From IMG/VR virus record IMGVR_UViG_3300043444_000523, positions 40,737 through 104,736 of that record: a stretch of DNA of 64,000 nucleotides; one strand, 5' to 3'. Below are positions 1-64,000 of the stretch, piece after piece. The position numbers and the translations under genes are program-made. The DNA comes from a virus. The number at the start of each line of letters is the position of its first letter. Positions within the stretch are counted from its first letter, which is position 1. The notes beneath the pieces were generated by a model, which was given only the letters and a program-made list of their open reading frames with translations, did no database searches and was not told the origin of the DNA.

Positions 1-190
1 TTGAGCCAGCTGCCGCCAGTGTTCCACGCGACAGACCCCACATGCTGCTTGCAGGCATCATGTGATTGCCAGACGAGTCCAGCACAACCGCTTTGCTGGC
101 AACGCCAGTACCGGCTGTAGCGCCGTCCAAGACCGCTTCTTCAGTGGTCGTCAGCGTACCGGCAGAATTAACAGGACGGCCATAGCCCAT
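1..190 (-). CDS. Virion structural protein, 5' part (runs off the window edge)
   Basis: Not in the ORF track. ATG at 190 with AGGAG RBS; reads MGYGRPVNSAGTLTTTEEAVLDGATAGTGVASKAVVLDSSGN..., open to base 1; lies downstream of the head genes. Confidence 0.6.
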   Translation of the reverse strand, partial: MGYGRPVNSAGTLTTTEEAVLDGATAGTGVASKAVVLDSSGNHMMPASSMWGLSRGTLAAAGS

Positions 191-205
191 GATCCAACTC
201 CTCAA

Positions 206-228
206 AATAGGCGCGAGTCGCGCCTATT
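206..228. repeat. 23-bp dispersed palindrome, copy 1 (perfect)
   Basis: AATAGGCGCGA-G-TCGCGCCTATT; overlaps the stop of ORF 227..907. Confidence 0.95.
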
Positions 229-907
229 AACGACCCGTGTAAATTGCTGAGACCTTTTCAAGAACGCCAGCATTCGTGGCATTGCCTGAATGCAAAATCA
301 TCGGCTCGTTCATGCCGTCAAGCGGCCATTCAGTGATCGCAAGACCAGGGATGGTCCCAACAAAACCAGCAACGCCTTCGCCAGCGTCGGAACCAAGGTA
401 AGTCGTGATGCTCGCAGGGAGCGTGTATTGCGGATGGGCCAAGTTGTCGTTCGGATTCGTGTCCGTGATGATCCCGAAGAACCAGAACGGAGCACCCTTC
501 AGAACCGTCGAAGTCGGCACGTTCGTCGTCATCGTGATCGCCAGCGTCGATACGCTGGAAACCGTGTCGAGAACGTAATTGCCATCGGCAGTCTGGTAAA
601 CGCAAAAATCGTTTGCCGCAATCGCGTTGTTCGATGTGTTCACAGTGCCAATCGCACTGTAAGCGCCAGGGTCTCGCTCAATGTTGATAACGGCTTGAGA
701 AGTCGCAGCCGCAGCAGATGCGAACGTCTTTCCTAATGGCCTCATCACTGTAAGAGTGTGAGCTGTTGCGCCAGCTGTGTACCAAACGCTCGTCAAACGA
801 GTGAAACTCTTTTCACGAGGCGGCACAAGCCGAGTAATCACCGTGCCTGCGGTTTGGGTCAGTTTCCCATGCCCAAAAACGCCATGTCCTGGAATCGAAA
901 TCATCAC
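227..907 (-). CDS. Putative virion structural protein
   Basis: 226-aa Thr/Ala-rich ORF with AAGGAG RBS, in the head operon after the scaffold. Confidence 0.6.
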   Translation of the reverse strand: MMISIPGHGVFGHGKLTQTAGTVITRLVPPREKSFTRLTSVWYTAGATAHTLTVMRPLGKTFASAAAATSQAVINIERDPGAYSAIGTVNTSNNAIAANDFCVYQTADGNYVLDTVSSVSTLAITMTTNVPTSTVLKGAPFWFFGIITDTNPNDNLAHPQYTLPASITTYLGSDAGEGVAGFVGTIPGLAITEWPLDGMNEPMILHSGNATNAGVLEKVSAIYTGR

Positions 908-960
908 TTCTCCTTAGCTGCGTCTGGTGTCGGACAAGCCGATCATGCCGAGCGCACGGG

Positions 961-1899
961 CTAATTGTTGACGACCACTTCGCCTGTCATCGCGTATTGC
1001 TTGCACTGTTCCCAAGTCGCCTTGGGGTTTTTCTTCATGTAATCGCGGGCTTTGTCCAAAGAGTCCTTGCCGAATGCTTCGCCCTTGCCGCTGTTGACCT
1101 TCTGGTCAGTGATCTGGAGGAAGTCGCCAATCGGCGCGCCCTTGGCCGCGTACTGGACTGCTTCGTCTTTTTCCCAGTAGGCAAGAATCTGAGCTGCTTC
1201 TGCTTTGCGAGAGACCTCGTTCATGCCAAGCAACTTCTTCTTGATTTCGGCTTTCTTCTTTGGATCGCCGAGTGCTTTGACACCAGCATATTCAAGCTGG
1301 TAGATGAGGTTGTCCGTGTCTTTTTCAGCGGCCTTGAGAGTCAGCTTGGCCAACTCCGCGTCTTTCTTCGTGCGGTCGCTCTTGAGGCTGGCAATCTCTT
1401 GCCGAAGCCCACCAATCGCGTTGGCAACCTGCTCAAAGGCCTCAGCATAAGTGATGACCTGATCGCTGTTTTGCATCGCAAGAGCCTCTTCGGGTTTCTG
1501 TTCACCTTCCGGCAGCGGGACTTCTTCAGCACCGCCGCTCATTGCTTCCTGAGTGGCCGCTTCTTCAGCCGCCTGTGGATCAACAGGCTGCTCTTCTTGA
1601 CCGCCTTGGTCAGCCATCATGTGTTCGTAGAGTTGTGCCAGACCGTACAGAGTCGGATTGGTCTGGAGTGCGTATTCAAAGTTGGCCAGCCATTCCGCAT
1701 GACCAGGAGGTTCTTGCGGACCTTGCTCAGCACCCATGTCCATCTCGGCATCGGGAGTAGCAGCCTCGCCGCCGCTCTCTTCCTCGCCTTCGTAGGATTC
1801 GGATTCGTGGCCTTCACGCTCTTCGCGGTCTTTTTTCTCTTGCTCTTCGTCTCTCTCGTCAGCCATGATGGCCCCTTTGGAGACCTTGTTATCGGCCAA
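961..1899 (-). CDS. Putative head scaffolding protein
   Basis: Acidic N-terminus, central coiled coil, short C-terminal helical element; directly follows the protease gene; true start may be ~1866. Confidence 0.55.
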   Translation of the reverse strand: MADNKVSKGAIMADERDEEQEKKDREEREGHESESYEGEEESGGEAATPDAEMDMGAEQGPQEPPGHAEWLANFEYALQTNPTLYGLAQLYEHMMADQGGQEEQPVDPQAAEEAATQEAMSGGAEEVPLPEGEQKPEEALAMQNSDQVITYAEAFEQVANAIGGLRQEIASLKSDRTKKDAELAKLTLKAAEKDTDNLIYQLEYAGVKALGDPKKKAEIKKKLLGMNEVSRKAEAAQILAYWEKDEAVQYAAKGAPIGDFLQITDQKVNSGKGEAFGKDSLDKARDYMKKNPKATWEQCKQYAMTGEVVVNN

Positions 1900-2107
1900 A
1901 CTTCTTTGCGAATGATTTCGCTTTGGCAGCGATTCGCGCCGTCTGATAACTGATAGGCGCAGACTGGCTCATGCCATCAAGACAGGTAGATGGGATCGAG
2001 TCAGATTGAAACGCTTGATAATCAGGCGGAACCATCTTTGCCACAGGAAGAGGAGGAGCCATCTTGGCAACAGGCGGCTTTTCAGCCGGAAGAACATCAA
2101 GAACTCG

Positions 2108-5100
2108 CTATTGCCGTTGCGGCTTGAATCCATTAGCCGGACTTGACTGCTTCCCTGATTGAGCAGCAACATTCGGCTTATCGCCAAGAGAATTCCGAAT
2201 CGCCTTCCTTGCGCCAGCAGCAACAAGAGCGACCAAAATTGACTTTGTTAGAGCCCTTCTCTGTGTTCCAGGATCGCCAAGCAACAAGTTTCCGAACTTC
2301 TTCAACGGCGAGTCTTTGCCAAAGTTGATTAACTTCTTTTGGTCTGGATGAGCCCGCTGAATAAACGAAGGCGGGATGTAATCCCCTTCGCCAAACTTCT
2401 GCCCCTCAAGCGTGATGCCGCCCTTCGGAGCACGCGGCCCCTTGGCCATGCTCTTCGGCATGTCCTGCGGAATCCGCATCAGCAACTTCCGGTTCAACTC
2501 GTGCAATTCTTCAGGCGTTGCATTCGAGATGAAGTCGCCGACATGGCCAGAGAGAGTCTCATGCAAGTGCTGCTGCAACTCTTTCTGAACTTCAGGAGGA
2601 GCATCGGCAATGAAGTCACTCACAGTTTGCTTGAGTTCAGGATCGAGTCGCTTTGGGACCGATGGCGATACTCCAAAAGCCTTACCAAGTCGCTTTTTGA
2701 CACTCTCAGACATCTTCTGCCTAATTGCGCCGCCCATCGTCTTTGGCTGAGTTGGGATCGGCTTGCGACCGTCGCCCTCTTGGGCCTTCTTGAGTTTGGC
2801 CTTCTCTTCAGGAGTCGCCGACTCCAGAACTTCGGACGGAATGAATTGACCGCCGATGTACTTCTTGCCTTGAAGAGTCACACCACCAACCGGAGCGCGT
2901 TCGGCTGCGTAGGGAACCGGCCGTGTCTTTGATTGATCGGTAACTGCACCAAGTCCTGCACCGCCAGCAGCACCCATCGTCCCGCCAATGGTAGCACCAG
3001 CAAGTGAGCCAACTGGACCAAGGATGCTCCCACCCACAGCGCCAGCAGCAGCACCGCCAGCACCTCCCATTAACCCACCTTTGGCAAGTCCTTTGAAGAA
3101 GTAAGGGACTGGAGACTTCTTCCCCTTGTTCTCAACCGGCGTGTCCTTCACACCAGCCGCCTTCAGTCCCTTCTCTGCGACCCAACCGACTGGGCCAGCC
3201 ACTTTGCCGCCCATCTTTGAGCCGAGTTTCTCACCGAGGAATCCGCCTGCAATTCCGCCGACTGTAGAAGTGATCGGGGCCGCTGGTCCTCCGAGCATAC
3301 CCAAGGTAGCACCAGCTGCGCCACCGCCGATTGCGCCAACAACTCCGCCAGCGTTGTTGTTCATCTTGGGCTTCGGGACTTCGTACCGGACTGGATTCTT
3401 CTTCCCGGCAGATACAACCGCGCCTTTCATCTTTGGCATGGATTTCACGTTCCTTAGCCACGGAGGATCAGCGTTCCCTGAATCACCTTGGGCAACAGCT
3501 GCAGCAGCCGGAGTCGCAGCCGGTGCAACATCCTTCGGCTTCCTCACATACTTCCTCTTCGGTTTCGGACTGTCCTGAACAGCAGTTGCAGCCGGAGCCT
3601 GTGCCGGATCGGCAACAACCGCTTTCCCAGGTGTTGCATTGGCGTTGATTGAACCAAGCAAATCGTCTCCGTCCGTGCCAGCTGCTTTCGGAGGAGGAGC
3701 ACTTCTTCGTCCAGCGCCTGGGGGCGTTGTCTTTGGAGTCGGCTTATTTGCCGTAGGCGGATTGCCTTTGCCAGCAACTGGAACATCGCCGTAAAGGCCA
3801 GCCAAAATGTCTTTGCCAAGCATCTCTGTCGCAGGTTGTCCAGTATTCCCGCCGTTCATCGGACCAGGGAAACCTCCCTGTGTTCCTGTCGGCGGAGTAG
3901 AAGGCTGACCGGCCAATCGCGCTGGGAATCCAGGCTGAACTCCTCCAGTGTCAGCTGGCAATGCTTCCATTCCAAGCCTTGACGGGAACCCTGGCTGTGC
4001 GCCATTGCTCGCTGCTGGAGTCGGCTTAACTGCCCCAGGAATTACCTTGTTCCTTTCAATCCTCTTTGCCCTATCTTGTGCCCGCTGAGCCACAGATTGC
4101 CTTGCTTGAGAACCCATACCCAACATTGCGCCGCCGCCAATTCCGGTTACACTACCGGCAATAGCGCCTTGTTTGATTGCCGTTCCAAGCCTTGATCGAT
4201 ACTCTTCGTCGGTCTCTCCAGGCTGTTGCCCATCAGCCATAATTCCGCTGCTGATACCAGTCAGCGCAGCACCGCTCAGTCCGCCAAGTGCCGATTGCTT
4301 CAGCACTTCGCTGGTTCGTGGGCTTTCACGCCGGAATTTCTGAACTGCACGAGACATCCTCTGGCCAAGTGATCTGTTGACCGGCGCATACTCTGTCGCC
4401 TGATTCTGAGTCGGTCCCATAGCTTTCCCGATCTGGTCTGCGGCCACCATAGAGCCGACTTGAGCGGCCCCTTGTTGGACAGCCGGATTACGAACTGCCT
4501 TGCCAGCACCTTTCGCAATCGCACCGCCTGCCTTGGCCAACGCTGCGCCGAAGCTGTACTGCTCGGCATCTTTGGTTTTCCCAAGTGCAACGTCGAACTT
4601 GCCATACTGCACCGGCTTCGCTTGCCCCATGCACATCGACTTCTGATCCGGCGTCATGGACCGAGCAAACGACGGCGGGATATGATGGCCAGCCTTAAAG
4701 TGATGGCCACCAATCTCGATGCCGCCTTTCGGGGCACGAAGAGAAGAGGCGTCGTATTTACCAACGGTCTTTCCTGCACCTGGGAAGAGTTCAGCGTTGA
4801 CTTTTTTCATAAACTCGGCCCCCTCTTTCCCTGTGACAATTCTCGTTCCAACAGGCTTCGAAGGGCGAATCATAAACCGTTCTCTTGGGGTCAGACCAGC
4901 AGTAGTGCCAATTGCCATCCCCCTACTAATCAAGGCAGGCACTTGCTCTTTGCTGAAATTGAGTTTCTTGGTCAGACTCTTGATGAGTTCTTGATCGCCC
5001 TTCTCTGGGTCGATTTTCGTCAATTGATGCGTGATTCTGTCGGCCCGTTCCTTGTTTTTCGACGCCCTATCAAACGCAATCTTGGCCAATGTGATCCTTC

Positions 5101-6529
5101 GGTCTGCCGCCATCCCCTTCATCACGCCAGCGTATTCCTTCGGCCCTGCCGGACTCACTGGCGCACCGAAAGACATGCCAGCGTAATTCGCCGGTTGGCC
5201 AGATACTATCGAGTCTGCAATCGCGTCGATGTTATTGCCGCCTGTATACTTCGCTGGCTTGCCTTTGCACGAACTCGTCAATGGCCGATTCTTGGCCGGA
5301 TCAAATCCAGACACCTCCTTGGTCATTCGGTCAATCTCTGCCTGACGAGCAGCGTTCTTCTGCTTTTGCATCGCTGCCGGATCAGCAGTTGGCTTGGCCG
5401 CAACAGACGTGCCCTTGGATGATTGCAAATCACGCGGCAACGGCTCTTTGAAACTCAAGAAGCCGCGCTGCGGAACGCCAACAGTCGCACCGGCGTACTT
5501 CGTCGGCTTCGTCTTGCCTGCAAACTGCCTTACTTTGGTTTCTTGGTTGTTCGGCAACATCGCCCGACGCGCCATGATGGCGTCGTTCTTCTGCTGCTTC
5601 ATCGCCCCACGAACCGCCGCTGCCGGAACTCCTGCTGCCTGAGCAAGAGTCGTCTTCCCAGCCGCTTGTGCAACCGCATCTGCCTTGGACGGAATCGCCG
5701 AGGCTCTTGTATTGGCCAACTTCTGTGCCGCTTCACCAACCGGAGTCTGCCTGAACTGACCTGCGGCCTCGTGCGCTGCACCGGCCAAGATGCGAACCGG
5801 GTTCTGTTTCAACGCTTGCCCGGTTCGCTTCAGCCGCTCCAGTTTGGCTTGTGCTTTTAGGCCAGGGGATACGTATTGTTGCGCCTCGTACATCGCCACA
5901 TAGTTCGGCGGGATCGGCTGGCCGGATTTGAACCTGTATCCGCCGATTTGGATGCCGCCTTGGGGGGCAACGCATCGTTTGCCGACAGTTTTCTTCTCCA
6001 TGGCGCGAACGATGCTCGAATACGGCATCGAATTGGCCTGATACGACACGATGCCCATCGGCAGGAACGGGTCGCGCTTCAAAAGCGCAACGCCAGTGAC
6101 CTTGTTCGAGTTCGGATAGAAGTCAACACTGCGGAACGGGTATTTTTTCGTGTCTTCCCAGTGTTCTTTGTCGTAGTACAACGTGGCCAAGACTGCCGGA
6201 GTACCCTTTGGCCCGAATGTGCCAACTTTCGCATTGCGAGCAACGCCAACAATGTCAGGCTGGAGCTTTTCAGGGTACGAAGGGTCGCTTTGTTGCCGAT
6301 GGCCGATGGTCATGATCGGCGGAACGCCGTATTCGGCCTCTCGCACATTGATCTGGTCCGCAATGAGCGGCAAATCCTGCGCAGTGACCACTATGTCAAC
6401 TTCTTCCCCGTTTGGCCCTCGCGTTTTCCGCGTGTGCGGCACGAAGATCGGCACATTCTCCACTCGAATGTACCGATTCGGGTCATTGATCTTGGCCAGG
6501 AAGTCGAGAGTTGGGTCGTTGGTTGCCAT
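2108..6529 (-). CDS. Giant prohead protease polyprotein (Mu gpI-like N-terminal protease plus ~1300-aa cargo)
   Basis: First ~165 aa carry IMTIGH...VGVARN...YPFRSVDFY...VTGVALL, the His/Ser pattern of Mu-gpI-like maturation proteases; sits between portal and scaffold; remainder is low-complexity with Gly zippers and repeated modules. ATG at 6529 preferred over TTG at 6550. Confidence 0.7.
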   Translation of the reverse strand: MATNDPTLDFLAKINDPNRYIRVENVPIFVPHTRKTRGPNGEEVDIVVTAQDLPLIADQINVREAEYGVPPIMTIGHRQQSDPSYPEKLQPDIVGVARNAKVGTFGPKGTPAVLATLYYDKEHWEDTKKYPFRSVDFYPNSNKVTGVALLKRDPFLPMGIVSYQANSMPYSSIVRAMEKKTVGKRCVAPQGGIQIGGYRFKSGQPIPPNYVAMYEAQQYVSPGLKAQAKLERLKRTGQALKQNPVRILAGAAHEAAGQFRQTPVGEAAQKLANTRASAIPSKADAVAQAAGKTTLAQAAGVPAAAVRGAMKQQKNDAIMARRAMLPNNQETKVRQFAGKTKPTKYAGATVGVPQRGFLSFKEPLPRDLQSSKGTSVAAKPTADPAAMQKQKNAARQAEIDRMTKEVSGFDPAKNRPLTSSCKGKPAKYTGGNNIDAIADSIVSGQPANYAGMSFGAPVSPAGPKEYAGVMKGMAADRRITLAKIAFDRASKNKERADRITHQLTKIDPEKGDQELIKSLTKKLNFSKEQVPALISRGMAIGTTAGLTPRERFMIRPSKPVGTRIVTGKEGAEFMKKVNAELFPGAGKTVGKYDASSLRAPKGGIEIGGHHFKAGHHIPPSFARSMTPDQKSMCMGQAKPVQYGKFDVALGKTKDAEQYSFGAALAKAGGAIAKGAGKAVRNPAVQQGAAQVGSMVAADQIGKAMGPTQNQATEYAPVNRSLGQRMSRAVQKFRRESPRTSEVLKQSALGGLSGAALTGISSGIMADGQQPGETDEEYRSRLGTAIKQGAIAGSVTGIGGGAMLGMGSQARQSVAQRAQDRAKRIERNKVIPGAVKPTPAASNGAQPGFPSRLGMEALPADTGGVQPGFPARLAGQPSTPPTGTQGGFPGPMNGGNTGQPATEMLGKDILAGLYGDVPVAGKGNPPTANKPTPKTTPPGAGRRSAPPPKAAGTDGDDLLGSINANATPGKAVVADPAQAPAATAVQDSPKPKRKYVRKPKDVAPAATPAAAAVAQGDSGNADPPWLRNVKSMPKMKGAVVSAGKKNPVRYEVPKPKMNNNAGGVVGAIGGGAAGATLGMLGGPAAPITSTVGGIAGGFLGEKLGSKMGGKVAGPVGWVAEKGLKAAGVKDTPVENKGKKSPVPYFFKGLAKGGLMGGAGGAAAGAVGGSILGPVGSLAGATIGGTMGAAGGAGLGAVTDQSKTRPVPYAAERAPVGGVTLQGKKYIGGQFIPSEVLESATPEEKAKLKKAQEGDGRKPIPTQPKTMGGAIRQKMSESVKKRLGKAFGVSPSVPKRLDPELKQTVSDFIADAPPEVQKELQQHLHETLSGHVGDFISNATPEELHELNRKLLMRIPQDMPKSMAKGPRAPKGGITLEGQKFGEGDYIPPSFIQRAHPDQKKLINFGKDSPLKKFGNLLLGDPGTQRRALTKSILVALVAAGARKAIRNSLGDKPNVAAQSGKQSSPANGFKPQRQ

Positions 6530-6577
6530 ATCCTTTATAGGGGGATGCAATATGGCAACCGAACGACGGATGATGTG

Positions 6578-7282
6578 CTATTTAAGAGGTTTGGCCCCTT
6601 CGATGTCGTCGATATGTCCGCCCGGCAGCTTTTTACCAGCGTATCCAACTGGCTTTGTCTCTTCTTCGTCAGGCAGCGAATCCATCACATATGCCGGTAG
6701 CTCTACAATGTCGTGATTGCGAGCCTTCCTGATCCGATGCCGACCATCAATGATCTTTGTGACGCCATCCTTGTGCCAAATGAGAAGAGGATGCGACAAA
6801 TCGCATTCTTCTGCCCTCTCCACAAACGCCGGTGAACGGTCATGTTCGTCCGATTCCGAGTCCTGCATGAGTTTTGACAACTCATCGACTGGCACAAACA
6901 TCAACTTGGCCGACTCTTTCGCAAATTCGGCCAATTCGGGGATTCGATACTCCTTGCCACCCTCTTCTAACGACCACGTTTGGCCCCAGAACGGCTCTTT
7001 CTTGCCAACCACCGTGACCGCGTGCTCTTCAGAAGGATCGTCTTCAGTCGGCCTCTTGTGCTCCTCGACAATCAATGCCCCATCATCGCCGATATAAACG
7101 ACCGGATTTTCGTCGTCTTGATTTTCTACAGGCGCATCTTCTTGTGTGGACTCATCTTGTGGACTAATCGGCGCAATTTGCGCCGATTCTTCTGGGTTGT
7201 ATTCGTCGTCTTCGATAAGCAAATCCAATACAAATCCATTTGCATGAATGTGCCCTGAGAAAATCTCTTCCAGTTCAGGCAT
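6578..7282 (-). CDS. ParB/Sulfiredoxin N-terminal-like domain protein
   Basis: PLLIW...IIDGRHRIRKA motif; acidic N-terminus; no HTH evident. Confidence 0.7.
   Translation of the reverse strand: MPELEEIFSGHIHANGFVLDLLIEDDEYNPEESAQIAPISPQDESTQEDAPVENQDDENPVVYIGDDGALIVEEHKRPTEDDPSEEHAVTVVGKKEPFWGQTWSLEEGGKEYRIPELAEFAKESAKLMFVPVDELSKLMQDSESDEHDRSPAFVERAEECDLSHPLLIWHKDGVTKIIDGRHRIRKARNHDIVELPAYVMDSLPDEEETKPVGYAGKKLPGGHIDDIEGAKPLK
7166..7188. repeat. 23-bp palindrome, copy 2 (perfect, in CDS; encodes SAQIAPI)
   Basis: AATCGGCGCAA-T-TTGCGCCGATT. Confidence 0.95.
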
Positions 7283-7283
7283 G

Positions 7284-10200
7284 TTACACCAGATTGTTCT
7301 TTTTCAACACAGCCCAGCACTTCGGGAATTTTGCTTTGGCTACATTTGGCTTGGTTATGGCAAGACGAACATACTCTGCCCACCCCTCGTGAGCATTAGA
7401 CATTGCATATGAACTTAGCGGAGCTTTTTTCTCGTCTTCGTGCAGGATTTCAATAACCCATGCTTTTTTCCAATCAAAATCACTGCTGTAGGACAAATCG
7501 CCCAATTTGCCGTCAATAATATGGCCAATCTCATGGGCATAAACGCTGGACATTCTTGTGTCCGCAAGTTTCCCTTCGTGTTTTATACTCGGCGCGCCGT
7601 CAAGAAACATGCCGCCAGAACCAACCTCGACGGCTCCTCCAACTCTACCGTCATTATCCGTCGCTGTGGATTTTGATATATCTTCAGAAAGCCTCTTTGA
7701 TGTTGGATAGAACTTCACATGCCGAAGGTTCTTCAAAAGCGAGCCTTTCATCTTTGGATTCATACTGGAAATCGTCTTAACAATTCCAGACTTGAACTCG
7801 CTCTTGAGGCCATTCGGAATATCCTTGTCTTTGTCTATTGATGAATGAATCGCTGACACAAGATCATTGCTGTTCTTTGGATTGGCGGAAATGATATTCC
7901 CTTTTATCCACCTGTTTGGGTTTTCTGAAACAGGAGGGCGTGCAAATGCCGCAATTACACCGCCTACAGCCGCTGACGCTACCGCAGACTTACCAGCAAC
8001 AACCAGTGCGTGTTCTACAGAATCGCCTAATGCCATATTGCGTACAAATACAAGAGCCCCAGCAGTAGCAGCACTTCCAAAAGCGCCTTTCAAAAAGTTC
8101 ACAGCCCTTGCAGTAACAACGCTGTGCCCGTGAGTCATTCCTGGAACTTTTTCTTTTCTAACAACAGACGATCTTTTCCCAGGCGACAATGCCGCCTTTT
8201 CGCTCGAACTTGCTCTGGCAATCGCTTCTTTGGGTATAAACTCTCCGCCCTTGAAGTGCTCTCCGCCAACTTCGATTCCGCCCTTGGGGGCATGGACAGC
8301 CTCGTATCCAATTGCCTGATTCATAATCGGTGCAATTTGCGCTGATTTCTGGGAGTACGACTCCAGCGCCCTTGCAACAGCCGGTGCTAACGCGGACGCC
8401 TCTGCATTTGCCAGTTCTTCAAGGGCCACTTCGGACACTTGAATGCCACTACGCCGAATGCGGTTCTTGATCTTGTCCCGAATCCATAGCGATACAGCGC
8501 CTTCGCTGTGGCTGTCCGAAGACGGTTTATTGAGCAAATGAACCAACGCATCTCCAGCCACGTTCTTGGCGACATTTTTGATGTGTGCCCTCAAGTCTTC
8601 AGTCGGCTTGGATTCCGGCATTGGCTTTTCGCCGTCGATGCCAGACATGCTGAGCATCAGCGGCGCATACCGCTCTGCCGCTTCAGATGCCTCGCTCACC
8701 AAGTCTTCCTCAGTGGCCTCGATTCCGGCCTCTTTCATGGCCTCTTGCATCTTGCCCTTGAACAACTCGACAAGGTATTCGTGCATCACCGCCGAGGCCG
8801 GAACTTCATCCTGATAACCGACCATCCACTCGTCATCCTGGCTCGTTACTAAGCTGCCGCCCTTCTTTTTCATGAGCACGTCGAATAGCTTCGGGATGAG
8901 CATCACGCCCTTCTTGATGCCCAACACAGCCAAGTCCATCGTGGCCTGTGTCGCTGCCCGAAGAGCGAGTCTCTTCAAAGCATCTTTCTCGTTTGGAACC
9001 CTAGAAGACTTACCTGTCACCGGGTCTATCACGAGTTTTGTTTCATTAGGATCGATGCCAAGAGAGATTGCTGTCTTATCAAACGCTCCCTGTGCCAACG
9101 GGCTCTTGGCGATGTCTCGCCTCAGTTTCTTAGGGTCTCTGATCATCCGTTCCGCGATCTTGCCAGCGTACTTGGCCGTCTCGTGAGCCGCCTTCGGCAC
9201 GCCTCTGAGGCTCTGCTTCTTGTCAAACGCCTTCGACCGATTGCCGGAATACTGGTCGATGATCCGAAGCGCCATCGTGGCCACGGTGTCTTCGCCAGTG
9301 GCTGTAACTTCGCGCTCACGTTGATAAGCCCGACCACGGGCACGGGCATACTCATGCGGCGTTAGGCTACCGAATTCCTTGATCTTGTTCATCACATATG
9401 GCCGAAGTTTGAAGTCCGTCTTCAGCCAACGCTCGGTCTCTTGGATCAAGTCATACTCGTTGCCCATCAGGATCGGCTCATCAGGCTTCGGAGCCCGAAT
9501 CCCAGCCTGTTCCAGCATGTCATCGACAGTGGCCGGTTTGTCTTCTTGTTTTTCAGACCTGTCCATGCCGGTTTGCTGCGTCTCAGGCTTCTTGCCATGA
9601 TCCTGCGGCCTGGAAGCAGGCATCTCCGGCACTTTCTCGCCTGAAATCGCCTTCTGGCCAGCCAATGCCGCCTTCTCCTCCGGCGATGCGCGGGCAATCA
9701 CAGAGCCAGGAATAAACTGGCCACCTTCGTAGTGCTTACCGGAAATGTCAATACCACCCACCGGCGCACGAGTCGCCTTGTACTCAATCGTGAACTCATC
9801 ATCAGACACCGCCAAATACTCGATCACAAGGCCATCGTTGGCCATCGACACCTGCCCACCCTCTTCAGGCGGGGCCGGATCAAGAGGAACACTCGTCCCG
9901 TCAGCCAAACGAATGTAATTCCCGTCTTCCGTCTCGTCTGTGTTCTCTTCGCCCATGATTTCTTCAAGTATCTGATCAACCGTCATATCGCTGGCCTCTT
10001 CGGCCACTTGCTCGTCCCGCTGGACCTGTTGCTCTTGCTGCTCTTGGGCCGCTTGCTCCTGGGCTTGCTGTTCCTGTTGTTCCGCTTGCTGCTGCTCTGC
10101 GGCTTGTTCTTGGCCCTGTTGCTGCACTTGGGCCTCTTGATCTTGCGGCATCTCTTGAGGCTGGCCCTCTGCTGGAACTTGCATCTGTTGTTGCGCAGCT

Positions 10201-11723
10201 GCTTGCTGTTGCTGGGCCTGCATTTGCTGCTGCATCTGGGCTTGTTGGGCCTCCATCTGAATCTGCGTTTGCGCCTTGAGCAACTCAATCTGCGTCTCTG
10301 TTTGAACCTTGGACTGAACCTTAAGCAACATCTCCTGGTTAAGAATTTCATCGTCAGGCTCAGGAGCCTTGAGGCCAGCGTTGGCCAAAAGCTCGTCTTT
10401 CCTGACAGAGCCGCCCATCTGAAACACCGCCGAAGCATTCTTCAACTTCGCATCGGCCTTTGGATCATCAACATCAAATACAAATCTGACCCTGAAGTTG
10501 GCCTTGGGGAAATTCCATCGCTGAATTACAGGGATATAATCTTCAGAAAAAGTGTCGGCCAAATTGTTTGCGTCAAACTTCAGGATGCGCCATTTAGTGT
10601 TCTCATGGAACTGAGATACTCCGCTGCCAAGTCCCGTTGCCTCTGCATTGGCGCTCAAAGTCTGGCCGATGATCAATCGCTCGATGTGCTGCTCAAAGTA
10701 TTCCTTGACGATATTGATCAGGATGTTGATGCCGCCGCCTTCAAACCGAAGCAAATCAACACCGGCGGTATCCTTGCTCTGCCCACGGGTCTTCGGCATT
10801 GCGATGGCGTATCGTTCGCCGACGTTTTGGGCTGCGGCCTCGGCTTCTGCCTTGGAATTTGGATTGCCTTCATCATAGTAGAACACCATGATGCCACCGA
10901 TGCTCATCTTCTTCAGGTGGTTGATCGCCCACCCAAGCATCTCGTCACGAAGCTGGAAATTCCAGTAAATCTGAGACCGCAAGCCAACGCCATGCACGCC
11001 GCCTGACATCTCGCCTTCAAAGAAGTCGGCGTCAACGCACTGGTGTTTGTGGATGATGAACCGCTGCCGCCACTTCGGGTCTTTCAGCCGAAGCACCATC
11101 GACCTTTGATCCGAGAAAAGGTCTTCTTCCTTGACGATGCCGCGTTCTTTCAACGTCCGGCCAATAGAGTGATTGACCATCACCCTTGGAACATCGTCAT
11201 GGCCGTACAGGATTTTGTCGCCATTGACCGGCTTGTGCCCGACGACTCCAAGCCGATTCTGGCCATCAATCGGAATCGCGCCCCACTTGACCTGATTCGC
11301 GTATCGGCCATACCAGATCGCCCAAGCCAGCTGCCAAACGAACGGCGTCCACCGCGACGTATTGGCCACGATCTTCGACATATCATCAGTTACGGCCTTT
11401 TGAATCTTGCTCTTTTGGTTCTCAGGCTCAAGATGCCAGCCAAGAGCCGAAAGCTGAAGGAATCTCTCGTTCATGCATCCCAAAACGAACGCATCACGAA
11501 GCATCGCCAGCGCGTTTTCGCGGCTGTGCTTCGTGGCCTCGTCATGAGTCCATCGATGAGACCGAGTTACGGATTGATAAATTGATGAGAATGTTCTGTG
11601 CTGCGGCAACAGAAAGCCGCCCTCGTCTTCGATGGGTCGGCCATTGTGATCAAGCAGCCGAAGCGGTCCACTCCCGTTTCGGCTCATCAGGCCATTAACG
11701 TCTGGTTCTGGTAGCAGTGCCAT
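7284..11723 (-). CDS. Portal protein (DUF935/Mu gp29-like) with a ~1000-aa extension ending in a zinc metallopeptidase domain
   Basis: Portal-like motifs AIWYGRYANQVKW and IERLIIGQTLS...GLGSG...FHEN; Gln-rich linker; C-terminal VYAHEIGH...SSYAMSNAHEGWAE zincin motif. Confidence 0.8.
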   Translation of the reverse strand: MALLPEPDVNGLMSRNGSGPLRLLDHNGRPIEDEGGFLLPQHRTFSSIYQSVTRSHRWTHDEATKHSRENALAMLRDAFVLGCMNERFLQLSALGWHLEPENQKSKIQKAVTDDMSKIVANTSRWTPFVWQLAWAIWYGRYANQVKWGAIPIDGQNRLGVVGHKPVNGDKILYGHDDVPRVMVNHSIGRTLKERGIVKEEDLFSDQRSMVLRLKDPKWRQRFIIHKHQCVDADFFEGEMSGGVHGVGLRSQIYWNFQLRDEMLGWAINHLKKMSIGGIMVFYYDEGNPNSKAEAEAAAQNVGERYAIAMPKTRGQSKDTAGVDLLRFEGGGINILINIVKEYFEQHIERLIIGQTLSANAEATGLGSGVSQFHENTKWRILKFDANNLADTFSEDYIPVIQRWNFPKANFRVRFVFDVDDPKADAKLKNASAVFQMGGSVRKDELLANAGLKAPEPDDEILNQEMLLKVQSKVQTETQIELLKAQTQIQMEAQQAQMQQQMQAQQQQAAAQQQMQVPAEGQPQEMPQDQEAQVQQQGQEQAAEQQQAEQQEQQAQEQAAQEQQEQQVQRDEQVAEEASDMTVDQILEEIMGEENTDETEDGNYIRLADGTSVPLDPAPPEEGGQVSMANDGLVIEYLAVSDDEFTIEYKATRAPVGGIDISGKHYEGGQFIPGSVIARASPEEKAALAGQKAISGEKVPEMPASRPQDHGKKPETQQTGMDRSEKQEDKPATVDDMLEQAGIRAPKPDEPILMGNEYDLIQETERWLKTDFKLRPYVMNKIKEFGSLTPHEYARARGRAYQREREVTATGEDTVATMALRIIDQYSGNRSKAFDKKQSLRGVPKAAHETAKYAGKIAERMIRDPKKLRRDIAKSPLAQGAFDKTAISLGIDPNETKLVIDPVTGKSSRVPNEKDALKRLALRAATQATMDLAVLGIKKGVMLIPKLFDVLMKKKGGSLVTSQDDEWMVGYQDEVPASAVMHEYLVELFKGKMQEAMKEAGIEATEEDLVSEASEAAERYAPLMLSMSGIDGEKPMPESKPTEDLRAHIKNVAKNVAGDALVHLLNKPSSDSHSEGAVSLWIRDKIKNRIRRSGIQVSEVALEELANAEASALAPAVARALESYSQKSAQIAPIMNQAIGYEAVHAPKGGIEVGGEHFKGGEFIPKEAIARASSSEKAALSPGKRSSVVRKEKVPGMTHGHSVVTARAVNFLKGAFGSAATAGALVFVRNMALGDSVEHALVVAGKSAVASAAVGGVIAAFARPPVSENPNRWIKGNIISANPKNSNDLVSAIHSSIDKDKDIPNGLKSEFKSGIVKTISSMNPKMKGSLLKNLRHVKFYPTSKRLSEDISKSTATDNDGRVGGAVEVGSGGMFLDGAPSIKHEGKLADTRMSSVYAHEIGHIIDGKLGDLSYSSDFDWKKAWVIEILHEDEKKAPLSSYAMSNAHEGWAEYVRLAITKPNVAKAKFPKCWAVLKKNNLV
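8325..8347. repeat. 23-bp palindrome, copy 3 (in portal CDS; encodes SAQIAPI)
   Basis: AATCGGTGCAATTTGCGCTGATT, two changes from consensus. Confidence 0.8.
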
Positions 11724-11753
11724 ACCAATTATAGGGATATGGAGACACTCAAG

Positions 11754-12008
11754 CTAAAGTCTGGTAGCCGACTGAATTGCCCAGACAATCAAGTTGCCGA
11801 TGACCGTTCCAACCAAGATCGAAGCGGTCAGAACCAATGACCACTTGAACAAACTCGGCAAAGGAGGCCGCTTGTCGATGATCTCGATTCCGCCTTTGAC
11901 CGGCACTACATCAATGTAAGGCGGCTTGATGATGTCTATGTGGACCGGATGGCCATTCTCAGGCCCATACTCGACATCGTACCCGTCATCGTCCTGTTTG
12001 TAGTCCAT
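11754..12008 (-). CDS. Small membrane protein
   Basis: ATG at 12008 (MDYKQDD) with GGAG RBS; one C-terminal hydrophobic helix. Confidence 0.55.
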   Translation of the reverse strand: MDYKQDDDGYDVEYGPENGHPVHIDIIKPPYIDVVPVKGGIEIIDKRPPLPSLFKWSLVLTASILVGTVIGNLIVWAIQSATRL

Positions 12009-12027
12009 CTTTGGCTCCAGTTTCAGA

Positions 12028-12050
12028 AATAGGCGCGAGTCGCGCCGATT
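12028..12050. repeat. 23-bp palindrome, copy 4
   Basis: AATAGGCGCGAGTCGCGCCGATT; overlaps the stop of ORF 12049..12357. Confidence 0.95.
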
Positions 12051-12357
12051 ATTGCATGTCCCGAAGTTCTTGAGAGGTCTTCCCGCAATCAGGGCATCGG
12101 TCAAGTTGAGGGTCGAACTTGTTGTGGAAGCACTTATCCGGCTCTTGGGGCTTCTCCACTGAATCAATGCTGCCAAACGACACCTTGCCGGATTCTACCA
12201 CGGCGTCACTCGGCAAATTCGTCTCTACTTTCGCTGGCACGCCCATCTTGGCCAATAGCCCAGTATCACGAAGCACAGTCATCATCTCGTTGACCGAGCA
12301 GAAACCAAGCTCATGCCAGCCTTGACCGTCGTGCCATTTATAGTACAGGCCACTCAT
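12049..12357 (-). CDS. Hypothetical protein with C-terminal Cys motif
   Basis: ORF coupled (ATGA overlap) to the upstream gene; CxH...CxxC. Confidence 0.55.
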   Translation of the reverse strand: MSGLYYKWHDGQGWHELGFCSVNEMMTVLRDTGLLAKMGVPAKVETNLPSDAVVESGKVSFGSIDSVEKPQEPDKCFHNKFDPQLDRCPDCGKTSQELRDMQ

Positions 12358-12614
12358 TTCGACTCACCACCGTCTTGCGGCACTTGCTGCATCAAATGGC
12401 CGAGTAATCCCAAACTCGGAATATCCCTGAACGACTTGTAGCCGACCGTGGCACACCAAATCTTGTACGACAATTCTAGGCAATACGCTTCGGCGCACTT
12501 CGCATGAGACTCCGAGCTTTCAAACGACGAACTTTCGCTGATAACGCCTTTGAGTTCACCGGCCCCTTTTGTGATGTGCTTGATGGCCGCATTGAATTCT
12601 GAATAGTCAATCAT
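12354..12614 (-). CDS. Hypothetical protein
   Basis: ORF with ATGA overlaps at both ends. Confidence 0.5.
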   Translation of the reverse strand: MIDYSEFNAAIKHITKGAGELKGVISESSSFESSESHAKCAEAYCLELSYKIWCATVGYKSFRDIPSLGLLGHLMQQVPQDGGESK

Positions 12615-12778
12615 TTGTGCCCCTTGATAAAGGAAAGAACCACGCCCCTGAAATACGAAGACAAATCGCGGCCAGCAACCTTACGAGCGGCCTTCATCTC
12701 CTCTTGCGTGAGGAGAATCTGAAGCCGCTCGGTACGCTTCATGTTTTTAGGCATTGCCGTTCTGCCGCGTTTTCGCAT
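12611..12778 (-). CDS. Ribbon-helix-helix DNA-binding protein
   Basis: 55 aa, below the track cutoff: ...KRTERLQILLTQEEMKAARKVAGRDLSSYFRGVVL..., an RHH pattern; divergent from the MTase. Confidence 0.6.
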   Translation of the reverse strand: MRKRGRTAMPKNMKRTERLQILLTQEEMKAARKVAGRDLSSYFRGVVLSFIKGHK

Positions 12779-12812
12779 ACTATATCATTATCATAACTAT
12801 AGAGGATCGGCA

Positions 12813-13832
12813 ATGGTGAATGTCGGCAAACACGAGTTGCACCACGGCAATTGCCTTGACATTCTCAAGTCCATGCCGGACAAGAAGGTGTCTCTGACAC
12901 TCACGAGTCCGCCGTATGAAGACTGCCGAACCTACGGCATTGATTTCTCTGTCAAAGGCCAAGACTGGGTTGATTGGTTTATCCCCATAGTCATCGAATG
13001 TTGCCGAATCACTGATGGCCTAGTGCTTGTAAACGCAGCCGGGAAAGTCCGTGACTTCAAATACTCGCCGGTCATGGAATGGCTTGTGGCCGATCTGACA
13101 CGCAAACACGGCATCGTATGCGGCCCGTCGCCATACGTCTATTACAGAGTCGGAATCCCAGGCAGCGGAGGCCATCACTATCACCGCCGAGACTGGGAGC
13201 CTGTCTATGCCTTCGCTCTTCCAGACCGACTTCCATTGAACTGGTCGGATAATAAAGCCACTGGCCACAAACCAAAGTGGGTTCCTGGCGGAGAAATGTC
13301 ATACCGGCTTGGAGACGGCAAACGTGCTAACCACAAATCTCAAGGACGAGACAAGTGGGGAAATGCTGGCGAATCATCCGGCGAAGGAAGAAACGCCGAT
13401 GGCAGCAGAAAGAAGAGGAAGCGATTCGGTGCCAATCCTGAAGGCGACGTAAAAGTCTCACACGACAGAGACATTGTTGATATTGCCAACGCTGGCAATC
13501 GAATAAGTGAGATGTACGACGCCGACATGGTTAAAAAGCTGCTCGACGACGGAGACGCGGGCGACATCGTTCACTGCAAAGTCGGCGGCGGTCTTATGGG
13601 GCATCCTTTGGCGTCACAAAACGAAGCCCCGATGTCTCTCACGCTGGCCTCTTGGTTCGTTCGCAGCTATGCGCCGCCAGGAAGCTACGTCCTTGATCCG
13701 TTCATGGGCAGCGGAACTTCTCTGCACGCCTGCCTCGAAACCGGCCGAATCGGAATCGGCATTGACATCAGGGAATCCCAAGTGGAACTGACAAAGAGCC
13801 GTCTTGAGTCTGTTACACCGTCTATGTTCTGA
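12813..13832 (+). CDS. DNA methyltransferase, beta class (N4-C/N6-A)
   Basis: N-terminal TSPPY catalytic motif, C-terminal VLDPFMGSGT SAM motif; GAGGA RBS before ATG 12813. Confidence 0.9.
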   Translation: MVNVGKHELHHGNCLDILKSMPDKKVSLTLTSPPYEDCRTYGIDFSVKGQDWVDWFIPIVIECCRITDGLVLVNAAGKVRDFKYSPVMEWLVADLTRKHGIVCGPSPYVYYRVGIPGSGGHHYHRRDWEPVYAFALPDRLPLNWSDNKATGHKPKWVPGGEMSYRLGDGKRANHKSQGRDKWGNAGESSGEGRNADGSRKKRKRFGANPEGDVKVSHDRDIVDIANAGNRISEMYDADMVKKLLDDGDAGDIVHCKVGGGLMGHPLASQNEAPMSLTLASWFVRSYAPPGSYVLDPFMGSGTSLHACLETGRIGIGIDIRESQVELTKSRLESVTPSMF

Positions 13833-13858
13833 GTTCTATTCGCCGAGACGACTGAGGA

Positions 13859-14326
13859 GTGATCATGGACTGCCAATGCCAGACCTGCCAGAATGCGTGC
13901 AAGTACAAGCCGGGATGGTTCCGCCCAGGAGAAGTCGAGAAAGTCGCCGACTTCCTCCAAATTTCTCTTAACCGGCTGTTCAAAGAGAAACTGGCCGTAG
14001 ACTTCCTCTACAGGTCGGACGATGGCAATTCTCCGGTGTTTGTTTTGTCGCCTGCAACGACATCAGGCGACCCAGGGAAGGAATTCCCTTTCGACCCACG
14101 AGGCCAGTGCGTGTTCTACAAGGACGGCAAATGCGAGATTCATCCCGTTAAGCCGCACGACTGCCGAGCATACGACCACACGCAAACAGGCGATCAGTCA
14201 TTGCCAACTCACTACGAAACCGGGGATTCTTGGAGCGACCATCAGGATCAGATAAAATCACTGCTTGGACGCGACCCTGAGTTGCCATCTGTAGGCTTAT
14301 TTGACTTCTTAAACATCATGACATGA
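13859..14326 (+). CDS. YkgJ-like cysteine-cluster (Zn/Fe-chelating) protein
   Basis: CxCxxCxxxC...CVFY.DGKCEIH..KP..C. Confidence 0.75.
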   Translation: MIMDCQCQTCQNACKYKPGWFRPGEVEKVADFLQISLNRLFKEKLAVDFLYRSDDGNSPVFVLSPATTSGDPGKEFPFDPRGQCVFYKDGKCEIHPVKPHDCRAYDHTQTGDQSLPTHYETGDSWSDHQDQIKSLLGRDPELPSVGLFDFLNIMT

Positions 14327-14333
14327 GGGGAAC

Positions 14334-14546
14334 ATGAAGCCAACTCAGCAGACTACAAAACAGGTTAATAGACCATCTCGGTCATGCGTTTGTGCCACTT
14401 GCACTCTTGACGAGAGGCTCAGAAGCAATGGCTTCAAGATTCTAGCTAGGCCAAGAAATTCTCAGCCGATCTGGATAAAGGACGGGAAGCAGTTTCTTCA
14501 GTCTGACGCCGTTCAGCAGTGCAAACCTTTGCCAGCAAAAAGGTAG
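14334..14546 (+). CDS. Hypothetical protein
   Basis: GAGG RBS; CxCxxC; follows the previous gene. Confidence 0.45.
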   Translation: MKPTQQTTKQVNRPSRSCVCATCTLDERLRSNGFKILARPRNSQPIWIKDGKQFLQSDAVQQCKPLPAKR

Positions 14547-14692
14547 TCACGCGATTCCCAACCGAAAGCGTAAGCCGTCTGAAAAGCCGCCTTCGTATTG
14601 GGCAGAGCATGTAAGAATTGTCGAAGAAGAAAACAAAAAGCTGCGAACCATCATAGTTGACATGATGCACAAAATGCAGCAAGCAGCTGAAA

Positions 14693-15313
14693 TTGCCTCT
14701 CCGTTCTTCAGAAAGAGCAACCGTGAAGCTACTCTTGAATAACTGGAGAACGCCAGCAACCGGATACAAGCTGAAAACACTCGGCTGCGCGTCCATCGTC
14801 GCAACCGAATACCCCAAGGGCGTATATCCGATGCACGGTGAGTCCGGCTTCTCAGACTTCCAGTGCCTCAGTCCGATCCGAATCACCATGCTGGCCATCA
14901 ATGAACACGTTTCGATGTGGGACGAGCCTCCTCATTGGTACGGCATCCAGCGATGTGCCAGGGCCATGCACGGGAAAGTCCTTGTCGCTGGCCTCGGTCT
15001 TGGCCTAATCGCCCATGCCCTCAAATGGAACAAGGCTGTCCGCGAAATACTGATCATCGAAAACAACCAAGACGTTATCGACCTCATCGGCCCCATGTGC
15101 CCACGCTCGGCACAAATCGAACACGCCGACTGGTATCGATGGGAAGGCCGATTCGAGCCAGATAGCGTACTCATGGACTTGGCAGATGGCGATTACACCA
15201 AAGAACGTGTGGCCGACGAAACCGAGAAATGCCGACAAAGGTTCCCATCGGCGACAACGATCTCCGTCCACGGAAGCGTAGAGTCTAGGCAGAACGAGAT
15301 GAGTGCTTTCTAA
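14693..15313 (+). CDS. Class I SAM-dependent methyltransferase (spermidine-synthase-like)
   Basis: GKVLVAGLGLG...ILIIE...DVIDL motifs; start uncertain. Confidence 0.7.
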   Translation: MPLRSSERATVKLLLNNWRTPATGYKLKTLGCASIVATEYPKGVYPMHGESGFSDFQCLSPIRITMLAINEHVSMWDEPPHWYGIQRCARAMHGKVLVAGLGLGLIAHALKWNKAVREILIIENNQDVIDLIGPMCPRSAQIEHADWYRWEGRFEPDSVLMDLADGDYTKERVADETEKCRQRFPSATTISVHGSVESRQNEMSAF

Positions 15314-15375
15314 CAACGAAAGGAGATTTCGTAAACAACCCCACGGCTGAAGCCGGGGGGCTTTGCCGCTGGGTT

Positions 15376-16449
15376 TTAGCCCGCGACTTTTGGGGCCGGT
15401 TTACTGACGGCCCAAGCCCTCAAATTGAGGGCAGCGTTTCGGTCGGCATTTGTGGAGTGCCCGCAATGTTTGCAGACAAACTCAGACTGGCTCTTTCGGT
15501 TGGCACGCTCGCAGTGGCCGCAGACATGGCACGTCTGGGAACTGTATCGCGGGTCAACCAAGACTACGGACACGCCTGCCCGTCGGGCCTTGTACTCCAC
15601 AAACTGCCGAAGCTGAAAGAAACTCCAGTTGCCAAGTCGTCGCCGGAAACGCCTAGAAGCCGTTTGCTCACAACGGTCACGCAAACCGGAGAGGTTCTCC
15701 AGAGCGATACCGATGCCGAGTGTCTTGGCTTTGCCGACAAGACTCTTGCTGATGGCGTGGTTTACCCATGCTTGATAGCGGGACTGCCGCCCCGCCATCC
15801 GCTTCAACCGTCGCTTGGCAGACTTGGTTCCTTTCCGTTGGTACTGCTTACGGGCTGTCATCCGGCGCTTGCGGTTTCGTTCGACACCCGCACCGGAGAA
15901 CGATTCCCCGGTGGAGTCGGTAGCAATCTGGACAATGCCAAAGTCACAACCCAAGTATTCGGTAACCGGCTGTGGGTCGGAAACGGTCGCCTTGACTTGA
16001 ACATGCAGAAAGTAACCGCCATCGCGTTTGACAAGTGCAGCGCTGGTCGGAACCTTCCCCGCAAGCGCGGTTCGCTGAAAGTCGCCAAGTTGGGTCGTCA
16101 GTCGATGCCGCCCATGCAACAGGGTCAGGCTGAAAGTCCAGTCGGATTCTCGGAAGGAAAAGATTCGAGCATCGTAGTTCACGCTCGTAGGAGCAAATCG
16201 GGAGAGGTCTTTTACGGCGGCAACGCGACCGATGGCACGAACGGCCAGATTCGCCGACAGCCCGAACGCAGTCCGCGTTTCGCGGTAGGCCAATTTGTGC
16301 AGAGCGAGATGTCCTTTAGTCTCTGTCTCTGCCGCACGACGAACCAAGTGATTGCACGCCGCAGCGAAAGCCACAAGTGTAACGTCGATTTCAACCGCCT
16401 GTTCAGCGGTCGGAACCAGCTTGCAACAGATGGTACGGATGGCTTCCAT
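15376..16449 (-). CDS. tnpB: RNA-guided endonuclease TnpB
   Basis: RuvC LGCDFG / IALENL / ADRNAALNL; CHVC...CKHC zinc finger. Confidence 0.95.
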   Translation of the reverse strand: MEAIRTICCKLVPTAEQAVEIDVTLVAFAAACNHLVRRAAETETKGHLALHKLAYRETRTAFGLSANLAVRAIGRVAAVKDLSRFAPTSVNYDARIFSFRESDWTFSLTLLHGRHRLTTQLGDFQRTALAGKVPTSAALVKRDGGYFLHVQVKATVSDPQPVTEYLGCDFGIVQIATDSTGESFSGAGVERNRKRRMTARKQYQRKGTKSAKRRLKRMAGRQSRYQAWVNHAISKSLVGKAKTLGIGIALENLSGLRDRCEQTASRRFRRRLGNWSFFQLRQFVEYKARRAGVSVVLVDPRYSSQTCHVCGHCERANRKSQSEFVCKHCGHSTNADRNAALNLRAWAVSKPAPKVAG

Positions 16450-16842
16450 TCAGACACCCTTCTGGTTCTCGATGTACTGCTTGATAACGGCCAGAGGCGC
16501 GCCGCCAACAGTCGCGACAAAGTAGGAGTTCGTCCAGAGCGATGGCAACCGGCTACGCAACGCTGGGTACTCCGTGCGCAGGAACCGGGACGAACGGCCC
16601 TTGACCAACTTTATCAGCCGGTGGATTCCGAACTGTGGATCGACTTCAACGAGCAGATGTACGTGATCGGGCATCACTTCCATCTCGATCAGTTCCGAAC
16701 GGGTTTCAAGGATCACTTCCCGAATCAGATTCTTGAGCCGTTCATCAACGCCGTCGATCAAGACCTTGCGACGATACTTGGGGCAGAAAACAACGTGGTA
16801 CTTGCAGCAGTAGGACACGTTGTTATTGCTCTTGAGCCTCAT
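16450..16842 (-). CDS. tnpA: IS200/IS605 Y1 HUH transposase
   Basis: YHVVFCPKYRR, DHVHLL (HUH), LWTNSYF, YIENQ. Confidence 0.97.
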   Translation of the reverse strand: MRLKSNNNVSYCCKYHVVFCPKYRRKVLIDGVDERLKNLIREVILETRSELIEMEVMPDHVHLLVEVDPQFGIHRLIKLVKGRSSRFLRTEYPALRSRLPSLWTNSYFVATVGGAPLAVIKQYIENQKGV

Positions 16843-16948
16843 TCCTGTATTATACACGTCCGAGATGTCGAATGCCACCTCAGTAGCGTGGATTCGCCGT
16901 CTCCATTCCTCCCCATGCCTGAAGGCAGGGGTTTCTTGGAGACATTTC

Positions 16949-17044
16949 ATGAACAGCAAAGCCAAATTTTGGTTTGTGTTCGCTATTGTGTCTTCATGCT
17001 TTTGTGCGTTCTTATTCTCAATCTACTCATGGAAAGTCTGGTAG
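16949..17044 (+). CDS. Small hydrophobic protein between two mobile elements
   Basis: MNSKAKFWFVFAIVSSCFCAFLFSIYSWKVW; removing the IS gives AAAGGAGATTTC-ATG. Confidence 0.5.
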   Translation: MNSKAKFWFVFAIVSSCFCAFLFSIYSWKVW

Positions 17045-17059
17045 TGGCTCAACATGGTG

Positions 17060-17087
17060 TTGACAACCTGGACGACCCTGATAGAGT
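17060..17087 (+). promoter_or_regulatory. Sigma70-like promoter for tnpB, probably leaderless
   Basis: TTGACA-16 nt-TAGAGT preceded by TGA; GTG start 7 nt downstream; the -35 box overlaps the left TIR. Confidence 0.55.
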
Positions 17088-17094
17088 TATCCTT

Positions 17095-18270
17095 GTGCTG
17101 AAAACGATTACCTATCGTCTGTACCCGTCGCGGGAGCAGGAATCTTTCCTGTTCTACTTCCTCTACATTGGCCGCAAGATTTACAACGACGCACTTGCCG
17201 AGCGCGTCCGGTTCTACAAAGACACTGGCAAAAGCCTGACTAAATTCACGCAACAGATGGACCTGACGATACGCAGGTCAATTAGCCCGGTGCTTGCCTC
17301 TGTCCCTGTCTGGATTGAGCGAGACTCCCTGTCTAGGATAGACAAGGCATTCGCCAATTTCTTCCGCAGAGTAAATGAAGGGAGTGCCAAGCCTGGGTTC
17401 CCGCGATTCAAGTCAGCCAATCGCTGGAACAGTTTCTCAATGCCTATCCAAGGCAGTGGCAAGAAACTGGTGCAAGGAAATAGAATCCGCGTGGCCGGGA
17501 TTGAAGGAACAATGCCAAGCCGTGGCGGGCAACAAATACTTGGAAAGATCATTGTCCAGAGAATTGTTCATCGAGCAGGCAAGTGGTTCTGCAAGTTCGT
17601 AGTTGATGACAAACTCGACCCACCGCCTATTCATCCTGTAAAGTCGGCTATCGGCGTCGATGTTGGTCTGAAATCGTTTGCAACGCTTAGCAACGGTTCA
17701 ACGATTGAGAATCCACGATTCTATCGGGGACTGGAACTCAAGCGTGCCCATCGCAACGTGTCTCGTAAAATCAAAGGCAGTCGGAACCGATGGAGAGCCG
17801 TTCGTCGTCTTCAATCGGTTTATGAGAAAGTCAGAAACTTACGCCACAATTTTACGCATCACGAGAGCAAGAGGATTGTCAATGACCACCAACTGATTGT
17901 TGTCGAAAAACTGAACATAGCTGGCATGGCCAGAAGCCGATTTGCCAAAAGTATCTTGGACGCTGCATGGGGTCGGTTCATATTTCAATTGCGTTACAAA
18001 GCTGAAAACGCTGGTTGCGCATTCGTTGAAGTTGACCCCCGTGGCACAAGCCAAGATTGCAGCAAGTGCGGCCAGACCGTGCCAAAGAAGTTGTCGGATC
18101 GTGTCCATAAATGCTCTTGCGGTCTCGTGCTAGACCGCGACCATAATGCGGCGTTGAACATCCTTCAGCGTGCCGTTCGATCAGCACCCGGCCCCGGTAG
18201 GTGGATCGGTAAAGCGTGTGGAGAGGCTACGAAGACTCGGCGAAACACGAAGGCTTCAACACCATGTTGA
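17095..18270 (+). CDS. tnpB: RNA-guided endonuclease TnpB (second, unrelated copy)
   Basis: LKTITYRLYPSREQ N-terminus, GFPRFK, RuvC IGVDVG / VVEKL / DRDHNAALNIL all intact, CSKC...CSC finger. Confidence 0.93.
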   Translation: MLKTITYRLYPSREQESFLFYFLYIGRKIYNDALAERVRFYKDTGKSLTKFTQQMDLTIRRSISPVLASVPVWIERDSLSRIDKAFANFFRRVNEGSAKPGFPRFKSANRWNSFSMPIQGSGKKLVQGNRIRVAGIEGTMPSRGGQQILGKIIVQRIVHRAGKWFCKFVVDDKLDPPPIHPVKSAIGVDVGLKSFATLSNGSTIENPRFYRGLELKRAHRNVSRKIKGSRNRWRAVRRLQSVYEKVRNLRHNFTHHESKRIVNDHQLIVVEKLNIAGMARSRFAKSILDAAWGRFIFQLRYKAENAGCAFVEVDPRGTSQDCSKCGQTVPKKLSDRVHKCSCGLVLDRDHNAALNILQRAVRSAPGPGRWIGKACGEATKTRRNTKASTPC

Positions 18271-18360
18271 GCCACTACCGAAGTGTTCTACAATAGGCGT
18301 CATTCGCATGTACGAGCGATAGGCAAGCCGAAATGCTTGAGAAGAAGAAAGGAAACAACA

Positions 18361-18975
18361 ATGGTTCGTAAAATTGGAAGAATCCAGTTCCCGGTTTTTT
18401 CTGGAATCCGCTGTTTGATGCTCCCTTATATTCAAGGAGATTCAAAAAGCGTCCCGCATGAGTATGGTCATGGATACGAATCAATACTCGACGACCTTTA
18501 TGTCAGGAAAGGGGACATCGGGTTTTTGACAATTGACGAATCAATTGCTCATTCTGGATCGCCGCATCGCGGAGCGAGAGCCAAGCATGGACGGGCATTG
18601 CATACAGAGGCAGGTCGTCATCCAGACATGGTGTACGCCTGGGGTGGCGGGAATTGGGGCGGCTCCAATAGAACAACGCTGAGCAGAGATGTTAAGGTTC
18701 TCATTTCAAACAGCATCGACAAGACTTGCGCTGTTTGGGATGCAGAGCATGAAAACACTACCATTGACGGGGACATTGGGTATTTGAGTGATCGTTATCC
18801 TTACGATTCTGCGATGTTCATGATGGCCGGTGAAGTGTACGAGATCGGAATCCTGACTCCACACGAAAGCCTTCCAGTCAACCAAGACACAAGGCGGCAG
18901 TTTATTCGCATTGTGTCGTCTGGGGTGAATGGAAGAGAGCCGTATTTTACCAAGAACAGGCTTCTTGATTACTAG
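18361..18975 (+). CDS. Putative 2OG-Fe(II) oxygenase-like protein
   Basis: LHTE...TPHESLP...RQFIRI spacing of HxE...H...R; AAGGA RBS. Confidence 0.5.
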   Translation: MVRKIGRIQFPVFSGIRCLMLPYIQGDSKSVPHEYGHGYESILDDLYVRKGDIGFLTIDESIAHSGSPHRGARAKHGRALHTEAGRHPDMVYAWGGGNWGGSNRTTLSRDVKVLISNSIDKTCAVWDAEHENTTIDGDIGYLSDRYPYDSAMFMMAGEVYEIGILTPHESLPVNQDTRRQFIRIVSSGVNGREPYFTKNRLLDY

Positions 18976-18982
18976 GTTGCCA

Positions 18983-19222
18983 AAGAAATAGGCGCAACTC
19001 GCGCCTATTTCCGCCTCCCCCACAGGCTGACCTTCTTTTCGTCTCTTCGGGGCGGCTCGTCTGGTATACTTGCAGGCGAGCCCCTCTGTCCCCTGCCTCC
19101 GATGCCGATCCGTGCGCCCATCGTCTGGTCTGTTCGTGATGCTCCGGTTTCTATGCCAGCTAGTGAAGCAACTCCGAAGTCGGCATGGAAGTGGGCCAGA
19201 TTGAATGCGTCCATGCCGTCTG
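18983..19222 (-). pseudogene. Inverted 240-bp copy of the terL 3' end (includes palindrome copy 5, 18987-19009)
   Basis: Reverse complement aligns without gaps to 22203-22442; about 25 mismatches by hand count; same stop codon. Confidence 0.95.
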
Positions 19223-19291
19223 ACAAGCGAAAGAAACAGCACAAGTTCAAGTGCAGACGATGCCACAAAAAGGCGTTCCTAGAAGAGCCAA

Positions 19292-19828
19292 CTACTTCGG
19301 CCGAGGCTTACTGGCCGCAATCTCAGCCTTGACATTCTTATGGCGCTCTTCCAAGGCTTTGTGCTCTGGAGAGTCGTATCGGTGCATCTGCTTCTGCAGC
19401 TTCAACCAACGGCACTCTTTGTCAGGGCTTGCAAAATCTGGGAAACTCAAGCCGTCCCACTTTTCTCCCTGTTCGGCCCTGTTGACAACCTCATCATCCC
19501 AAGTCCTGTATTGCGACTTCAGCTTTTCTTTGTCCCTGGCAATCGTTGTTGCCGGATCATGCAGCGTAGAAACAACGTAGTATGTCACGATCTTCGTGAG
19601 GCCGCCTGAACGCTTCTCGGCAACGAACACGCCGCCAGTCGGCTTGTGATACCTGTGCTCGATGTCGCTTCGGTTGTTCTTCTGAGACGGGACCATGTTC
19701 TTGTCAAGTTTTGACGACTCAAGATATGCCGAGATGATTTCTTTGGCGTCTTCGTTTACAAAAGACGCGGCCCTCTCGACCCATCGATCATACGCATGGT
19801 TGCTTACACTGATTTTTGAACGGTCCAC
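19292..19828 (-). CDS. Hypothetical protein (SNHAYDRWVER, weakly RelE/DUF4258-like)
   Basis: 178-aa ORF with AAGGGG RBS. Confidence 0.55.
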   Translation of the reverse strand: MDRSKISVSNHAYDRWVERAASFVNEDAKEIISAYLESSKLDKNMVPSQKNNRSDIEHRYHKPTGGVFVAEKRSGGLTKIVTYYVVSTLHDPATTIARDKEKLKSQYRTWDDEVVNRAEQGEKWDGLSFPDFASPDKECRWLKLQKQMHRYDSPEHKALEERHKNVKAEIAASKPRPK

Positions 19829-19874
19829 AACATCCCCTTAAAAAGAATCGCCCCTGCAAGCAGGGGCATAAAGG

Positions 19875-20210
19875 TCACACCAGTTCCAGAATCCTTCGCG
19901 CCTGTTCACGCCCCATCTCGTTGACCGCACTCTTCATGGCCGCAACGTGACCGGCGTAGTCGATTGGCCTCGGCGGATCAATTGGCCCGGTGGTATACGA
20001 AGTCACAAGGCGGAACGACTTCTTGGCTCCGTCTTGTTTTGGCTTCCCATTCTTGATGATCGACTTGTACGTTGACACCTGAGCCAACGTGGCCTCGACA
20101 CCGCTCTTGGAGCAGTATTCGACGATCTTCTGATTGTCCGTGATGCCGTCCTTGATCGCTTGCCGAACCATCCCCATCCGAGACGGCTTCTTCTCTTTTG
20201 CCTTTGACAT
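19875..20210 (-). CDS. Small basic hypothetical protein, possibly DNA-binding
   Basis: GAGGT RBS; Lys-rich helical N-terminus. Confidence 0.6.
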   Translation of the reverse strand: MSKAKEKKPSRMGMVRQAIKDGITDNQKIVEYCSKSGVEATLAQVSTYKSIIKNGKPKQDGAKKSFRLVTSYTTGPIDPPRPIDYAGHVAAMKSAVNEMGREQARRILELV

Positions 20211-20357
20211 GCATACCTCTTGTTAGAAACGGGACCAAACACCATTATCATGATACTGGATGTGACACGCCGCGTCTATAACTCAACCGGGTAGCCCAAC
20301 GGAAGAGGCAGCGTCGGCCTATCAGACTATCACAGGAGACTTGTAACGTCGTGCCAA

Positions 20358-20504
20358 GGTCATGATCGTTTGTCGGCCTTAATGCCCTGAGATGCAGGTT
20401 CGATTCCAGCTCCCCCAGCTTATCCACAACCCTACTGGGGGATCGTCTAACGGAAAGACATCAGGCTTAACGATTGAGGGCCACAAGTGGATAAGAGCAT
20501 GACC
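20358..20504 (+). ncRNA. Circularly permuted tRNA-like RNA (Y RNA/YrlA-like topology)
   Basis: Order: CCTGA, T arm (GCAGG TTCGATT CCAGC), TCCCCCAG, 16-nt linker, CTGGGGGA, D arm (GTCT AACGGAA AGAC), TCAGG. Outer pairings GGCCTTAAT/ATTGAGGGCC and GGTCATG/CATGACC. Confidence 0.75.
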
Positions 20505-20543
20505 AACCTGAAAAGGCGCATCCCATCTTGAGTGATGGACTCG

Positions 20544-20576
20544 GACCCGGCAGACGGCTACTCTGTCGGGTCTTTT
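20544..20576 (+). terminator. Rho-independent terminator
   Basis: GACCCGGCAGA/TCTGTCGGGTC stem followed by TTTT. Confidence 0.75.
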
Positions 20577-20579
20577 CTA

Positions 20580-20608
20580 TTGACACATCCAGGCGTCATG
20601 CGTAGCCT
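20580..20608 (+). promoter_or_regulatory. Sigma70-like promoter for terL, probably leaderless
   Basis: TTGACA-17 nt-TAGCCT; ATG 6 nt downstream; no RBS. Confidence 0.6.
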
Positions 20609-20614
20609 GCTTGC

Positions 20615-22420
20615 ATGTTAAGTGCCTCCGAACTCGCCGAACTTGAAGCCTATCTCCCGCACGCCAATGAAGATGAACGTCGGAAGATCAACGAGTATCT
20701 AGTCTCCATCCGCAAGGTGGAGAACAACTTCCCTTGGGCCGCATACCGATACGATCCAATCGGCTATGCGTACAACGTCCTTGGCCTCACGTTCCTTTCC
20801 GACGATCAGAAGATTGCACTGCGAGCGGCTGTAACGCCTCCGTACCGAGTGCAAATTGACGCCGGAAACGCTGTTGGCAAAAGCCTAACCTGCGCCGTCT
20901 TGGCCTCATGGTTCTACGACTCATATGACCCAGGCTGCGTTTTCACTACGGCCCCGACGCACGATCACGTTGTCCGCGTGCTCTGGGCGCAAATACGCTC
21001 GCTTAGGTCCAATGCCAAGATGAAGCTACCGATGGACTTCATCGGGCCAGCTGCACCTGAGATGCGATCATCGGAATATCACTTTGCAAAAGGCCTGACC
21101 GCCTCGAAAGGAGAGGCGCTCAAAGGTTCTCACTTGCAGAATATGTGCTTCATATTCGACGAGTCTGAAGCATTGCCGGTGATGTACTGGGAATCTGTTC
21201 GCACGATGTTTAAGCCGCAGCCGGGTATGCTGTGGCTATCCGTGGGCAACCCGACAACCACCAGCAGCGCTGCATTCCTTGAGTCCACTCGCACGGATGA
21301 GAACAAGAAGCCGTTCTGGCGCAACCTGCGCATGAGTGTGCTCAATCACCCAAACATCATAGCTGGTCTCCAAGGGCTTCCGCCGCCAATCCCAAACGCC
21401 GTCGATGTCGGCATGGTGGATGACTGGGTGCGACGACTATGCACGCCTCTCGATGAAAAAGAAGAAAAAAAAGCCACTGACTTCCAGTGGCGAGGAAGAT
21501 GGTATCGGCCAAGCGGTGAAGCCGAGACGGTCATTCTCGGCTGTCGCCCGTCAACAGGAGCATCCGGCGTTTGGTCAGACTCGCTCTGGGAAGCCTGTTG
21601 CCATCTCGATTTGCCGTTCCCAATCGATCAACCACCCGAACTTGGCTGTGACGTGGCCAGAGTCCTTGGTGGCGATGATTGCGACATTCACGCACAATGG
21701 GGCGGCAACTCTCTCGCCCATGACTCTGCCAATGGCCGCTCTATACCAGCTACCATCGCTCGTCTCAAAGAGATGGCCGAAGAAGTATGCGAGTTTGCCA
21801 ACGCCAAGAGAAAGGAACTTGTGGCCACTGGCAAATACTCACCCGAAGAACTCTCCAGGGCTCAAATCCACAAGCCGTGGGTTCCCAAAGAAATACCTGT
21901 CAAGATCGACGATTGCGGCATCGGCAACGTCATCACCGACTTTGCAGACGGCTGGAACTTCATCCCAGTCAACCCAGGCTGGGCTGCAAAGCAAGACCTA
22001 CGTTATCCCAACGTCCGAAGCGAGCTGTGGTTTGAGACCCAGGAGAAGGCCATACTGTTCGGCCTCAGCATGAAGCACCTGTCTGAAGATGATCAGCAGA
22101 TGCTGCGTATCCAATCCTTTGCGCCAAAGTGGGAGTTGGATGCTAGACGCCGACGAGTTGTTGAGAGCAAAGAGGACACAAAGAAACGACTTGGCCGCTC
22201 GCCAGACGGCATGGACGCATTCAATCTTGCCCACTTCCATGCCAACTTTGGCGTGGCCTCATTGGCAGGCATCGAAACCGGAGTATCACGAACAGACCAG
22301 ACGATGGGCGCACGAATCGGCATCGGCGGCAGGGGACAGAGGGGCTCGCCTGCGAGTGTTCCAGACGAGCCGCCTAGAAGAGACGAGAACAAAGTTACTC
22401 TGTGGGGGAGGCGGAAATAG
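20615..22420 (+). CDS. terL: Terminase large subunit
   Basis: Walker A AGNAVGKS, Walker B FIFDE, GNP motif, nuclease LGCDVAR and SPDGMDA. Confidence 0.92.
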   Translation: MLSASELAELEAYLPHANEDERRKINEYLVSIRKVENNFPWAAYRYDPIGYAYNVLGLTFLSDDQKIALRAAVTPPYRVQIDAGNAVGKSLTCAVLASWFYDSYDPGCVFTTAPTHDHVVRVLWAQIRSLRSNAKMKLPMDFIGPAAPEMRSSEYHFAKGLTASKGEALKGSHLQNMCFIFDESEALPVMYWESVRTMFKPQPGMLWLSVGNPTTTSSAAFLESTRTDENKKPFWRNLRMSVLNHPNIIAGLQGLPPPIPNAVDVGMVDDWVRRLCTPLDEKEEKKATDFQWRGRWYRPSGEAETVILGCRPSTGASGVWSDSLWEACCHLDLPFPIDQPPELGCDVARVLGGDDCDIHAQWGGNSLAHDSANGRSIPATIARLKEMAEEVCEFANAKRKELVATGKYSPEELSRAQIHKPWVPKEIPVKIDDCGIGNVITDFADGWNFIPVNPGWAAKQDLRYPNVRSELWFETQEKAILFGLSMKHLSEDDQQMLRIQSFAPKWELDARRRRVVESKEDTKKRLGRSPDGMDAFNLAHFHANFGVASLAGIETGVSRTDQTMGARIGIGGRGQRGSPASVPDEPPRRDENKVTLWGRRK

Positions 22421-23090
22421 GCGCGAGTTGCGCCGATTTCTTCTTATCAAGCATCTCAGTCAAATGCTTCCGAATGGCCGAATTTTGGTCATCGCATTGC
22501 TTATTGTAATCGAACAAGTCTTCGGGACTGTTGAAGAACATCCTGCCTACCAGTCGTTGGTCTTCTACGCGGAATCTGTCGTCTTTGTCAATGAAGCAGA
22601 ACTCTTTCTCTGATGAAGCCACCAGCCTGAACTGGTTCCCATCGCTATCAAACACCGTCATGTTCACGCCAAACACGCAACCAGGATGCTCAGGGTCAGG
22701 AAACTTTTCACGAGCGTCTCGAATGTCTTTTGCCGACAGGCAGACCTCGGTATTGTGATAAACAAGCACAATCGTCTTCAGTTTGCCCCAGTCCAAGACG
22801 GCCTTGTACCGTATCGATTCATAGTCTTCGCCGAAGCCCGTGTACGTAAAGCCATAAGCGGCCCCGACGCAGTTGTCGTCATAGAAGACAATCTCGCCGG
22901 AGAACGGAACCTGATCGCCGTCAAGCGACAGGCCACGCTCCATTTCAATCCAATATGTCTCAAGATGGCAACCAAGGCTCTTCGTCTGGTACTGATGGCG
23001 CGCATCCTTGATGAAGTTCGCCTTCTTCGGCAGCGGCGCAGTGCAGATGATCGTGTCATACATTCCCATTCTTGGCCTCCTGTTCTTCAA
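22395..23090 (-). CDS. Phage hypothetical protein
   Basis: MGMYDTIIC...YQTKSLGCHLETYWI; start probably ~23069. Confidence 0.65.
   Translation of the reverse strand: MKNRRPRMGMYDTIICTAPLPKKANFIKDARHQYQTKSLGCHLETYWIEMERGLSLDGDQVPFSGEIVFYDDNCVGAAYGFTYTGFGEDYESIRYKAVLDWGKLKTIVLVYHNTEVCLSAKDIRDAREKFPDPEHPGCVFGVNMTVFDSDGNQFRLVASSEKEFCFIDKDDRFRVEDQRLVGRMFFNSPEDLFDYNKQCDDQNSAIRKHLTEMLDKKKSAQLAPISASPTE
22416..22438. repeat. 23-bp palindrome, copy 6
   Basis: AATAGGCGCGAGTTGCGCCGATT; supplies the terL TAG and encodes SAQLAPI in the convergent gene. Confidence 0.95.
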
Positions 23091-24473
23091 TCAAAGCCAC
23101 AGCTTTCTTCAGGCAGTCAAGGCAAATGTCTGGTATTGTGTTGGTGGGGTCCATTGCTTCGCCAATTTCGACTGCGTACAACGGCGTGCATCCGCACTCA
23201 TCGCATAAAACCTCAGTCCATGCTTTGTTCCCGATAACACAGTCAATCGCATCGGGATCAAGATTGTCTCCTACTGGCTTGAGCGATTCCAGTTTTTGCA
23301 ATTTATCCTGGAAATGCGAGGCTGAGCGGAATTGATTGCGCCATCTTTGGGCAGCAGTGTTTGCCAGAATTTGCCGCGTAATCAGTCTCATGTCATTTCC
23401 TCTCGTTTTGCTCTTGAGCGTAGTTGTCGTCCTGGCCCTGTCGTTGTTCCAGTGCCGCCACGCGGTCCTGAAGCTGCTGGACAAGCATCTTCACTTTACG
23501 GATGCTGCCTGGTCCTCCGTCTGAGTATGTGCCTTCGACGGTCAACGGTATTGCAGCAGCAATCCCATTAACGGAATTAACCGGCATCCAGTTCGCACTG
23601 AAGTCTTCAAGCCCCATGAAGCTCAGTTCTCCCGTCCTGTCAATCACATACTCGACTTCTTTGAAAATCTTTTTGACTGTTGCCAATGTGGCCAAAGGGC
23701 CGTACCTGTTGACGTACCGCCCGCCGACGACAACCTCGTCCGGTTCTGGCGGCGCGTCGGACTTGAGGGTCATCTCTTTGATTGTTTTTACGCTGAATGG
23801 CACTAGGCTTCCGCCGTGTCCAATTGTTTTCATCACCGCAACCGGCGTGCCATCTTCATAGCTATCGAGATGGACGACAAGCCGATCAACTCGGCTATCC
23901 GACCACACTTGCCCTACTTTCACTTCGGTCATGGCTCGCTCCTTTTTTCGTCTGCGCAAATTGAAACCGCCATTACAGCCGACCCAAACAAAATCGCAAA
24001 AAGCAGTATCCCAGCTACAATGCCCATTATCGACCAGGGATTCCCTGTTGTGTTTCCGCCTCCAATTCTAACCCACTCTGGCCCGTTTATATGCACATAC
24101 TGGCACACCAGAACAACAGACACAGACGCCAAAGCCCAGGCGATGATGGTGAACACTAAACGAAGCGTCTTCATGACTGCCCGCCTTTCAGTTCTTGGAG
24201 GGCCACTTCGAGCCAGATGATCATGATTTTCCGTAGGTCATCCCAGGTAATTGCCGACAAGCGATCTCTGTCGATCATTGATCTCTACAGAGTATCGTTA
24301 TACCTGTCATGCATTTGCTTGAATACTGATCTTGCTTTCAAAAAATCACCTGTCAAAATCATGCTTGCAAAAATCTGCATGTCCTTGCAGCACTTCATGA
24401 CATCATCTTGTGAAACTAAATTAGGAACCTCTGGCTTCTTCATGTTGGCCAACGACGGAACAGACGCAACCAT
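23056..24473 (-). other. Run of four small overlapping hypothetical genes (about 23056-23391, 23393-23932, 23929-24174 membrane, 24285-24473)
   Basis: Closely packed minus-strand ORFs with RBSs and start/stop overlaps. Confidence 0.55.
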
Positions 24474-24474
24474 G

Positions 24475-24897
24475 TTAAATCTCCTGGATGTCAATACCGA
24501 ACACAGCACGCATCAACTTGTACTTGATCCGGTAAGCACGGTTCTTCCTGGTGATCGCCGACTTCACATCCTCAACGACTTCACGGCCGTCTACTGTGCG
24601 CTTATATCTGAAGTCTGCGATGAAATCGCAGACATGGACGCCGTTGACCTCGATACGGTACTTCACCTGCCGATCAAGTTCGTAAATAGCCCCGGCTGCA
24701 AGCATATTTTGCAACTGCTGCCAGCGGGCAAATTCCTTCTTGCTGTCGAAGCCGTTGGTTTTCACGTTGCCGTACTTCGGCCTCTTCTTTTTGCCGCCGC
24801 TTTCGGTCAGTCGGCCTTCACGGCGAGCACGCTCAAGACCTGCACGAAGAGATGCCACGGCTATTCCTCCAGGGCTTTGTACAGACCAGCGATCCAC
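24475..24897 (-). CDS. DUF1064-like PD-(D/E)xK endonuclease
   Basis: KYGNVKT.GFDSKKE...LDRQVKY...FIADFRY...VEDVK. Confidence 0.8.
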   Translation of the reverse strand: MDRWSVQSPGGIAVASLRAGLERARREGRLTESGGKKKRPKYGNVKTNGFDSKKEFARWQQLQNMLAAGAIYELDRQVKYRIEVNGVHVCDFIADFRYKRTVDGREVVEDVKSAITRKNRAYRIKYKLMRAVFGIDIQEI

Positions 24898-25451
24898 TTG
24901 TTGGCACTGGTAACTGACTCAATGTGCTTGTCCCTTGATTCTTTGGCCGACGCAACATCCTTCTCAAGTCTCGCTATTTCGGCCTGCTTCCATTCTTCGG
25001 CAGGCACAACGCTTGGCACGTCCATCTTGAAACAATAGCAATCGAAATCGATGGACTCCTTTAGCTGCTTGATCATGAACTCCTTCAGACCCTTGTATTC
25101 ATCGGGGCAAGGCCACATCATAACCTTCCCAAGCATGGCAGAATACCGACCATACTCAAGACGCTTCCTTAGTATGTATTCTTGGTTTTTGGCAATGAGC
25201 GATGCAATCTCTCTCTGCTGAGCATCGAGGATGTCCTTCTCACTCATAGCCTTGGCCGCTGCAAGTTCTGACTCGTCTTCTTCCACGATCTTTTGGTAGT
25301 AATCGCTCGGTTCTCGCTCCTTCGGCGGCTGGTCAAAAGAGTCGTCCCGCTGATGCATACACGCGCCCATCCCTCTTGCGCACTGCAACGCAAACTCCCT
25401 GAGAGTCGTCACCTTGCCTTCTTGAACCTTGCAAGTGTATCCTGTCGGCAT
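24861..25451 (-). CDS. Phage hypothetical protein
   Basis: MPTGYT...FALQCARGMGA; AAGGAG RBS. Confidence 0.7.
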   Translation of the reverse strand: MPTGYTCKVQEGKVTTLREFALQCARGMGACMHQRDDSFDQPPKEREPSDYYQKIVEEDESELAAAKAMSEKDILDAQQREIASLIAKNQEYILRKRLEYGRYSAMLGKVMMWPCPDEYKGLKEFMIKQLKESIDFDCYCFKMDVPSVVPAEEWKQAEIARLEKDVASAKESRDKHIESVTSANKWIAGLYKALEE

Positions 25452-25534
25452 AGCAAGTCTCCTTGGGTGTGATGAATCGTGTTATGCCATTGTACTACAT
25501 CGCCAGAACTTGGCAACAAGATTCCAGAATCCAT

Positions 25535-25557
25535 AATCGGCGCATTTCGCGCCTATT
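25535..25557. repeat. 23-bp palindrome, copy 7 (intergenic)
   Basis: AATCGGCGCATTTCGCGCCTATT. Confidence 0.9.
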
Positions 25558-26205
25558 AGTTAGGAGAGCCTAATGGCCAAAAGCGGTCGTCAGATGATTG
25601 GTAGATGGACCGTGTGCTTTATTCCTGCAAGGTAGCCGAAGCACCTTGAGAGAAGCGGTCAACAGACACTCAGGATTCCACGCAAAGGCCATTCAAAAAA
25701 CAATCATGGTTTCAGAATTACTGAACTTGCAGTCCCAGGTTGTCAGCATTGGACAGGGCCTGGAAATTGGTTGATTGGTTTTGAATGTGAACCGCCGACC
25801 CCACGGAAGGTCGGGTTCCTGCTGGTGGATACGCACAGCGGCTTGTGAGCCGTTGTGCTGCAACCGATTTGCCGCTCGTTTGGTTTGATTGGCTGAATTG
25901 GCTGCACACGCCGCCGATATGGGCGGCTCGCTGGGCCGATGGACCCCGGCTTTCGGAGAACCACTCCAGACCGCTCCTGGGCTTCAGTCACCCTGGGCAG
26001 CGATGGGATTAGATTAAAGTGGCTGCTTTTTTCGGCCCAAGAATCCTTCATGTCGCCTTCTGGCAAACGAGCTTTTTCCCACTAGACAGAAATGCTGAAC
26101 GTGCTACACTAACACTGTCAGCTTTGGTAGTGGCCACCGGGTGCTCGTAAAACAACCCGGTGGCCACGTCTTTTTACCACATCCGCCAAGCATGTCAACG
26201 CAAAA

Positions 26206-26717
26206 TCATCTTGGCTTTTTGGATTTGTTCTTCTTGGTTGCCAGCATCAGCGACTTGCGAGCTGCACGAAATTCCCGTTTGTCTCGGCATTGCTGCTGGT
26301 ACAGGCCTTCAGGATCGTGGACATGGCAGAACCATTTGCCGTTTCGAACTCGGTCTGCGTGGATAGGGCAATCCAGGCCCTTTGTTGTGGTCGCTGAGCA
26401 TTGCATAATCATCTCCTGTACTTCGCTGCTCGCCGTCTTGATGCTCCTCTGCCGTTTCTTCCAAGGATGCACTTGTTGAAAGTGCATCTATTCCCGTACC
26501 TGTCATCCTTCTTGATCGGCCAGCCTTCCTCAAGGAACCTTGTCAGCACCATAAACTCCCAGCCGTGTTTAGTTACAATGCTGTAGTTCGGCTTGTGAAT
26601 CGAAACCTCGCACCGCGAAACCTCAGAGTCCATTGTTGCGCGATGCTCTTTCCACTTCGTTTCGCCAGCACGGCGAACGAACCCAGGAGTTCCAGCATTG
26701 ATCTTTAGGCCACGCAT
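26206..26717 (-). other. Two small hypothetical genes (26409-26717; about 26206-26409 with C...C...CxxH motif)
   Basis: Adjacent ORFs with ATG starts; AGGAG before the downstream one. Confidence 0.45.
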
Positions 26718-27436
26718 ATTTTCAGGGTAGTGTATTCTTACACACCATTCAAGACATATCTAAAGAATATGATAAGCCTACAGGAACGGGAAGCGCGCAA
26801 GAACCCCTGGTTATTGGGGGTTCCTGCGCTTTCGCAAGCCGTACAGTATACGGTATAGCGGCGTAGCACAAGCAACTTCAATCATAGACGAGCTATGACG
26901 CCGGACCAATCCGGTTGAGGACGTGCTTGATTAACCTCATCCTCGGAGGTTTAGTGTTTAGCCACCTCCCGTTGCCTCTGCGTTGGCCAGAGGGCTTAAT
27001 TCCCTATCGAGATTCAGGCGGATGCCCGCCAAAGTCGTCGCATACTGGCCTTGTGGCCAAGCCCTGGGCAAAGACAAACCACCCAGGACGGGCAGATCGG
27101 TTCCCACGTTTCCTGTGGGACTGGCTTCGTGAACCAAGGGCGGTATAAGCCCTCACCGTCTGGTCGCTGCACTTCCTGACTACGGCAGCAAAATCGTATT
27201 CCCAATTGTCCCCGCAGGGCGGCTAGGGAGCCGAATTTTCTCATTCAGGGAGTTTTCAATCGTTTTAGGGGTTGCCACCGAGACGTGCATCTGTTAAGGT
27301 GCATTTGTCTCACAGCAGCCGCGTTGCTTGTGAACCAGTGCCCCGGAGTGTTAAGCTCGCGGGGCACAATTCATTTACACAGCATAACACACTTCCAAGC
27401 CATTGCAACACAATTCAACGGAATTCTTCCCCATCG

Positions 27437-28183
27437 TCAACAAACAATCCTGCCAATGTTCCGAAACAGCCGATCATCGGCCTTGCGTTCGCGCTCTACG
27501 ACTCTGTACAGGTGATCCACAAGCGGCTTGAACTCACGCATCTTGGCCAATGACTTGGCCTCGATCTGCCGGACCCGCTCTTTGCTGATCCCAAGGTCAT
27601 TGCCGATGTCCTCAAGGGTTTCTCCACCAACGAATCGCCGGACGATGATGCTGTAATACCGCTTGTCGAGGCAGAACGACATGAGGGCCTTGGTCTCTGG
27701 CGCAAGGTCTTCTGGAACTTCCTCATACTCTGGCCGATCAACAAAATCAAGCTGGTTGGCATCCCTGAACCTGGAGGATGCTTTGATCTGATTTTCGACC
27801 ACTGACATTGGCAGTACGTGGATTCTCTTGATCCACTCGTGTTCTTTTGTTGCCCCGATTCTGGTTGTTGCTTTACCAGCGGCCTTATGGATGCAGTTCT
27901 TGATCCAGTGGAACGAATATGTTCCCTTTGAGGCTCCGTGAGACGGATCGTACCGGACAAGGGCCTCGCACATGCCCAAGACACCGGCCTGAATGAAGTC
28001 ATCGAGCCAGTTGAGGTACAGTTGGCCTTGTTCGTGGATGTTTGTCATTGCGGCCAGGATGTAGGCGCACCTTCGGGCCTCCTTGTAGACAAGTTGCATG
28101 TTGGCCATCACCCATTCCTGATCTTCTTTGTCAAGCCTTGACTTTGGCTCTTTGGATTGGACAATTCCTTCTGCCGATAACAT
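27437..28183 (-). CDS. Sigma70-family RNA polymerase sigma factor
   Basis: Region 2 DDFIQAGVLGMCEALVRYDP...TYSFHWI; region 4 ETLEDIGNDLGISKERVRQIEAKSLAKMR. Confidence 0.9.
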   Translation of the reverse strand: MLSAEGIVQSKEPKSRLDKEDQEWVMANMQLVYKEARRCAYILAAMTNIHEQGQLYLNWLDDFIQAGVLGMCEALVRYDPSHGASKGTYSFHWIKNCIHKAAGKATTRIGATKEHEWIKRIHVLPMSVVENQIKASSRFRDANQLDFVDRPEYEEVPEDLAPETKALMSFCLDKRYYSIIVRRFVGGETLEDIGNDLGISKERVRQIEAKSLAKMREFKPLVDHLYRVVERERKADDRLFRNIGRIVC

Positions 28184-28422
28184 GGTGATCTCCTAGTCGT
28201 GCTCTGTGAAGTCGGCCAAGGGCGGGCGGATTTGTGACCGCGCCGCCCATTTTCTTTTCCGCCGCCGAGTCTAACCTTTCTCTTGTGGCATTTCAAGCAA
28301 TTTCTGATGGCTAATCAGGTCTTTGGTGATCATCAATGCCAACCTGACGATTTTGTTCACTTTGAACCGCACAACGCCATCGATATTAACTATCAATGGC
28401 TGCATCGGGTGTTTTGCTGTGC

Positions 28423-29132
28423 TCATGGCTTCAGGTGCTCCCTTACATCATACGGCAGCGGAACGTACTCGACTTTGAGTATCCAAACTTCATACGGCTT
28501 GCCAGCAGGTTGCACCGTCCCCGTTGGGCCTTTCTCAAGACTGACGAACTTGGCAAACATCCACGGGCAGTCATGATGGGATCGCGGGATTCTCAGTCCG
28601 CCGACACCGAAAAACTCAGGCGGGACTGGCGTAGGCGACAAAAACGTGTCGGGCTTCACATCACCTAGTATGCTCCGCACATGATTCCACGGCATCACAC
28701 CGTCGTAAGACAGCATAGATATGCTGTCTTTTAAGACTGACCCTCTCACGGCTTCGCCTCCATAGGAAACATTTCATCCAATTCCTTTTGGAACTCCTCA
28801 TCGGACTGCTCAGGAAACGTCCGATGAGCCGGGTTGAGTATCTGGTTCTCGATTGCCGTCTTCTCGGCCTCGGTCTTGTTTCCAATGCCAATCAGCATGT
28901 CAACCGCGTACATGGCCGAACACGCCATTGAGAGAATGTCACCGAACTGCGGATTCGTCTGATCGAACTTGGCATGGAAGTCGTCGCCTTCTCGACCGGC
29001 GCAGAACTCGACAGACTCAATCGTTTCACGGCTCGCATAGCAGCTGGTCTTTGGCCGCTTCCAATTCAGCCTAACCCACAACGACCGGCGGCCGTCAGTG
29101 AGGCCAATCTGTGTCCACGAATCGTCAGGCAT
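28423..29132 (-). other. Two hypothetical genes (28423-28749, 28746-29132)
   Basis: GTGA-overlapping ORFs. Confidence 0.5.
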
Positions 29133-29139
29133 GGGCCAC

Positions 29140-29601
29140 CTAGTCGATGAGGAACAGCTTCACGTTGACCGTGGAGCCAGAGTAGTTGCCTATGGCTATA
29201 CTATCGACTGCCTCCATCGTTGGTTCACTTCCGCCCGTAATTAGGGTTGTGTTCGCTGCCGGAAGTATCGAGCCATACCCACAGAGCCAGAATGGGAAGT
29301 ACGGCCTGATCTTGTGCGTCACGTTCCCGGTCTGCCCGATCAACTGAAGGTAGATGATCTGGTCGGCCCAGCAGTACAGGTAGTCGAAGTCCACCGGGTA
29401 GTTGGAATCCTCGTCCCACAGAGTCCGCACCGTGGCCGTTGGCACTTGGCCAACGAACGGGTAGACGAGTCCGGTGACGGTCGGGCTCTCAGAGAACGAG
29501 TACAGTTCATCAGGCGAACTGTCGGATTCGCCCTGGTTGGCGGCGAAGGTTGTGCCGTTGATCTCGATCTCGAATCGAGAGACGATGCCTAAGTTTGCCA
29601 T
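29140..29601 (-). CDS. Hypothetical beta-rich protein, possibly structural
   Basis: 153-aa ORF with coherent codon usage. Confidence 0.65.
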   Translation of the reverse strand: MANLGIVSRFEIEINGTTFAANQGESDSSPDELYSFSESPTVTGLVYPFVGQVPTATVRTLWDEDSNYPVDFDYLYCWADQIIYLQLIGQTGNVTHKIRPYFPFWLCGYGSILPAANTTLITGGSEPTMEAVDSIAIGNYSGSTVNVKLFLID

Positions 29602-29783
29602 GAGACTTTGCCTTTCTGATCAAGCCTGTGAAACAATGCAAGACACGCCAACCCGACCACTTCAGGAGCACCATGCTTCTTGTAGTTGGCCACAGTGTTC
29701 CTATGCAGGCCAAGCAATGAAGCTGCCTCACCGTCGCCTATGCCCATCGAGAGCATCCACTTTACAAAGTCTTCGGCACTCAT
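29589..29783 (-). CDS. Small HTH protein
   Basis: MSAEDFVKW...EAASLLGLHRNTVANYK. Confidence 0.65.
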   Translation of the reverse strand: MSAEDFVKWMLSMGIGDGEAASLLGLHRNTVANYKKHGAPEVVGLACLALFHRLDQKGKVSWQT

Positions 29784-29784
29784 T

Positions 29785-29834
29785 TGCACAATTTTAGTGC
29801 ATTTTGCGGCGGTGGACATCACAAATTTTGTGCA
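29785..29834. promoter_or_regulatory. Paired operator-like palindromes upstream of the HTH gene
   Basis: TGCACAATTTTAGTGCA (29785-29801) and CACAAATTTTGTG (29820-29832). Confidence 0.45.
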
Positions 29835-30107
29835 TTCGGCTAGTTGCGGTCGTCATGGTCTGTTTCGCCTCTGAAGTGCTCTCCAAGTCCGGCAGACGAC
29901 GCTTGGCCATGAACGGCATGGATTTCCTCGAATTTCTGGTAAAAACTCCCTGGTTGCCCAGGCAGGTTGCTGCCGGTGCAGGCATAATCGTGGTCGCTCG
30001 CATGTGGGCAACGCTTGTTGCCGCACGTCGGACACCTTGGCATTTGCCGCTCAAGCAGGTTCGGCGTTCTCTCATGAACACACCGGACACACATGCAATC
30101 AAGAAGG

Positions 30108-30794
30108 TCAGACATGGCCATTGCTCCCGTTCGTAGATAGCCCGTGTGCAACACCATTTAGCGTAGGACGCACGATCTCGGCTTCAGGTAGCGGAATAGC
30201 GACTCTGGACTTAATATCGGCCAGTAGGGCCAATAGACCGGCTTTGTGGGTGTCTACTTCGGCGAGTGACAAGCCGCCAGAGGTCAGGTCGATTTTCTGG
30301 GCCGGACGTTGGTTGTCTGGCATGATGGCATACTTGTCCTCGATGGCCGACAGATGGGGGTGCGGATCACGGAGTTTGTAAGTGACTTCGCCGTCTTTGG
30401 TTATGGTGATACCGGCGATCATACGCCGGGCTTCTCGTGGTATCTCGTGTATGGGTTTGGACTTGCCGTTTTCGTCGAATAGATCGGCTGGGTCTTGGTA
30501 CGCTATTTGTTGCCGGATTTTCCTTGTGCGCTTGTATTCTATGGCCATTTGGGCGGCTTCGTGGTCCTTGACGTGCTGCTGGACTTCTTTGAGGTACGCG
30601 GCCACATCTGGACGTTTGAGTAGTGAGTAGGCTCGCTGTTGCGCTTGCTTGTCGGTTTGGGCGGTGAAGCCAGCTTGCTTGTAGGCGCGGGCTCTGTTGC
30701 CGGTGGCGATGTAGATGTGGACGAAGTTGGCGTATCGCCCCCTGAGAGTGTTGAACTTCTTGGGCTTGATCGGGTTTGGTTCTCGTTCAGACAT
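30108..30794 (-). CDS. terS: Terminase small subunit
   Basis: FVHIYIATGNRARAYKQAGF...AYSLLKRPDVAAYL and DPADLFDENG..KPIHEIP motifs. Confidence 0.8.
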   Translation of the reverse strand: MSEREPNPIKPKKFNTLRGRYANFVHIYIATGNRARAYKQAGFTAQTDKQAQQRAYSLLKRPDVAAYLKEVQQHVKDHEAAQMAIEYKRTRKIRQQIAYQDPADLFDENGKSKPIHEIPREARRMIAGITITKDGEVTYKLRDPHPHLSAIEDKYAIMPDNQRPAQKIDLTSGGLSLAEVDTHKAGLLALLADIKSRVAIPLPEAEIVRPTLNGVAHGLSTNGSNGHV

Positions 30795-30803
30795 GGTGAT
30801 GAC

Positions 30804-32309
30804 CTACTGTTTGGCCTCTTGGGTGTTCACTTGAACATGCGGCTTGGCCTGCTCGATGATTTGGCAGACATCGGCTTCATAGAATTGGGCAGACATCTCG
30901 ACACTGGCCGTGACAACGCTCGGCTTGGCCATGTCACAGATGATGGAGAGCTTGGTTACGCCTTTGGGGTTGATGCCGAGTGTTTTACAGAGCATTTGTC
31001 CGAATACGGATGATACGTTGAATTTCGCCTTGGGCTCATTTTTTGCTGGAGTCGCAAACGGGTCTTTGATCATGATAGGACTGCCGCAGCCATCCTCAAA
31101 AGAAATAAAAGAGTGCTCGCTTTTTAAAACAACGACTTTCACCCCGTAAACAAAGTCTGTTAGGCCATACTTGGCGTTTGTACTTTCAAAGAACTTCTCT
31201 CCCCAGTAGTTCCTTACATAGTCTCTGATCTCGTGCGTCCTTGACAGATCGAGCGCTGTCATCTCGCCGCCTATTATCATCAATATGCCTTCACTTGTTG
31301 GCCTTCTGAAATGCCTTGCAACATATCCAAGAGAGTTGTTTATTGCCATGAATCCAGGCGATCTAGGGTCAGCGCTGGCATGTGGCCAACCACTTACCAT
31401 CCTTAGAAAATCTCCGTGTAAAATTTCAGTTGACTCTTCTTTCTGACTGAGCGAGCGGAATGGGTCTTTGATTACGGCATTTTTGACATCGCCGTTAGTC
31501 ATTTTGGCACAAATCAAAATGCCGTCCACCTTCCCTTTATCTTTTTTGATAATTATCTCTAATCCGTACAAGAAGTGCGGTAGCCCCCATGCGGAGTTTG
31601 GCCAGACGTATTTGGCACCGTTGACCCGTGGCTGGTCTCCGACATACGTGGTGCGAATGTGTTCTCTCACTTCGTCTGTTTTTGAAAGAAGGCCAGCAGT
31701 TCTCTGGTCAATCTTCATAGAGACCTGCACAGGCGTCTCGCCGTTTGTAATAGAGGCGATGGCAATGTGAAGCGTTCTTTTGATTTCCAAGTAGTGCGGC
31801 GAATTAGGATCAGCATTTGCCTGCGTCCAGTCAAATGATAGTTCTGGAGTTTCATCGAATGCTTTTACTTGTCCAAGCATCCTCAAGATTTCCTTGCGAA
31901 TAATATCGGCGCTCAGCCCCTCTGCTTGCAGAGCCTCAGAAGCAAGACCTTCTGGCTCACGGATAAGGCCAAGCAATAAGTGCTCAGTCCCCACATAGTT
32001 GTGATTGAGGCTTCTGGCTTCCTCAATCGAGCATTCGATCACTTTTTTCACAAGAGGAGTATGCGAAAGTCTCCCCATCATCGCCGTCTCCAACTTTGGG
32101 CCGGTTTGGGCAATTGCTTCCACTCTCGTTTCGATCTTTCGGAGATCGATGTCGAGGTTTTTCAAGACATTGGCAGCTACTCCTGATCCTTCCTTGACCA
32201 GCCCCAGCAAAATGTGCTCGGTGCCGATGTACTCGTGGCTTAGACGTTGGGCCTCTTGGTTGGCCAGCTGCATCACCTTGCGAACCCTGTCGGTAAATCG
32301 TTCATACAT
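30804..32309 (-). CDS. Clp N-terminal (ClpC repeat) domain fused to a tandemly duplicated capsid-like fragment; no ATPase
   Basis: MYERFTDRVRKVMQLANQEAQR...IGTEHILLGL...VGTEHLLLGL; then two repeats W..A.ADP.SP...LS.T.E.R...N...GL..F.YG...IKDPF. Confidence 0.8.
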   Translation of the reverse strand: MYERFTDRVRKVMQLANQEAQRLSHEYIGTEHILLGLVKEGSGVAANVLKNLDIDLRKIETRVEAIAQTGPKLETAMMGRLSHTPLVKKVIECSIEEARSLNHNYVGTEHLLLGLIREPEGLASEALQAEGLSADIIRKEILRMLGQVKAFDETPELSFDWTQANADPNSPHYLEIKRTLHIAIASITNGETPVQVSMKIDQRTAGLLSKTDEVREHIRTTYVGDQPRVNGAKYVWPNSAWGLPHFLYGLEIIIKKDKGKVDGILICAKMTNGDVKNAVIKDPFRSLSQKEESTEILHGDFLRMVSGWPHASADPRSPGFMAINNSLGYVARHFRRPTSEGILMIIGGEMTALDLSRTHEIRDYVRNYWGEKFFESTNAKYGLTDFVYGVKVVVLKSEHSFISFEDGCGSPIMIKDPFATPAKNEPKAKFNVSSVFGQMLCKTLGINPKGVTKLSIICDMAKPSVVTASVEMSAQFYEADVCQIIEQAKPHVQVNTQEAKQ

Positions 32310-32569
32310 GATTTCCTAGTCCTTTCGTTGCAAAGAGGTCTATCTCATGGCTTGTCCGCTTCTTGCTTGTTGTCATCATTCTTGATGCCAAGCCGACGTT
32401 CGGCCCAGCGCAACAATGCGTATACCACGCCTGCCACTGGAACGCCCAGAGACTTTACCACTTCGTCCTGGTCGATCTTGCTGGCGAGAATCCAGAGCGG
32501 CGCAACACATATGACGCCGACAACGCCTATCTGAACCGTGGGCCAGAAGTGTTTATGTTGGTAGAATTT

Positions 32570-32770
32570 AATAGTGGCTTACCTCAGTGTTGATAGCCGA
32601 TGCGTTTCATCGAGCCTGCTTCCGTTTCCAGAAGTCTTACTGGCTCTCCGCGCCCGCGCCTAAAAGCACGGCCACGAACTATCATAGCCGCAGCAACATC
32701 CCGGTTACAGGATAATCCGCACCATTTGCACGAGTTCCGATCACCTAGTTCGGTGTGGCGGTCCAGATTG
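32570..32770 (-). pseudogene. tnpB 3' remnant with omegaRNA-like tail and TIR-like end
   Basis: Translation CKWCGLSCNRDVAAAMIV; 3' tail aligns to the end of the 17040-18279 element; 17/24 match to its TIR. Confidence 0.65.
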
Positions 32771-32906
32771 CGACTATTCCGCCATGCCAACGCAAGGTAA
32801 AGGAGGCGGTCCATGTTGGACCTGAGAAGAGCCGCTTATTGACAACGGCTGTCTCTGTTTTCGCCCGGCCAGTGTTAGCGCACCGACCGGGCTATTGAAG
32901 CGGCAA

Positions 32907-32978
32907 GCCCACGTAGCCTAATGGAAAGGCACCCTGTTCGTACCGGGAGCTATGTGGGTTCAAATCCTGCCGTGGGCA
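32907..32978 (+). tRNA. tRNA-Thr(CGT)
   Basis: GCCCACG/CGTGGGC acceptor, GCCT/AGGC D stem, loop TT-CGT-AC, GGTTCAAATCC T arm; one C-A mismatch; CCA not encoded. Confidence 0.85.
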
Positions 32979-33044
32979 GTTTTCAAACCGTGCGCAGACC
33001 GTGCGCGCTTCACTACATAGCATAAGGACGCGAAGCGGTGCATT

Positions 33045-33210
33045 CAACTCAAAAACGCTACTGTCTTGCCCCGATCTTCCAATTCTTCCCGCGCGGACCG
33101 CCGTAGCCGATCTCGCATCCACTCGGATAGCTTCTTGCCGTCTTGCTCCGCAGCATCGACAAACGCCTGTTTTTCGGCGATACCGACGCCGCCGATTGCC
33201 CGCAACTTCC
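33045..33210 (-). pseudogene. RHH-like fragment
   Basis: Frame reads AEKQAFVDAAEQDGKKLSEWMRDRLRRSAREELE; no clear start. Confidence 0.4.
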
Positions 33211-33331
33211 GGCACTTGTCGCCAAGACGGCAGATAACTTCAAGATAGGTGAAGTGTCAGCAGACAAGGCTTACCTGTCGGTCGAAAAAAGGCACACGTG
33301 GCGATCTCCCACGGTGCAATGAGCGCCTTGG

Positions 33332-35706
33332 CTAGTCTTCGAGGCGTTCAAGCCATCCGGGTCGGCATATTGCTGTAACGCAAGTACCGGCCCCGGCTTC
33401 TTCCCCGTTTCGGTCGAAGATGATTTCGCGGTTCCCAAATGGCAAATCACCGTATACGCGAAAACGTAACATCCCGTTCGGGTCAACTTCAAATTGAAAA
33501 GCTAAACCTGATGCCTGGTCTTCAACTATCTGTTCTTTGATCGTCCATGATTTGGCGTCGGTTTTCAACGACATGATATTCCTCCGATTGCGGCCAATAA
33601 TCTGAATTCGCAGTTCTTCAGGCTGTCAACGTACAGCATCACGCGGCACATCTGGCGGCGCATGCTATCCGGCATCGTCGGCATTCCTTTTGCGCACCTG
33701 ACAATCTCTTCCCACCACAGTTCAAACACGCAATCGCCTGATTTCATTTATTTCACCGGAAGATGAACACGATGTCTTTCCGCCCGCCCTCGCCCGGCTC
33801 GCACTCCGGGAACCGATACACCGGGATCGCCAGCGGCATCTGGCCGCGATAGTACGAACGCGGCCCCAACGCCCATCGAAACTCGACTAGCTTGCGCTCG
33901 AATGCTTCCCATGTCGTTGGCGGCAGCACGTTTGGTTTACCGTGGCTGAGCTTCCAGCGCCATTCCTGCAACGTCGCCAGTTCGCGCCATAGGTACGCTC
34001 GATAGCAAGCATCGCATTCCCACTCGCAGTCATGCCGATGAACCGGATGCTCTTTGAGCCAGCCTACATGCTGTTCGGCTGCGGTTGCGCATCGTTGGGC
34101 ATGTCCAAGGTTCGGCAGGAATACAAGATCATCTGGATGGACGGGCAGGCACAGCATTGCCACGACTTCCATCATGCCTCGATCCCCATTGCCTTGACGC
34201 ATTCGGCCATTTCGTCGAATGCCTTTGTGCCGATCACTCGCCGCAGGCTTGTGGCCTCTGCCCGGCCCCTGGTATTAGCATACCGCAAAGCGTCCACGAT
34301 GTCTTTGCCGATCTTCTCTTCGTCGTCTATGACAGCCGGGCTCAAGTAGTCGCAAAGAATATCGTACAATAGCCAGCTGATCGATGGAGTTGCATATGGA
34401 TGATCAGAGAAGCACTGCTTGGTCCAGATTCGGCCACGGCATACAACCCTGGCAATGTGCTTGAACTTAAATGAGTTTGCCCATGCCGGAATCTTGTCAA
34501 AGTGCTTGGCCTCCCGATAGAGAAGAGAAACCCTGTGCCGCATGGCAATAATGCTCAGATCGGCAAGGCACAAGTCGAATTCATCCATGACAGCCTCCTT
34601 GTTATCCGTCTTCTGGAATAGTAACCCCAGCTTCGATGTCCTTGAGTTTGCCGCCTTCTCCAAATGTACAAGCCAACTCGACTTCGCAATCGTCACCGTA
34701 GGAGTTGGCGACCCACTCCTTGATGATTTTTTCTATATCGGCATTATCTAGTATGATCTTCACTTTTTCTCCATCAAAACCTGAGTCTCGCACTGTGGGC
34801 AAATCACATGAGGGGACGACGATTTCACACCATTAACCACGCCGCCCCAATGCAACTCATTCGGCTCGCACGCCAACTCAGCCTCGCAGTTCGGGCACTT
34901 GCCGACGTATTTGATGCGTTGCTCGATAACCTTCCCAAGTTTCACTTGCATTTTGGCTCCAGTTAGTCAATGAAAATACGGCGTTTCAAAGGCGTCTCAG
35001 GAGAAACCGGCTTCGGCCTCTCCTCGTGAATCTTCATGCCTTCGGCCTTGAGGATCGCCTGCACAAGAATCCGAAGAACATCGCGCTTCTGCTTGCAAGC
35101 GTACAGGTCTTTGTAATTGATGACGGCCACTTTCTGAACGCCGTTCCGCTTCCACTTGATCTTGATCTTTTTGTCGGACTCAAGGTTGTGGAAGTCGAAG
35201 TCAACGCCCTGGAATTCGCCCGGCAAAACTGAGTAGATCAAATCGGCGTCAACGCCGAAGAATGACTTCTTCTTGGACTCTTCGGCAAGACGCGCCGCTT
35301 TGGCCTCTTGCTGTTTGATCATCATTTCCCTGATGTACTCAGATTGGTTCCTCCCCAATGTAAAACTGCCTATCCATTCTGGCATGGCAACGATTGGCCC
35401 ATACACGATTGACTTGAAATCGTCTTTGGGAGTGGCTGTAGTCGTTGACCACTGTTTCCCTATCTCTTCAGATGCCATATCCACGCCCTCCAAAGCGGCC
35501 TGCTTCTCCATGAACTCAGCCCGCATCGCCAAAGCCTCTCTGTATGCCCAACTGTATGAGTCATCTGCTTTCAAGATCGACGGAGGCACGCCTAGTCCAG
35601 AGTCCAATCCGGCCATCGCTTCCTTAAAAGCATCACTGGCGATGCTTGTTGCGTCAATTGGCTCATAACCCCATTTCGGATTCTTGATCTCCACATATGC
35701 CATCAC
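33332..35706 (-). other. Run of small hypothetical genes (33332-33574, 33565-33747, 33753-34175, 34172-34588, ~34580-34760, 34760-34951, 34963-35706)
   Basis: Tightly packed, overlapping minus-strand ORFs with RBSs. Confidence 0.55.
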
Positions 35707-36257
35707 TTGACCTCCACAGAGACTCCATACGGCAGAATGAAATACGGACTCGGCGGCGTCTGAACCAACTGTTTCTTGATGTCCTTGATGACTTCGTTCA
35801 GATCAATGCCGGGCTCTGCCGTGAACTCGAAAATCCTCTTGTCCTGCCCAAGCATGATCGCTTTTTGCTTGACGAGCGGCTTCGGCTCGTCAAGCTGAAT
35901 ATCGGCGCATTTTGCGACGATTTCGGTAATAGGCGCGACTCGCGCCGATTTATCGCCTGTGTTTTCCAGTGTTTTCTCGTGGGTGTCTGAAATCGACTTT
36001 GGCTCAGACTTCTTTTCCGCGTCTGTCGGATGAGCCTTCTTGGGATCAGGCTTTTCGGAAATAGGCGCGAGTTGCGCCGATTTCGAGTCCGGCTTTGCCT
36101 CTGTCTTAACTGGGGCTTTTTCAACTTCCGTTGCCACGGTTCTCCTATCCGGCCAATGCTTGTTTGGCCTCTTGGACATACTGCTGGACAAGTTCGACGC
36201 TTGCTGAGTTACCGAGAAACTTTTGAATCTCTTCCGGCTTCTTTGCCGACCTTCCAT
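35703..36257 (-). CDS. Hypothetical protein with a disordered N-terminus carrying three palindrome copies
   Basis: Contains SAQLAPI, SARVAPI and IVAKCADI; start may be 36179. Confidence 0.6.
   Translation of the reverse strand: MEGRQRSRKRFKSFSVTQQASNLSSSMSKRPNKHWPDRRTVATEVEKAPVKTEAKPDSKSAQLAPISEKPDPKKAHPTDAEKKSEPKSISDTHEKTLENTGDKSARVAPITEIVAKCADIQLDEPKPLVKQKAIMLGQDKRIFEFTAEPGIDLNEVIKDIKKQLVQTPPSPYFILPYGVSVEVK
35900..35950. repeat. Tandem palindromes: degenerate copy (35900-35922) and copy 8 (35928-35950)
   Basis: TATCGGCGCATTTTGCGACGATT and AATAGGCGCGACTCGCGCCGATT. Confidence 0.88.
36060..36082. repeat. 23-bp palindrome, copy 9
   Basis: AATAGGCGCGAGTTGCGCCGATT. Confidence 0.95.
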
Positions 36258-36897
36258 GAAGCCCTGTCAGCCATTCTATGACAAACCGACCTGGGCCGCG
36301 CATAGAGTGAAACTTTTCCGCCATTGTCTTCGGCTCTTCGTCGGGATTAACAGAAGACAACGTGTTGAGCAAAAAAGAGCTGTAGGCATCATTGACGCAG
36401 AAGACTCCGGCCTTCACTAATTCCTTGCGTTTCCTTGCGAAAGACCGGCGAAACGCCAGCTTGACTCCGCCGTAAGAGTATGACTTCCACGACAGCTTCT
36501 TGCCTATTTTGTTTGGCTTCCAATACCGAGCGGCATTGATTATGGCATCATGGGCTATGGTGAGAAGGTCTTCTTCGGATAAGATGCCATTGGCAAGTTT
36601 CTTGGCGAGCTGTTGGGCCACTGGATATGCTTCGGCCACAAGTTCTGACTGCGACTGCGTTAGCTTTGGGGCGCTCTTCTTTTTCCTGAACTCGCTTACG
36701 GCTATCAAGTGGACGCCGTTCGCACACGGCCTCTCCACCTTGTCCATGATGATGCCGTATTCCTGGCGAATCTTGCGGACGGTATCCCTTCCTATGCCGA
36801 GAAGCCTTCCGGCCCTGGCATGTCCCTTATGCTTCAGATCGTCTGTTCTCAAGGCAGAAGCAAACGAATCAGTCTGTTCCCTGGTAAATCCGGCCAC
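36145..36897 (-). CDS. Divergent sigma70-like protein with an N-terminal HTH
   Basis: Region-2-like EEDLLTIAHDAIINAARYWKP...WKSYSYGGVK; HTH-like AGRLLGIGRDTVRKIR. Confidence 0.55.
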   Translation of the reverse strand: MAGFTREQTDSFASALRTDDLKHKGHARAGRLLGIGRDTVRKIRQEYGIIMDKVERPCANGVHLIAVSEFRKKKSAPKLTQSQSELVAEAYPVAQQLAKKLANGILSEEDLLTIAHDAIINAARYWKPNKIGKKLSWKSYSYGGVKLAFRRSFARKRKELVKAGVFCVNDAYSSFLLNTLSSVNPDEEPKTMAEKFHSMRGPGRFVIEWLTGLHGRSAKKPEEIQKFLGNSASVELVQQYVQEAKQALAG

Positions 36898-37261
36898 GCA
36901 AACTCCATGCGGCTATGGTAAGTTCCTTGGCTTTTTCAAACGCTTTGCTTACATCCTTGGCCCCGTAATGCCAATGCCGGTATGCTGCGGCCCTCATGAA
37001 CTCGTCCACTGACAATTCCAAAGCGGCAATGTATTTGTCGTTTTCGGCACGAACTTCGTGCAGCTTATGCCGCAAGGCCACGCACTCCGCGCATGGTTCA
37101 CCGGGTCGAATCATAATGCGGAGTCTATCGCACTCTACCCGTCGTGTCCAGAGAATTTTGAAATACACCTAGACGCGGTTCCGAAAAGTGATATGCTATC
37201 GAATAACACTAGCCGCGAAGATCGGGCAGTTGATTACGATGATTTAACACAGGAGAGGCAC

Positions 37262-37849
37262 ATGGAATGCAGCATTTGCAAAGAGCGAGAACTGAAAGCT
37301 GCCGATGAAAAGGCATCCGGCGTTTGCGGGTTTTGCTCAAGGGAGCAGAAATTCAAGGAGTTTGCGTTGTCTTGTGGGCTAACGCGGTTCCCTGATACAC
37401 GCGGCGAGCGATATGTCTATTACACGAGCGGCAGGATCGCAGGCAAAAAGAGCGAAGAAGTCAGTTTGATCGATGAACTTTGGAACGCTCTGGTGCGATC
37501 AAAGGGTGCTTCTAAGGAATTGATGGTTCCAGTCAAGCGAATGAAGGCGTACTACGTGCGATATGGTGAATTCGTGGAGTGCGAGGTTACGTCAATTGCA
37601 GCCCCAGGTCGGTGGGGAAGAGGACGAGATTTCTGGGCTGTTGTGAACGGCAATCGAGAAAAGGTCCATGATTACGATTTGAAAGAATTCACCGACAAGA
37701 ACACGGAGAAGGCCAACAAAATCAAAGCTCTTGAAAAAGAGTCGGAGAAAATCAGCAATGAAATCGACAAACTAAAAGAGGCCATGACCCCATTCGTCAT
37801 TCCCAAAGATGTGGAGCGACGCCGACATACCTCCAAGAAGCCCGGCTGA
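37262..37849 (+). CDS. Hypothetical protein with an N-terminal CxxC...CxxC
   Basis: AGGAG RBS; first gene of the plus-strand arm. Confidence 0.6.
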   Translation: MECSICKERELKAADEKASGVCGFCSREQKFKEFALSCGLTRFPDTRGERYVYYTSGRIAGKKSEEVSLIDELWNALVRSKGASKELMVPVKRMKAYYVRYGEFVECEVTSIAAPGRWGRGRDFWAVVNGNREKVHDYDLKEFTDKNTEKANKIKALEKESEKISNEIDKLKEAMTPFVIPKDVERRRHTSKKPG

Positions 37850-37906
37850 CGCTGACCGGGATTAGAAACCAGCGCACCGCAGCCGCGTGCGGATAGACGC
37901 GGCCTT

Positions 37907-37981
37907 GGGATCGGGCGGGCACGGTGACACGCGAAAGCATCTGCAGTGCTTTACAACCCGGTTCGACTCCGGGCGATCCAT
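37907..37981 (+). tRNA. Degenerate tRNA-like gene (Cys/Ala ambiguous)
   Basis: Perfect T arm CCCGG TTCGACT CCGGG; GGATCG/CGATCC acceptor; AAAGCA/TGCTTT stem with loop TCTGCAG out of normal register; weak D arm. Confidence 0.55.
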
Positions 37982-38017
37982 CTTCCGGCTCACTACTGGA
38001 CTACAGGAGACAACACT

Positions 38018-38949
38018 ATGACGATTTCAAGAGACCAATGGGAATGGTTCGGAGTGAGTGGCCACCATATATGCGGACAATGGTGCAGATTTCATCTTTG
38101 TACGTTGGTCGTCAAGTATTTGGTTTCTTCTGTTGGCGAATACGTACATCCTCGCCACAGCAAAGGGAACGAAAGAAAAGAATCTGAATGGTTGAAAGAA
38201 AACTGGCCCGGTGAAGATATTGGATGTGACCGAAAATATGAAACGATGGTCTTCATCGCTGGGCCACGATGCGTCAGTAAAGAATGTATGTGCGGAATGC
38301 CTTCACTGGAAAGCCCGGTTATCGAGATTGATTCAGTTGGCTGCAATACGCGCGGCCAAGCATCTAAAAACCATTTGAGCATGTGCGAAAAATGGTCAAA
38401 ACAAAACAACGCTCCGACACAATGATCAAACTTGAGAATCGTCTAGCCAGTAGCTTTGCGTGCAGGAGATAACGCCATGACATTCGATGAGTGGTTTTGG
38501 AGAACACCAGCATATACCGCACGTGATTACGAGCCTTGCAAAGCCGCATGGCTCGCATCACGGGAGCAACTTGTCGGCACTGTGTCGCCGACCGGACTAA
38601 CGCTTGACGGGCATGAGATTGTGCGGCTAACGCCGGTCCAACCGGACGTGTACCAGATGGAGAAACCGAGATGAGTGATGAGTACCGCGTGACAATCTCC
38701 ACAAAAGACGGCAGCGAGTCAACGACACGAAGCGGCGAGTCTGTCGGAGATGCGTTTGCGAGCGCTATGATAGACGCTAAAATTTCGCGCGTGTTTTACG
38801 AGCTTGCAATGGCAATCAACAGCGTTACACGTTGGACTACTGATTGTGATTACGTCTTCCCGCCGCATGAAGCAAAACTGGTAGACGCGGCACACAGTTT
38901 GATTCACGAATACAACAAACTTGAAACTGGCAAGGGGGAACCGAGATGA
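38018..38949 (+). other. Three hypothetical genes (38018-38425, ~38477-38674, 38671-38949)
   Basis: RBS-led, coupled ORFs. Confidence 0.55.
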
Positions 38950-39305
38950 ACTTTGGACGATATACAGCATCGGCAGTAGACATGCTCGACTTCTTTGAGC
39001 GACAGCAAGAGTGGTCCTACGAGACCTTCGGGCCTCCAAGTGTTCGCGGACCCATCGGGCCACTGAAGCACCTTGAGAAAGAGGCCAGAGAAGCATACAC
39101 CGAAGAAGACCCAGAGAAACGCAAGGAAGAGATAGCCGACTGTCTCTTCCTTGTCTTCGACGCGGCCCATCGGGCAGGCATGAGCTACGCCGAGCTCTCC
39201 ATGGTAGCGATGGCCAAGCTGAAGAAGAACAAGGCCAGGACGTGGCCAGACTGGCGTAACGCTGACCCAAACTCGGCAGTAGAACACGAAAGGGGCAAAG
39301 AATGA
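38946..39305 (+). CDS. DUF550-like dATP/dGTP pyrophosphohydrolase (MazG-like fold)
   Basis: EWSYETFGP...GPLKHLEKEARE...EIADCLFLVFDAAHRAG...KLKKNKARTWPD. Confidence 0.85.
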   Translation: MNFGRYTASAVDMLDFFERQQEWSYETFGPPSVRGPIGPLKHLEKEAREAYTEEDPEKRKEEIADCLFLVFDAAHRAGMSYAELSMVAMAKLKKNKARTWPDWRNADPNSAVEHERGKE

Positions 39306-40436
39306 ACACGGCAAAGAAGCCTTGGCCATCGGATGCGGTCATGATCGTGTGTGCCATTCCTGAAAAGGCAAATAAGGCCGCTATGGATTCGGTAAACCAA
39401 GGAACATGCAGAGAATGCCTGTGTGATGTCCTGTACGATGGCTTCTCTTTCGATAGGGCGTCAAGGATCGCCGACTTGCATAATCGGCCAGTGCGGTTCT
39501 TCTGCGAAGAGTGCCACAAGAAATTCGATATCATGCAATGCGACCTTGTGGAAGATCACACTAGGCACAAAGACGGAATTGTTCTACAGTCAGGAAACTT
39601 TGTAAAGGAAGGCAAAGAATGAACATCAACGAGGCCTATCAGAAAGTCATGGACGCTGTGCTTGAACTAAAGAACATGGGCGTCGAAGTCGCCATCCGGC
39701 CATCGCGGAGCAAAAGCAATGCGTCAGAGAAGTATGTCGGCGAAGAGTTCCTCTCCGTGGACAAGTGGGTCCATGTCGAGTTCCGGCCAAAGAACCAGAC
39801 CGAGTACGCCTTCGTGTCGGACTACAAGAAGCATCTCAACTGGGCTGGAATCACGTTCGACTCAGGCGGCATGGGCAATTGCCGTGACTGGGAAATCGAC
39901 TGGTCGCTTAGGGCCAATGACGGACCGGACGGAGAGGCGCAAGATCGGCAAGAAGCAGTCGAAGAGATCATGAGGCAAGCGTCTGCCGTCAGCTGCGAGT
40001 CGACCATAGGCGAAGACCCAGGATCAAAAATCATCAGATCGGCTTTTGAGGTTCTCAAGTCGGCCATGTCTGAATACCCAGACTACGCCAGGGGATGGCA
40101 CGATAACATCGCCGTCTGCGCACAAGACGCCGGACTCGAATACAATGCCTCTCAGAAAGCAGCGGCGGCATTTATGAAGCTCTGCTTCGGTGTTGACACG
40201 GCCAAGAAGTCCTAGTCCATACAATGAGGATCATTGTGAAAACCGAAATTCTGATCCAGGAAGAACTCACGACACTGCTGGCCAATACACTATACGAAGC
40301 ACTCGGCCCAACGTGCGAATGCCAGTCTCGAAACGGCCAAACATCGGCCTCATTCGATTGCCTCAACTACGAACAAAAACAAGCGGCCATCGAATACCTC
40401 GGCCGACTCGGCATCACCGCAAAGGAGAAGAAGTAG
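39302..40436 (+). other. Three hypothetical genes (39302-39622, 39619-40215, 40224-40436)
   Basis: ATGA-coupled or adjacent ORFs. Confidence 0.6.
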
Positions 40437-40651
40437 TGCCCAGCAAAGACTCGTTCGCCAAACGGCTCCGCAAAGCCATCAAACAACGCGGCATCAGCCA
40501 ACGTAAACTCGCGCGAGACTCCGGCCTCGGCCACGCCGACGTGAACCAGTACGCCCAAGGCAAAAAACTACCGTCCGTCCCTTCGCTCTTGCGGCTGGCC
40601 AAAACCCTAGAACTACTCCCAGGCGATCTTCTGAATGGTCTTGTGGCGTGA
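40436..40651 (+). CDS. XRE-family HTH transcriptional regulator
   Basis: FAKRLRKAIKQRGISQRKLARDSGL...VNQYAQGKKLPSVPSLLRLAKTL; GTG start after AAGGAG. Confidence 0.88.
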   Translation: MPSKDSFAKRLRKAIKQRGISQRKLARDSGLGHADVNQYAQGKKLPSVPSLLRLAKTLELLPGDLLNGLVA

Positions 40652-41139
40652 AAATGGCTACCCCTGGGCTACCCCACCTACTCCCCTGGGCTGAAAACAC
40701 CCCCGTTTTCGACCCCCTGCCACCCCACCCCATGCACCACCCACCCGGCAAAGTGAACAAATGAACACTGTTTGCGGCCCGGATTGTGTACATTAGTCCA
40801 CTGAAGCGGAATTCCGCGCAAGATCGTACATAGTGTGCAATAACACTACAGTGCATTAAGACAATGATCAAATAGACACAGATTAGAGCATATTCCCTAA
40901 GTCTTTACTATCATTAGACTTGTGACGATTCTTGCGGCATTCTGCGAGATTATTTAGGCGTTTGGCATAGTCATTGCTTTAGTTTCTCTTGCCGCGGCGC
41001 ATCTCGCAAGAGACAAGCGCCGCGGCAGTGCTGCGGGATTCCCGAGCGCTTTCGCGCGCTTGTCATTGTTGGCAAGCGCCATACGCTGCGCGGCGCGCAG
41101 CAGCGTATGCGTTTTTCTGCGCGCCATGGGAGTTATGTA

Positions 41140-41502
41140 ATGAAACGTACAATTCGACACCGTGTTACGGGCAAGGCGTACGTCGTTGAAATGCCGCGCG
41201 GCTTTGCACGTTCCATGTCGGCTACGCTGGACCACATCGAAAAAACGGAACATGTTCAGTACTCGCAAGCCGGTTTCAACGTCGAGGGCGTTGACGGTAT
41301 CATGACGAGCGCAGAAGTGAAAGCAGGCGGATTTACGCCGATTGCCGACGTGCCGGACAAGGATACCATTTCGGGAAAGACGGCCGCCGCCGAATTGCGG
41401 CAACTTCTCAACTTGACGGCCGCGCCGACGAAAGCGCCGCGCAAGCATCGCGGCACGCAAGCGCCGACGGAAACGGCCGCGATCGAAACGGCCGAAGCGT
41501 AG
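41140..41502 (+). CDS. Hypothetical protein
   Basis: GGAG RBS; followed by a terminator. Confidence 0.6.
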   Translation: MKRTIRHRVTGKAYVVEMPRGFARSMSATLDHIEKTEHVQYSQAGFNVEGVDGIMTSAEVKAGGFTPIADVPDKDTISGKTAAAELRQLLNLTAAPTKAPRKHRGTQAPTETAAIETAEA

Positions 41503-41517
41503 TCGATTCTCCAGCAG

Positions 41518-41552
41518 GCCGCGCGGACTGTCCGCGCGGCTTTTCTTTTCTT
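41518..41552 (+). terminator. Rho-independent terminator
   Basis: GCCGCGCGGA/TCCGCGCGGC stem plus TTTTCTTTT. Confidence 0.85.
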
Positions 41553-41563
41553 CGGAATTCACC

Positions 41564-42001
41564 ATGAAACGGTACATTCGACCTCAAGGTCGCAAGCGCG
41601 TTATCGCCATTGTGGGCAGAATCACGGACCGCGCCGACGGCAAGTTTATCGGTAGTTCACCGATAGAAGAGATGCAATCGGCCGTCGCGGGGCAATTCCT
41701 AGTTGCCGAACTAGACGGCATGGGCGACACTAAACCGGAAAGACAGCTGCGCAAAATCAACGGCTTGCGCGTTTACTCGTTCACGCGCTTTGACGGACGT
41801 ACATACGTTACTGTGCGCGCGGAAACTGAGATCGCGTACCGATCATTGCACGCGCTGACCTATGTACTCGCATTGCGAGCTGTTCAGCGCGGCAGTATCC
41901 CGCGTATGGCAGCTGGCGCTTGCAATGCTGAAAGTGCCGAACGTGCCGCGCGTAGAATCCGCCAGTATGCGGCCGCGCGGCACGTAAGTAAAAAATTGTA
42001 A
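41564..42001 (+). CDS. Hypothetical protein
   Basis: 145-aa ORF between two terminators. Confidence 0.55.
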   Translation: MKRYIRPQGRKRVIAIVGRITDRADGKFIGSSPIEEMQSAVAGQFLVAELDGMGDTKPERQLRKINGLRVYSFTRFDGRTYVTVRAETEIAYRSLHALTYVLALRAVQRGSIPRMAAGACNAESAERAARRIRQYAAARHVSKKL

Positions 42002-42015
42002 TCGACCATGATGCC

Positions 42016-42054
42016 AAAACGCACGCTGGAATCAATTCCAGCGTGCGTTTTTTT
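42016..42054 (+). terminator. Rho-independent terminator, possibly bidirectional
   Basis: AAAACGCACGCTGGAAT/ATTCCAGCGTGCGTTTT plus T tract. Confidence 0.85.
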
Positions 42055-42107
42055 GTGCGCGTCGCCTGACAAATCATAGTCTTTTGGGAGTAGTTCTTGT
42101 GATTATC

Positions 42108-42907
42108 ATGTTCTGGGCTATCTCCAACGGCAAGGGGGAGATCGTCGGCGCTTTCCCGTTCAAAGGCGGAAAGCGCAAAGCGCATGCATATGCGCGCCAA
42201 TTGACAAAGGCGGGGAATCCGCATTTCGTGGCACTTGAGAAAAGCCGCGATGGGCTAGTGCCGCGCCCACCATCACCACTTCCCGAAAGCAAGTGGTTCT
42301 GCTCGTCCAAGCGTCAACGCAAGCCTCGTCTCACTATGTCCGACGAGGACACGCTGCGCGCCGTTGCGACAATGCAGCATGAACACGGGCCGGACTCCCT
42401 ACCCGTGTCAAAGTTCTACAAAGAGCTTCGGAAGAAGGATGCCGACATTCCTACTTTATATTGTGGGACAACCGGCGAGCCGCCGCCGATCCGGCCGCGC
42501 AATCCCAAGCGCGGCCGCAAGGGCGCGCCTACCGCTCCGTCCGTCAGGCCGGACTGGGCAGCGGCGAAGCTCGACTTCGGGCCGATAGGCCGAATTGAAG
42601 TACGGGAAGTAGTTGTAGGTCATGCTATCGGCATGACCGCCAATGGCGTCGATGTTTGGGACGCTTCGGGGGATCGGATATGAAACGACTCGAAGCCGAA
42701 TTCAAACGTCGTATGGGGTGGACCACTTTGCGCGGCCAGACGCGCAAGTTTGTCCTTGAGGATATTGAGACTCTTGGCCTTGATGGCGCAGTGCGCTCAT
42801 GGCGCAACGAGGGGCTCAAGATGCCCTACGGCATCCAGAAGTTGATTGACTCAACGATCCATCTTACCAGCACTGGGCCGTTGGGTATTCAGGGAGTAGG
42901 CTGGTAA
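42108..42907 (+). other. Two hypothetical genes (42108-42683, 42680-42907)
   Basis: ATGA-coupled ORFs. Confidence 0.5.
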
Positions 42908-43309
42908 TTGGCCGATCTTTTCTTAATGGAGTACGTCCATGCGCAAATTCCATGCCGTCATTCGACGGCACAAGAAGGGTTTCATGTGGCTGGTTGTATC
43001 GTCTTGTGGCCGCTACTTGCGCGGCTACTGCGCCTCTGCTGCCATTGGGCAGCGGCGAGTTGAGGCGTCTATTGCCTGCTTCAGCGAGTGCCCGTGCTGC
43101 GCTAAGTCTTAGCATTTGCGCCACTACTGCGCCGATGTTCGGCCTAGTAGCGGCGCGTTCATTCCGGGAGTATGATATGTTCGAGTTGCCGCGTGTTGTC
43201 CGCTTGCGCCGTGCACAATCTGGAGTACGGGCACGACCTTTGCCGTGCAATCGGCCTCTGTTGAGGCCGAATCAGAAGCCTAACAAGGTCTTCGTGGCCT
43301 TGTTCTCGA

Positions 43310-43332
43310 AATAGGCGCGAGTTGCGCCTATT
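43310..43332. repeat. 23-bp palindrome, copy 10
   Basis: AATAGGCGCGAGTTGCGCCTATT; supplies the TAG of the ORF ending at 43314. Confidence 0.95.
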
Positions 43333-43551
43333 ATTGCGGTGTACTTGTATATCTCAGGTTTCCTGCCGACATGGCGGCAGGGAGAAATAGAACCAGGAGA
43401 TTCGCCAGCCAATTGCGTCCACTGAGAGACGCCCAACCGATATGGCGATTAACCCAAGGGTGCGTATGAAGAAGTTCTACCTCTTTTCCATTTACTAGAC
43501 GACGAAGATCGACGACGGTAAGGCCGGGGGTCGAAAGACTCCCGGCACGTT

Positions 43552-43618
43552 GGGGATACCGCAGGGCGGGCTTGTGGTTTGCAACCACGATGGCAGGATT
43601 CGAGTCCCTGTGTCTCCA
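43552..43618 (+). tRNA. Atypical tRNA-Ala(TGC) with a reduced D arm
   Basis: GGGGATA/TGTCTCC acceptor with G3:U70 and A73; TGTGG/CCACG stem, loop TT-TGC-AA; T loop TTCGAGT with an A53-C61 mismatch. Confidence 0.7.
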
Positions 43619-43657
43619 CTACATCTCTGCCAATCCACTTACCTTCAAGGGGACGTA

Positions 43658-46600
43658 ATGGAAACTTTCTTTCGTTTCTACTGGGATCAGTGTACTACCT
43701 GGAAGGCGGAAGTAGACCGCCTTGCCGATCAGGTTGTGAACCGCCTTGGACTTGTCGCCAAGGCGGTTCTGAATACCCAAGACCGACGATCTATTGCGCG
43801 CATGATGATGCGATGCGCGTCTGGCCGAGTTGATGGCGTTTTTGGGTCCGTGTCGTGGGAGCACGACAAGAAAACTAAAGACCTTGTGTACCGTGTGTCG
43901 TAGGGGGCGTCATGTTAAGTCGCGCAATGGAGACGATCCAGTCGGATGCAATGCGGCTTGTGAACATCCGCATTACATCCGCGATTGAGGTCTGTGACTG
44001 GGTGGTAGTTCACAGGCTGACAGAGCAATTGCTGGAACTTGCGGTGCGCGGAATGCACCGTAATTCCATAGATAACGTCATGCCGTCGCTCAAGACGACG
44101 CAGCGTGAATCTGAAAGCCGATAACGTGATTCCCCACGTAGCGGGAGGACGGCTAGGGCCAACAATACGTTGGCGCGCTCAACGTCATACCAGTAGTGCG
44201 ACGGCACTACTAGCGTTCCGGCCCGCATGGTGAGCGGGAGAGGGAGATGGGAAATGAACAACATCGCGTCCGTCACCGACCGTGACGGACGTATTAAGGT
44301 GGTGCTCCAGGCCGCGCCGCCGGAATTGGTGACGCAGTTCATGGCCGGGGAGATTGTGCCCGGACTCGTGGATATGTACGGCGATCCGGCAAGAGGGTTT
44401 GCCGGTGGGTACGTGGCGTAGTTCGTTTGTGGGTCGCTTGCCCGCTGGGGGTGGGCGAAAGCCTGCTGGGAGATGACAGACGTGCCAACGTCTTGATACC
44501 GGCGATGACTGGAGGATGGTAGCGCAAACGGGGGAGCGTGGCTGCTCCATGTGATGCCTAGCGATGGCTAGGCTCGCTGTTCCCGTCCGCAAGAGTACTC
44601 CGGTCTGCGAGGTTCGAGTCCTCGGCGACCCACTTTATTCCAACCAAGCCGCCGTCACCGTGACGGCTCTTTTGCTTGGCGGCAACGTGAGGCATTCTTG
44701 AGAGGGGAGGCGAAACCGATATGACTAACATTGTCCCGATCTACTACTACGGCACTTGGTTCATTCCAAGCATCTACAACACCCATGATTGGATGGGGTC
44801 GTTGTTCATTGAGGATGGGCATTGGGTATTTGAGCACCGAGTCAGACTCTATGCCGACTCAAAAGCGTTCGGCAGTGAAGACGAAAAGACGTGGTACAAG
44901 ATGAAGGCAAAGGACGACTCAATTGAAGTCAGAGACCGCCTTCTGGAGAACATGAACAAGAACATTCTCCCCAAGCTGGAGAAGGAGTTTGGCTGCAAGC
45001 ATGATTTCGTTCTTTTCGAATGCAAGAACGACGATCCGAAATTCCTGTTTGAACTCGGATCGAGACCGTGGGCGCATATCAAGACACTTTCGCCTGAAGA
45101 GGCAAAAGCACAAGGGCTAATCGAATGACCCAGACCTACGCAGAGATTTGGTCTACCATCAAGAACAGCCGATGGGCTTGGCTGTACTCTGGACTTGATG
45201 TTCGATCCGACCGTGAAAGCTCCGGCGAGGAGCTGTACAAGTGCCTTTCCAGCCGTGGCCTTGTGTCCGACTGGCGCGAACTTTCCGAAGTGCCAGTAGG
45301 CGGCGAACTGGCCATCGGCATGACAACTTATCGCCGCATTTCTTAGGGACAATCATGAAACGGAAGTACGGCGTTTGCTGGTGTTGTTCGACACCGGCCA
45401 AGGTGAGGCTGCGCAAAATGTGGGTGAGCGGGCTTGTTCGCCAGCTTTGTAAGCTGTGCGCAATCGCTTTGCCCAAGGAGAAGTAGTCATGGCAACGGCA
45501 AAAGAGATTGCCGCTGTGTACGCAAGGAACAATCCTGAGTCCAGATTCGCTGTGTCCAAGTGCGGCAGCGCAGTCGGCCTCTGGATTGAGAGTCGTCAAG
45601 CTTTCGTCGAGATTGTCGTCAAGACTATCTCGCCCAAGTGCCCTTGGGTAACTTTGTTATCCGAGGATGGAAGTATGATCCAAACTACGTTGGCCAACGG
45701 GAAGCCATTGTATCCACCGGAAGAATGGGAGTCAGTATGACAAAGCCAGTTTATATGTATGCGCCAGTCCGAATGACGTGTGACTCAGGCAAGGAATGGA
45801 TCGACTCTGGTGATATGGCAACCAGCCGAGAGAAGGTTGCGGAGAAAATCGCCAAGATTAGCTCCGCAATCCGTTCGTGGGATGATGCCAACCCTGTTGT
45901 TCGGGTCGTTCTTGTCAGAATCGAAGAAGTGGAGGGGAAGTGAACAATCCAGTCATTGAACGCTTGCGAGAGGCCAGGAGAACCCTGGAACTTCGCATCA
46001 AACAAAAAGCCGTTGCCGTGTACGCGACGTTCGACCAGAGCGAACGAACCATCATGCGTATCGGCATGTTCCCCGCGCAGAAGATGCAGCAGGCGCAGCA
46101 AGAACTCATTGCCGAACTGACGCTGTGCGACGGAGAGCCGCCAGATTCTTCCGAAGTGTCCCGAATGTTGGCAGTCGGCATCATGGATGCCGCCAATGCC
46201 GGGGCTGACAAACTCGTTGTGTAGGAGAACCATGAGCACGCTACTTCCGCCGCCTGGATTTATCGAGGCCCATGTTTGGGAACCAGAGTACAAGGACGGC
46301 ATTAAGACCGGCTACTCAAAGCTGGTCCGCATGAAGACCTTGAAAGAGGTCTTCAAGGAACTGTACGCCGAACTTGATGTTCTGATTTGCGACAAGTGCG
46401 GCCATGAGCGTAAACGACGCAAAACCTACGCCAAGCCGGATTACGGCGGCGACAAGTGCAAAGAGTGCGAAGGGGAATATGAGTCGTTACTTGACGAGTA
46501 TTTCCACGGGCCGGACTCTGAGTTTGCTACTGTGCCCAAGAACTATCGATGGGTGGCTTGCTACGCCGTAACAGGCGGAAATGAGGGCCACTACATCCAC

Positions 46601-49600
46601 GTTGAATATCTGGCCGAGGTCAAGAAGATCAAGATTCCCGACCCGAACGACCAGACCGGATTTGGGAAGGCCAAAGAAGTCTATCCGTGCAACGGGCAAA
46701 GCCTGTTGCATGTTGTTCGTCTTGCGATTGGCAAGACATTCAGAGGCATGGAACACGCGCAAGCCATTGCCAACCGTTGTGCGCGACTTCTAGGAGCATG
46801 ACATGAGCCTTGATGTGTCTTTACGTCGAAAACGACCAGACAAAACCGAAGCCGCACAAGCGGCAAAGGTTCTGAGAGACAACGGCTTTGATTTATTTGC
46901 ACAAGAAATCGAAGCACGTCACGATACTTCAGAATACGACGGTCTCTACGATTCCAACATCACCCACAACCTTATGAAGATGGCACGCGAGGCTGGCATT
47001 TATCTGGCGTGCTGGAGTCCGGGAGAAATGCTTGCGCCTGACATCGCCAAGAAAATGCAGGAGCAGGCAGATGTGGGGAATTACCACGGCCCAGGCGGAG
47101 AACTTGAGCTTGAGAAAACACTTCCAGTTGCTCATGCTCGTGACCTTATCGGCCCTCTACGCGCAGGGCTGGAGTTGCTGAGGTCTGATCCTGAGAGATT
47201 CAAGAAATTCAACGCGCCAAATGGCTGGGGGCTGTACGAGCACTTCGTCCCTTGGGTTGCTGAGTATCTCGCAGCGTGTGAAGAAAACCCGGATGCCGAA
47301 GTTCACGTGTGTCGATGACAAAGGAGCATGACATGACTCTTTCGGAACTTGCCAACGACCCCAAGGCCATGTCCGCGTTCATGGGCTGGAATTGGGAAAC
47401 ACAAACAAGGAAGGGCAGGGCGTATTGTGGATACCGAGGCTGGACACGAGACAAAGATGTCGAACTGACCGCCGAGGAAGTATTCCAAGAGCGATGGAAG
47501 GAATACATCGCCAGCATCAGTCCAAGGGTTCAAGAGCAGACCCATCTCAGGATGGTCCATGAGTGCCTGCGAGACGGGCTTGGCCTGAAGGGGAAGGCTT
47601 CTCGTGACTCAGTGGCCGAGCGCATCAAGATAGCAATCAAACGCTGGCCCGATCTTTACTCACCATTCGAGGAAGAGAGCCATGTTGACGAGAACCAACT
47701 ATGTGCGGTGTCGTGAGTGCGGCTGCGGCCTGACTTGGATCGAGATTGCATATGGGAAGTTGGGCGACGAAATCTGTGGCCGATGTTTAATCGAGCGTCG
47801 GCAACAATCTTGCGATCACAACGAGATGATCAAAAACAACACAACCCATGCTTGGCGCTGTGCCAGATGTGGGTACGTCTACGGAGAAACGAAATGCGAA
47901 CAGAAACCATAGTTCGTAACCTGTACAAGTTTGATGAACTTTCGGACAAGGCCAAAGAGAAGGCCAGAGATCGGTATCGAGAATCCGGGATTCACGACGA
48001 ATGGTGGGACAGTGTTTACGAAGATGCCGAAGAGATTGCCAAACTGCTTGGCATCGAGATTCGGCAACTACCAATCAAGACTCTGGGCGGCAAAATCAGA
48101 TACGAACCGGCGATCTACTTCAGGGGATTCAGTTCGCAAGGCAACGGCGCATGCTTCGAGGGCACATACCGATACCGCAAAGGAAGTGTGGCGGCAATTA
48201 AGGATTATGCACCCCAAGACGAGACGCTGCATCGCATTGCCAAGACTCTTCAGGAAGAACAGAAGAAGTCGTGGTACAGGCTCAGTGCGAAGATTACGCA
48301 TCGCGGCAACTACTGCCATTCGTACAGCATGGACATTGAGGTTGACTCCGATCATCCACGAGACTTTGACGCCGAACCAATTCGGAAGTGCATGAGAGAC
48401 TTCGCCGATTGGATTTATGAGCGTCTTGAAGAAGAGTACGACTACCTGAACTCTGACGAGGCCGTTGACGAAAGCATCACGGCCAACGATTACGAATTCA
48501 CCAAGAGTGGAGAGCTAGCATGAGATTCCCACGATACGGGGCCGCATTCGAGTACATCTCGTTTGAAGACCTGCTGAAACTTTGCCGAGAGACGATGGAC
48601 TTTCACGCCAGAGTTGAGGAGTGCAACGGCGTGTTCGTCGAAGTGGCCCGATGGAAACACTTTGCCGACGAATACGACGGCAAGCAAGGCGTCTGGATGC
48701 GATTCGCCTACTTCCACTGCGAAGGCGGCGAGCATCTTTCGAGAGAGATTCGGGAGTTGTCTACTCCCGACATGGTATCGGCGCATGAGACTGCCGAGTA
48801 CATTGCCGGAATGATCAACGCGGCATCGAAGAGTCGAAGCACGCGGATCATTCACGGGATGCCAAACTGGAAGGACTGAAAATGTTCGTTCTGCTCGAAA
48901 TGAGCGGCCTCGACATCATTAGCGTCCGCGTGTTCAAACGAGTGTCGGACGCAGTTTCTGTATTCGAATCGTGCGCCGCCGATAACGGCGTTTACGAAGA
49001 ACCTATGTCCAGCCACGAAGCACCTGGAACTATCCGTGTTGCTGGCGACGATACTTACTTCGTCCAATTGATTGAGACCGATGTTATCAACTCCATCAAA
49101 CCACGGAGGCAGTCATGCTGACCATCAAGTATTACGGCGTGGAAGGCTCTGGCCGCACTGTGACCGAGGCCAAGAAGGACGCCGGGCGAAAGATCGAAAT
49201 CGCCCTTGCTGGCGACTACAACCCGGTTATCATCGTTTGGCGGAAGCACGCCTACCTGATCTATCGTGATCCGACTGTTGGCTGGCGTGATCGGCTGATA
49301 TGCGATGAAGATGGAGTCCGAGACGGGACTGTGTTTGGCAGTTTCGGCGGCGACAGCATGGACAAGGAGTATGTCATTGCCGAGGCCAAGAAACATTTGG
49401 CCAAGCTTGGCTGGGAAGAAGTCGATGGGCAAGAGATTCCTTCGATTCTGCCATTCTGCCATCACAGAGGTTGGAGGGACTGGACTGAGTTTCAGCTTCG
49501 GTACAGAGAGGCCATACGTCGCGGAATGAACGACAATGACGCACACAGTTACGCCGGGAGAAACCCGTCAAGGCCGGAACTGTGGCAAGAGGAGGCAAAA

Positions 49601-51035
49601 GTATGATTAGTGACGTTCTTTCAGATGCGTGCCATCAAATCGGGTCGTATCGTTCGCATGAAGGCACGCAAGCGTGCTACGTCGATCATGCAAGAGCACT
49701 CGATGGCCTCGTGGCCATCATGGACAATGCGAGAAAGTTCCTTGATTCGCCGTATCCATTGGCAAGAAATCTGCTTTCTGCGGAACTGCTTCGGCAAGTT
49801 GCCGACGCACTGGACAACGAAGAACTTCCGATGCCAAAGGCCGATCTATTTTAATAACCAGGAGAATTGTCATGCGTACCGAAAACGGATGGGTGATTGA
49901 CGAAAACAACAACCGGGCGTCTCTTGAAAAGTGGGGCAGCGAAGAAGCGGCGGCAAATATACTGGCCACTTTAACCGGCTGCTCCGGCTGCTCCGACTGC
50001 TCTGGCTGCTCTGGCAAAAAGAACGAAAAGTTGGAATCTCCAATTCCGGTCATTGAAGACATTCACAAGAAACTTGCTGACGCCATGATTATTTTAACCA
50101 AGGAGAACCCATGATTTCTGACGCTGGCAGTGTTCGGCTATGCACTGATTCGCTCGACATTTTCTTGCCTAACGGCAAGGGAGACGGGCAGTGCGGAGTC
50201 GTGATCGGCGAAGAACCGCCTAATGATTTCCGTGCCTACCTGGGCATGTTCATCATCCGCACATCAGGTTTCATCGCGTACTACGATTGTGAACGGAAGC
50301 CGATTGACCGAGAGCCACTTGGACCGGGGCGTTACCATGCCTGGAACAACCGGGCCGGTACGGTGTACATCAAAAAGTCCGACGACAACCTTATGGAGTG
50401 AGAACATGAATAAGGCCGACTTAGCCGCGACTAGGGATTCAGTCGATGAGGCAACACGCGCCGCAACGAACTTTTCAATCCACGATACGCCTGGAAGCGA
50501 CATGGCTGGCAGTGGACAGCAAGAGGGCGTGAAGCATACGCCATTGCCGTGGGAAATATCAAAACACGGGACGCCAGAATGTCATCCGCAATTCGGGCTC
50601 TACGCCGAAGGATGCCACAGAGACCATGTGATTGTGAAAGGCGACAATCCCAAAGAAGACGCCGAGTTTATCTGCCGCGCCGTCAATTCGTTCAAAAGCC
50701 TGTTGGCGGCACTAGAAGAGTGCATAACAGATGAAGGCGCAGTCGCATACAACAGGCCAGACCGCTACGGGCGAGAACGTCTGGACGCGATAAGTGACCT
50801 TGCCCGTGCCGCCATCGCCAAAGCGACAGTTAAACCATGAAAGGAGACCCTCATGCAGTTTGAGCACAAGAAGGGCGATAGGTACATAATCATCGGTTAC
50901 TACTACAACACCGGCATCAAGTTTCGGCTCGTCCGATTCAATCCATACTCTGCGCTGGCCATCAATCTTTGGCGAGGCAAGGTATGGCAGATGAGGGGCA
51001 AGAGGCGGACTCTTGTGAAGGAAGTCTGGAACTAA
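43658..51035 (+). other. Array of about 20 small early-type hypothetical genes (e.g. 44721-45128, 45940-46224, 46232-46801, 46803-47318, 47894-48523, 48520-48879, 49115-49606, 50406-50840)
   Basis: Dense co-oriented ORFs with strong RBSs and ATGA overlaps. Confidence 0.7.
44431..44632 (+). ncRNA. 202-nt tRNA-like RNA with an expanded multi-hairpin interior
   Basis: GGGTCGC/GCGACCC-A acceptor, GCCC/GGGC D-like stem, perfect T arm CGAGG TTCGAGT CCTCG; ~150-nt structured insert. Confidence 0.65.
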
Positions 51036-51064
51036 TTACCACCTACAAAACGGGAGTACATGAA

Positions 51065-52579
51065 ATGTCGGCACTTATCGATAAATTCAAAGCAGCCAGA
51101 AGGGCTTCTGCCCCGTTGATTGCGATCACCACGCCGGACTATCCGGCAACGGAGAGAAACATCTGCGCATGCATGAACGGAGTCCATAAGATTCGATGGG
51201 ACATCATTCGAGGATATGGCGCACTCAACGACGAAGGCCGAGAGGCGATGGAGAAAATCGGCCTTGATTCAGAGAATGTTGTCGCGCGAACCGGGAACCC
51301 AGCAGAGGCTTTGTCTCTGGCACTTGAACTCCCTGAAGACTCTGTTCTGTTCTTTCACAATGCACAACGGTACTTACAGAATGAGGCCGTGTGTCAGGCG
51401 ATCTTGAACTTACGAGACCCGTTCAAGAATCCTCGCCGGACTCTGGTAATGCTGGCCGTGGACATTTCGCTTCCATCGGAGTTGTCCCAGGACGTTTTGG
51501 TTCTTGACGAGCCATTGCCGGATCGTGAGCGGCTGAAGGCAATTGCCTTGGACTGCTACAAGTCGATCAACACCGAGCTCGACAACAAGAAGATGCCGAA
51601 GCTGCCTGATCCAGACAAGGACGCTCTTGAGTTGATTGCAGACTCTCTTGTCGGGCTCTCTGAATTCCCATCGGAGCAGATCGTGTCCATGAGCCTGAGC
51701 AAGTCTGGCATGGATACGCCGTCTCTGTGGGAGAGGAAGTACAAGACGATTGAGCAGACTCCAGGCTTGAAGGTTAATCGCAGCAAAGAGACTTTTGAAG
51801 ACATCAGCGGCATGGACCAGATCAAGAAGCGAATGCAGCGTGTCTTCAAGGGGCTGAAACGATGGAGATGCATCTTCTGGATGGATGAAGTCGAGAAGAT
51901 GCTTGCTGGTGCTACTGGGGCGATTGGAGACAGTTCAGGAACAAGCCAGTATGGCCTTGGGAAAATCCTGACCGAGATGCAGGAAAACCAGTGGGACGGA
52001 ATCATTGGCGTTGGCCCAGGTGGAAGCGGCAAGAGCCTGTTGGCCAAAGCCCTTGGCAACACATTTGAGATACCGACGTTTATCTTTGATATTGGAGCAA
52101 CACAAGCATCGCTCGTAGGTCAGAGCCAAGCCAATATCAATGCGGCCATGAAAGTCGCCAAAGCGATGGCTGGCGACGGTGTGTTTTGGGTTGCCACATG
52201 CAACAAGATCGAATCTCTTCCGCCTGAACTGAAGCGTAGATTCTCAAAAGGAATCTATTACTTCGACATTCCCGACGATGAAGAGAAGTCGCTTCTTTGG
52301 AAGATGTACATCAAGAAGTACAACCTGCCGGAGCAGAAGATTCCAAGCGACGAAGGCTGGACTGCGGCAAACGTGGCTTCGTGCTGCCGAAGCGCGTGGG
52401 AAGAACAGTGTTCGCTTTTGGAAGCCGGTGAGTCCATCATTCCGATCACCAAGAGCGACCCGGAAGGGCTGGCGAAACTGCGAACGATGGCCAATGGGAG
52501 GTTCTTGAGTGTCAACCGGCCAGGAGCGTACTCTATGGCCAAGACCGAGAAGAAGTCCAACCGTAAAATCGAAGTATAA
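51065..52579 (+). CDS. Ycf46-like AAA+ ATPase with rearranged motif order
   Basis: Degenerate N-terminal AAA; Walker B IFWMDEVEK precedes Walker A GPGGSGKS; sensor 1 VATCN; LPPELKRRF. Confidence 0.85.
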   Translation: MSALIDKFKAARRASAPLIAITTPDYPATERNICACMNGVHKIRWDIIRGYGALNDEGREAMEKIGLDSENVVARTGNPAEALSLALELPEDSVLFFHNAQRYLQNEAVCQAILNLRDPFKNPRRTLVMLAVDISLPSELSQDVLVLDEPLPDRERLKAIALDCYKSINTELDNKKMPKLPDPDKDALELIADSLVGLSEFPSEQIVSMSLSKSGMDTPSLWERKYKTIEQTPGLKVNRSKETFEDISGMDQIKKRMQRVFKGLKRWRCIFWMDEVEKMLAGATGAIGDSSGTSQYGLGKILTEMQENQWDGIIGVGPGGSGKSLLAKALGNTFEIPTFIFDIGATQASLVGQSQANINAAMKVAKAMAGDGVFWVATCNKIESLPPELKRRFSKGIYYFDIPDDEEKSLLWKMYIKKYNLPEQKIPSDEGWTAANVASCCRSAWEEQCSLLEAGESIIPITKSDPEGLAKLRTMANGRFLSVNRPGAYSMAKTEKKSNRKIEV

Positions 52580-52588
52580 GGAGAACCC

Positions 52589-52903
52589 ATGCCTTGCTGG
52601 ACAATTCAGACAAACACGCTTGACCTGAAAGTGGCCAACAAAGGGCTACTTGGGAAAGCACTTGAATCGCTTGGGTACAAGCCGACAATGCTACAAGACG
52701 GCTCTCTCGTGTTCATGCACGAAGGGCGACAGGTCAAGATCATGGACGGGAAGATCGAGGTTCCTGTTGGCAAAGAGAGCATCGTTGACAAAATCAAAGC
52801 AGCCTACTCAACCGAAGTCCTGAAGTACGCCTCGCAGAAATTCGGATGGTCCATGACCAAGGGCAAGAAAGAGAACACCTACAACATATCCAGGAGGTTC
52901 TAA
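52589..52903 (+). CDS. DUF1257-like protein
   Basis: LLGKALESLGY...IKAAYS...QKFGW; typical neighbour of Ycf46-like ATPases. Confidence 0.55.
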   Translation: MPCWTIQTNTLDLKVANKGLLGKALESLGYKPTMLQDGSLVFMHEGRQVKIMDGKIEVPVGKESIVDKIKAAYSTEVLKYASQKFGWSMTKGKKENTYNISRRF

Positions 52904-53115
52904 TGTTTGGCAAGATTGACGTGATGGAGTGTGAGATTCTCGCGGACGGAACGATCAAGACGGCAACTGATTCTGTGTCGCCAGCAAACCACAGATCAGC
53001 CGATGAGTTCTTGGAAATGATCACCAAGCTGACTGGCGGCGCTGTCGCCAACATTAGGAAGCCAGGCCACGAAGGCCACTTGCATCAACATGGCGGAGTC
53101 TGGCATAAGCATTGA
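52903..53115 (+). CDS. DUF2997-like small protein with a His-rich tail
   Basis: EILADGTIKT motif; position in the cluster; GGAGG RBS. Confidence 0.5.
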   Translation: MFGKIDVMECEILADGTIKTATDSVSPANHRSADEFLEMITKLTGGAVANIRKPGHEGHLHQHGGVWHKH

Positions 53116-53172
53116 ACTAAAGCCGTGTTGGCTTTAGATGTTGTTAGTTGTTTCTAAACGGGAGTGCTGGAA

Positions 53173-54060
53173 ATGACTGGATCAATTGCGGAAAACTCGA
53201 TTTGTCTGGCACTTGATGTCAAGTGCATAGGCAACAGCCGAAAACTTCGTGACGACCAGATCGAAGTTGAGGCCGACAAGGAAATGATCAAAGCGGCCAA
53301 GAAGCTGCTTGATGCGCCAGAACTTGACGCGATCAAGTCTCTGGATGCCGAGATGCGGAATTGGCTTGGCAAGCGGGCATTGCCAAGCATGTTCAAGAGC
53401 GGCATCTACCTGATCCCAATATCCCTGGTGCAAGACGTTGATGCGAAACTGCAAGAGTACCAGGAGAATCGATCTGGGAAAGTGCAGTCCTTCGTTTCGT
53501 CATACGAGAGGATCAAGGCCGACGCACAGCAGCGTCTCAATGGGGTCTACAATGAAAAGGACTACCCAAGCGCCGAGAAGGTCGAACAGCTTTTCAGTGT
53601 CAAGTCAAGTTATGTGACGTTCGGCACACCGGCTGCACTTCAGCAAATCTCATCTTCTCTATGGGAGAGAGAGAAAGAAAAGGCCGAAAAGCAGTGGAAA
53701 GAGGCCGGAGAAGAAATCCGCATCGTCCTTCGTGAAAGCATGAAGAAGCTGGTCGATCACATGGTCGAACGGCTTGCAAGCACGGAAGACGGCAAGCCGA
53801 AGATTTTCCGAGACTCTCTGATTGGTAACATGCAAGAGTTCTTAGAACTGTTCAATGCACGGAACATCACCGGAGACGCCGAACTTGAGGAATTGGCCAA
53901 CAAAGCCAAGGCTATCATGAAAGGCGCTGACCCGTCCAAGATTCGCGCCAGCACGGACACGAGAGAGACCATCAAGAACGCCTTTGAATCTATCAAAGCC
54001 AATCTCGACACGATGGTCATTGATCGGCCATCTCGACAAATCAAGATCGATGACGAGTGA
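53173..54060 (+). CDS. DUF3150-like protein
   Basis: KKLLD...YLIP...DYPS...KIFRDSLIGN..EFLELF..RNITGD.EL. Confidence 0.6.
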   Translation: MTGSIAENSICLALDVKCIGNSRKLRDDQIEVEADKEMIKAAKKLLDAPELDAIKSLDAEMRNWLGKRALPSMFKSGIYLIPISLVQDVDAKLQEYQENRSGKVQSFVSSYERIKADAQQRLNGVYNEKDYPSAEKVEQLFSVKSSYVTFGTPAALQQISSSLWEREKEKAEKQWKEAGEEIRIVLRESMKKLVDHMVERLASTEDGKPKIFRDSLIGNMQEFLELFNARNITGDAELEELANKAKAIMKGADPSKIRASTDTRETIKNAFESIKANLDTMVIDRPSRQIKIDDE

Positions 54061-54143
54061 AAGCTCCGCCGCGTAGGCGTACTCCCGGCTTGCGCGGTGC
54101 TTGTGGCCGCGCAAGTTTTTCTTGTTTACTAACTGGAGAACAA

Positions 54144-55124
54144 ATGATTAAAACTTCAAAATCACTGGCAAACAAGTTCAGGTCTACGGCCGAAAGGCTT
54201 ATCGAAAAGATCGAACACTTACGCCGACCAATGACTCAGAACTCCACGCCAAAGAGACAGAAAGAGTATTCGAGCAGGATCATCGATGCTGACAACCTTG
54301 ACCGATGCCGGTTGGCGCTTCTTGCATTGGCCTCTGCATGGGACAAAGGGGAAGTCCCATACGTCCTTGAAGGCGTGAAGACCAAAAATGAGGTCTTTGG
54401 TTTTGTTCGGCATGGGACAGAATCAAGAGGGTATTACAGCATCTACTCGACGCATAAATACGTCGATCAGACCGAGGCTGGTAAAGCAATACAATCCATG
54501 CTTGAGAAGTACATCGGTGAGAATGATGCCGATAGACAAGAAGCAATCAAGAAAGAGCGACAAATCAGTCGGCTTATCGACAAGGTTCGATTTGCCGATA
54601 TTCCTTCGTTCTTCCCAACTCCGCTCAGCGTCATCAATCTGATGCTCAAGGGAGCGGGTATTTCTCCAGGAATGAAAGTCCTTGAGCCATCGGCAGGCAT
54701 AGGGAGCATCGTTGACGAAATATCCAAGATCGTCGGGGAAGGAAACATCACAGCAGTTGAGAAGGTTCAATGCCTTGTGGACGTTCTCAACACGAAGGGG
54801 AATTGCAAAGTTGTTTGTGATGACTTCCTTACCGTTGATGGTCTTGGCCTGTTTGACAGGATCGTCATGAATCCTCCTTTCGAGAACATGCAAGACATAA
54901 GCCATGTAATGAGGGCATGGGAGATGCTTTCAAGTGATGGAATTCTTGTCTCAATCATGTCGGCATCACCGTTTTTTAGGTCAAACACTGCCGCCGAGAC
55001 ATTCAGGAATTTCCTTGAAGCGAATTACGCTACTGTTGTCGATCTCCCTCAAGATTCATTCAAAGGTGGAGGCGTATTCAGGACTACTGGCGTTTCTTGC
55101 AAGATGATCGTTCTGAGGAAGTAA
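54144..55124 (+). CDS. N6-adenine methyltransferase, gamma-type order
   Basis: FFPTP, VLEPSAGIG, FDRIVMNPPF. Confidence 0.85.
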   Translation: MIKTSKSLANKFRSTAERLIEKIEHLRRPMTQNSTPKRQKEYSSRIIDADNLDRCRLALLALASAWDKGEVPYVLEGVKTKNEVFGFVRHGTESRGYYSIYSTHKYVDQTEAGKAIQSMLEKYIGENDADRQEAIKKERQISRLIDKVRFADIPSFFPTPLSVINLMLKGAGISPGMKVLEPSAGIGSIVDEISKIVGEGNITAVEKVQCLVDVLNTKGNCKVVCDDFLTVDGLGLFDRIVMNPPFENMQDISHVMRAWEMLSSDGILVSIMSASPFFRSNTAAETFRNFLEANYATVVDLPQDSFKGGGVFRTTGVSCKMIVLRK

Positions 55125-55171
55125 ACGCCGAAAGGCACTGCGCCTGACAGGTTTCAGGCAGGAGAAGCGAA

Positions 55172-55834
55172 ATGAATCTTTTGCCAGTGAATCTTGGGCC
55201 ACTTGCCGACCTGACATCGGAAGCAGGGAAGTTTGCACTGTCTGGAGTTCGTATCGAATTCAAGGATGACAAATACGAAGCCGAGGCCACGGATGCCAAA
55301 ATCTTGGCCACGATTGAGGGAGTCTGCGAAGACCCCAAAGACTATCCGGCAATTCCGGCACTGGAACTTGCGCCCAATGGGAAGTCGGTGTGCCTTGTGC
55401 CAGCGGCCCTTTGGCGAGATGCCTTCGCCACTGCCAAGAAGGTCACGAAGGCCAGACACATGAAGCCGATCCTCAAGAACAACGCCATCAAGATCGGCGA
55501 GTACGACGTTACATTCGCGGCCACGGACTTGGAGAAGTCGCCGGTCACTTCAGGGAAGCAATTGGAAGGGCGATACCCGCCGACGAAAGAGGTTTACCCG
55601 AAGAGCGACCACAAGAAGATGGTCAAACTCCGGCTCAAATCAGAAGACCTAATTCGGCTTGTCAAGGCTTCTCAAATTGTCGATGAAGTCGTTACGGTCA
55701 CGATCTTCCACGGCAGCTACAATTGCGTCTTGATGGAGGCCGAATCGACCAGCCAGAAGTTCAAAGGGCTGATCTTCCCGGCGTCAATCAGGAAGTTCGA
55801 CGCCGAAGAAAAACTGCAACAAGTCATGGACTAA
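55172..55834 (+). CDS. DNA polymerase III beta-clamp-like protein (short)
   Basis: ALSGVRIEF...AEATDAKIL, FAATDLE, LEGRYPP. Confidence 0.6.
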   Translation: MNLLPVNLGPLADLTSEAGKFALSGVRIEFKDDKYEAEATDAKILATIEGVCEDPKDYPAIPALELAPNGKSVCLVPAALWRDAFATAKKVTKARHMKPILKNNAIKIGEYDVTFAATDLEKSPVTSGKQLEGRYPPTKEVYPKSDHKKMVKLRLKSEDLIRLVKASQIVDEVVTVTIFHGSYNCVLMEAESTSQKFKGLIFPASIRKFDAEEKLQQVMD

Positions 55835-55840
55835 TTCCAG

Positions 55841-55882
55841 TTGCAAACAGTGGCGATGTGTGTATAGTAAACACATATCGCC
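55841..55882 (+). promoter_or_regulatory. Promoter with an overlapping inverted repeat
   Basis: TTGCAA-16 nt-TATAGT; GGCGATGTGTGT/ACACATATCGCC flanks the -10 box. Confidence 0.5.
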
Positions 55883-56091
55883 TCCTCCAAGGAGAAGGCT
55901 GTGAATGAACTTCTGAAGCAAGTGATTTCAAGGTTTGAGACGGGGCCGCAAGAGTCCCAAACAGTCTATGTCCAACAGCCGGAGCCGCGCACCGAGTCTG
56001 ATCGGACATGGTTTGTGGCCGGAATGGTTACAGCCGGTGCAATCTGCGTAGGATTGTTCGGCTTGGCACTGTGCGCGTTTACTGAAAAGGA

Positions 56092-56688
56092 ATGACCATG
56101 CGACTTGAACAGCTTGAATCCCGCGAAACTCCATCGATCACGATGACGCACGAGGGCGAAACCTATGGCCGGATCACCATCCAAGGAGATGCGGCCAACG
56201 ACCGAATCATGTTGACCGACTACGGCAACGGTCGGTTTGTTCTGAACGGGGTCCGGCACGATTACGGGATGCCGCTGGATTTCAAAATCTGCGGCGGCAA
56301 AGGCAATGACACGATCCGCGTCTCGTCAAAGTCATTCTGCTGGATCGAAGGCCAGGACGGAAACGACACGATCTACGGCGGGAGCGGCGATGACCTTTTG
56401 TACGGAGGAAGCGGCCGAGACTCCCTCTACGGCGGATACGGAGACGATTATCTTCAGGGCGGCGACGACAACGACTATCTGAACGGTGGGGCCGGAGATG
56501 ATTACCTGAGCGGCGGCAGAGGGGCAGATACTCTCTACGGCGGCTACGGGATCGACACGATTGGAATCTGGATTGGCCAGACTGGGCCAGCGGACAAGTT
56601 CTACTTCGCGCCCAATGATTACTCGTTGTGGTTCAGGAAGGACGGCACTTCGACTTCGCCGTTCTATCTCCAAACGGCTTTTGAATAG
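56092..56688 (+). CDS. Planctomycete-signal protein with RTX-type Ca-binding repeats
   Basis: MRLEQLESRETPS N-terminus; about eight GGxGxD-type nonapeptides. Confidence 0.85.
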   Translation: MTMRLEQLESRETPSITMTHEGETYGRITIQGDAANDRIMLTDYGNGRFVLNGVRHDYGMPLDFKICGGKGNDTIRVSSKSFCWIEGQDGNDTIYGGSGDDLLYGGSGRDSLYGGYGDDYLQGGDDNDYLNGGAGDDYLSGGRGADTLYGGYGIDTIGIWIGQTGPADKFYFAPNDYSLWFRKDGTSTSPFYLQTAFE

Positions 56689-56696
56689 GAGACGCA

Positions 56697-57776
56697 ATGA
56701 AGCCTTTAACACGATCTGAGGAATATCTGTTTTCGCTGTGCGATTCGACGGCCACAACGGTTACTGCTCAAAGGGCCGCGATCAAACGATCCGGGCTTAC
56801 CGGAATGACGGCGAAACAGGTTGAGAAAATCCAGCGGGAGAACTGGAATAAGACCAAAAAGTCAAACCCAGGAGTCCCGATATTTGTTCTGGCTGCTAGA
56901 TACAGTGATTGTCCAGACTGGGAGCGCAGGACGCCAAGAGGGACTCCGGCTGGAGAAATACTTTACAGCAGTGGCCTGATGTATCATGTGTACAATTCCA
57001 TCGACTGGGAGCGTTTAAGGAAACATCAGTGCGGAGAATCAGTGGCTTTTGGCGCTCGAATCCGAGAGAAGACAAACGACAAGACCGGCTGGGATCGAGT
57101 TGTTTGGAGATACGCAGATTATGGATTGGTTCTTTCTCCATGCCGTAAGAAGGTGGCTGTTTCCACAAAGGAAGGGGAGTGGAAGATAAGCCCGTACTGG
57201 CGCGGCTATTTCAAAGCCAATGGCAGAGTTTTTTGCGATGATCAGAGATATAGAAGTAGCTTTCCAACTGGATATTCCGTCCGCCTTCGTGACTGCTTGA
57301 GAATCTTGCTCAACGCCGGATTTAAGGCATATCTGACGCGACAGACACCAGAGCAGATCGCAACCGGGTCAGGCGAGCGCGGGCGGACTGGCGAATTGGT
57401 TCTTGTCGTGGATTTTGGGAAGCACGGGTTTTACCACGCCTTTGCGAACAGATGGATTGTTCGTGCTGTAGCCGCAGCACTGAAGGCACGAGAGGAAGAA
57501 TACGAGCAGAAAGAGCTAGACGCATTGCTTGCCAGAGATGCGGCCAACATCCATGTTTGTTACGCCGACTCCATCAAAGCTGGCAACTGTCCGGCTGGAA
57601 CGGAAAAGTTTGGCGAGCAACACGGCCTGGATCGCAAGCGGCATTACACCGCGAAAGAGCTCCTAGAAATCAGCAATGGCAGCACGCGATTCGTCCGGGC
57701 AGCGGTGCTCACGGCACTGCGCCGGGAACGCCGTGAAATGGCACAAGGGTTCTCTGTATTGGCAGACCATCGATAA
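56697..57776 (+). CDS. Hypothetical protein
   Basis: 359-aa ORF, AGGAG RBS, DSIKAGNCPAGT motif. Confidence 0.7.
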   Translation: MKPLTRSEEYLFSLCDSTATTVTAQRAAIKRSGLTGMTAKQVEKIQRENWNKTKKSNPGVPIFVLAARYSDCPDWERRTPRGTPAGEILYSSGLMYHVYNSIDWERLRKHQCGESVAFGARIREKTNDKTGWDRVVWRYADYGLVLSPCRKKVAVSTKEGEWKISPYWRGYFKANGRVFCDDQRYRSSFPTGYSVRLRDCLRILLNAGFKAYLTRQTPEQIATGSGERGRTGELVLVVDFGKHGFYHAFANRWIVRAVAAALKAREEEYEQKELDALLARDAANIHVCYADSIKAGNCPAGTEKFGEQHGLDRKRHYTAKELLEISNGSTRFVRAAVLTALRRERREMAQGFSVLADHR

Positions 57777-57797
57777 TCGGCGCATTTCGCGCCTATT
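57775..57797. repeat. 23-bp palindrome, copy 11
   Basis: AATCGGCGCATTTCGCGCCTATT, identical to copy 7; overlaps the TAA of 56697..57776. Confidence 0.92.
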
Positions 57798-57824
57798 ATT
57801 CAAACTCAGCAAAGGGAGCATTAG

Positions 57825-59318
57825 ATGAAGTCCATCGAAATCCAGAATAGCAAAGCCGTCCAAAACCTGACACTGCCTTGGCCGGATAATGGCGGGCTGG
57901 TTGTCCTGAGAGGCTACAACGGTGCAGGCAAGAGCGACACATTGGAAGCCGTCGATGTTCTGCTTGGCGGCGAAGGGAAACTTGAGCGAACGGACGGGAA
58001 GCCGGTTGGCAAGGTCGAAGGCCTCGGACGCACAATCCGAATCACTGCCGCTGGCGCTCGAAAGTCTGGCGCTCTGGAAGTCAACACGCTGGAAGACAAC
58101 ATCGGCATCGGAGACCTGATTGATCCGAAGGAGAAGTCGCCAGCCGCCGCTGATCGAAAAGCCATGAAGGCACTTCTGCGAATCCTCAAAGTCAAAGCAG
58201 ACCCAGAAAAGTTCTTCCCATTAGTCGGAGGCGAAGAAGAGTTTCGCAAGCTGGTGAATCCTGAAGTGTTCATCCAGAGCGACATCGTGACAATGGCCGC
58301 GATGGTAAAGCGGGACATTGAACAAGCGGCACGACGGTCGGAGCAGACCGAGAAGAACCATCGCCAGGACGCAGCAGCAGAACTCAAGGCCGCAAACGGC
58401 ACAGACCTTTCTTTACCAGACGATCCCAAGGTTCTGCACGAAGAACTTGAGCGAGCAACGCGAAGGCGAGAGGAACTCAAGCAGCAGGAGTCGGCGGCTA
58501 TCAGGTCCAGGTCCGAAATCGACAAGGCGAAAGCAGAGTTACAGAAGGCCAAGGAGTCCTATCGTGGCCCAACTGTTGAAGAGGCCAAATCTGCTGCCGA
58601 AGAAGCAAAGACGATGCTTCAAGCGGCAAAGCAGCGTGTCGAGGATGCCCAACGTGCTCTTGATGAGGCCAAGCTGAATCTGGCACATGCCAACTCGGCA
58701 TACACGACTTCCGATCAGGCACACAAGAACGCAGAGGCGTATGAAAGCCTCTGCCAGAAGTGGCAGAACGCTCTGGATAACACAGCAATTATTGAGCCGC
58801 CTTCCGATGCCGACTTGGCTGGCTCGCTGTTGCTACTTGAGAAGGCAAGGGAAGCGGTCGATGCCGGGGTAAAGGTCCGCATGGCCAAGATACACAAAGC
58901 CAAGGCTGAAGAATTGAATGCGAAAGCGAATCAAGAGTCCGCAAACTCTGAAATGTTCCGCAATGCGGCCAAGGGGACAGAGAAAGTCCTGTCTGAGATT
59001 CTCCAGGAAAGCGGCGGGCCAATCAAAGTCACTTCGGACGACAAAGACGAGCTTCGGCTTGTGTACACCGAGCATAAACGCGGCGAAGTGTTCTTGTCCG
59101 ATCTTTCGCACGGCGAACGGACGGCATTGATTGTGCCAATGGTCATCAAGGCTGTCGGACCAGGAGGCGGATTCACGCTTCCTCAAACGTATTACGAGTC
59201 TCTTCAGCCGAGCAAGAAAAAAGAGCTGGCCAAGATGCTTGATGGCAGCGGCGTATGCTGTTACACGGCTGAGTCGGCAGACTGTGACATCAAGGCAGTA
59301 GTCGTATCAGAACAATAA
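57825..59318 (+). CDS. SMC/Rad50-like ABC ATPase with coiled coil
   Basis: MKSIEIQN, Walker A GYNGAGKS, long coiled coil, LSHGE signature; Walker B not recognisable. Confidence 0.75.
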   Translation: MKSIEIQNSKAVQNLTLPWPDNGGLVVLRGYNGAGKSDTLEAVDVLLGGEGKLERTDGKPVGKVEGLGRTIRITAAGARKSGALEVNTLEDNIGIGDLIDPKEKSPAAADRKAMKALLRILKVKADPEKFFPLVGGEEEFRKLVNPEVFIQSDIVTMAAMVKRDIEQAARRSEQTEKNHRQDAAAELKAANGTDLSLPDDPKVLHEELERATRRREELKQQESAAIRSRSEIDKAKAELQKAKESYRGPTVEEAKSAAEEAKTMLQAAKQRVEDAQRALDEAKLNLAHANSAYTTSDQAHKNAEAYESLCQKWQNALDNTAIIEPPSDADLAGSLLLLEKAREAVDAGVKVRMAKIHKAKAEELNAKANQESANSEMFRNAAKGTEKVLSEILQESGGPIKVTSDDKDELRLVYTEHKRGEVFLSDLSHGERTALIVPMVIKAVGPGGGFTLPQTYYESLQPSKKKELAKMLDGSGVCCYTAESADCDIKAVVVSEQ

Positions 59319-59329
59319 AAGGAGAACCC

Positions 59330-62300
59330 ATGACCACGCAAGAGCAACGCGACCATGCACACAATCATTTCGGAAAGAACTTTGAATCACTTGCCAGATG
59401 CTCATGGAAAGTCGGGAACTGCTTAGAGTCCGGTTATCGGCTGTTTCGGTCGTCTTCTGGCATAGTGACAGAAGAAGATGTTGCGATTGCCAAACACCTG
59501 GACTATGGCCAGACGATGATTGTCAAGCGACTTGGCCATCGTGACATTCTTGTTGAGTACGAGAACGATTCGAGTGGGTGAGCCGCCCCGGCACGTTGCC
59601 GGGCGGCTGTGATCGAGGGGACGAGAGGGAGGTCGAGAAATGAAAAAAGTATCAGCCTACAAATTGGCCGCAAGAGACGAGGTACGCTCGTTGTTGAAAT
59701 ATCTCGACGACTATAACCACGTCTCTCGCAAACGCGTCATGGAGTTGATACTGGAATTGCGATTGGTAATCCGCCAAGCAAATAACGGTGCTTCGGGCGA
59801 ACTCGAAGATGGGTCTGACGACTATAATCCGTCTCTCAGTCAAGCCGAGGCAATCATGTGTATCCTCAACATGCTTGAGAGAGACAACGGAATTAAGGTT
59901 TCCACTTATGAAACCCTGGGCCGAATTGACTGGAAAATTCTTTCTCATGCACACTTGCACACCGCATAAGCCCCGCGAACGTTTCGCGGGCCGTTCGATG
60001 ACACGAGAGGAGCCAACCCATGAAGCAGCACGAAATCCAGGTCGGCGGATACTACGCCGCCAGCATCTCAGGCAAACTCGTCACCGTGCGCGTGGATGCG
60101 ATACGAAAAATCCAAGTTCCGTACAAAACTTTTTACGAACATGGACGCCCTCCAACGCACGAAGTTACTGGCTACGAAGTGACCAACACCGCGACCGGGC
60201 AGAAACTGGTGTTCCGGTCGGCGCAGAAGTTTCGGTACGCGGTTGCGTATTCCGGTAACGGCCACAAAGTTCAACCCCAGGAGACCAATGCAAACACTAC
60301 CACCTGATACGCCGTTCCCGCGCAGCAAACGGCCGCGCACGTCACGATACGCCGTGTTCCTTGACGGCCAGCAACGCCGGTTCGAACTGACCGGCAAGGG
60401 CGCGTCTGTTCGATCATCGCTGTGCCGGTTCGCGCGACGGCACGGAATGCGAGCGCGTGTGAATATCACGGACGGAGTTGTTACGGCTCAGTTTTACAAG
60501 AGGGAGGAGTAATTGTGAACGATGAACGTATCGAAAAAATGACACGAAAAATCGTGCTCGAATCTCTGAAATTGATCGACAAAACCACACGCGGCAAGAC
60601 CGGCCGCAGCCGTGGCCCATGTGGGGATGAATTCGCAGCACGCTTACACGATCTAATCAAGGCGGACTTGACTAAACTCTATGGGATCAGCCATGAAAGC
60701 CTCTGAATTAACCACTGACGACCTACGCCACAACAAGCGAAACCTCGAAACCGTGCTGAACACCGGCAAGTCGTTTCGCGGACAACCCATTGGCGATTAC
60801 GACCGCACACGGCTGGAACAGACGCTGGCGGCAATCAATGCTGAACTTGAACTGAGAGGAGTGACGAAGTGAAAACTTTCCCCAATCCCCAGGTCGGTGA
60901 CTTTGTGCTGGTCTACGAGGGCGACAAACTACACCGAGTTGCCGTCATTCGCAATGTAATCGAGCGGCTGATATGCACTGGGTTTTGCAATGACATTAAC
61001 GACACCAACCCTAAAGTTTTCATCGGATCGTTTTACAATTACTTCAATTTTCGGAAAACAAACGGCAATTGCACAACCGGCACGTATCGCGCTGTTCCAG
61101 CTACACGCTATGAAGCCGTCGCCGGATTCGCCGAACTGGAACGACTCGCGGCCGAAGATAAGCGACTGGCGGAAGAGAAAGAACGGCTTGAAGCCGAACA
61201 ACGGCAGGCTGAATACGACGCGATGCCAGAGAGCATCAAGCTCGCACGGCGGCTGCGATTCATCTCAAACATCATCAATGAATCCAAGCTCGCAACCGCG
61301 CCCATCGAGCACCTACGCGGGATGATCGAATGGGCGAACGCGAACAACATCGAAAAGGAGTGACACAGTGAAGATCAATGTGAAAAACGCCGAAAAGGTC
61401 GTGAAAGAGGCATTCTGGCTGGCATGGCAGGCCAGCAGGGTATTTGGGATGGGCCATCTCAAGGCAAGCCCAGGTGAGACCAAAGAGTCAGTATGGAAGA
61501 ATGTCAAAAACGCTGGCGAATATGGTGAGGGTGCGGCAGAACTCATGGGCTCAAACAAGACAGGAATGGCGTATGGCGATTACGTCTTTGGCCGAATGAT
61601 GAAGCTGCGTATCGAGTACGACCGCGATTCGATAACGGTGAGAGACGATATGCCAATTCCAGGCTATCAATCGTGGTGCAGCGTTTACAAGACGTATCAG
61701 GACTTAATTGAGGCCGCTAAGAAGTCTCTTGGACAGGAGTGATACACATGAAAACATAAATTCAAACAAGATGCAGTGATTGCAAAAACGTCCTGTTCAA
61801 AGTACAGGCGAGCAGGCTTGAGGATTTTCTTGGCCATCGTGTTTATCAATGCGAAAACTGCAAGCAGCAGTGGAAGTTCGTTAATGACGATCCTCCGTTC
61901 AGGACGGAAACAATAGCGTCAATGCCATTTGGCAGATAGGTTCCGATGTCTATTCCAAAACTTGAGCCCCACTGCGGCAGTTGGGTTATCTCACGCAGAT
62001 CAACAGGAGAGGTTATTGGTGAGTTTTTCGACCGCCGTATTGTCGAGCGATTTGACCAGTCCAAGTGTTTGATCGAAACAGCGGCACAATATCTTGGCCG
62101 CATCAACCTGTTATATTGGAAGCAAGAATTGTGCCCATCCGTATGATGGCACAGTTGCTGGTAGCGTAGCTTGAGTTCCTGAATTTACCATAACCAAGGA
62201 GAGACGATGAACCCGATTCTTGAAAGCACGTTGACGCAAATCCACCGACTCGAATCAAGTGCCAAGTCCGAAGGGGCTCCGGCACTGTTGATTTCGAGCG

Positions 62301-62894
62301 GCGAAGGGAAGATGAGCGGTAAAGAGCGAGCCGCATTCTGCAAGGGAGTTGCCTTCGGCCTCGGCATTATCCGAGAGCACATCGAAACGCTCCTGAAAGT
62401 CGCAGGTGGCCAGTGACCAAAGACATGATGATTGAGACTCCATACGGCAAGAAGCGATGGTCGTTTCTGAAGCGAGTTATGGATTGTCATAGTGATCTTG
62501 CCAAGGCTGTTGAAATGGTTCTTGACGCTGGAACTGACGACGGAGAAGAGAAGTCAGCCTCCGAAGTCGTGGACCTAATCGATTGGGACATGCTTCGTGA
62601 GGCACACGAGAAAGACAAAGGTGGCAATTGACCAAAGAAGAGTCCTATCGTCTTGAGCAGCATATTTGCCAGCTGCGCATTGCTGTCAGAGAGCTCGAAT
62701 GGCTCAGCAAAAGCAGCCATGAAGAGTTTTGGAAGCAAGACGATCTTGAGTCGGCAAAAACCATCGCTTCTGAATCCAGAAGCCTGATGAACAGGATTCT
62801 CTCAAGGAAGGGCGAGAAGTCATTGGCCATGTCGTACAAGGGAGACGACGGCAAGTATTACGAACCAGTTTTCGTGGAGGGCGCAAATGAGTGA
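59330..62894 (+). other. Array of about 12 small hypothetical genes (e.g. 59640-59969, 60020-60307, 60869-61363, 61368-61742, 62207-62416, 62628-62894)
   Basis: Dense co-oriented ORFs with RBSs. Confidence 0.65.
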
Positions 62895-63600
62895 TTCAAC
62901 GCAAATGGTAGCAACCAACCCGATCAATCTGATCCAGTTGGCTATCGAAAAGGGGCATGATCCAACCCAGATCATTGCCCTGTACGAACGCATGGAATCA
63001 GCCCGTGCTGCCGAAGAGTTTGGCAGGGCATTATCGAACTTCCAGCTTGAATGCCCGCCGATCCCGAAGTCTCGGCCTGTGAAAAACAGAGACGGCACTG
63101 ACAGGTATAAGTTTGCCGGATTCGAGGACATTGTGCCGATAGTCAGCCCGATCCTGACACGCAACAAAATCTCATACTCGTTCTCTGTGCCGAACACAAA
63201 GGACTTCTTTGAGATGTCGATGCGGATTCAGGTTGGCAATCACTATCGGGACATTCCTTACATGGCCCCGATGCCGGACCTTGATGCTTTGGCAAAAACC
63301 ATGTACTGCTCTCAGCCGCAGGCATTCATGGCGCTGAACTCTTACCACAAGAGGAACCTGTTCTGCAACGGATTCGGAATCGTCACAGTCGGCGAAGACA
63401 ACGACGCTGTTGGCTGCCCAGGAGAGCCGATCAGTGCCGATGAAATCGAAGGAATCAAGAAATCGCTTGCGGCAAAGAATGTGTCTCTTGAAAAGTTCCT
63501 TGCCTTTGCCCGTATGGAGTCGCTTGACCAACTGACAAAGAGCGAGTTGAAAAATGTGACTTGGGTGATCGGGAACCTCAGTAAGAAGGAGCAGAAATGA
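62887..63600 (+). CDS. ERF-family single-strand annealing protein
   Basis: ALSNFQLECPPIPKS...YKFAGFEDIV...SYHKRN...GIVTVGEDNDA. Confidence 0.8.
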   Translation: MSDSTQMVATNPINLIQLAIEKGHDPTQIIALYERMESARAAEEFGRALSNFQLECPPIPKSRPVKNRDGTDRYKFAGFEDIVPIVSPILTRNKISYSFSVPNTKDFFEMSMRIQVGNHYRDIPYMAPMPDLDALAKTMYCSQPQAFMALNSYHKRNLFCNGFGIVTVGEDNDAVGCPGEPISADEIEGIKKSLAAKNVSLEKFLAFARMESLDQLTKSELKNVTWVIGNLSKKEQK

Positions 63601-64000
63601 GCAAGATCATTCGTAGACCAGATAGGGCGGAAGGCGGCGTAACGGCAAAAGAAATAAAGGCCTTTTCCAAGCACTCAAAGAAGTGGATCGATATAGCATT
63701 ACGAACATCGCCAATTGACGATAAAAAGATCACCGCTGCAATTCGGGGTGTTTACAAAGCCTCCGGCCTAAAACAACCAAGGATAGTCATTGTTCCAAGT
63801 CCGCTTGTTATGGCATTTGCTGGAGGATTTGCTTCTGTTATTTGGATGTTAAGAAAAAATAGCGCTGCGACCTACGCTGCGGCCGACGCTGCGACCTACG
63901 CTGCGACCCGCGATGCGACCCGCGCTGCGACCTACGCTGCGACCGACGCTGCGACCCGCGCTGCGACCCGCGCTGCGACCTACGCTGCGACCGACGCTGC
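63597..64000 (+). CDS. DUF6745-like protein with tetrapeptide repeats (partial)
   Basis: ATGA-coupled; [12 protein letters not shown]...[18 protein letters not shown] then (AAT[Y/R/D])n; open at the window edge. Confidence 0.65.
63864..64000 (+). repeat. 12-bp coding tandem repeat, at least 11 units
   Basis: GCTGCGACC-(TAC/CGC/GAC). Confidence 0.95.

Follow-up and report, generated by a model that had tools for sequence, protein, structure and literature searches.

The window analysed here is a stretch of 64,000 nucleotides covering bases 40737-104736 of the 104,736-bp virus record of an uncultivated phage of about 105 kb, the record being 87% complete. A 23-base palindrome is dispersed through it. 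All 11 copies listed by an earlier sequence-only reading were found in place, and a window scan with the consensus, allowing up to 2 mismatches, matched these and no others; the degenerate copy at 35900 was recovered in the scan of the whole record. Shuffled sequence is expected to hold 0.00 copies, and the complete 104,736-bp record holds 18 against 0 expected by chance, that is one per 5.8 kb. The genome otherwise strongly avoids 6-bp palindromes, to which the motif is an exception.

A perfect copy at a gene junction (206..228) shares its last two bases with the TAA that ends ORF 227-904 (-); 16 nt separate it from the start of the next gene (-), and the RNA hairpin is predicted at -15 to -17 kcal/mol. 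A second perfect copy, with both halves of the C/A type (7166..7188), lies inside the ParB-like ORF 6578-7282 (-) at codons 32-40, reading ESAQIAPIS, 96 nt past the portal stop. The copy at 8325..8347, which has 2 mismatches, is read as KSAQIAPIM (aa 1126-1134) in the portal-fusion ORF 7284-11723 (-) and forms only a weak hairpin on the mRNA strand (-4.9 kcal/mol). At 12028..12050 a gene-junction copy gives the TAA stop of ORF 12049-12357 (-), 20 nt ahead of the start of 11754-12008 (-). The copy at 18987..19009 separates convergent ORFs 18418-18975 (+) and 19005-19214 (-), the latter being an inverted duplicate of the terL C-terminus whose TAG stop lies inside the motif. The copy at 22416..22438 gives the TAG stop of terL itself (20615-22420 +), while the convergent ORF 22395-23069 (-) passes through it as KSAQLAPIS.

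Further along, the copy at 25535..25557 sits in some 0.95 kb (25452-26408) where no ORF is convincing; the one at 43310..43332 likewise has no convincing ORF around it and lies about 220 bp upstream of tRNA-Ala (43552-43619). ORF 35703-36137 (-) contains the copies 35928..35950 (KSARVAPIT), kept at the orthologous place in a sister phage, and 36060..36082 (KSAQLAPIS), which the sister phage also keeps with the 132-bp spacing unchanged. The degenerate copy (35900..35922, 2 mismatches) lies 28 bp from the next one and in another frame (EIVAKCADI), so that three copies cluster within 183 bp. The gene-junction copy at 57775..57797 provides the TAA that ends ORF 56697-57776 (+); the gene after it begins at 57825. 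Judging from the sister-phage alignment, AATAGGAGACGCAATG at 56684..56699 (+), at the end of ORF 56143-56688, is probably a relic of a left arm; the relic still supplies the TAG stop of this ORF in the usual register and now serves as RBS for the next gene, which the sister phage lacks.

Each copy consists of two half-sites, W-AAT-M-GGCGC, flanking a 5-bp centre, with symmetric ends (ATAG...CTAT) and 11 invariant columns. Half-sites almost never stand alone (a single solo one in 105 kb), thus the unit is the full dyad. Within a half-site positions 4 and 10 are linked, with A+G or C+A in 32 of 36 half-sites. The two haplotypes (A4+G10 and C4+A10) combine freely between left and right halves. 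A formal test confirms the earlier suggestion that the halves vary independently (covariation score 0.099 vs 0.109 +/- 0.017 in shuffles). Positions 11 and 13 are complementary in 15 of the phage's 18 copies and are unable to pair in a hairpin because the loop would be 1 nt. The central base follows no orientation rule, and the site is symmetric and unoriented.

Stop codons and reading register

The palindrome is held in a strict register to stop codons, a point missed by the sequence-only reading. In nine of 11 gene-end copies the stop, TAA or TAG, comes from the motif and in a single register (P about 0.001), and six of seven intragenic copies lie in the same stop-supplying register, reading S-A-Q/R-L/I/V-A-P-I. 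Six stop overlaps had been counted before; those at 206, 12028, 18987 (minus-strand ORF), 22416 (terL) and 57775 stand, and that at 43310 is doubtful, the ORF whose stop it overlaps looking spurious in a stretch with no convincing genes. The in-frame coding copies at 7166, 8325, 22416 (minus strand), 35928 and 36060 were borne out as E/K-S-A-Q/R-I/L/V-A-P-I. Stop read-through or a recoded TAG was rejected: there is no suppressor tRNA, TAA-TAG double stops occur in several copies, and the standard code leaves the long ORFs open. Nor is there support for the insertion of a 27-bp element in frame: the ParB-like linker, which is hypervariable among homologues, and the terL end are equally long in the sister phage.

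This one-register supply of stops is left unexplained by simple DNA binding alone, and it is part of the case for the main rival of the reading that we favour, namely an RNA element at gene ends. Here a hairpin of 9-11 bp with the stop codon in its 5' arm would terminate or attenuate transcription, partially and in both directions, or else stabilise 3' ends. Its action would depend on translation, since the hairpin would be melted by a ribosome that terminates within the arm. The intergenic copies have predicted hairpins of -12 to -20 kcal/mol, two of the 3-4 convergent junctions carry a copy (18987 and 22416), and the layout of stop, palindrome, RBS and start recurs here and in relatives; the stable transcript hairpin and the convergent copies count against a DNA-bound factor. 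A simple scan classed two of five copies in 1-20 kb as terminator-like, and REP hairpins near stop codons, which are transcribed and give TAG stops, offer a precedent (PMC3733652). Against these points, the tails (UAUUWYN) appear to be poor U-tracts, whereas the phage does have a canonical terminator with a genuine U-tract at 19868-19849; 6-7 copies are intragenic, of which two are conserved in both phages, and most others are within co-directional gene runs. For a terminator, about one copy per kb in relatives is too many. Overall, we regard an RNA element as possible but rather doubtful, and the pattern of substitutions described below weighs further against it.

Conservation of the arms and the candidate reader

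The sister phage is syntenic, with proteins about 35-89% identical; no near-identical phage records were found. Six copies are orthologous between the two phages. Across these six sites the arms show 3 differences in 108 positions and the centres 23 in 30, while the surrounding proteins are 40-88% identical. In one protein with no more than 42% identity between the phages, two coding copies are preserved at orthologous places, third codon positions included. Among 27 copies, the GGCGC/GCGCC core shows no compensatory change but one-sided changes only, including a recurrent GTCGC variant. Pair 4/20 is AU in 13 copies, CG in 3 and unpaired in 11 (41%), and the outer AAT/ATT stays invariant despite these mismatches. 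An RNA element fits poorly with this absence of covariation and compensatory change, with arm sequence invariant in two lineages around randomised loops, with a pair mismatched so often, and with wobble-type changes on the non-transcribed strand (8325).

The architecture of the motif, the way it is conserved and the register in which it is read are observed; binding by a protein is inferred. Each copy may be a two-fold symmetric recognition site for a putative sequence-specific factor acting on double-stranded DNA, a reading that we prefer but hold tentatively. It is best supported because the arms are invariant, the centre is free, compensatory changes are absent and intragenic copies are conserved in two phages; to this extent the earlier proposal of a protein-binding-site system stands, as a dyad site for a trans-acting factor. 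Most simply the factor would be a protein that binds DNA as a dimer, encoded by the phage or possibly by the host, each subunit contacting one half-site and leaving the 5-bp centre unread. Selection would then retain sites genome-wide wherever their sequence is tolerable. One such place would be the short stretch that separates a stop codon from the following RBS, where the TAA or TAG of the site serves as the stop; another would be disordered protein linkers, where TCG replaces TAG and the site is read S-A-Q-L-A-P-I. Our preferred guess is that binding would have a global effect at gene boundaries, the sites acting as roadblocks or silencers in the manner of stoperators or KorB sites, with the transcript hairpin as a side effect or helper.

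The ParB-like, XRE and RHH proteins, candidate binders in the earlier reading, gained no support from co-occurrence or Pfam, and neither the parS/matS nor the packaging reading is supported. The ParB-like assignment comes from PHROGs matches only, in a family often fused to DNA methylases. Among 66 viral loci of at least 8 kb with ParB-like homologues, repeated palindromes were present in the sister phage only, and its orthologue of the ParB-like gene is without the copy. The phage encodes an XRE-type HTH protein, and no Pfam ParB_N (PF02195), ParA (PF13614) or integrase was detected in the 87%-complete record. The motif has no conserved promoter or flank beside it, promoter-like boxes adjoining only 2 copies, and Rfam found no family over the window except tRNA. 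A Z-base genome was considered and rejected: the phage has a PF04447 hydrolase, but a search for a PurZ-like gene gave none.

Possible spread, exchange and turnover of the palindrome

The linkage of positions 4 and 10 could mean that new copies were made from older ones and not selected for by a binder. The motif might be a selfish, REP-like palindrome, spread by a Y1/HUH single-strand DNA transposase or by gene conversion and tolerated where harmless. Several hallmarks of REPs match, namely a length of 20-40 bp, placement in the gaps of unidirectional or convergent ORFs, termini giving TAG and in-frame intragenic copies (PMC3733652). The half-site haplotypes assort freely between halves, intergenic copies go with 16-45 bp indels between the two lineages, and the phage does encode a Y1 transposase. 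This enzyme, however, belongs to an ordinary IS200/IS605 unit with tnpB, which is not flanked by the motif and lies at a different location in the sister lineage; no Y1 gene was seen in the sister contig (67% complete). A link to the element was rejected, since its end hairpin (CCCCaTGCC-tgaa-GGCAGGGG) is unlike the motif and the 24-bp inverted repeats around a second tnpB are also unrelated. There are no target-site duplications, the motif is symmetric and without a one-sided GTAG or CGTC tag, and the coding copies in the ParB linker and terL end differ from the sister phage without a change in length. Six copies have long been held at orthologous places.

Nor is the motif a repeat in any host genome scanned. 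GTDB species representatives gave 39 single scattered hits, which for the genomes searched disposes of the abundant host REP or MITE that had been named as one case that would overturn the sequence-only reading, and a free-centre scan of 401 Planctomycetota gave 2 single hits and no multi-copy repeat. None of the host loci with single hits is related to the phage. Metagenomes yielded mostly single hits at about chance level, together with fragments of the sister lineage. Overall, we consider a selfish palindrome unlikely.

Still more improbable, in our view, is a role as recombination linkers, in which palindromes would serve as short homologies or recombinase sites for cassette swapping at module boundaries, as proposed for T4-type PeSLs. 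A few boundaries do have this appearance: a 359-aa gene beside the copy at 57775 occurs in this phage only and has the decayed arm on its other side, copy g14523 borders a block absent from the sister phage, and both inverted terL 3' duplicates end at a copy. Most copies, however, have neighbouring genes that are syntenic in the two phages, no conserved promoter goes with the motif, 23 bp is short for homologous exchange and the conserved intragenic copies would be left unexplained.

Beyond the sister phage, TerL relatives at 35-40% identity carry perfect palindromes of their own, of 16 bp (no spacer) or 17 bp (1-nt centre), at about one per 1.1 kb. Such forms fit a DNA-bound dimer better than they fit a hairpin. 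The same TerL position holds two different palindromes in two of the relatives, and an identical 16-bp palindrome is common to two phages with only 30-50% protein identity, which is awkward for a fast-evolving phage-encoded binder. These observations may point to a clade-wide system, to which we give a low likelihood: a lineage-specific gene-boundary palindrome, at most one per gene, that turns over in place. Since one and the same 16-bp word occurs in the two distant phages, it may be the host that determines it, and the reader of the word might be a host nuclease, a recombination enzyme (for which the palindrome would be a double Chi-like signal without orientation) or a defence system to be satisfied or evaded by the phage.

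Comparison with known dispersed sites

Dispersed dyad repeats have been reported in phages without a known reader or role, as in the Cluster O mycobacteriophages (PMC4351075). Any explanation has to meet three constraints, namely fixed arms around a drifting centre, the lock to stop codon and frame, and different palindromes in the same places in relatives at no more than one per gene. With one 23-mer, 18 sites and one sister phage, the present system is a compact test object. If the reader is a global regulator or a host factor, a widespread and unannotated layer of phage genome organisation would be explained.

The KorB operators (OB) of IncP plasmids and the centromere sites of the phage-plasmid N15 are dispersed palindromes, some far from promoters or intragenic, that are read by ParB-family proteins. 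Here, by comparison, neither Pfam ParB_N nor ParA was detected, and repeated palindromes do not accompany the homologues of the ParB-like protein. The stoperators of Cluster A phages (L5 gp71) are likewise many dispersed sites at short intergenic gaps, and their binding blocks elongation, not initiation (PMC9283540, PMC6550527). They are, however, 13-bp asymmetric sites, read by a monomer and oriented with transcription in temperate phages, whereas our motif is symmetric and unoriented in a record where no integrase or partition genes were found.

Bacterial REPs resemble the motif as short palindromes downstream of genes with TAG-giving termini, some in-frame in ORFs (PMC3733652), but they are chromosomal, imperfect, tagged at one end by GTAG/CGTC and linked to RAYT, whereas the motif is phage-specific, symmetric and unlinked to the phage Y1. 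The PeSLs of T4-type phages are also repeated stem-loops at gene boundaries, some beside variable genes (PMC2839356, PMC4122927), but they combine the stem-loop with an early promoter, whereas our motif has no conserved promoter beside it and most of its copies have syntenic flanks. DNA uptake sequences share over-represented words, a placement in poorly conserved protein regions and preferred frames (PMC2817400), but belong to competent bacteria, number hundreds to thousands and do not form palindromes on their own.

Among published systems the repeat of the Cluster O mycobacteriophages, Corndog and its relatives, comes closest, a 17-bp dyad (TGTTCGG-N3-CCGAACA) for which the authors inferred a dimeric DNA-binding protein (PMC4351075). 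Both systems have invariant inverted arms around a short free centre, and tens of copies round the genome, intergenic and coding, at positions common to relatives. Neither is a repeat in the host or in other phages, which in our case refers to the genomes searched, where only single scattered hits occurred. Integrase and parAB are absent from both, in our case from the 87%-complete record, and both encode a protein with a ParB-like domain. Copies are sparser here, one per 5.8 kb against about one per 2 kb. The arms here are longer (9-11 bp), GC-rich and A/T-flanked, and therefore give a stable transcript hairpin; unlike the Cluster O repeat, our motif contains stop codons and keeps to a single reading register.

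Census, placement and reading register of the palindrome

A consensus search of the window matched exactly the 11 copies of the 23-bp palindrome listed by the sequence-only reading and none in shuffled sequences, and a looser search of the whole virus record (104,736 bp, completeness estimate 87%) also recovered the degenerate copy that had been described at window 35900, giving 18 copies with this one included. The observation is real. Its centre measures 5 bp in all 18 copies, and as the genome holds only one isolated half-site, the unit is defined as W-AAT-M-GGCGC, 5 bp, GCGCC-K-ATT-W.

Placement was determined on a crude gene call (hexamer model) checked against Pfam and PHROGs. In nine of the 18 copies the stop codon of the preceding gene falls within the motif, one copy sits 19 nt past a stop codon, two (window 25535 and 43310) fall in stretches without convincing ORFs and six lie inside ORFs; additionally, the copy at the end of terL (22416) is read through by a convergent gene. 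A copy is present at two of the 3-4 convergent junctions in the genome. The two ORF-poor stretches (window 25452-26408 and ~42908-43550; 0.6-0.95 kb), each with one copy, gave no Rfam match at gathering thresholds, and the second lies immediately upstream of a tRNA-Ala. Sigma-70-like boxes adjoin two copies outside the window (whole record 14546-14590 and 23747-23770), where copy g14523 has TTGACG-17-TATA immediately downstream and copy g23724 has TATAAT 5 nt upstream and an ATG directly after it.

Every stop-bearing copy is read in the register xAA|TAG, in which a flanking T makes the stop TAA, and with any other flanking base the stop is the TAG of motif positions 3-5. The same register is used in six of the seven intragenic readings, in which TCG replaces TAG and the encoded peptide is (K/E)-S-A-(Q/R)-(L/I/V)-A-P-I; the exception is the degenerate 35900 copy. 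Against a one-in-three expectation this bias has P ~0.001 for gene-end copies and 0.007 for intragenic ones, which are rough values, given possible dependence among the copies.

The terL C-terminus is duplicated in inverted form as a 69-aa ORF (19005-19214, minus strand, against 22203-22420, plus strand), and both versions end at a palindrome and bracket a ~3-kb segment with terL. Distant relatives have terL directly beside the portal gene and in the same orientation; in this phage terL is oppositely oriented.

We also looked for the palindrome beyond this phage. GTDB species representatives yielded 39 scattered single matches and no host repeat, 401 Planctomycetota searched with a free centre yielded two matches, and IMG/VR returned only two single matches besides the sister phage. 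On the scattered matches in GTDB and the two in Planctomycetota, a host repeat was rejected for the genomes searched. A link to the IS200/IS605 elements of the phage was likewise rejected, as the hairpin at the IS end bears no relation to the motif. Two such units are adjacent at window 15376-18330; the first comprises a Y1 transposase gene, tnpA (16450-16842, minus strand; Y1_Tnp, E 1e-42), and tnpB (15376-16449, minus strand), and beside it lies a second tnpB (17095-18270, plus strand) between inverted repeats of 24 bp (17040-17063 and 18256-18279). The long ORF called on the plus strand over the first unit (15457-18270) is an artefact. In the sister lineage (locus L184) the portal gene has a related tnpB unit next to it.

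Conservation of the sites in a sister phage

The sister phage IMGVR_UViG_3300044511_000090 (74 kb, 67% complete) was reached through a profile of TerL homologues; it is syntenic with protein identity of ~35-89% and carries seven copies of AATAGGCGC-N5-GCGCCTATT; fragments of the sister lineage in one metagenome added two more. The same register is kept in this lineage, where at one copy an in-frame TGA immediately precedes the TAA of the motif. Six sister copies occupy orthologous places, two of them within the orthologue of ORF 35703-36137 (minus strand) at an unchanged spacing of 132 bp, and comparison across the six shows changes at 3 of 108 arm positions against 23 of 30 centre positions. 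The copy in the linker of the ParB-like protein and that at the terL end are missing in the sister phage with length unchanged, and two lineage-specific intergenic differences are accompanied by indels of 16 and ~45 bp. Beside copy 57775 our phage has an extra 359-aa gene, on the far side of which the old gene end retains AATAGGAGACGC, apparently the remnant of an arm, which continues to supply the TAG stop and has come to act as RBS of the extra gene.

The sister-phage terL is interrupted (106-3870 of that record), with a gap of ~0.9 kb between residues 1-174 and 149-531 and the final 70 residues encoded about 1 kb further away; homing-endonuclease or LAGLIDADG Pfam domains (PF05204, PF14528) occur in other TerL homologues.

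Both genomes strongly avoid 6-bp palindromes, of which 16 of 64 never occur in our phage and 26 of 64 in the sister; GGCGCC, one of the avoided words, has 0 against 37 expected. In all, our phage contains 598 against 1449 expected. This avoidance points to heavy restriction-enzyme pressure and makes the enriched 23-bp palindrome more conspicuous. Separately, ORF 38946-39305 of the window matches PF04447, a dATP/dGTP pyrophosphohydrolase (E 2e-21), and a search of the record for a PurZ-like adenylosuccinate synthetase (PF00709) was negative.

Sequence recognition, RNA folding and candidate binders

The main rival to a protein-binding site is a role at the RNA level, which stays in contention because the stop-codon register is strict and the predicted hairpin stable, transcript folds ranging from -12 to -20 kcal/mol at intergenic copies, with -4.9 at the portal copy. 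Pair counts over all 27 copies showed no covariation (score 0.099; shuffled sets 0.109 ± 0.017): at pair 4/20, 13 copies have A-U, three have C-G and 11 are unpaired, and core changes are never two-sided, one-sided mismatches being present in five copies. The outer AAT/ATT is invariant even where pairing is poor, positions 11 and 13, which cannot pair in a hairpin, are complementary in 15 of the 18 copies of our phage, and the tails after the motif are poor U-tracts, a canonical terminator being present at 19868-19849. On these sequence patterns, we favour recognition of a symmetric site over selection for the fold.

The general proposal of the sequence-only reading, a system of protein-binding sites, is reasonable; the ParB-like binder that it named gained no backing from profiles or co-occurrence. 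ParB_N, ParA and integrase profiles had no match in the record, the two 'ParB-like' proteins have PHROGs matches only, and in a set of 66 viral loci that encode homologues of them and span at least 8 kb, a repeated palindrome was seen in the sister phage only. The family is often fused to DNA methylases (MT-A70, N6_N4 or Dam). Both genes (whole record 2255-3322, locus L048; window 6578-7282, minus strand) contain a copy of the palindrome within a linker that is hypervariable or acidic, and in the 355-aa protein a DGRRRE box is combined with an HTH-like segment and, at the C-terminus, a zinc ribbon with four Cys. The small ORF 12611-12754, previously called an RHH protein, had no Pfam match. 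A further candidate is the XRE protein encoded at 40436-40651.

Palindromes in TerL relatives and comparison with known systems

In a set of 58 TerL-related loci with a minimum length of 8 kb, three carry palindromes of their own at high density: GTGGTCGCGCGACCAC occurs in 42 copies in a 47.6-kb provirus record and in 17 copies in a 15.7-kb contig, and GTGCGGGC-S-GCCCGCAC in 41 copies in 46.5 kb. The order in these relatives is stop, palindrome, RBS, start, and the portal fusion proteins of L063 and L084 hold five in-frame copies each, read as x-G-R-A-T-T. The two phages with the common 16-bp word GTGGTCGCGCGACCAC share protein identity of only 30-50%. The same TerL codons are filled in two phages by two different palindromes, and the ancestral TerL peptide there (L-x-G-R-P-x-P) already resembles the peptide encoded by each, which points to sites that may arise in place where the coding sequence permits.

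Other repeats were seen among the compared loci. The 21.5-kb locus L056 (IMGVR_UViG_3300013121_000037) has an asymmetric hairpin repeat scattered in 10 copies that face both ways, with a CTGCGCAAAA/TTTTGCGCAG stem and a conserved 13-nt loop starting GTAG; part of the repeat (GCAAAAGTAG..AGTTGC) is found again beside the tnpB left end in L184. In L077, 14 repeats spaced at ~73 bp form an array that resembles a CRISPR (1275-2300), and L085 has, at 1249-2900 and 9198-9495, 37-bp tandem repeats and a cluster of the 16-bp palindrome GATTACCTAGGTAATC, the cluster looking like an operator region.

Among known systems, uptake sequences likewise comprise sites arising where coding sequence permits (PMC2817400). 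REP elements (PMC3733652) resemble the motif in supplying TAG stops and in having in-frame intragenic copies but differ from it in host copy number, one-sided tag and RAYT linkage; stoperators, KorB sites and PeSLs each match it in some traits and not in others. The nearest published parallel comes from Cluster O mycobacteriophages, whose 17-bp repeat has invariant arms, a free centre and 34 copies between and inside genes; these phages lack integrase and parAB and encode a protein with a ParB-like domain, and the authors inferred a dimeric binder of unknown role (PMC4351075). We regard the present motif as a phage feature of an already known kind.

Follow-up and report, generated by a model that had tools for sequence, protein, structure and literature searches.

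The viral DNA window that we analysed, a stretch of 64,000 nucleotides, raises the question of why a prohead protease should be followed by a tail of some 1,310 residues, and whether this tail is cut. The gene in question (2108..6529, on the minus strand like every other feature described here) encodes 1,473 aa from an ATG at 6529 to a stop codon at 2108-2110, as read from the open reading frame and its translation, and its product is record P0003, which we call the polyprotein. It stands in the order portal, ParB-like gene, polyprotein gene, scaffold, cement-like gene, and probable capsid gene. The source phage is uncultured, 105 kb in size, and has been seen in metagenomes only. We propose, with a probability of roughly 55%, that the polyprotein is an assemblin-like prohead protease carrying a cargo tail, which would cut itself after tyrosine (P1) into internal head pieces.

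The first 163 residues (6041..6529), ending in MGIVSY163, were assigned to a prohead serine protease domain by AF2, VIA-align, and BFVD, and these three lines of evidence bear out the proposal of the first-pass annotation that the N-terminus has a prohead-protease fold. The AF2 model has a pLDDT of 86.5 (>94 over aa 11-150), and VIA-align placed VZV assemblin (Z 8.4) and T4 gp21 (Z 7.4) as its top two matches among 48,161 chains, with scores that are middling by that tool's own scale. The fold resembles those of herpesvirus assemblin and of T4 gp21, and the BFVD matches of the domain are annotated as prohead proteases (E 2.5e-8 to 1e-3). The family comprises 800 representatives and gave no match in Pfam, NCBIfam, or PHROGs. 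Three residues are invariant across 40 diverse members, and as columns of alignments A1 and A3: Ser134 (PFRSVDF, 6128..6130), the candidate catalytic serine, which lies in an invariant R133-S134 pair; His77 (TIGHRQ, 6299..6301), the candidate catalytic histidine; and His32 (6434..6436), a candidate for the third member of the triad. The domain-end motif and a fall in AF2 pLDDT at Tyr163 (6041..6043) make this residue a candidate self-release site. The homology of five of the seven long relatives to the polyprotein stops at aa 163-168, and of the 133 family representatives in which the domain-end motif was found, 104 have Tyr at this position and 11 have Phe (Tyr or Phe in 115/133).

Beyond aa 163, the tail has a net charge of +93 and a pI of 10.2, and it is largely rich in Pro, Ala, and Lys, with low AF2 confidence outside the RAPxGG modules described below. 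The composition (A 13%, G 12%, K 9%, P 9%) is of low complexity, and one might suspect that the tail is non-functional sequence or a mis-called ORF, with its tyrosine motif a mere by-product of internal duplications. This is highly improbable, given that the 4.4-kb frame is open in 8 diverged homologues (1,416-1,940 aa), that the motif is kept while its flanks diverge, and that the same motif is found in unrelated neighbouring proteins. The long homologues of P0003 number seven and span the same range of lengths. A spacer at aa 811-1049 (3383..4099), Pro/Ala/Lys-rich and disordered-looking by the composition of its translation, aligns poorly even with P0004, and the sole tail region conserved in 7/7 long homologues (alignment A5) is the C-terminal block at aa 1208-1473 (2111..2908; AF2 mean pLDDT 56.7), which is made up of RAPxGG module 3, a helical middle, module 4, and a basic tail.

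The tail motif has the consensus K-P-[V/A]-x-Y|[A/G/D/E], and all 11 tyrosine contexts listed in the first-pass annotation were recovered, at aa 345, 428, 449, 466, 592, 642, 658, 714, 1049, 1143, and 1207. We scored 782 genomic tyrosines with a matrix trained solely on homologues P0004-P0010. The top score, 13.5, belongs to Tyr642 (QAKPVQY|GKF, 4604..4606), and rank 2 of 782 to Tyr345 (KTKPTKY|AGA, 5495..5497; 10.2); Tyr1049 (KKNPVRY|EVP, 3383..3385; 9.2), Tyr1207 (KTRPVPY|AAERAPVGG, 2909..2911; 9.0), Tyr428 (KGKPAKY|TGG, 5246..5248; 6.6), Tyr466 (PAGPKEY|AGV, 5132..5134; 5.9), and Tyr1143 (KKSPVPY|FFK, 3101..3103; 5.2) follow the same pattern. Other sites have counterparts in P0004, where Tyr658 (KDAEQY|SFG, 4556..4558) reads KEPEQY|SFG, Tyr714 (NQATEY|APV, 4388..4390) reads HKPAEY|AIP, and Tyr170 (NSMPY|SS, 6020..6022) reads SVPY|SSI. 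Tyr449 (SGQPANY|AGM, 5183..5185) belongs to 19 aa that are inserted with respect to P0004 and duplicate a tyrosine site, and Tyr592 (KTVGKY|DASSLRAPKGG) is encoded at 4754..4756.

These contexts are more patterned than shuffled controls, and head and non-head proteins differ. Proline occupies position -3 in 8 of the 14 non-module tyrosines beyond aa 220 of the polyprotein, and in 79 of 217 tyrosines in the tails of eight homologues, 4.1x the background. PxxY counts exceed those of 5,000 shuffles (p<0.003) in seven of eight homologous proteins, the excess in P0009 being non-significant (p 0.098), and the polyprotein contains 10 PxxY, against 0-3 in each other ORF of the genome. The 11 best-scoring of the 782 tyrosines are all in three adjacent head genes, with eight in the polyprotein, two in the ParB-like protein, and one in the scaffold. 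Judged from sequence, the Pro-x-x-Tyr signal most likely marks candidate sites at which the protease would cut its own tail into internal head peptides.

A head-specific conserved motif could also be explained by binding, with P-x-x-Tyr docking onto the capsid interior, the portal, or the scaffold and the giant head protein staying uncut; there is a precedent in the N4 virion RNA polymerase, which is packaged unprocessed (PMC5512222). We nevertheless regard docking as unlikely, because the motif closes the protease domain and coincides with the borders of modules and of homologous stretches. The claim that tyrosine motifs lie at junctions of unrelated segments was verified at Y163, Y642, and Y1207, which are homology breakpoints. 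At Tyr642, P0004 differs from the polyprotein by 155 additional aa, cleanly inserted and bounded precisely by PVQY| and PVSY|. The conserved C-terminal block starts no more than 13 aa from Tyr1207 in all long homologues but P0009 (six of seven), in which the C-terminal alignment starts at aa 1150. Modularity at the motifs, which the first-pass annotation had suggested looking for, is visible in this insertion and in the homology breakpoints. It also counts against docking that the ParB-like protein is separate here and fused to the portal in the relative P0164, with a tyrosine site near the junction common to both.

Several of these sites precede a mini-domain of about 40 aa, RAPxGG, which was absent from the first-pass annotation. 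There are four copies in the polyprotein, at aa 182-231 (module 1, 5837..5986), aa 593-642 (module 2, 4604..4753, with Tyr592 seven residues ahead of its AP), aa 1206-1255 (module 3, 2765..2914, the most canonical copy, with Tyr1207 five residues ahead of its AP), and aa 1361-1410 (module 4, 2300..2449), and two in the portal, at aa 647-696 (9636..9785) and aa 1139-1188 (8160..8309). AF2 models module 3 as a beta-hairpin and two helices (pLDDT 76-80), and module 4 reaches about 72-81. The residue five positions ahead of RAPxGG is Tyr or Phe in 7/7 records that hold the protease family, and Lys, Met, or Leu in seven records in which the family was not found; the latter are 46-86% complete and mutually related, so that this split does not represent seven independent events. 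A residue that varies by lineage and is followed by small residues is a typical P1/P1' pattern and would be unusual for a binding motif, which is a further argument against docking.

The cuts could also be made by another enzyme, either a host protease or a zincin-like domain at the C-terminus of the portal, in which we found a HEIGH motif (aa 1397-1401, 7521..7535), a possible peptidase by this motif only. For polyvalent proteins in general, processing by metallopeptidase domains was proposed by Iyer et al. (2017; PMC5512222). Nevertheless, the HEIGH region has no match in Pfam, NCBIfam, or PHROG, tyrosine sites are kept in P0164 (the closest portal homologue), P0173, L002, and L019, all of which lack HExxH, and the Tyr/Phe residue follows the presence of the serine protease family. 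We therefore consider cutting by another enzyme quite improbable and continue with self-cutting by the serine protease.

The neighbouring head proteins contain the remaining motifs that had been pointed out. The acidic scaffold (961..1899) has candidate sites at VITY151|AE and AVQY250|AAKGAPIG, the second ranking 11 of 782. The ParB-like protein (6578..7282, PHROG 1033) has PVVY63|IG and KPVGY214|AGKKLPGGHIDDIEG, which rank 6 and 8. The Mu-type portal (7284..11723; Portal_Mu at aa 73-447, E 1e-35), with a C-terminal extension of about 1,000 aa, has VIEY, TIEY, MVGY, and AIGY; its TIEY|KATRAP and AIGY|EAVHAP sites stand before RAPxGG-type motifs, and there is no Pro at -3 of its sites, whose matrix scores are low. 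Most of the protease relatives listed are about 350-480 aa long, and in the short ones sampled (P0011, P0013-P0015), which are protease-scaffold fusions, the C-terminal halves are homologous to the separate scaffold gene of our phage. At the GAPxG site of the scaffold, Phe is found in both non-Tyr-ended proteases that retain the site, and Tyr in the Tyr-ended members whose scaffold-type site is clear; this covariation between protease end and scaffold site may reflect one evolutionary event.

What the pieces would do is a separate question. The coordinates given earlier for three cassettes are exact. The segment at aa 659-714 (SFGAALAKAGGAIAKGAGKAV, 4388..4555) is a cationic amphipathic-helix cassette by its hydrophobic moment, which reaches 0.57 over aa 659-680, a value matched by 0/2,000 shuffles. 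The Gly-zipper cassette at aa 1050-1143 (3101..3382) contains 11 GxxxG and runs of 29 and 27 aa free of charged and amide residues (D, E, K, R, H, N, Q), with weak PHROG 1047 and 6922 matches at aa 1065-1136, and that at aa 1144-1207 (2909..3100; 31% Gly) contains 12 GxxxG and one such run of 47 aa. Two further Gly/Ala/Ser-rich segments without such residues (746-765 and 788-807) lie within aa 715-810 (4100..4387), with conservation in P0004 (910-929). Such Gly-rich segments, with runs of 19-47 aa, are present in 8/8 long homologues, mostly within PxxY-bounded cassettes; they matched no Pfam Gly-zipper model, and their best Atlas score is 0.81, with a weak Atlas lead at 0.78. From the GxxxG runs, amphipathicity, and charge- and amide-free runs alone, we infer that the peptides may be membrane-active or form an ejection channel. 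Of the earlier interpretation, the protease fold, the non-random, head-specific, conserved tyrosine motif, and the modular cassettes are borne out by independent comparisons, and the toxin role is without support.

It is also possible, though less likely, that the tail is cut at tyrosine into pieces that are not membrane-active, serving instead as an expendable scaffold core or as basic counter-ions of the DNA, as in the core proteins and internal peptides of T4 and the core proteins of adenovirus, with the Gly-rich runs as flexible or self-associating spacers. The basic, low-complexity tail would fit this, as would the computed charges of its predicted fragments, nearly all basic, the moderate mean Kyte-Doolittle hydropathy of the Gly segments (about 1.0-1.5), and the scaffold that occupies the same position in short relatives. 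However, a separate acidic scaffold gene exists, and the retention of the long runs and of 11-12 GxxxG in all eight diverging homologues exceeds what a spacer would require.

Our preferred reading, self-cutting of a cargo tail into head peptides, would proceed as follows. The usual C-terminal scaffold partner would now be a separate gene, with the protease fused to a basic cargo tail in its place. The polyprotein would join the procapsid with the scaffold, probably via the C-terminal block and the RAPxGG mini-domains, and the activated protease would cleave [K]-P-[V/A/I]-x-Y|[A/G/D/E/S] sites on the C-terminal side of Tyr, releasing itself first at Tyr163, much like the release site of assemblin. 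The tail would then be cleaved into about a dozen pieces, and the protease would also trim the ParB-like protein, the portal extension, and the scaffold at AVQY250|AAKGAP, a counterpart of the maturation site. The pieces would remain in the head, and two of them would be Gly-zipper peptides (94 and 64 aa); a cationic amphipathic peptide of 56 aa and a piece of 335 aa that holds the two further Gly-rich segments would be among the others. Our best guess, and the weakest step, is that the peptides might exit alongside the DNA and contribute to a DNA conduit by inserting into the host membrane; an extra conduit may be unneeded, because the genome has a tape-measure-like gene.

The polyprotein varies the themes of T4 targeting sequences and of assemblin. 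The RAPxGG mini-domain is also found in more than 50 other virion or polyvalent proteins, where it lies at the joints that precede ADP-ribosyltransferase, zeta-toxin, and topoisomerase domains; of the links to known cargo and polyvalent systems, this mini-domain provides the stronger one.

The minus strand of the window, which covers bases 40737-104736 of a 104,736-bp virus record, carries a Mu-like head module. A portal gene (7284-11723, minus strand), whose product matches Portal_Mu over residues 73-447 (E 1e-35) and continues into a C-terminal extension of about 1,000 residues, is followed on the same strand by genes for a 234-residue ParB-like protein of PHROG 1033 (6578-7282, minus strand), the polyprotein (2108-6529, minus strand), and an acidic scaffold-like protein of 312 residues (961-1899, minus strand). 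Downstream of the scaffold gene lie genes for a cement-like protein, a probable capsid protein (365 aa, for which there was no family match), a Mu Gp36-like adaptor, and tail proteins, and the phage also has a tape-measure-like gene. The polyprotein starts at the ATG at position 6529, and the same start is found in its database copy, P0003, and in the homologues. Elsewhere in the window, residues 548-910 of a 937-residue open frame at 15457-18270 (plus strand) correspond to a TnpB/OrfB_IS605 protein (E 1e-23), while the N-terminal 540 residues have no match and may reflect an over-extended ORF call, and a 501-residue protein encoded at 30804-32309 (minus strand) has a double Clp_N domain (E 7e-32) without an AAA module.

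The first-pass annotation had read the N-terminus of the polyprotein as a prohead protease, and structural comparison bore out the fold. The AF2 model of the domain (residues 1-163) has a mean pLDDT of 86.5, with values above 94 over residues 11-150. Against 48,161 chains, VIA-align ranked the varicella-zoster protease first (Z 8.4, 111 aa, 3.2 A), T4 gp21 second (Z 7.4, 115 aa), and the cytomegalovirus (HCMV) protease third (Z 6.0), values that are middling by the tool's own scale. Foldseek returned annotated prohead serine proteases, DUF2213, and Mu I-like proteins among the viral models of BFVD (E 2.5e-8 to 1e-3), and its best match in the PDB was the pseudorabies protease (E 0.019). By both tools, the domain has a beta-barrel fold of the assemblin/gp21/HK97 type. 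In an alignment of 40 diverse members of its sequence family, H32, H77, G95, R133, S134, L156, and G159 are invariant, so that the candidate catalytic residues, H32, H77, and S134, are conserved in 40/40. The gene also sits where prohead serine proteases are found, after the portal and before the scaffold and capsid genes. Because fold, invariant Ser and His residues, and gene position combine, the assignment of the modeled domain to the prohead proteases appears solid, with the three residues as a candidate triad.

The protease-domain family comprises 800 cluster representatives at E<=0.001, all of them metagenomic, and most of the best 150 of these 800 are about 350-480 aa long. The polyprotein had no Pfam match at E<=1, and thus no membership in Peptidase_S78 or Mu-like_Pro, and none of the 40 aligned members matched Pfam at E<=0.01. 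We found no family for the domain in NCBIfam or PHROGs, and none in Pfam, PHROGs, or NCBIfam for the tail, the scaffold, or the C-terminus of the portal. A tblastn search of 50,697 deposited phages gave no match to the whole polyprotein, the protease domain (E<=1), or the RAPxGG module, a mini-domain of about 40 residues, and a sequence profile gave only a weak match in the PDB, to a scaffold protein (E 0.098). The single domain sequence had no match in IMG/VR; a profile from another alignment of the family (A3) found eight loci there and had no match in a scan of genome contigs.

It had also been proposed that the tail is cut at short, recurring Tyr motifs, and every Tyr context listed for this proposal is present in the translation, with exact cassette coordinates. 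After residue 220, the polyprotein has 16 Tyr, two of them within RAPxGG modules, and Pro occupies position -3 in 8 of the 14 others. Downstream of the protease domain, the eight long homologues together have 217 Tyr, of which 79 have Pro at this position, 4.1 times the background, and there is further enrichment of Lys at -4 to -6, Val at -2, Gln, Glu, or Lys at -1, and Ala, Asp, or Ile at +1. These contexts are patterned beyond shuffled controls, since the count of PxxY (Pro at -3 of Tyr) exceeded that of 5,000 shuffles in seven of the eight long proteins (p<0.003; for P0009, p was 0.098). Across the whole genome, the polyprotein has 10 PxxY motifs and every other ORF has 0-3. We scored all 782 Tyr of the genome with a position matrix whose training set was confined to PxxY sites from the seven other homologues and contained neither the ParB-like protein nor the scaffold; of its top 11, eight belong to the polyprotein, two to the ParB-like protein (KPVGY214↓AGKK and NPVVY63↓IGDD, where the arrow marks the candidate cut point), and one to the scaffold (AVQY250↓AAKG). 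From the matrix and shuffle results, we conclude that the Tyr motif is real, conserved, and specific to three adjacent head genes.

The Tyr sites also coincide with boundaries. The protease domain ends in ...MGIVSY163, and among the 133 representatives in which the domain-end motif was found, the last residue is Tyr in 104 and Phe in 11. AF2 confidence falls at Tyr163, and BLAST homology ends at residues 163-168 for five of the seven long relatives. It resumes at most 13 residues from Tyr1207, which opens the sole conserved block of the tail, the C-terminal one, in six of the seven, and from residue 1150 in P0009. Modular gain or loss at the Tyr motifs, a comparison that the first-pass annotation had suggested, was indeed found: when P0003 is aligned globally with its closest relative, P0004 (best local alignment at 49% identity), the largest internal indel, an insertion of 155 aa in P0004, falls exactly between AKPVQY↓ and KKPVSY↓GKF, and a 19-aa insertion in P0003 duplicates one Tyr site. 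The portal extension of P0164, a portal relative, continues at its end into a fused ParB-like protein, and a Tyr site near the junction is common to both phages (DQPVIY↓IGD in P0164 versus ENPVVY↓IGDD in the window phage), a fusion that suggests that the ParB-like protein (6578-7282) could be head cargo. The C-terminus of this protein, in which AGKKLPGGHIDDIEG follows Y214, resembles a degenerate RAPxGG module. The peptide SAQIAPI is common to the portal (8310-8340, minus strand) and the ParB-like protein (about 7150-7180, minus strand), and in the portal it directly precedes the site AIGY↓EAVHAPKGG.

A further question is which enzyme would cut at these sites. The portal ends in a domain with a HEIGH motif (7521-7535, minus strand) in a region that has no Pfam, NCBIfam, or PHROG match, and judging by this motif it is possibly a zincin-like peptidase, as in polyvalent proteins. 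The 2017 survey (PMC5512222; Iyer, Burroughs, Anand, de Souza, Aravind 2017) describes these as portal or MuF proteins that are fused to strings of effector domains and packaged in the head, and it proposes metallopeptidases as the enzymes that process them, which would give this task to the portal domain. Its patchy presence disfavors this role: HExxH occurs in some portal relatives only, and neither the closest portal homologue nor three further relatives of the Tyr type have it. Because these relatives keep the Tyr sites, the serine protease seems the better candidate.

The same protease family offers a view of how the giant tail may have arisen. The tails of the short relatives that we sampled (P0011 and P0013-P0015) align by eye with the separate scaffold (961-1899), and among the elements that they share with it are ...LVYQL..G[VI]KAL... 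and a conserved site close to the C-terminus, WEKD..[IV].Y↓A[AM].GAP[VI]G. Mu gpI/gpZ and herpesvirus pUL26 are protease-scaffold fusions, and the homology therefore argues that the common ancestor of the family was such a fusion. In the window lineage, the scaffold has its own gene and the protease bears another, giant tail; since that scaffold is homologous to the C-terminal halves of the fusions, the protease and scaffold genes would have undergone fission in the window phage. As in the polyprotein, a protease of the same fold stands N-terminal to an assembly part in the assemblin-scaffold precursor (pUL26/pUL80a), Mu gpI/gpZ, and P2 gpO, and the position of the gene between portal and capsid genes is shared with these systems. 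Assemblin precursors carry a release and a maturation site, to which Tyr163, as a candidate self-release site, and the second conserved site, Y↓AAxGAPxG near the scaffold C-terminus, would correspond. In contrast to these systems, the candidate P1 residue is Tyr or Phe rather than the Ala of assemblin, the scaffold has a gene of its own, and a mosaic cargo of 1,310 aa takes its place in the fusion.

The RAPxGG module links the polyprotein to many other virion proteins. Its consensus is [H/R]-A-P-x-G-G-[IV]-x-[IVL]-x-G-x-x-[FY]-x-x-G-x-x-I-P, followed by a helix, A-[ST]-P-E-E-K-A-x-L, and there are four copies in the polyprotein and two in the portal extension. In the AF2 model of residues 1195-1473 (mean pLDDT 56.7), two modules alone are confident (about 80), each a beta-hairpin with two helices. 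A profile search found the module in 55 proteins, more than 50 of them outside the window genome, and many of these are Portal_Mu or MuF fusions; the domains that accompany it include ART-PolyVal, ADPrib_exo_Tox, zeta-toxin, SNF2 helicase, topoisomerase IB, 2H phosphoesterase, NUDIX, and LPD1. For example, one portal continues into a module at 426, an ART domain at 476-646, and a module at 671; another protein has modules at 906 and 1195 on either side of an ART domain (1002-1181), and in a third, a module at 506 stands between the portal and a topoisomerase IB domain. On small ART and zeta-toxin proteins, the module is an N-terminal leader. Among proteins P0154-P0203 and loci L010-L053, many metagenomic virion proteins have the module at domain joints or N-termini, and intein domains also occur among them. 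The distribution extends over 44 IMG/VR loci, and the genome-contig scan gave six loci in MAGs of varied phyla. We found no matching Pfam family, and neither a module nor a site of this kind turned up in term searches of the 2017 survey (PMC5512222).

A large residue, with small ones after it, occupies the fifth position ahead of the module's AP (...[VI]-[RQ]-Y↓A-A-x-H-A-P...). Of 85 modules, 19 have Tyr here; other lineages have Met, Leu, Phe, or Lys. The residue appears to behave like a P1 residue. In all of the records examined, Tyr or Phe at this position co-occurs with the protease family (window, L002, L004/L012, G001, G002, G006, and the P0009/P0173 contig), and the family was not found in seven Lys/Met/Leu records (G003-G005, G007-G010) that are 46-86% complete, in a split among phages that are related to one another. 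Two Lys-type records encode HK97-type capsid proteins with N-terminal extensions, which would at least be in keeping with an HK97-like protease of Lys specificity. Peptidase_S78 was not found in the Lys-type records, and Mu-like_Pro had no match there, nor in any control genome, so that the second negative carries no information. The P1 candidate also covaries within the protease family: the two proteases that end in a residue other than Tyr and retain the scaffold GAPxG site carry Phe there, and Tyr is found in the Tyr-ended members whose scaffold-type site is clear, a switch that may be a single event. As for hosts, the Lys-type module loci L010, L017, and L018 encode proteins with a ...LVYADWLDEHG... 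motif, which is typical of Planctomycetes, and the module-bearing protein P0170 comes from Fimbriiglobus ruber; both may hint at the hosts of part of this phage group.

If cuts are assumed at the 13 motif-like Tyr, the polyprotein would yield the 163-aa protease, a 7-mer, pieces of 175, 83, 21, 17, 126, 50, 16, 56, 335, 94, and 64 aa, and the conserved C-terminal block of 266 aa. Nearly all of these are basic, and the whole tail has a net charge of +93 and a pI of 10.2. No recognized domain was found in its 1,310 residues with Pfam, PHROGs, or NCBIfam, and thus not the two or more effector or enzymatic domains expected of polyvalent proteins; the neighboring portal, with its extension and putative HEIGH domain, may fit that description. 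Piece 659-714 opens with a predicted cationic amphipathic helix, whose hydrophobic moment of 0.57 was reached by none of 2,000 shuffles. Pieces 1050-1143 and 1144-1207 have the GxxxG repeats of glycine-zipper peptides (11 and 12, respectively), with stretches of 27-47 aa that lack charged and amide residues, and piece 715-1049 has two further such stretches. Similar Gly-rich runs, differing in sequence, occur in all eight long homologues, mostly within PxxY-bounded cassettes, and are of moderate hydropathy (Kyte-Doolittle 1.0-1.5). Pfam's Gly-zipper profiles had no match in the polyprotein at E<=1; in Atlas, the best score for the region was 0.81, and the only lead, a weak one, is a cluster at 0.78 in which 53% of the members have Gly-zipper_YMGG. 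We found no evidence in support of a toxin or bacteriocin role for the peptides.

The case for Tyr cleavage is comparative, built on motif enrichment, head specificity, boundaries, and covariation, and a possible sequence of events is as follows. The polyprotein would enter the procapsid along with the scaffold via its conserved C-terminal block and modules; the protease would then cut after Tyr, releasing itself and parting the scaffold from the C-terminal part of the latter. The same enzyme would trim the portal extension and the ParB-like protein and dice its own tail, and the basic peptides would remain with the DNA. By analogy with ejection proteins, the amphipathic and Gly-zipper peptides could plausibly enter the membrane of the host as the DNA is delivered, a role no better supported than one as an internal core or as counter-ions of the DNA. 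Podovirus ejection proteins leave the head ahead of the DNA or together with it and form a conduit across the envelope (PMC8402733). Conduit building, as by P22 gp7/gp16/gp20 and T7 gp14/15/16, is the role proposed here for the Gly-zipper peptides; those proteins are, in contrast, separate, folded, and uncut, and have no sequence or fold similarity to the window peptides.

Several known systems resemble parts of this scheme. In T4, the prohead protease gp21 cuts a short recurring motif on head-loaded proteins with targeting sequences (IPI-III, Alt), which include an ADP-ribosyltransferase (Alt), and one short N-terminal tag does both the loading and the cutting. Similarly, RAPxGG modules precede ART and zeta-toxin domains in relatives of the window proteins. 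In T4, the site reads L/I-x-E and the tag is cut off, whereas here the putative cut lies N-terminal to a folded mini-domain of about 40 aa that would be kept on the cargo; T4 cargo proteins are encoded by separate genes, and here they are strung on protease and portal. For giant phages, the cut motif is reported as A/S/G-X-E. In phiKZ and SPN3US, a gp21-like protease processes many proteins of the head interior at a short motif, and these are then ejected (PMC7411985, PMC10052503); the window phage differs in its motif, in its phage group (105 kb, Mu-type portal), and in the fusion of cargo to the protease. The polyvalent-type proteins in which we found the module carry ART-PolyVal, LPD1, 2H phosphoesterase, SNF2, and zeta-toxin domains. 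The 2017 survey places assemblin-like peptidases only at C-termini and attributes processing mainly to metallopeptidases (PMC5512222), whereas in the window polyprotein the protease is the N-terminal carrier.

Thus, the logic of the system is that of assemblin and its scaffold, T4 gp21 and its targeting-sequence cargo, and the processed ejection proteins of SPN3US. What appears to be new is the candidate aromatic P1, a family of proteases that is absent from the catalogues and has no relative among the 50,697 deposited phages, the protease itself as N-terminal carrier, and a folded joint module of about 40 aa shared with polyvalent effector proteins. We propose, with a probability of roughly 40%, that a large P1 residue followed by the mini-domain (small-x-x-[H/R]-A-P-x-G-G) is a portable load-and-cut joint, the P1 of which (Tyr/Phe, Lys, Met/Leu) co-evolves with the resident head protease, and that many uncultured phages, mostly with Mu-type portals among those sampled, use it to string ADP-ribosyltransferases, zeta toxins, helicases, topoisomerases, and Gly-zipper peptides onto portal, MuF, or protease. 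If this is true, it would explain the loading and release of polyvalent virion proteins and define a large, uncatalogued family of Tyr-specific prohead proteases. Should the cuts be real, a family of 800 representatives without a match in Pfam, NCBIfam, or PHROGs would gain a function and an unusual aromatic P1 specificity, the maturation protease would double as the carrier of its own cargo, and there would be a concrete and testable answer on how giant polyvalent virion proteins are loaded and released, which the 2017 survey left open. In that case, the module of about 40 residues and its site could serve as a tag for loading foreign proteins into capsids. The basic Gly-zipper cargo, which is recurrent, may belong to the general, though unstudied, make-up of phage heads.

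Follow-up and report, generated by a model that had tools for sequence, protein, structure and literature searches.

A phage-borne tnpB gene between perfect inverted repeats with IS1-family tips

A tnpB gene in an IMG/VR virus record (104,736 bp, estimated completeness 87%) lies between perfect inverted repeats, and we consider it likely that the whole, at 17040-18279, is a non-autonomous transposon in which an IS1-family shell carries tnpB and an omegaRNA as cargo and an IS1 transposase acts in trans. Positions are those of the window, i.e., the whole 64,000-nucleotide stretch that was analysed. Because the inverted ends match those of IS1-family elements, an IS1 transposase borrowed from elsewhere most likely moves the cassette. 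The cassette lacks insA and insB, and the IS1 transposase gene (PF03400) is absent from the whole 105-kb phage record; we therefore speak of an IS1 shell and not of an IS1 element proper. An earlier note, made from the letters alone, had suggested that this TnpB travels on a DDE-type element moved in trans, and the suggestion is supported by the terminal inverted repeats (TIRs) and target duplications of relatives and by the IS1 tips.

Results

The cassette and its gene

17040-17063, plus strand: left TIR GGTAGTGGCTCAACATGGTGTTGA, a perfect repeat with an IS1-family-type tip
17060-17087, plus strand: promoter-like site for tnpB, TTGACA (at 17060), 16 nt and TAGAGT with a TG extension; 10/12 matches, as a consensus match only
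17095 (GTG) to 18270 (TGA), plus strand: tnpB (protein P0001), 391 amino acids, with three Pfam domains, an intact RuvC triad and a zinc finger
18256-18279, minus strand: right TIR; the stop codon of tnpB (18268-18270) lies within it, as does the 3' arm of a terminal hairpin

The two 24-nt arms are 100% complementary, in agreement with the earlier note; shuffled flanks reached an inverted match of 10 at best, and, even with up to three mismatches allowed, the arms are the only copies in the whole virus record. They surround one intact tnpB, the sole cargo of the 1,240-bp cassette. The exact 24-mer had no match in the viral and metagenome collections. P0001 matched PF12323 (HTH_OrfB_IS605, E = 1.2e-8), PF01385 (OrfB_IS605, E = 1.9e-22) and PF07282 (Cas12f1-like_TNB, E = 5.4e-24). 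The single tnpB had been credited with all three RuvC acidic residues, and these (D189, E271 and D349) do not vary among 25 aligned homologues, nor do the cysteines of the CxxC...CxC zinc finger (C322, C325, C340 and C342).

Both repeats extend into the functional parts of the gene, much as had been described. The -35 box of the putative tnpB promoter is the inner end of the left repeat, and a TTGAC motif occurs at the equivalent position in three relatives (L085, L086 and L102). Between the stop codon, a TGA inside the right repeat, and the right tip there are 9 nt; in L085 and L086, tnpB likewise stops at the TGA of the right-repeat TTGA. The observation that precise removal of the cassette yields AAA GTC TGA, and with it a stop for an upstream gene, is arithmetically correct, but we gave the restored stop no weight because the 31-codon ORF concerned is unsupported and ends two codons later anyway.

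As had been noticed before, the window copy has no exact target duplication: its flanks, GGAAAGTCT and GAAGTGTTC, agree at 4/9 positions, and the 8-9-bp duplication is thus lacking here. No empty site came to light, and of the six phage contigs that carry a homologue of the downstream gene, none is syntenic.

Relatives with inverted ends

The closest TnpB proteins, all from metagenome assemblies, are 55-67% identical to P0001. Scans of genome, metagenome and viral loci gave at least about 240 relatives with 30-46% identity, plus an incomplete one (L095) at 54%, and a comparison of P0001 with 401 Chloroflexota genomes gave no match at E <= 1e-85. An inverted-repeat search around the gene of each relative uncovered two recurring kinds of repeat. 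Ends like those of the window, GGTAGTGG(N)TCA, were found among the matches listed in TnpB relatives of 39-46% identity, namely L086 (ACGGTAATGGTCAAGTTTGAC versus GTCAAACTTGACCACTACCGT, 20/21), L102 (GATAGTGGGTCAGTTTGAG versus GTCAAAATGACCCAGTACC, about 15/19) and L173, and partly in L085 and L088, which carry decayed versions. Homologues with such repeats had been named in the earlier note as a check, and they exist; judged by these sequences, the inverted repeats are a family trait of this TnpB group.

Two of these relatives also carry target duplications. In L102 the duplication is a perfect 8 bp (GAAAGGTT, 8/8), for which control offsets gave a background frequency of 7e-5, and in L086 it is 7/9 (GGAGATAAC / GTGGATAAC). 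Duplications of 8-9 bp are what a DDE transposase leaves behind when it cuts its target in a staggered way; transposition by Y1 or serine enzymes yields none (PMC13565253).

The second kind of repeat, GGGAAyTATATACTTrACTCCC, bounds TnpB cassettes of 1.16-1.21 kb (L090, L094, L176, L181 and L057), with 8-bp target duplications in L181 (8/8), L057 (8/8) and L094 (7/8). We link it to IS1595 because, 1.5 kb from the L090 cassette, the same repeats flank a remnant that retains Zn_ribbon_IS1595 and the beginning of DDE_Tnp_IS1595. Full Chloroflexota IS1595 elements, whose ends were sought as inverted repeats with GG...CC termini, have the tips GGGAACTATATAC or GGTAACTATCCC and perfect 8-bp duplications (L287, L258, L284 and L270), and duplications of this length are usual among IS1595 members (PMC8101967). 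These cassettes resemble that of the window (1.24 kb) in size, in having tnpB as sole cargo, in their inverted ends, in a G just 5' of the left duplication position and in their place on the window protein's side of the TnpB tree; they differ in the ends themselves, which are GGGAAyTATATAC.. (IS1595/ISNwi1-like) instead of GGTAGTGG....

The G just 5' of the position of the left 8-bp duplication was seen in 12 of 14 curated cassettes (position 17031 in the window), and the mirrored C on the right side in seven of the 14. This left-flank G may be a preference of the transposase, the last base of the TAM, or both.

The TnpB tree and the neighbouring IS605-type element

15376-16965, minus strand: complete IS605-type tnpA-tnpB element, 80 nt to the left of the cassette

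The earlier statement that there is no transposase holds inside the cassette but not beside it, where this element encodes a Y1 tnpA (P0002; PF01797, E = 3e-42) with a second tnpB (P0003) immediately after it. The hairpins at its left and right ends match each other (CCCCTGCC-TTCA-GGCATGGGG and CCCCCCGGC-TTCA-GCCGTGGGG) and resemble nothing in the cassette.

In a tree of 114 TnpBs, a split with 92% support placed all 22 genes with an adjacent Y1 tnpA on a side of 54 rows; the window protein fell on the other, of 60 rows, together with its close homologues and all cassettes that have IS1 or IS1595 ends. Among the locus-derived rows of this second side (homologue proteins are left out of the count), none has an adjacent Y1 gene. 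The IS1- and IS1595-ended cassettes are interleaved within it, L102, with its IS1-like ends, being sister to IS1595-ended cassettes at 99% support; this interleaving of both end types within one side argues that the cargo changed shells.

IS1-family elements with the same tips

1435-2254 of L302: IS1-family element, 820 bp
1456-2278 of L292: IS1-family element
1071-1910 of L303: IS1-family element

Chloroflexota were chosen as a source of IS1 elements because the neighbouring tnpA and distant TnpB relatives point to this phylum. A search of the same 401 genomes with PF03400 (DDE_Tnp_IS1) gave matches in 12; the IS1 sampling represents this one phylum. The 8-mer GGTAGTGG was present in 11 of the 18 IS1 loci returned, at 0.30 per kb compared with 0.03-0.04 per kb in control loci, a tenfold difference, and, wherever a contig spans both ends, it is inverted around the transposase at the ends of the element (the three elements above and, further, L295 and L296). 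These elements start GGTAGTGGCTCA... and span about 820 bp. L292 and L302 encode a 92-amino acid Zn_ribbon_InsA (E = 7.6e-10) and an overlapping DDE_Tnp_IS1 frame (E = 7.7e-19), the classic IS1 layout.

When cassettes and IS1 elements were aligned tip to tip, the consensus was GGTAGTGG[C/G/T]TCA. The window tip GGTAGTGGCTCAAC is identical over 14/14 nt to one end of L302, and its first 12 nt are identical (12/12) in L288, L290, L292, L293 and L305; the right end of L086, GGTAGTGGTCAAG, equals one L296 end over 13 nt, and L088 and L099 match L300 over the first 12 nt, as does L102 with one mismatch at each end. The resemblance of the GGTAnTG termini to IS1, which had been pointed out from the window alone, therefore extends to elements that bear InsA and InsB. 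For comparison, the ends of Escherichia coli IS1A are GGTAATGACTCCAAC and GGTGATGCTGCCAAC. The window tip also fits GGnnnTG, which we take to be the IS1-family pattern of the ISfinder table. A target duplication was absent from all five complete Chloroflexota IS1 elements that were examined (0/5); ISfinder lists duplications of 0-10 bp for some IS1 groups.

The autonomous partners that were to be sought are thus represented by IS1 elements with the same tips, though none is in the phage, and the empty alleles sought with them were not found. Among the best TnpB matches of the IS1-bearing genomes there was no IS1-ended TnpB cassette, and no genome was found with both partner and cassette. The 14-mer tip gave at least 116 single matches in viral contigs, which we attribute to chance because none adjoins a tnpB or an IS1 gene.

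The right end and the predicted guide

18080-18279, plus strand: presumed scaffold of the omegaRNA, which would overlap tnpB at its 3' end; its putative extent comes from what is known of TnpB and from the GAAG-hairpin-tail layout common to canonical relatives
18252-18273, plus strand: terminal imperfect hairpin GGCT(T)CAACA-CCA-TGTTGAGCC, -10.3 kcal/mol, z = -4.1
18280-18297, plus strand: predicted guide-encoding flank GAAGTGTTCTACAATAGG, placed by the element boundary and the layout of canonical relatives

The claim that IS605-type subterminal hairpins are missing did not survive, because the right end folds into just such a structure, an imperfect hairpin whose 9-bp stem has a single bulged T and ends 6 nt from the tip, and the IS1-type repeat itself provides both the 3' arm and the 6-nt tail that follows (ACTACC, 18274-18279). 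The distance from hairpin to tip is also 6 nt in L085, L086, L095 and L102 and is 8 nt in L173, and the stems vary among relatives (GGUCA/UGACC, GUCA/UGAC, GCCAC/GUGGC and ACAG/CUGU). In canonical relatives, the right end reads GAAGCC-hairpin-GGAGTAGTCAC and then flank, whereas that of the window reads GAAG-GCT(T)CAACA-CCA-TGTTGAGC-CACTACC and then flank. The right-end hairpin is thus homologous in position to the IS1341-group layout; the left end has only a 6-bp inverted copy with a complementary loop. When the ends were compared with those of described IS1341 and IS607 groups, as the earlier note had proposed, no pattern matched.

The presumed omegaRNA region matched no Rfam family, and RNAalifold on ungapped right ends gave no consensus fold because the loop lengths differ. 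The element boundary was fixed at ...TACC| because the target duplications of L102 and L086, as well as the IS1 tips, place it there. The guide starts after the post-hairpin tail in canonical relatives and, by homology, is predicted to start directly after the tip here, at 18280.

Alternative explanations

One rival reading is that of a common IS1341-type (IS200/IS605) element for which a Y1 TnpA, perhaps that of the neighbour 80 nt away, is the transposase, with the TIRs being nothing but similar palindromic end hairpins. Each repeat does contain a 6-bp hairpin 9 nt from its tip, the right end has the canonical GAAG-hairpin-tail order with a bulged T, a Y1 tnpA adjoins the cassette, and the window copy is without a duplication. 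Nevertheless, the 9-nt tips and the loops (TGG versus CCA) are reverse complements and not direct copies, so that neither strand has two like hairpins and flanks, and the hairpins of the neighbour (CCCCTGCC-TTCA-GGCATGGGG) are unrelated to those of the cassette. Together with the 8-9-bp duplications of the relatives, which Y1 transposition does not make, the lack of a Y1 gene beside any locus-derived TnpB on the window's side of the tree, and the identity of cassette tips with IS1 tips, this makes a Y1-moved element very unlikely. Scarcely more probable is a TnpB directed at itself, in which the scaffold would end at about 18255 and the right repeat would be the guide, targeting either its own promoter in the left repeat, as autoregulation, or IS1 ends in general. 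The right repeat perfectly complements the promoter-bearing left repeat, conservation of the protein declines among homologues at about residue 387 (equivalent to 18255), and the cassettes of some IS1595-ended relatives (L105) contain a canonical scaffold end, GTAGTCAC, 13 nt inward of their border. However, with intact catalytic residues, a self-target with a TAM would be cut instead of regulated, and the enzyme would cleave its own locus; GGTTG, 5' of the would-be protospacer, is not a known TAM. By homology, moreover, the hairpin and tail within the right repeat belong to the scaffold, so the layout is fitted less well, and in relatives the same repeats are transposon ends with target duplications.

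A different kind of alternative, compatible with an IS1-shell origin, is that the cassette entered the phage once and is now a stranded fossil, kept because it is neutral or useful (e.g., against competing genomes). Being single and without a duplication, the window copy may indeed no longer be mobile; the partner transposase is absent from the phage record, and no second copy was found in the public viral and metagenome collections searched. On the other hand, repeats that match at 24/24 positions and a gene that is fully intact suggest that the cassette was active recently or that selection still acts on both ends, and a non-autonomous element needs no transposase within the phage. We regard the fossil as unlikely, if less so than the two readings above. 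Two further ideas were discarded. Insertion into a pre-existing palindrome, for which 17064/18255 or the two TTGA motifs would be the borders, conflicts with conservation of the ...CCACTACC tip at the right end of relatives in unrelated contexts, and it is also contradicted by the duplications at the tip in L102 and L086 and by the tip shared with IS1 elements. The dispersed 23-bp palindrome of the phage, AATAGGCGCGAGTCGCGCCTATT, is unrelated in sequence to the repeats.

Discussion

For the cassette as an IS1-ended transposon, we infer mobilisation in trans and, similarly, where the omegaRNA begins and ends, its guide, the TAM and any homing. The shell would consist of the IS1 inverted ends only, without insA and insB. 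An InsAB'-type DDE transposase from elsewhere, presumably the host, would bind the GGTAGTGGCTCA... tips and move the cassette by a cut- or copy-and-paste route, which normally would leave an 8-9-bp target duplication. Each repeat would have a double role: the left one would supply the -35 box of the tnpB promoter, and the right one would bring tnpB its stop codon and give the last hairpin of the omegaRNA its 3' arm, followed by the 6-nt tail. Because the right repeat ends the scaffold with a hairpin arm and tail, read-through transcripts would take the flank GAAGTGTTCTAC... as guide, and TnpB with its guide RNA could then cut sites free of the cassette, thereby favouring retention or homing. 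Such a role of TnpB has been shown for IS605-type elements.

The earlier note implied that a TnpB with inverted ends would be novel, which is not so. Altae-Tran et al. (2023, PNAS) described DDE-transposase-associated TnpB branches, DDE-1 to DDE-6, all with inverted terminal repeats, and also solo TnpBs that share those ends and presumably depend on a transposase acting in trans (PMC10691335); a 2026 review gives the DDE partner families as ISL2, IS630 and IS1031 (PMC13565253). The cassette shares with the DDE-associated TnpBs its symmetrical inverted ends and a tnpB 3' end less than 250 bp from the element end, and with the solo TnpBs the match of its ends to transposase-bearing elements, which implies mobilisation in trans. 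It differs in that the probable partner is IS1 (InsA/InsB, with 8-9-bp duplications), that no transposase is co-encoded in any relative examined here, and that the terminal hairpin of the omegaRNA takes its 3' arm from the IS1 repeat. Full-text literature searches found no paper describing the IS1 family, ISMhu11 or IS1595 paired with TnpB. What is new here is therefore IS1 as the probable partner family and the fusion of its repeat into the omegaRNA hairpin; TnpB associated with DDE elements was already known.

Compared with the IS1 family itself (E. coli IS1A; L292, L302 and L303), the cassette has the same GGTAGTGGCTCA.. tips, inverted repeats of ~24 nt and, in its relatives, 8-9-bp target duplications, but it carries tnpB and an omegaRNA in place of insA and insB, is 1,240 bp long as against about 770-840 bp, and has no duplication in the window copy. 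With the IS1341 group it has in common TnpB as the sole gene, the order of GAAG, imperfect hairpin and short tail, and a guide expected from the right flank, whereas true TIRs, relatives that make duplications and a clade without linkage to Y1 TnpA set it apart. IS607 differs from the cassette, whose ends are symmetrical and which has no serine recombinase gene inside; IS607 elements are described as having neither inverted repeats nor duplications (PMC6188088, PMC13565253).

A bolder proposal, which we put forward tentatively as quite possible though short of probable, is that TnpB and its omegaRNA are a portable cargo that moved between unrelated DDE shells and left Y1 behind, the hairpin being rebuilt each time on the new repeat and the G of the left flank being the end of the TAM. 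If this were true, a G that ends the TAM would tie RNA-guided cutting of empty sites to cut-and-paste transposition. Fanzor, the eukaryotic TnpB, occurs inside DDE transposons with TIRs (such as Mariner, hAT and Merlin), and there, too, a DDE element that has inverted ends and duplications carries an RNA-guided nuclease as cargo; the present cassette differs in being prokaryotic or phage-borne, with a compact 391-amino acid TnpB and an IS1 shell. The cassettes would then be the prokaryotic counterpart of the Fanzor-carrying DNA transposons, spread in this case by a phage.

Cas12 descends from TnpB, which is itself employed as a compact tool for genome editing. The known role of TnpB, to restore a transposon that has been excised without a scar, was established with Y1 and serine-recombinase elements, and a TnpB that depends on a DDE transposase would raise the question of what use the nuclease is to a transposon that leaves a double-strand break and a duplication. 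The IS1 enzyme is among the best studied of this kind and works in E. coli, so this question is testable with ordinary tools. The fused repeat and hairpin would show how the end of an omegaRNA can be redesigned around a foreign sequence, which is useful for guide-RNA engineering, and the location in a phage would be one route by which such cassettes travel between hosts.

Neighbourhood of the cassette

The cassette (17040-18279), in which tnpB is enclosed by 24-nt terminal inverted repeats with IS1-type ends, lies 80 nt from a complete IS605-type element. The features of this part of the window are:

15332-16960, minus strand, complete IS605-type element with Y1 tnpA and tnpB
~16842-16450, minus strand, Y1 tnpA of the IS605-type element
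16449-15376, minus strand, tnpB of the IS605-type element (357 aa), directly after Y1 tnpA
15457-18270, plus strand, 937-codon open frame
18267-18294, outward promoter-like site (9/12 matches)

The left end of the IS605-type element carries the hairpin CCCCTGCC-TTCA-GGCATGGGG, and the right end carries CCCCCCGGC-TTCA-GCCGTGGGG, followed by TTGTTTAC. Its TnpA shares 65-69% identity with TnpAs of a Ktedonobacterales MAG and of several phage contigs. The 937-codon frame was rejected as a gene and judged an artefact: read in antisense, the genes of this element are by chance free of stop codons and share the reading frame of the cassette tnpB.

At the other side of the cassette, the -35-like TTGAGC of the outward site falls within the right repeat (18256-18279) and its TACAAT within the flank. 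The site points toward the downstream ORF at 18361-18975, and the cassette may therefore drive its neighbor. The 23-bp dispersed palindrome AATAGGCGCGAGTCGCGCCTATT was confirmed at window positions 206, 7166, 8325, 12028, 18987, 22416, and others, and is unrelated to the cassette repeats.

Target sites and inverted ends among relatives

Flanks were compared across 14 cassettes, including those of the window and of loci L086, L035, L090, L094, L109, L137, L176, L181, L187, L188, and L057. A G lies directly 5' of the 8-bp duplication position on the left flank in 12 of the 14 (position 17031 in the window), and the mirrored C is found on the right side in 7/14. In the relative L217, a canonical TnpB right end recurs as a 49-nt inverted copy (47/49 identical) ~500 nt upstream of its tnpB (the two sites are 1937-1985 and ~3591-3639); the copy may represent an additional omegaRNA end in inverted orientation.

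Locus L090 contains two elements 1.5 kb apart (170-1512 and 2961-4136) with the identical type of IS1595 inverted ends; one comprises an internally deleted IS1595 transposase and an unknown 107-aa ORF, and the other only tnpB. The IS1595-family elements of four Chloroflexota loci (L258, L270, L284, and L287) have perfect 8-bp duplications and a length of ~2 kb, which exceeds what the transposase needs by roughly 1 kb; they therefore probably carry a passenger.

In the tree of 114 TnpBs, IS1-ended cassettes (L102 and L088) are interleaved at high support with IS1595-ended ones (L094, L181, L090, L176, L109, and L188). The tnpB-omegaRNA cargo thus appears to have passed from one DDE shell to another on more than one occasion.
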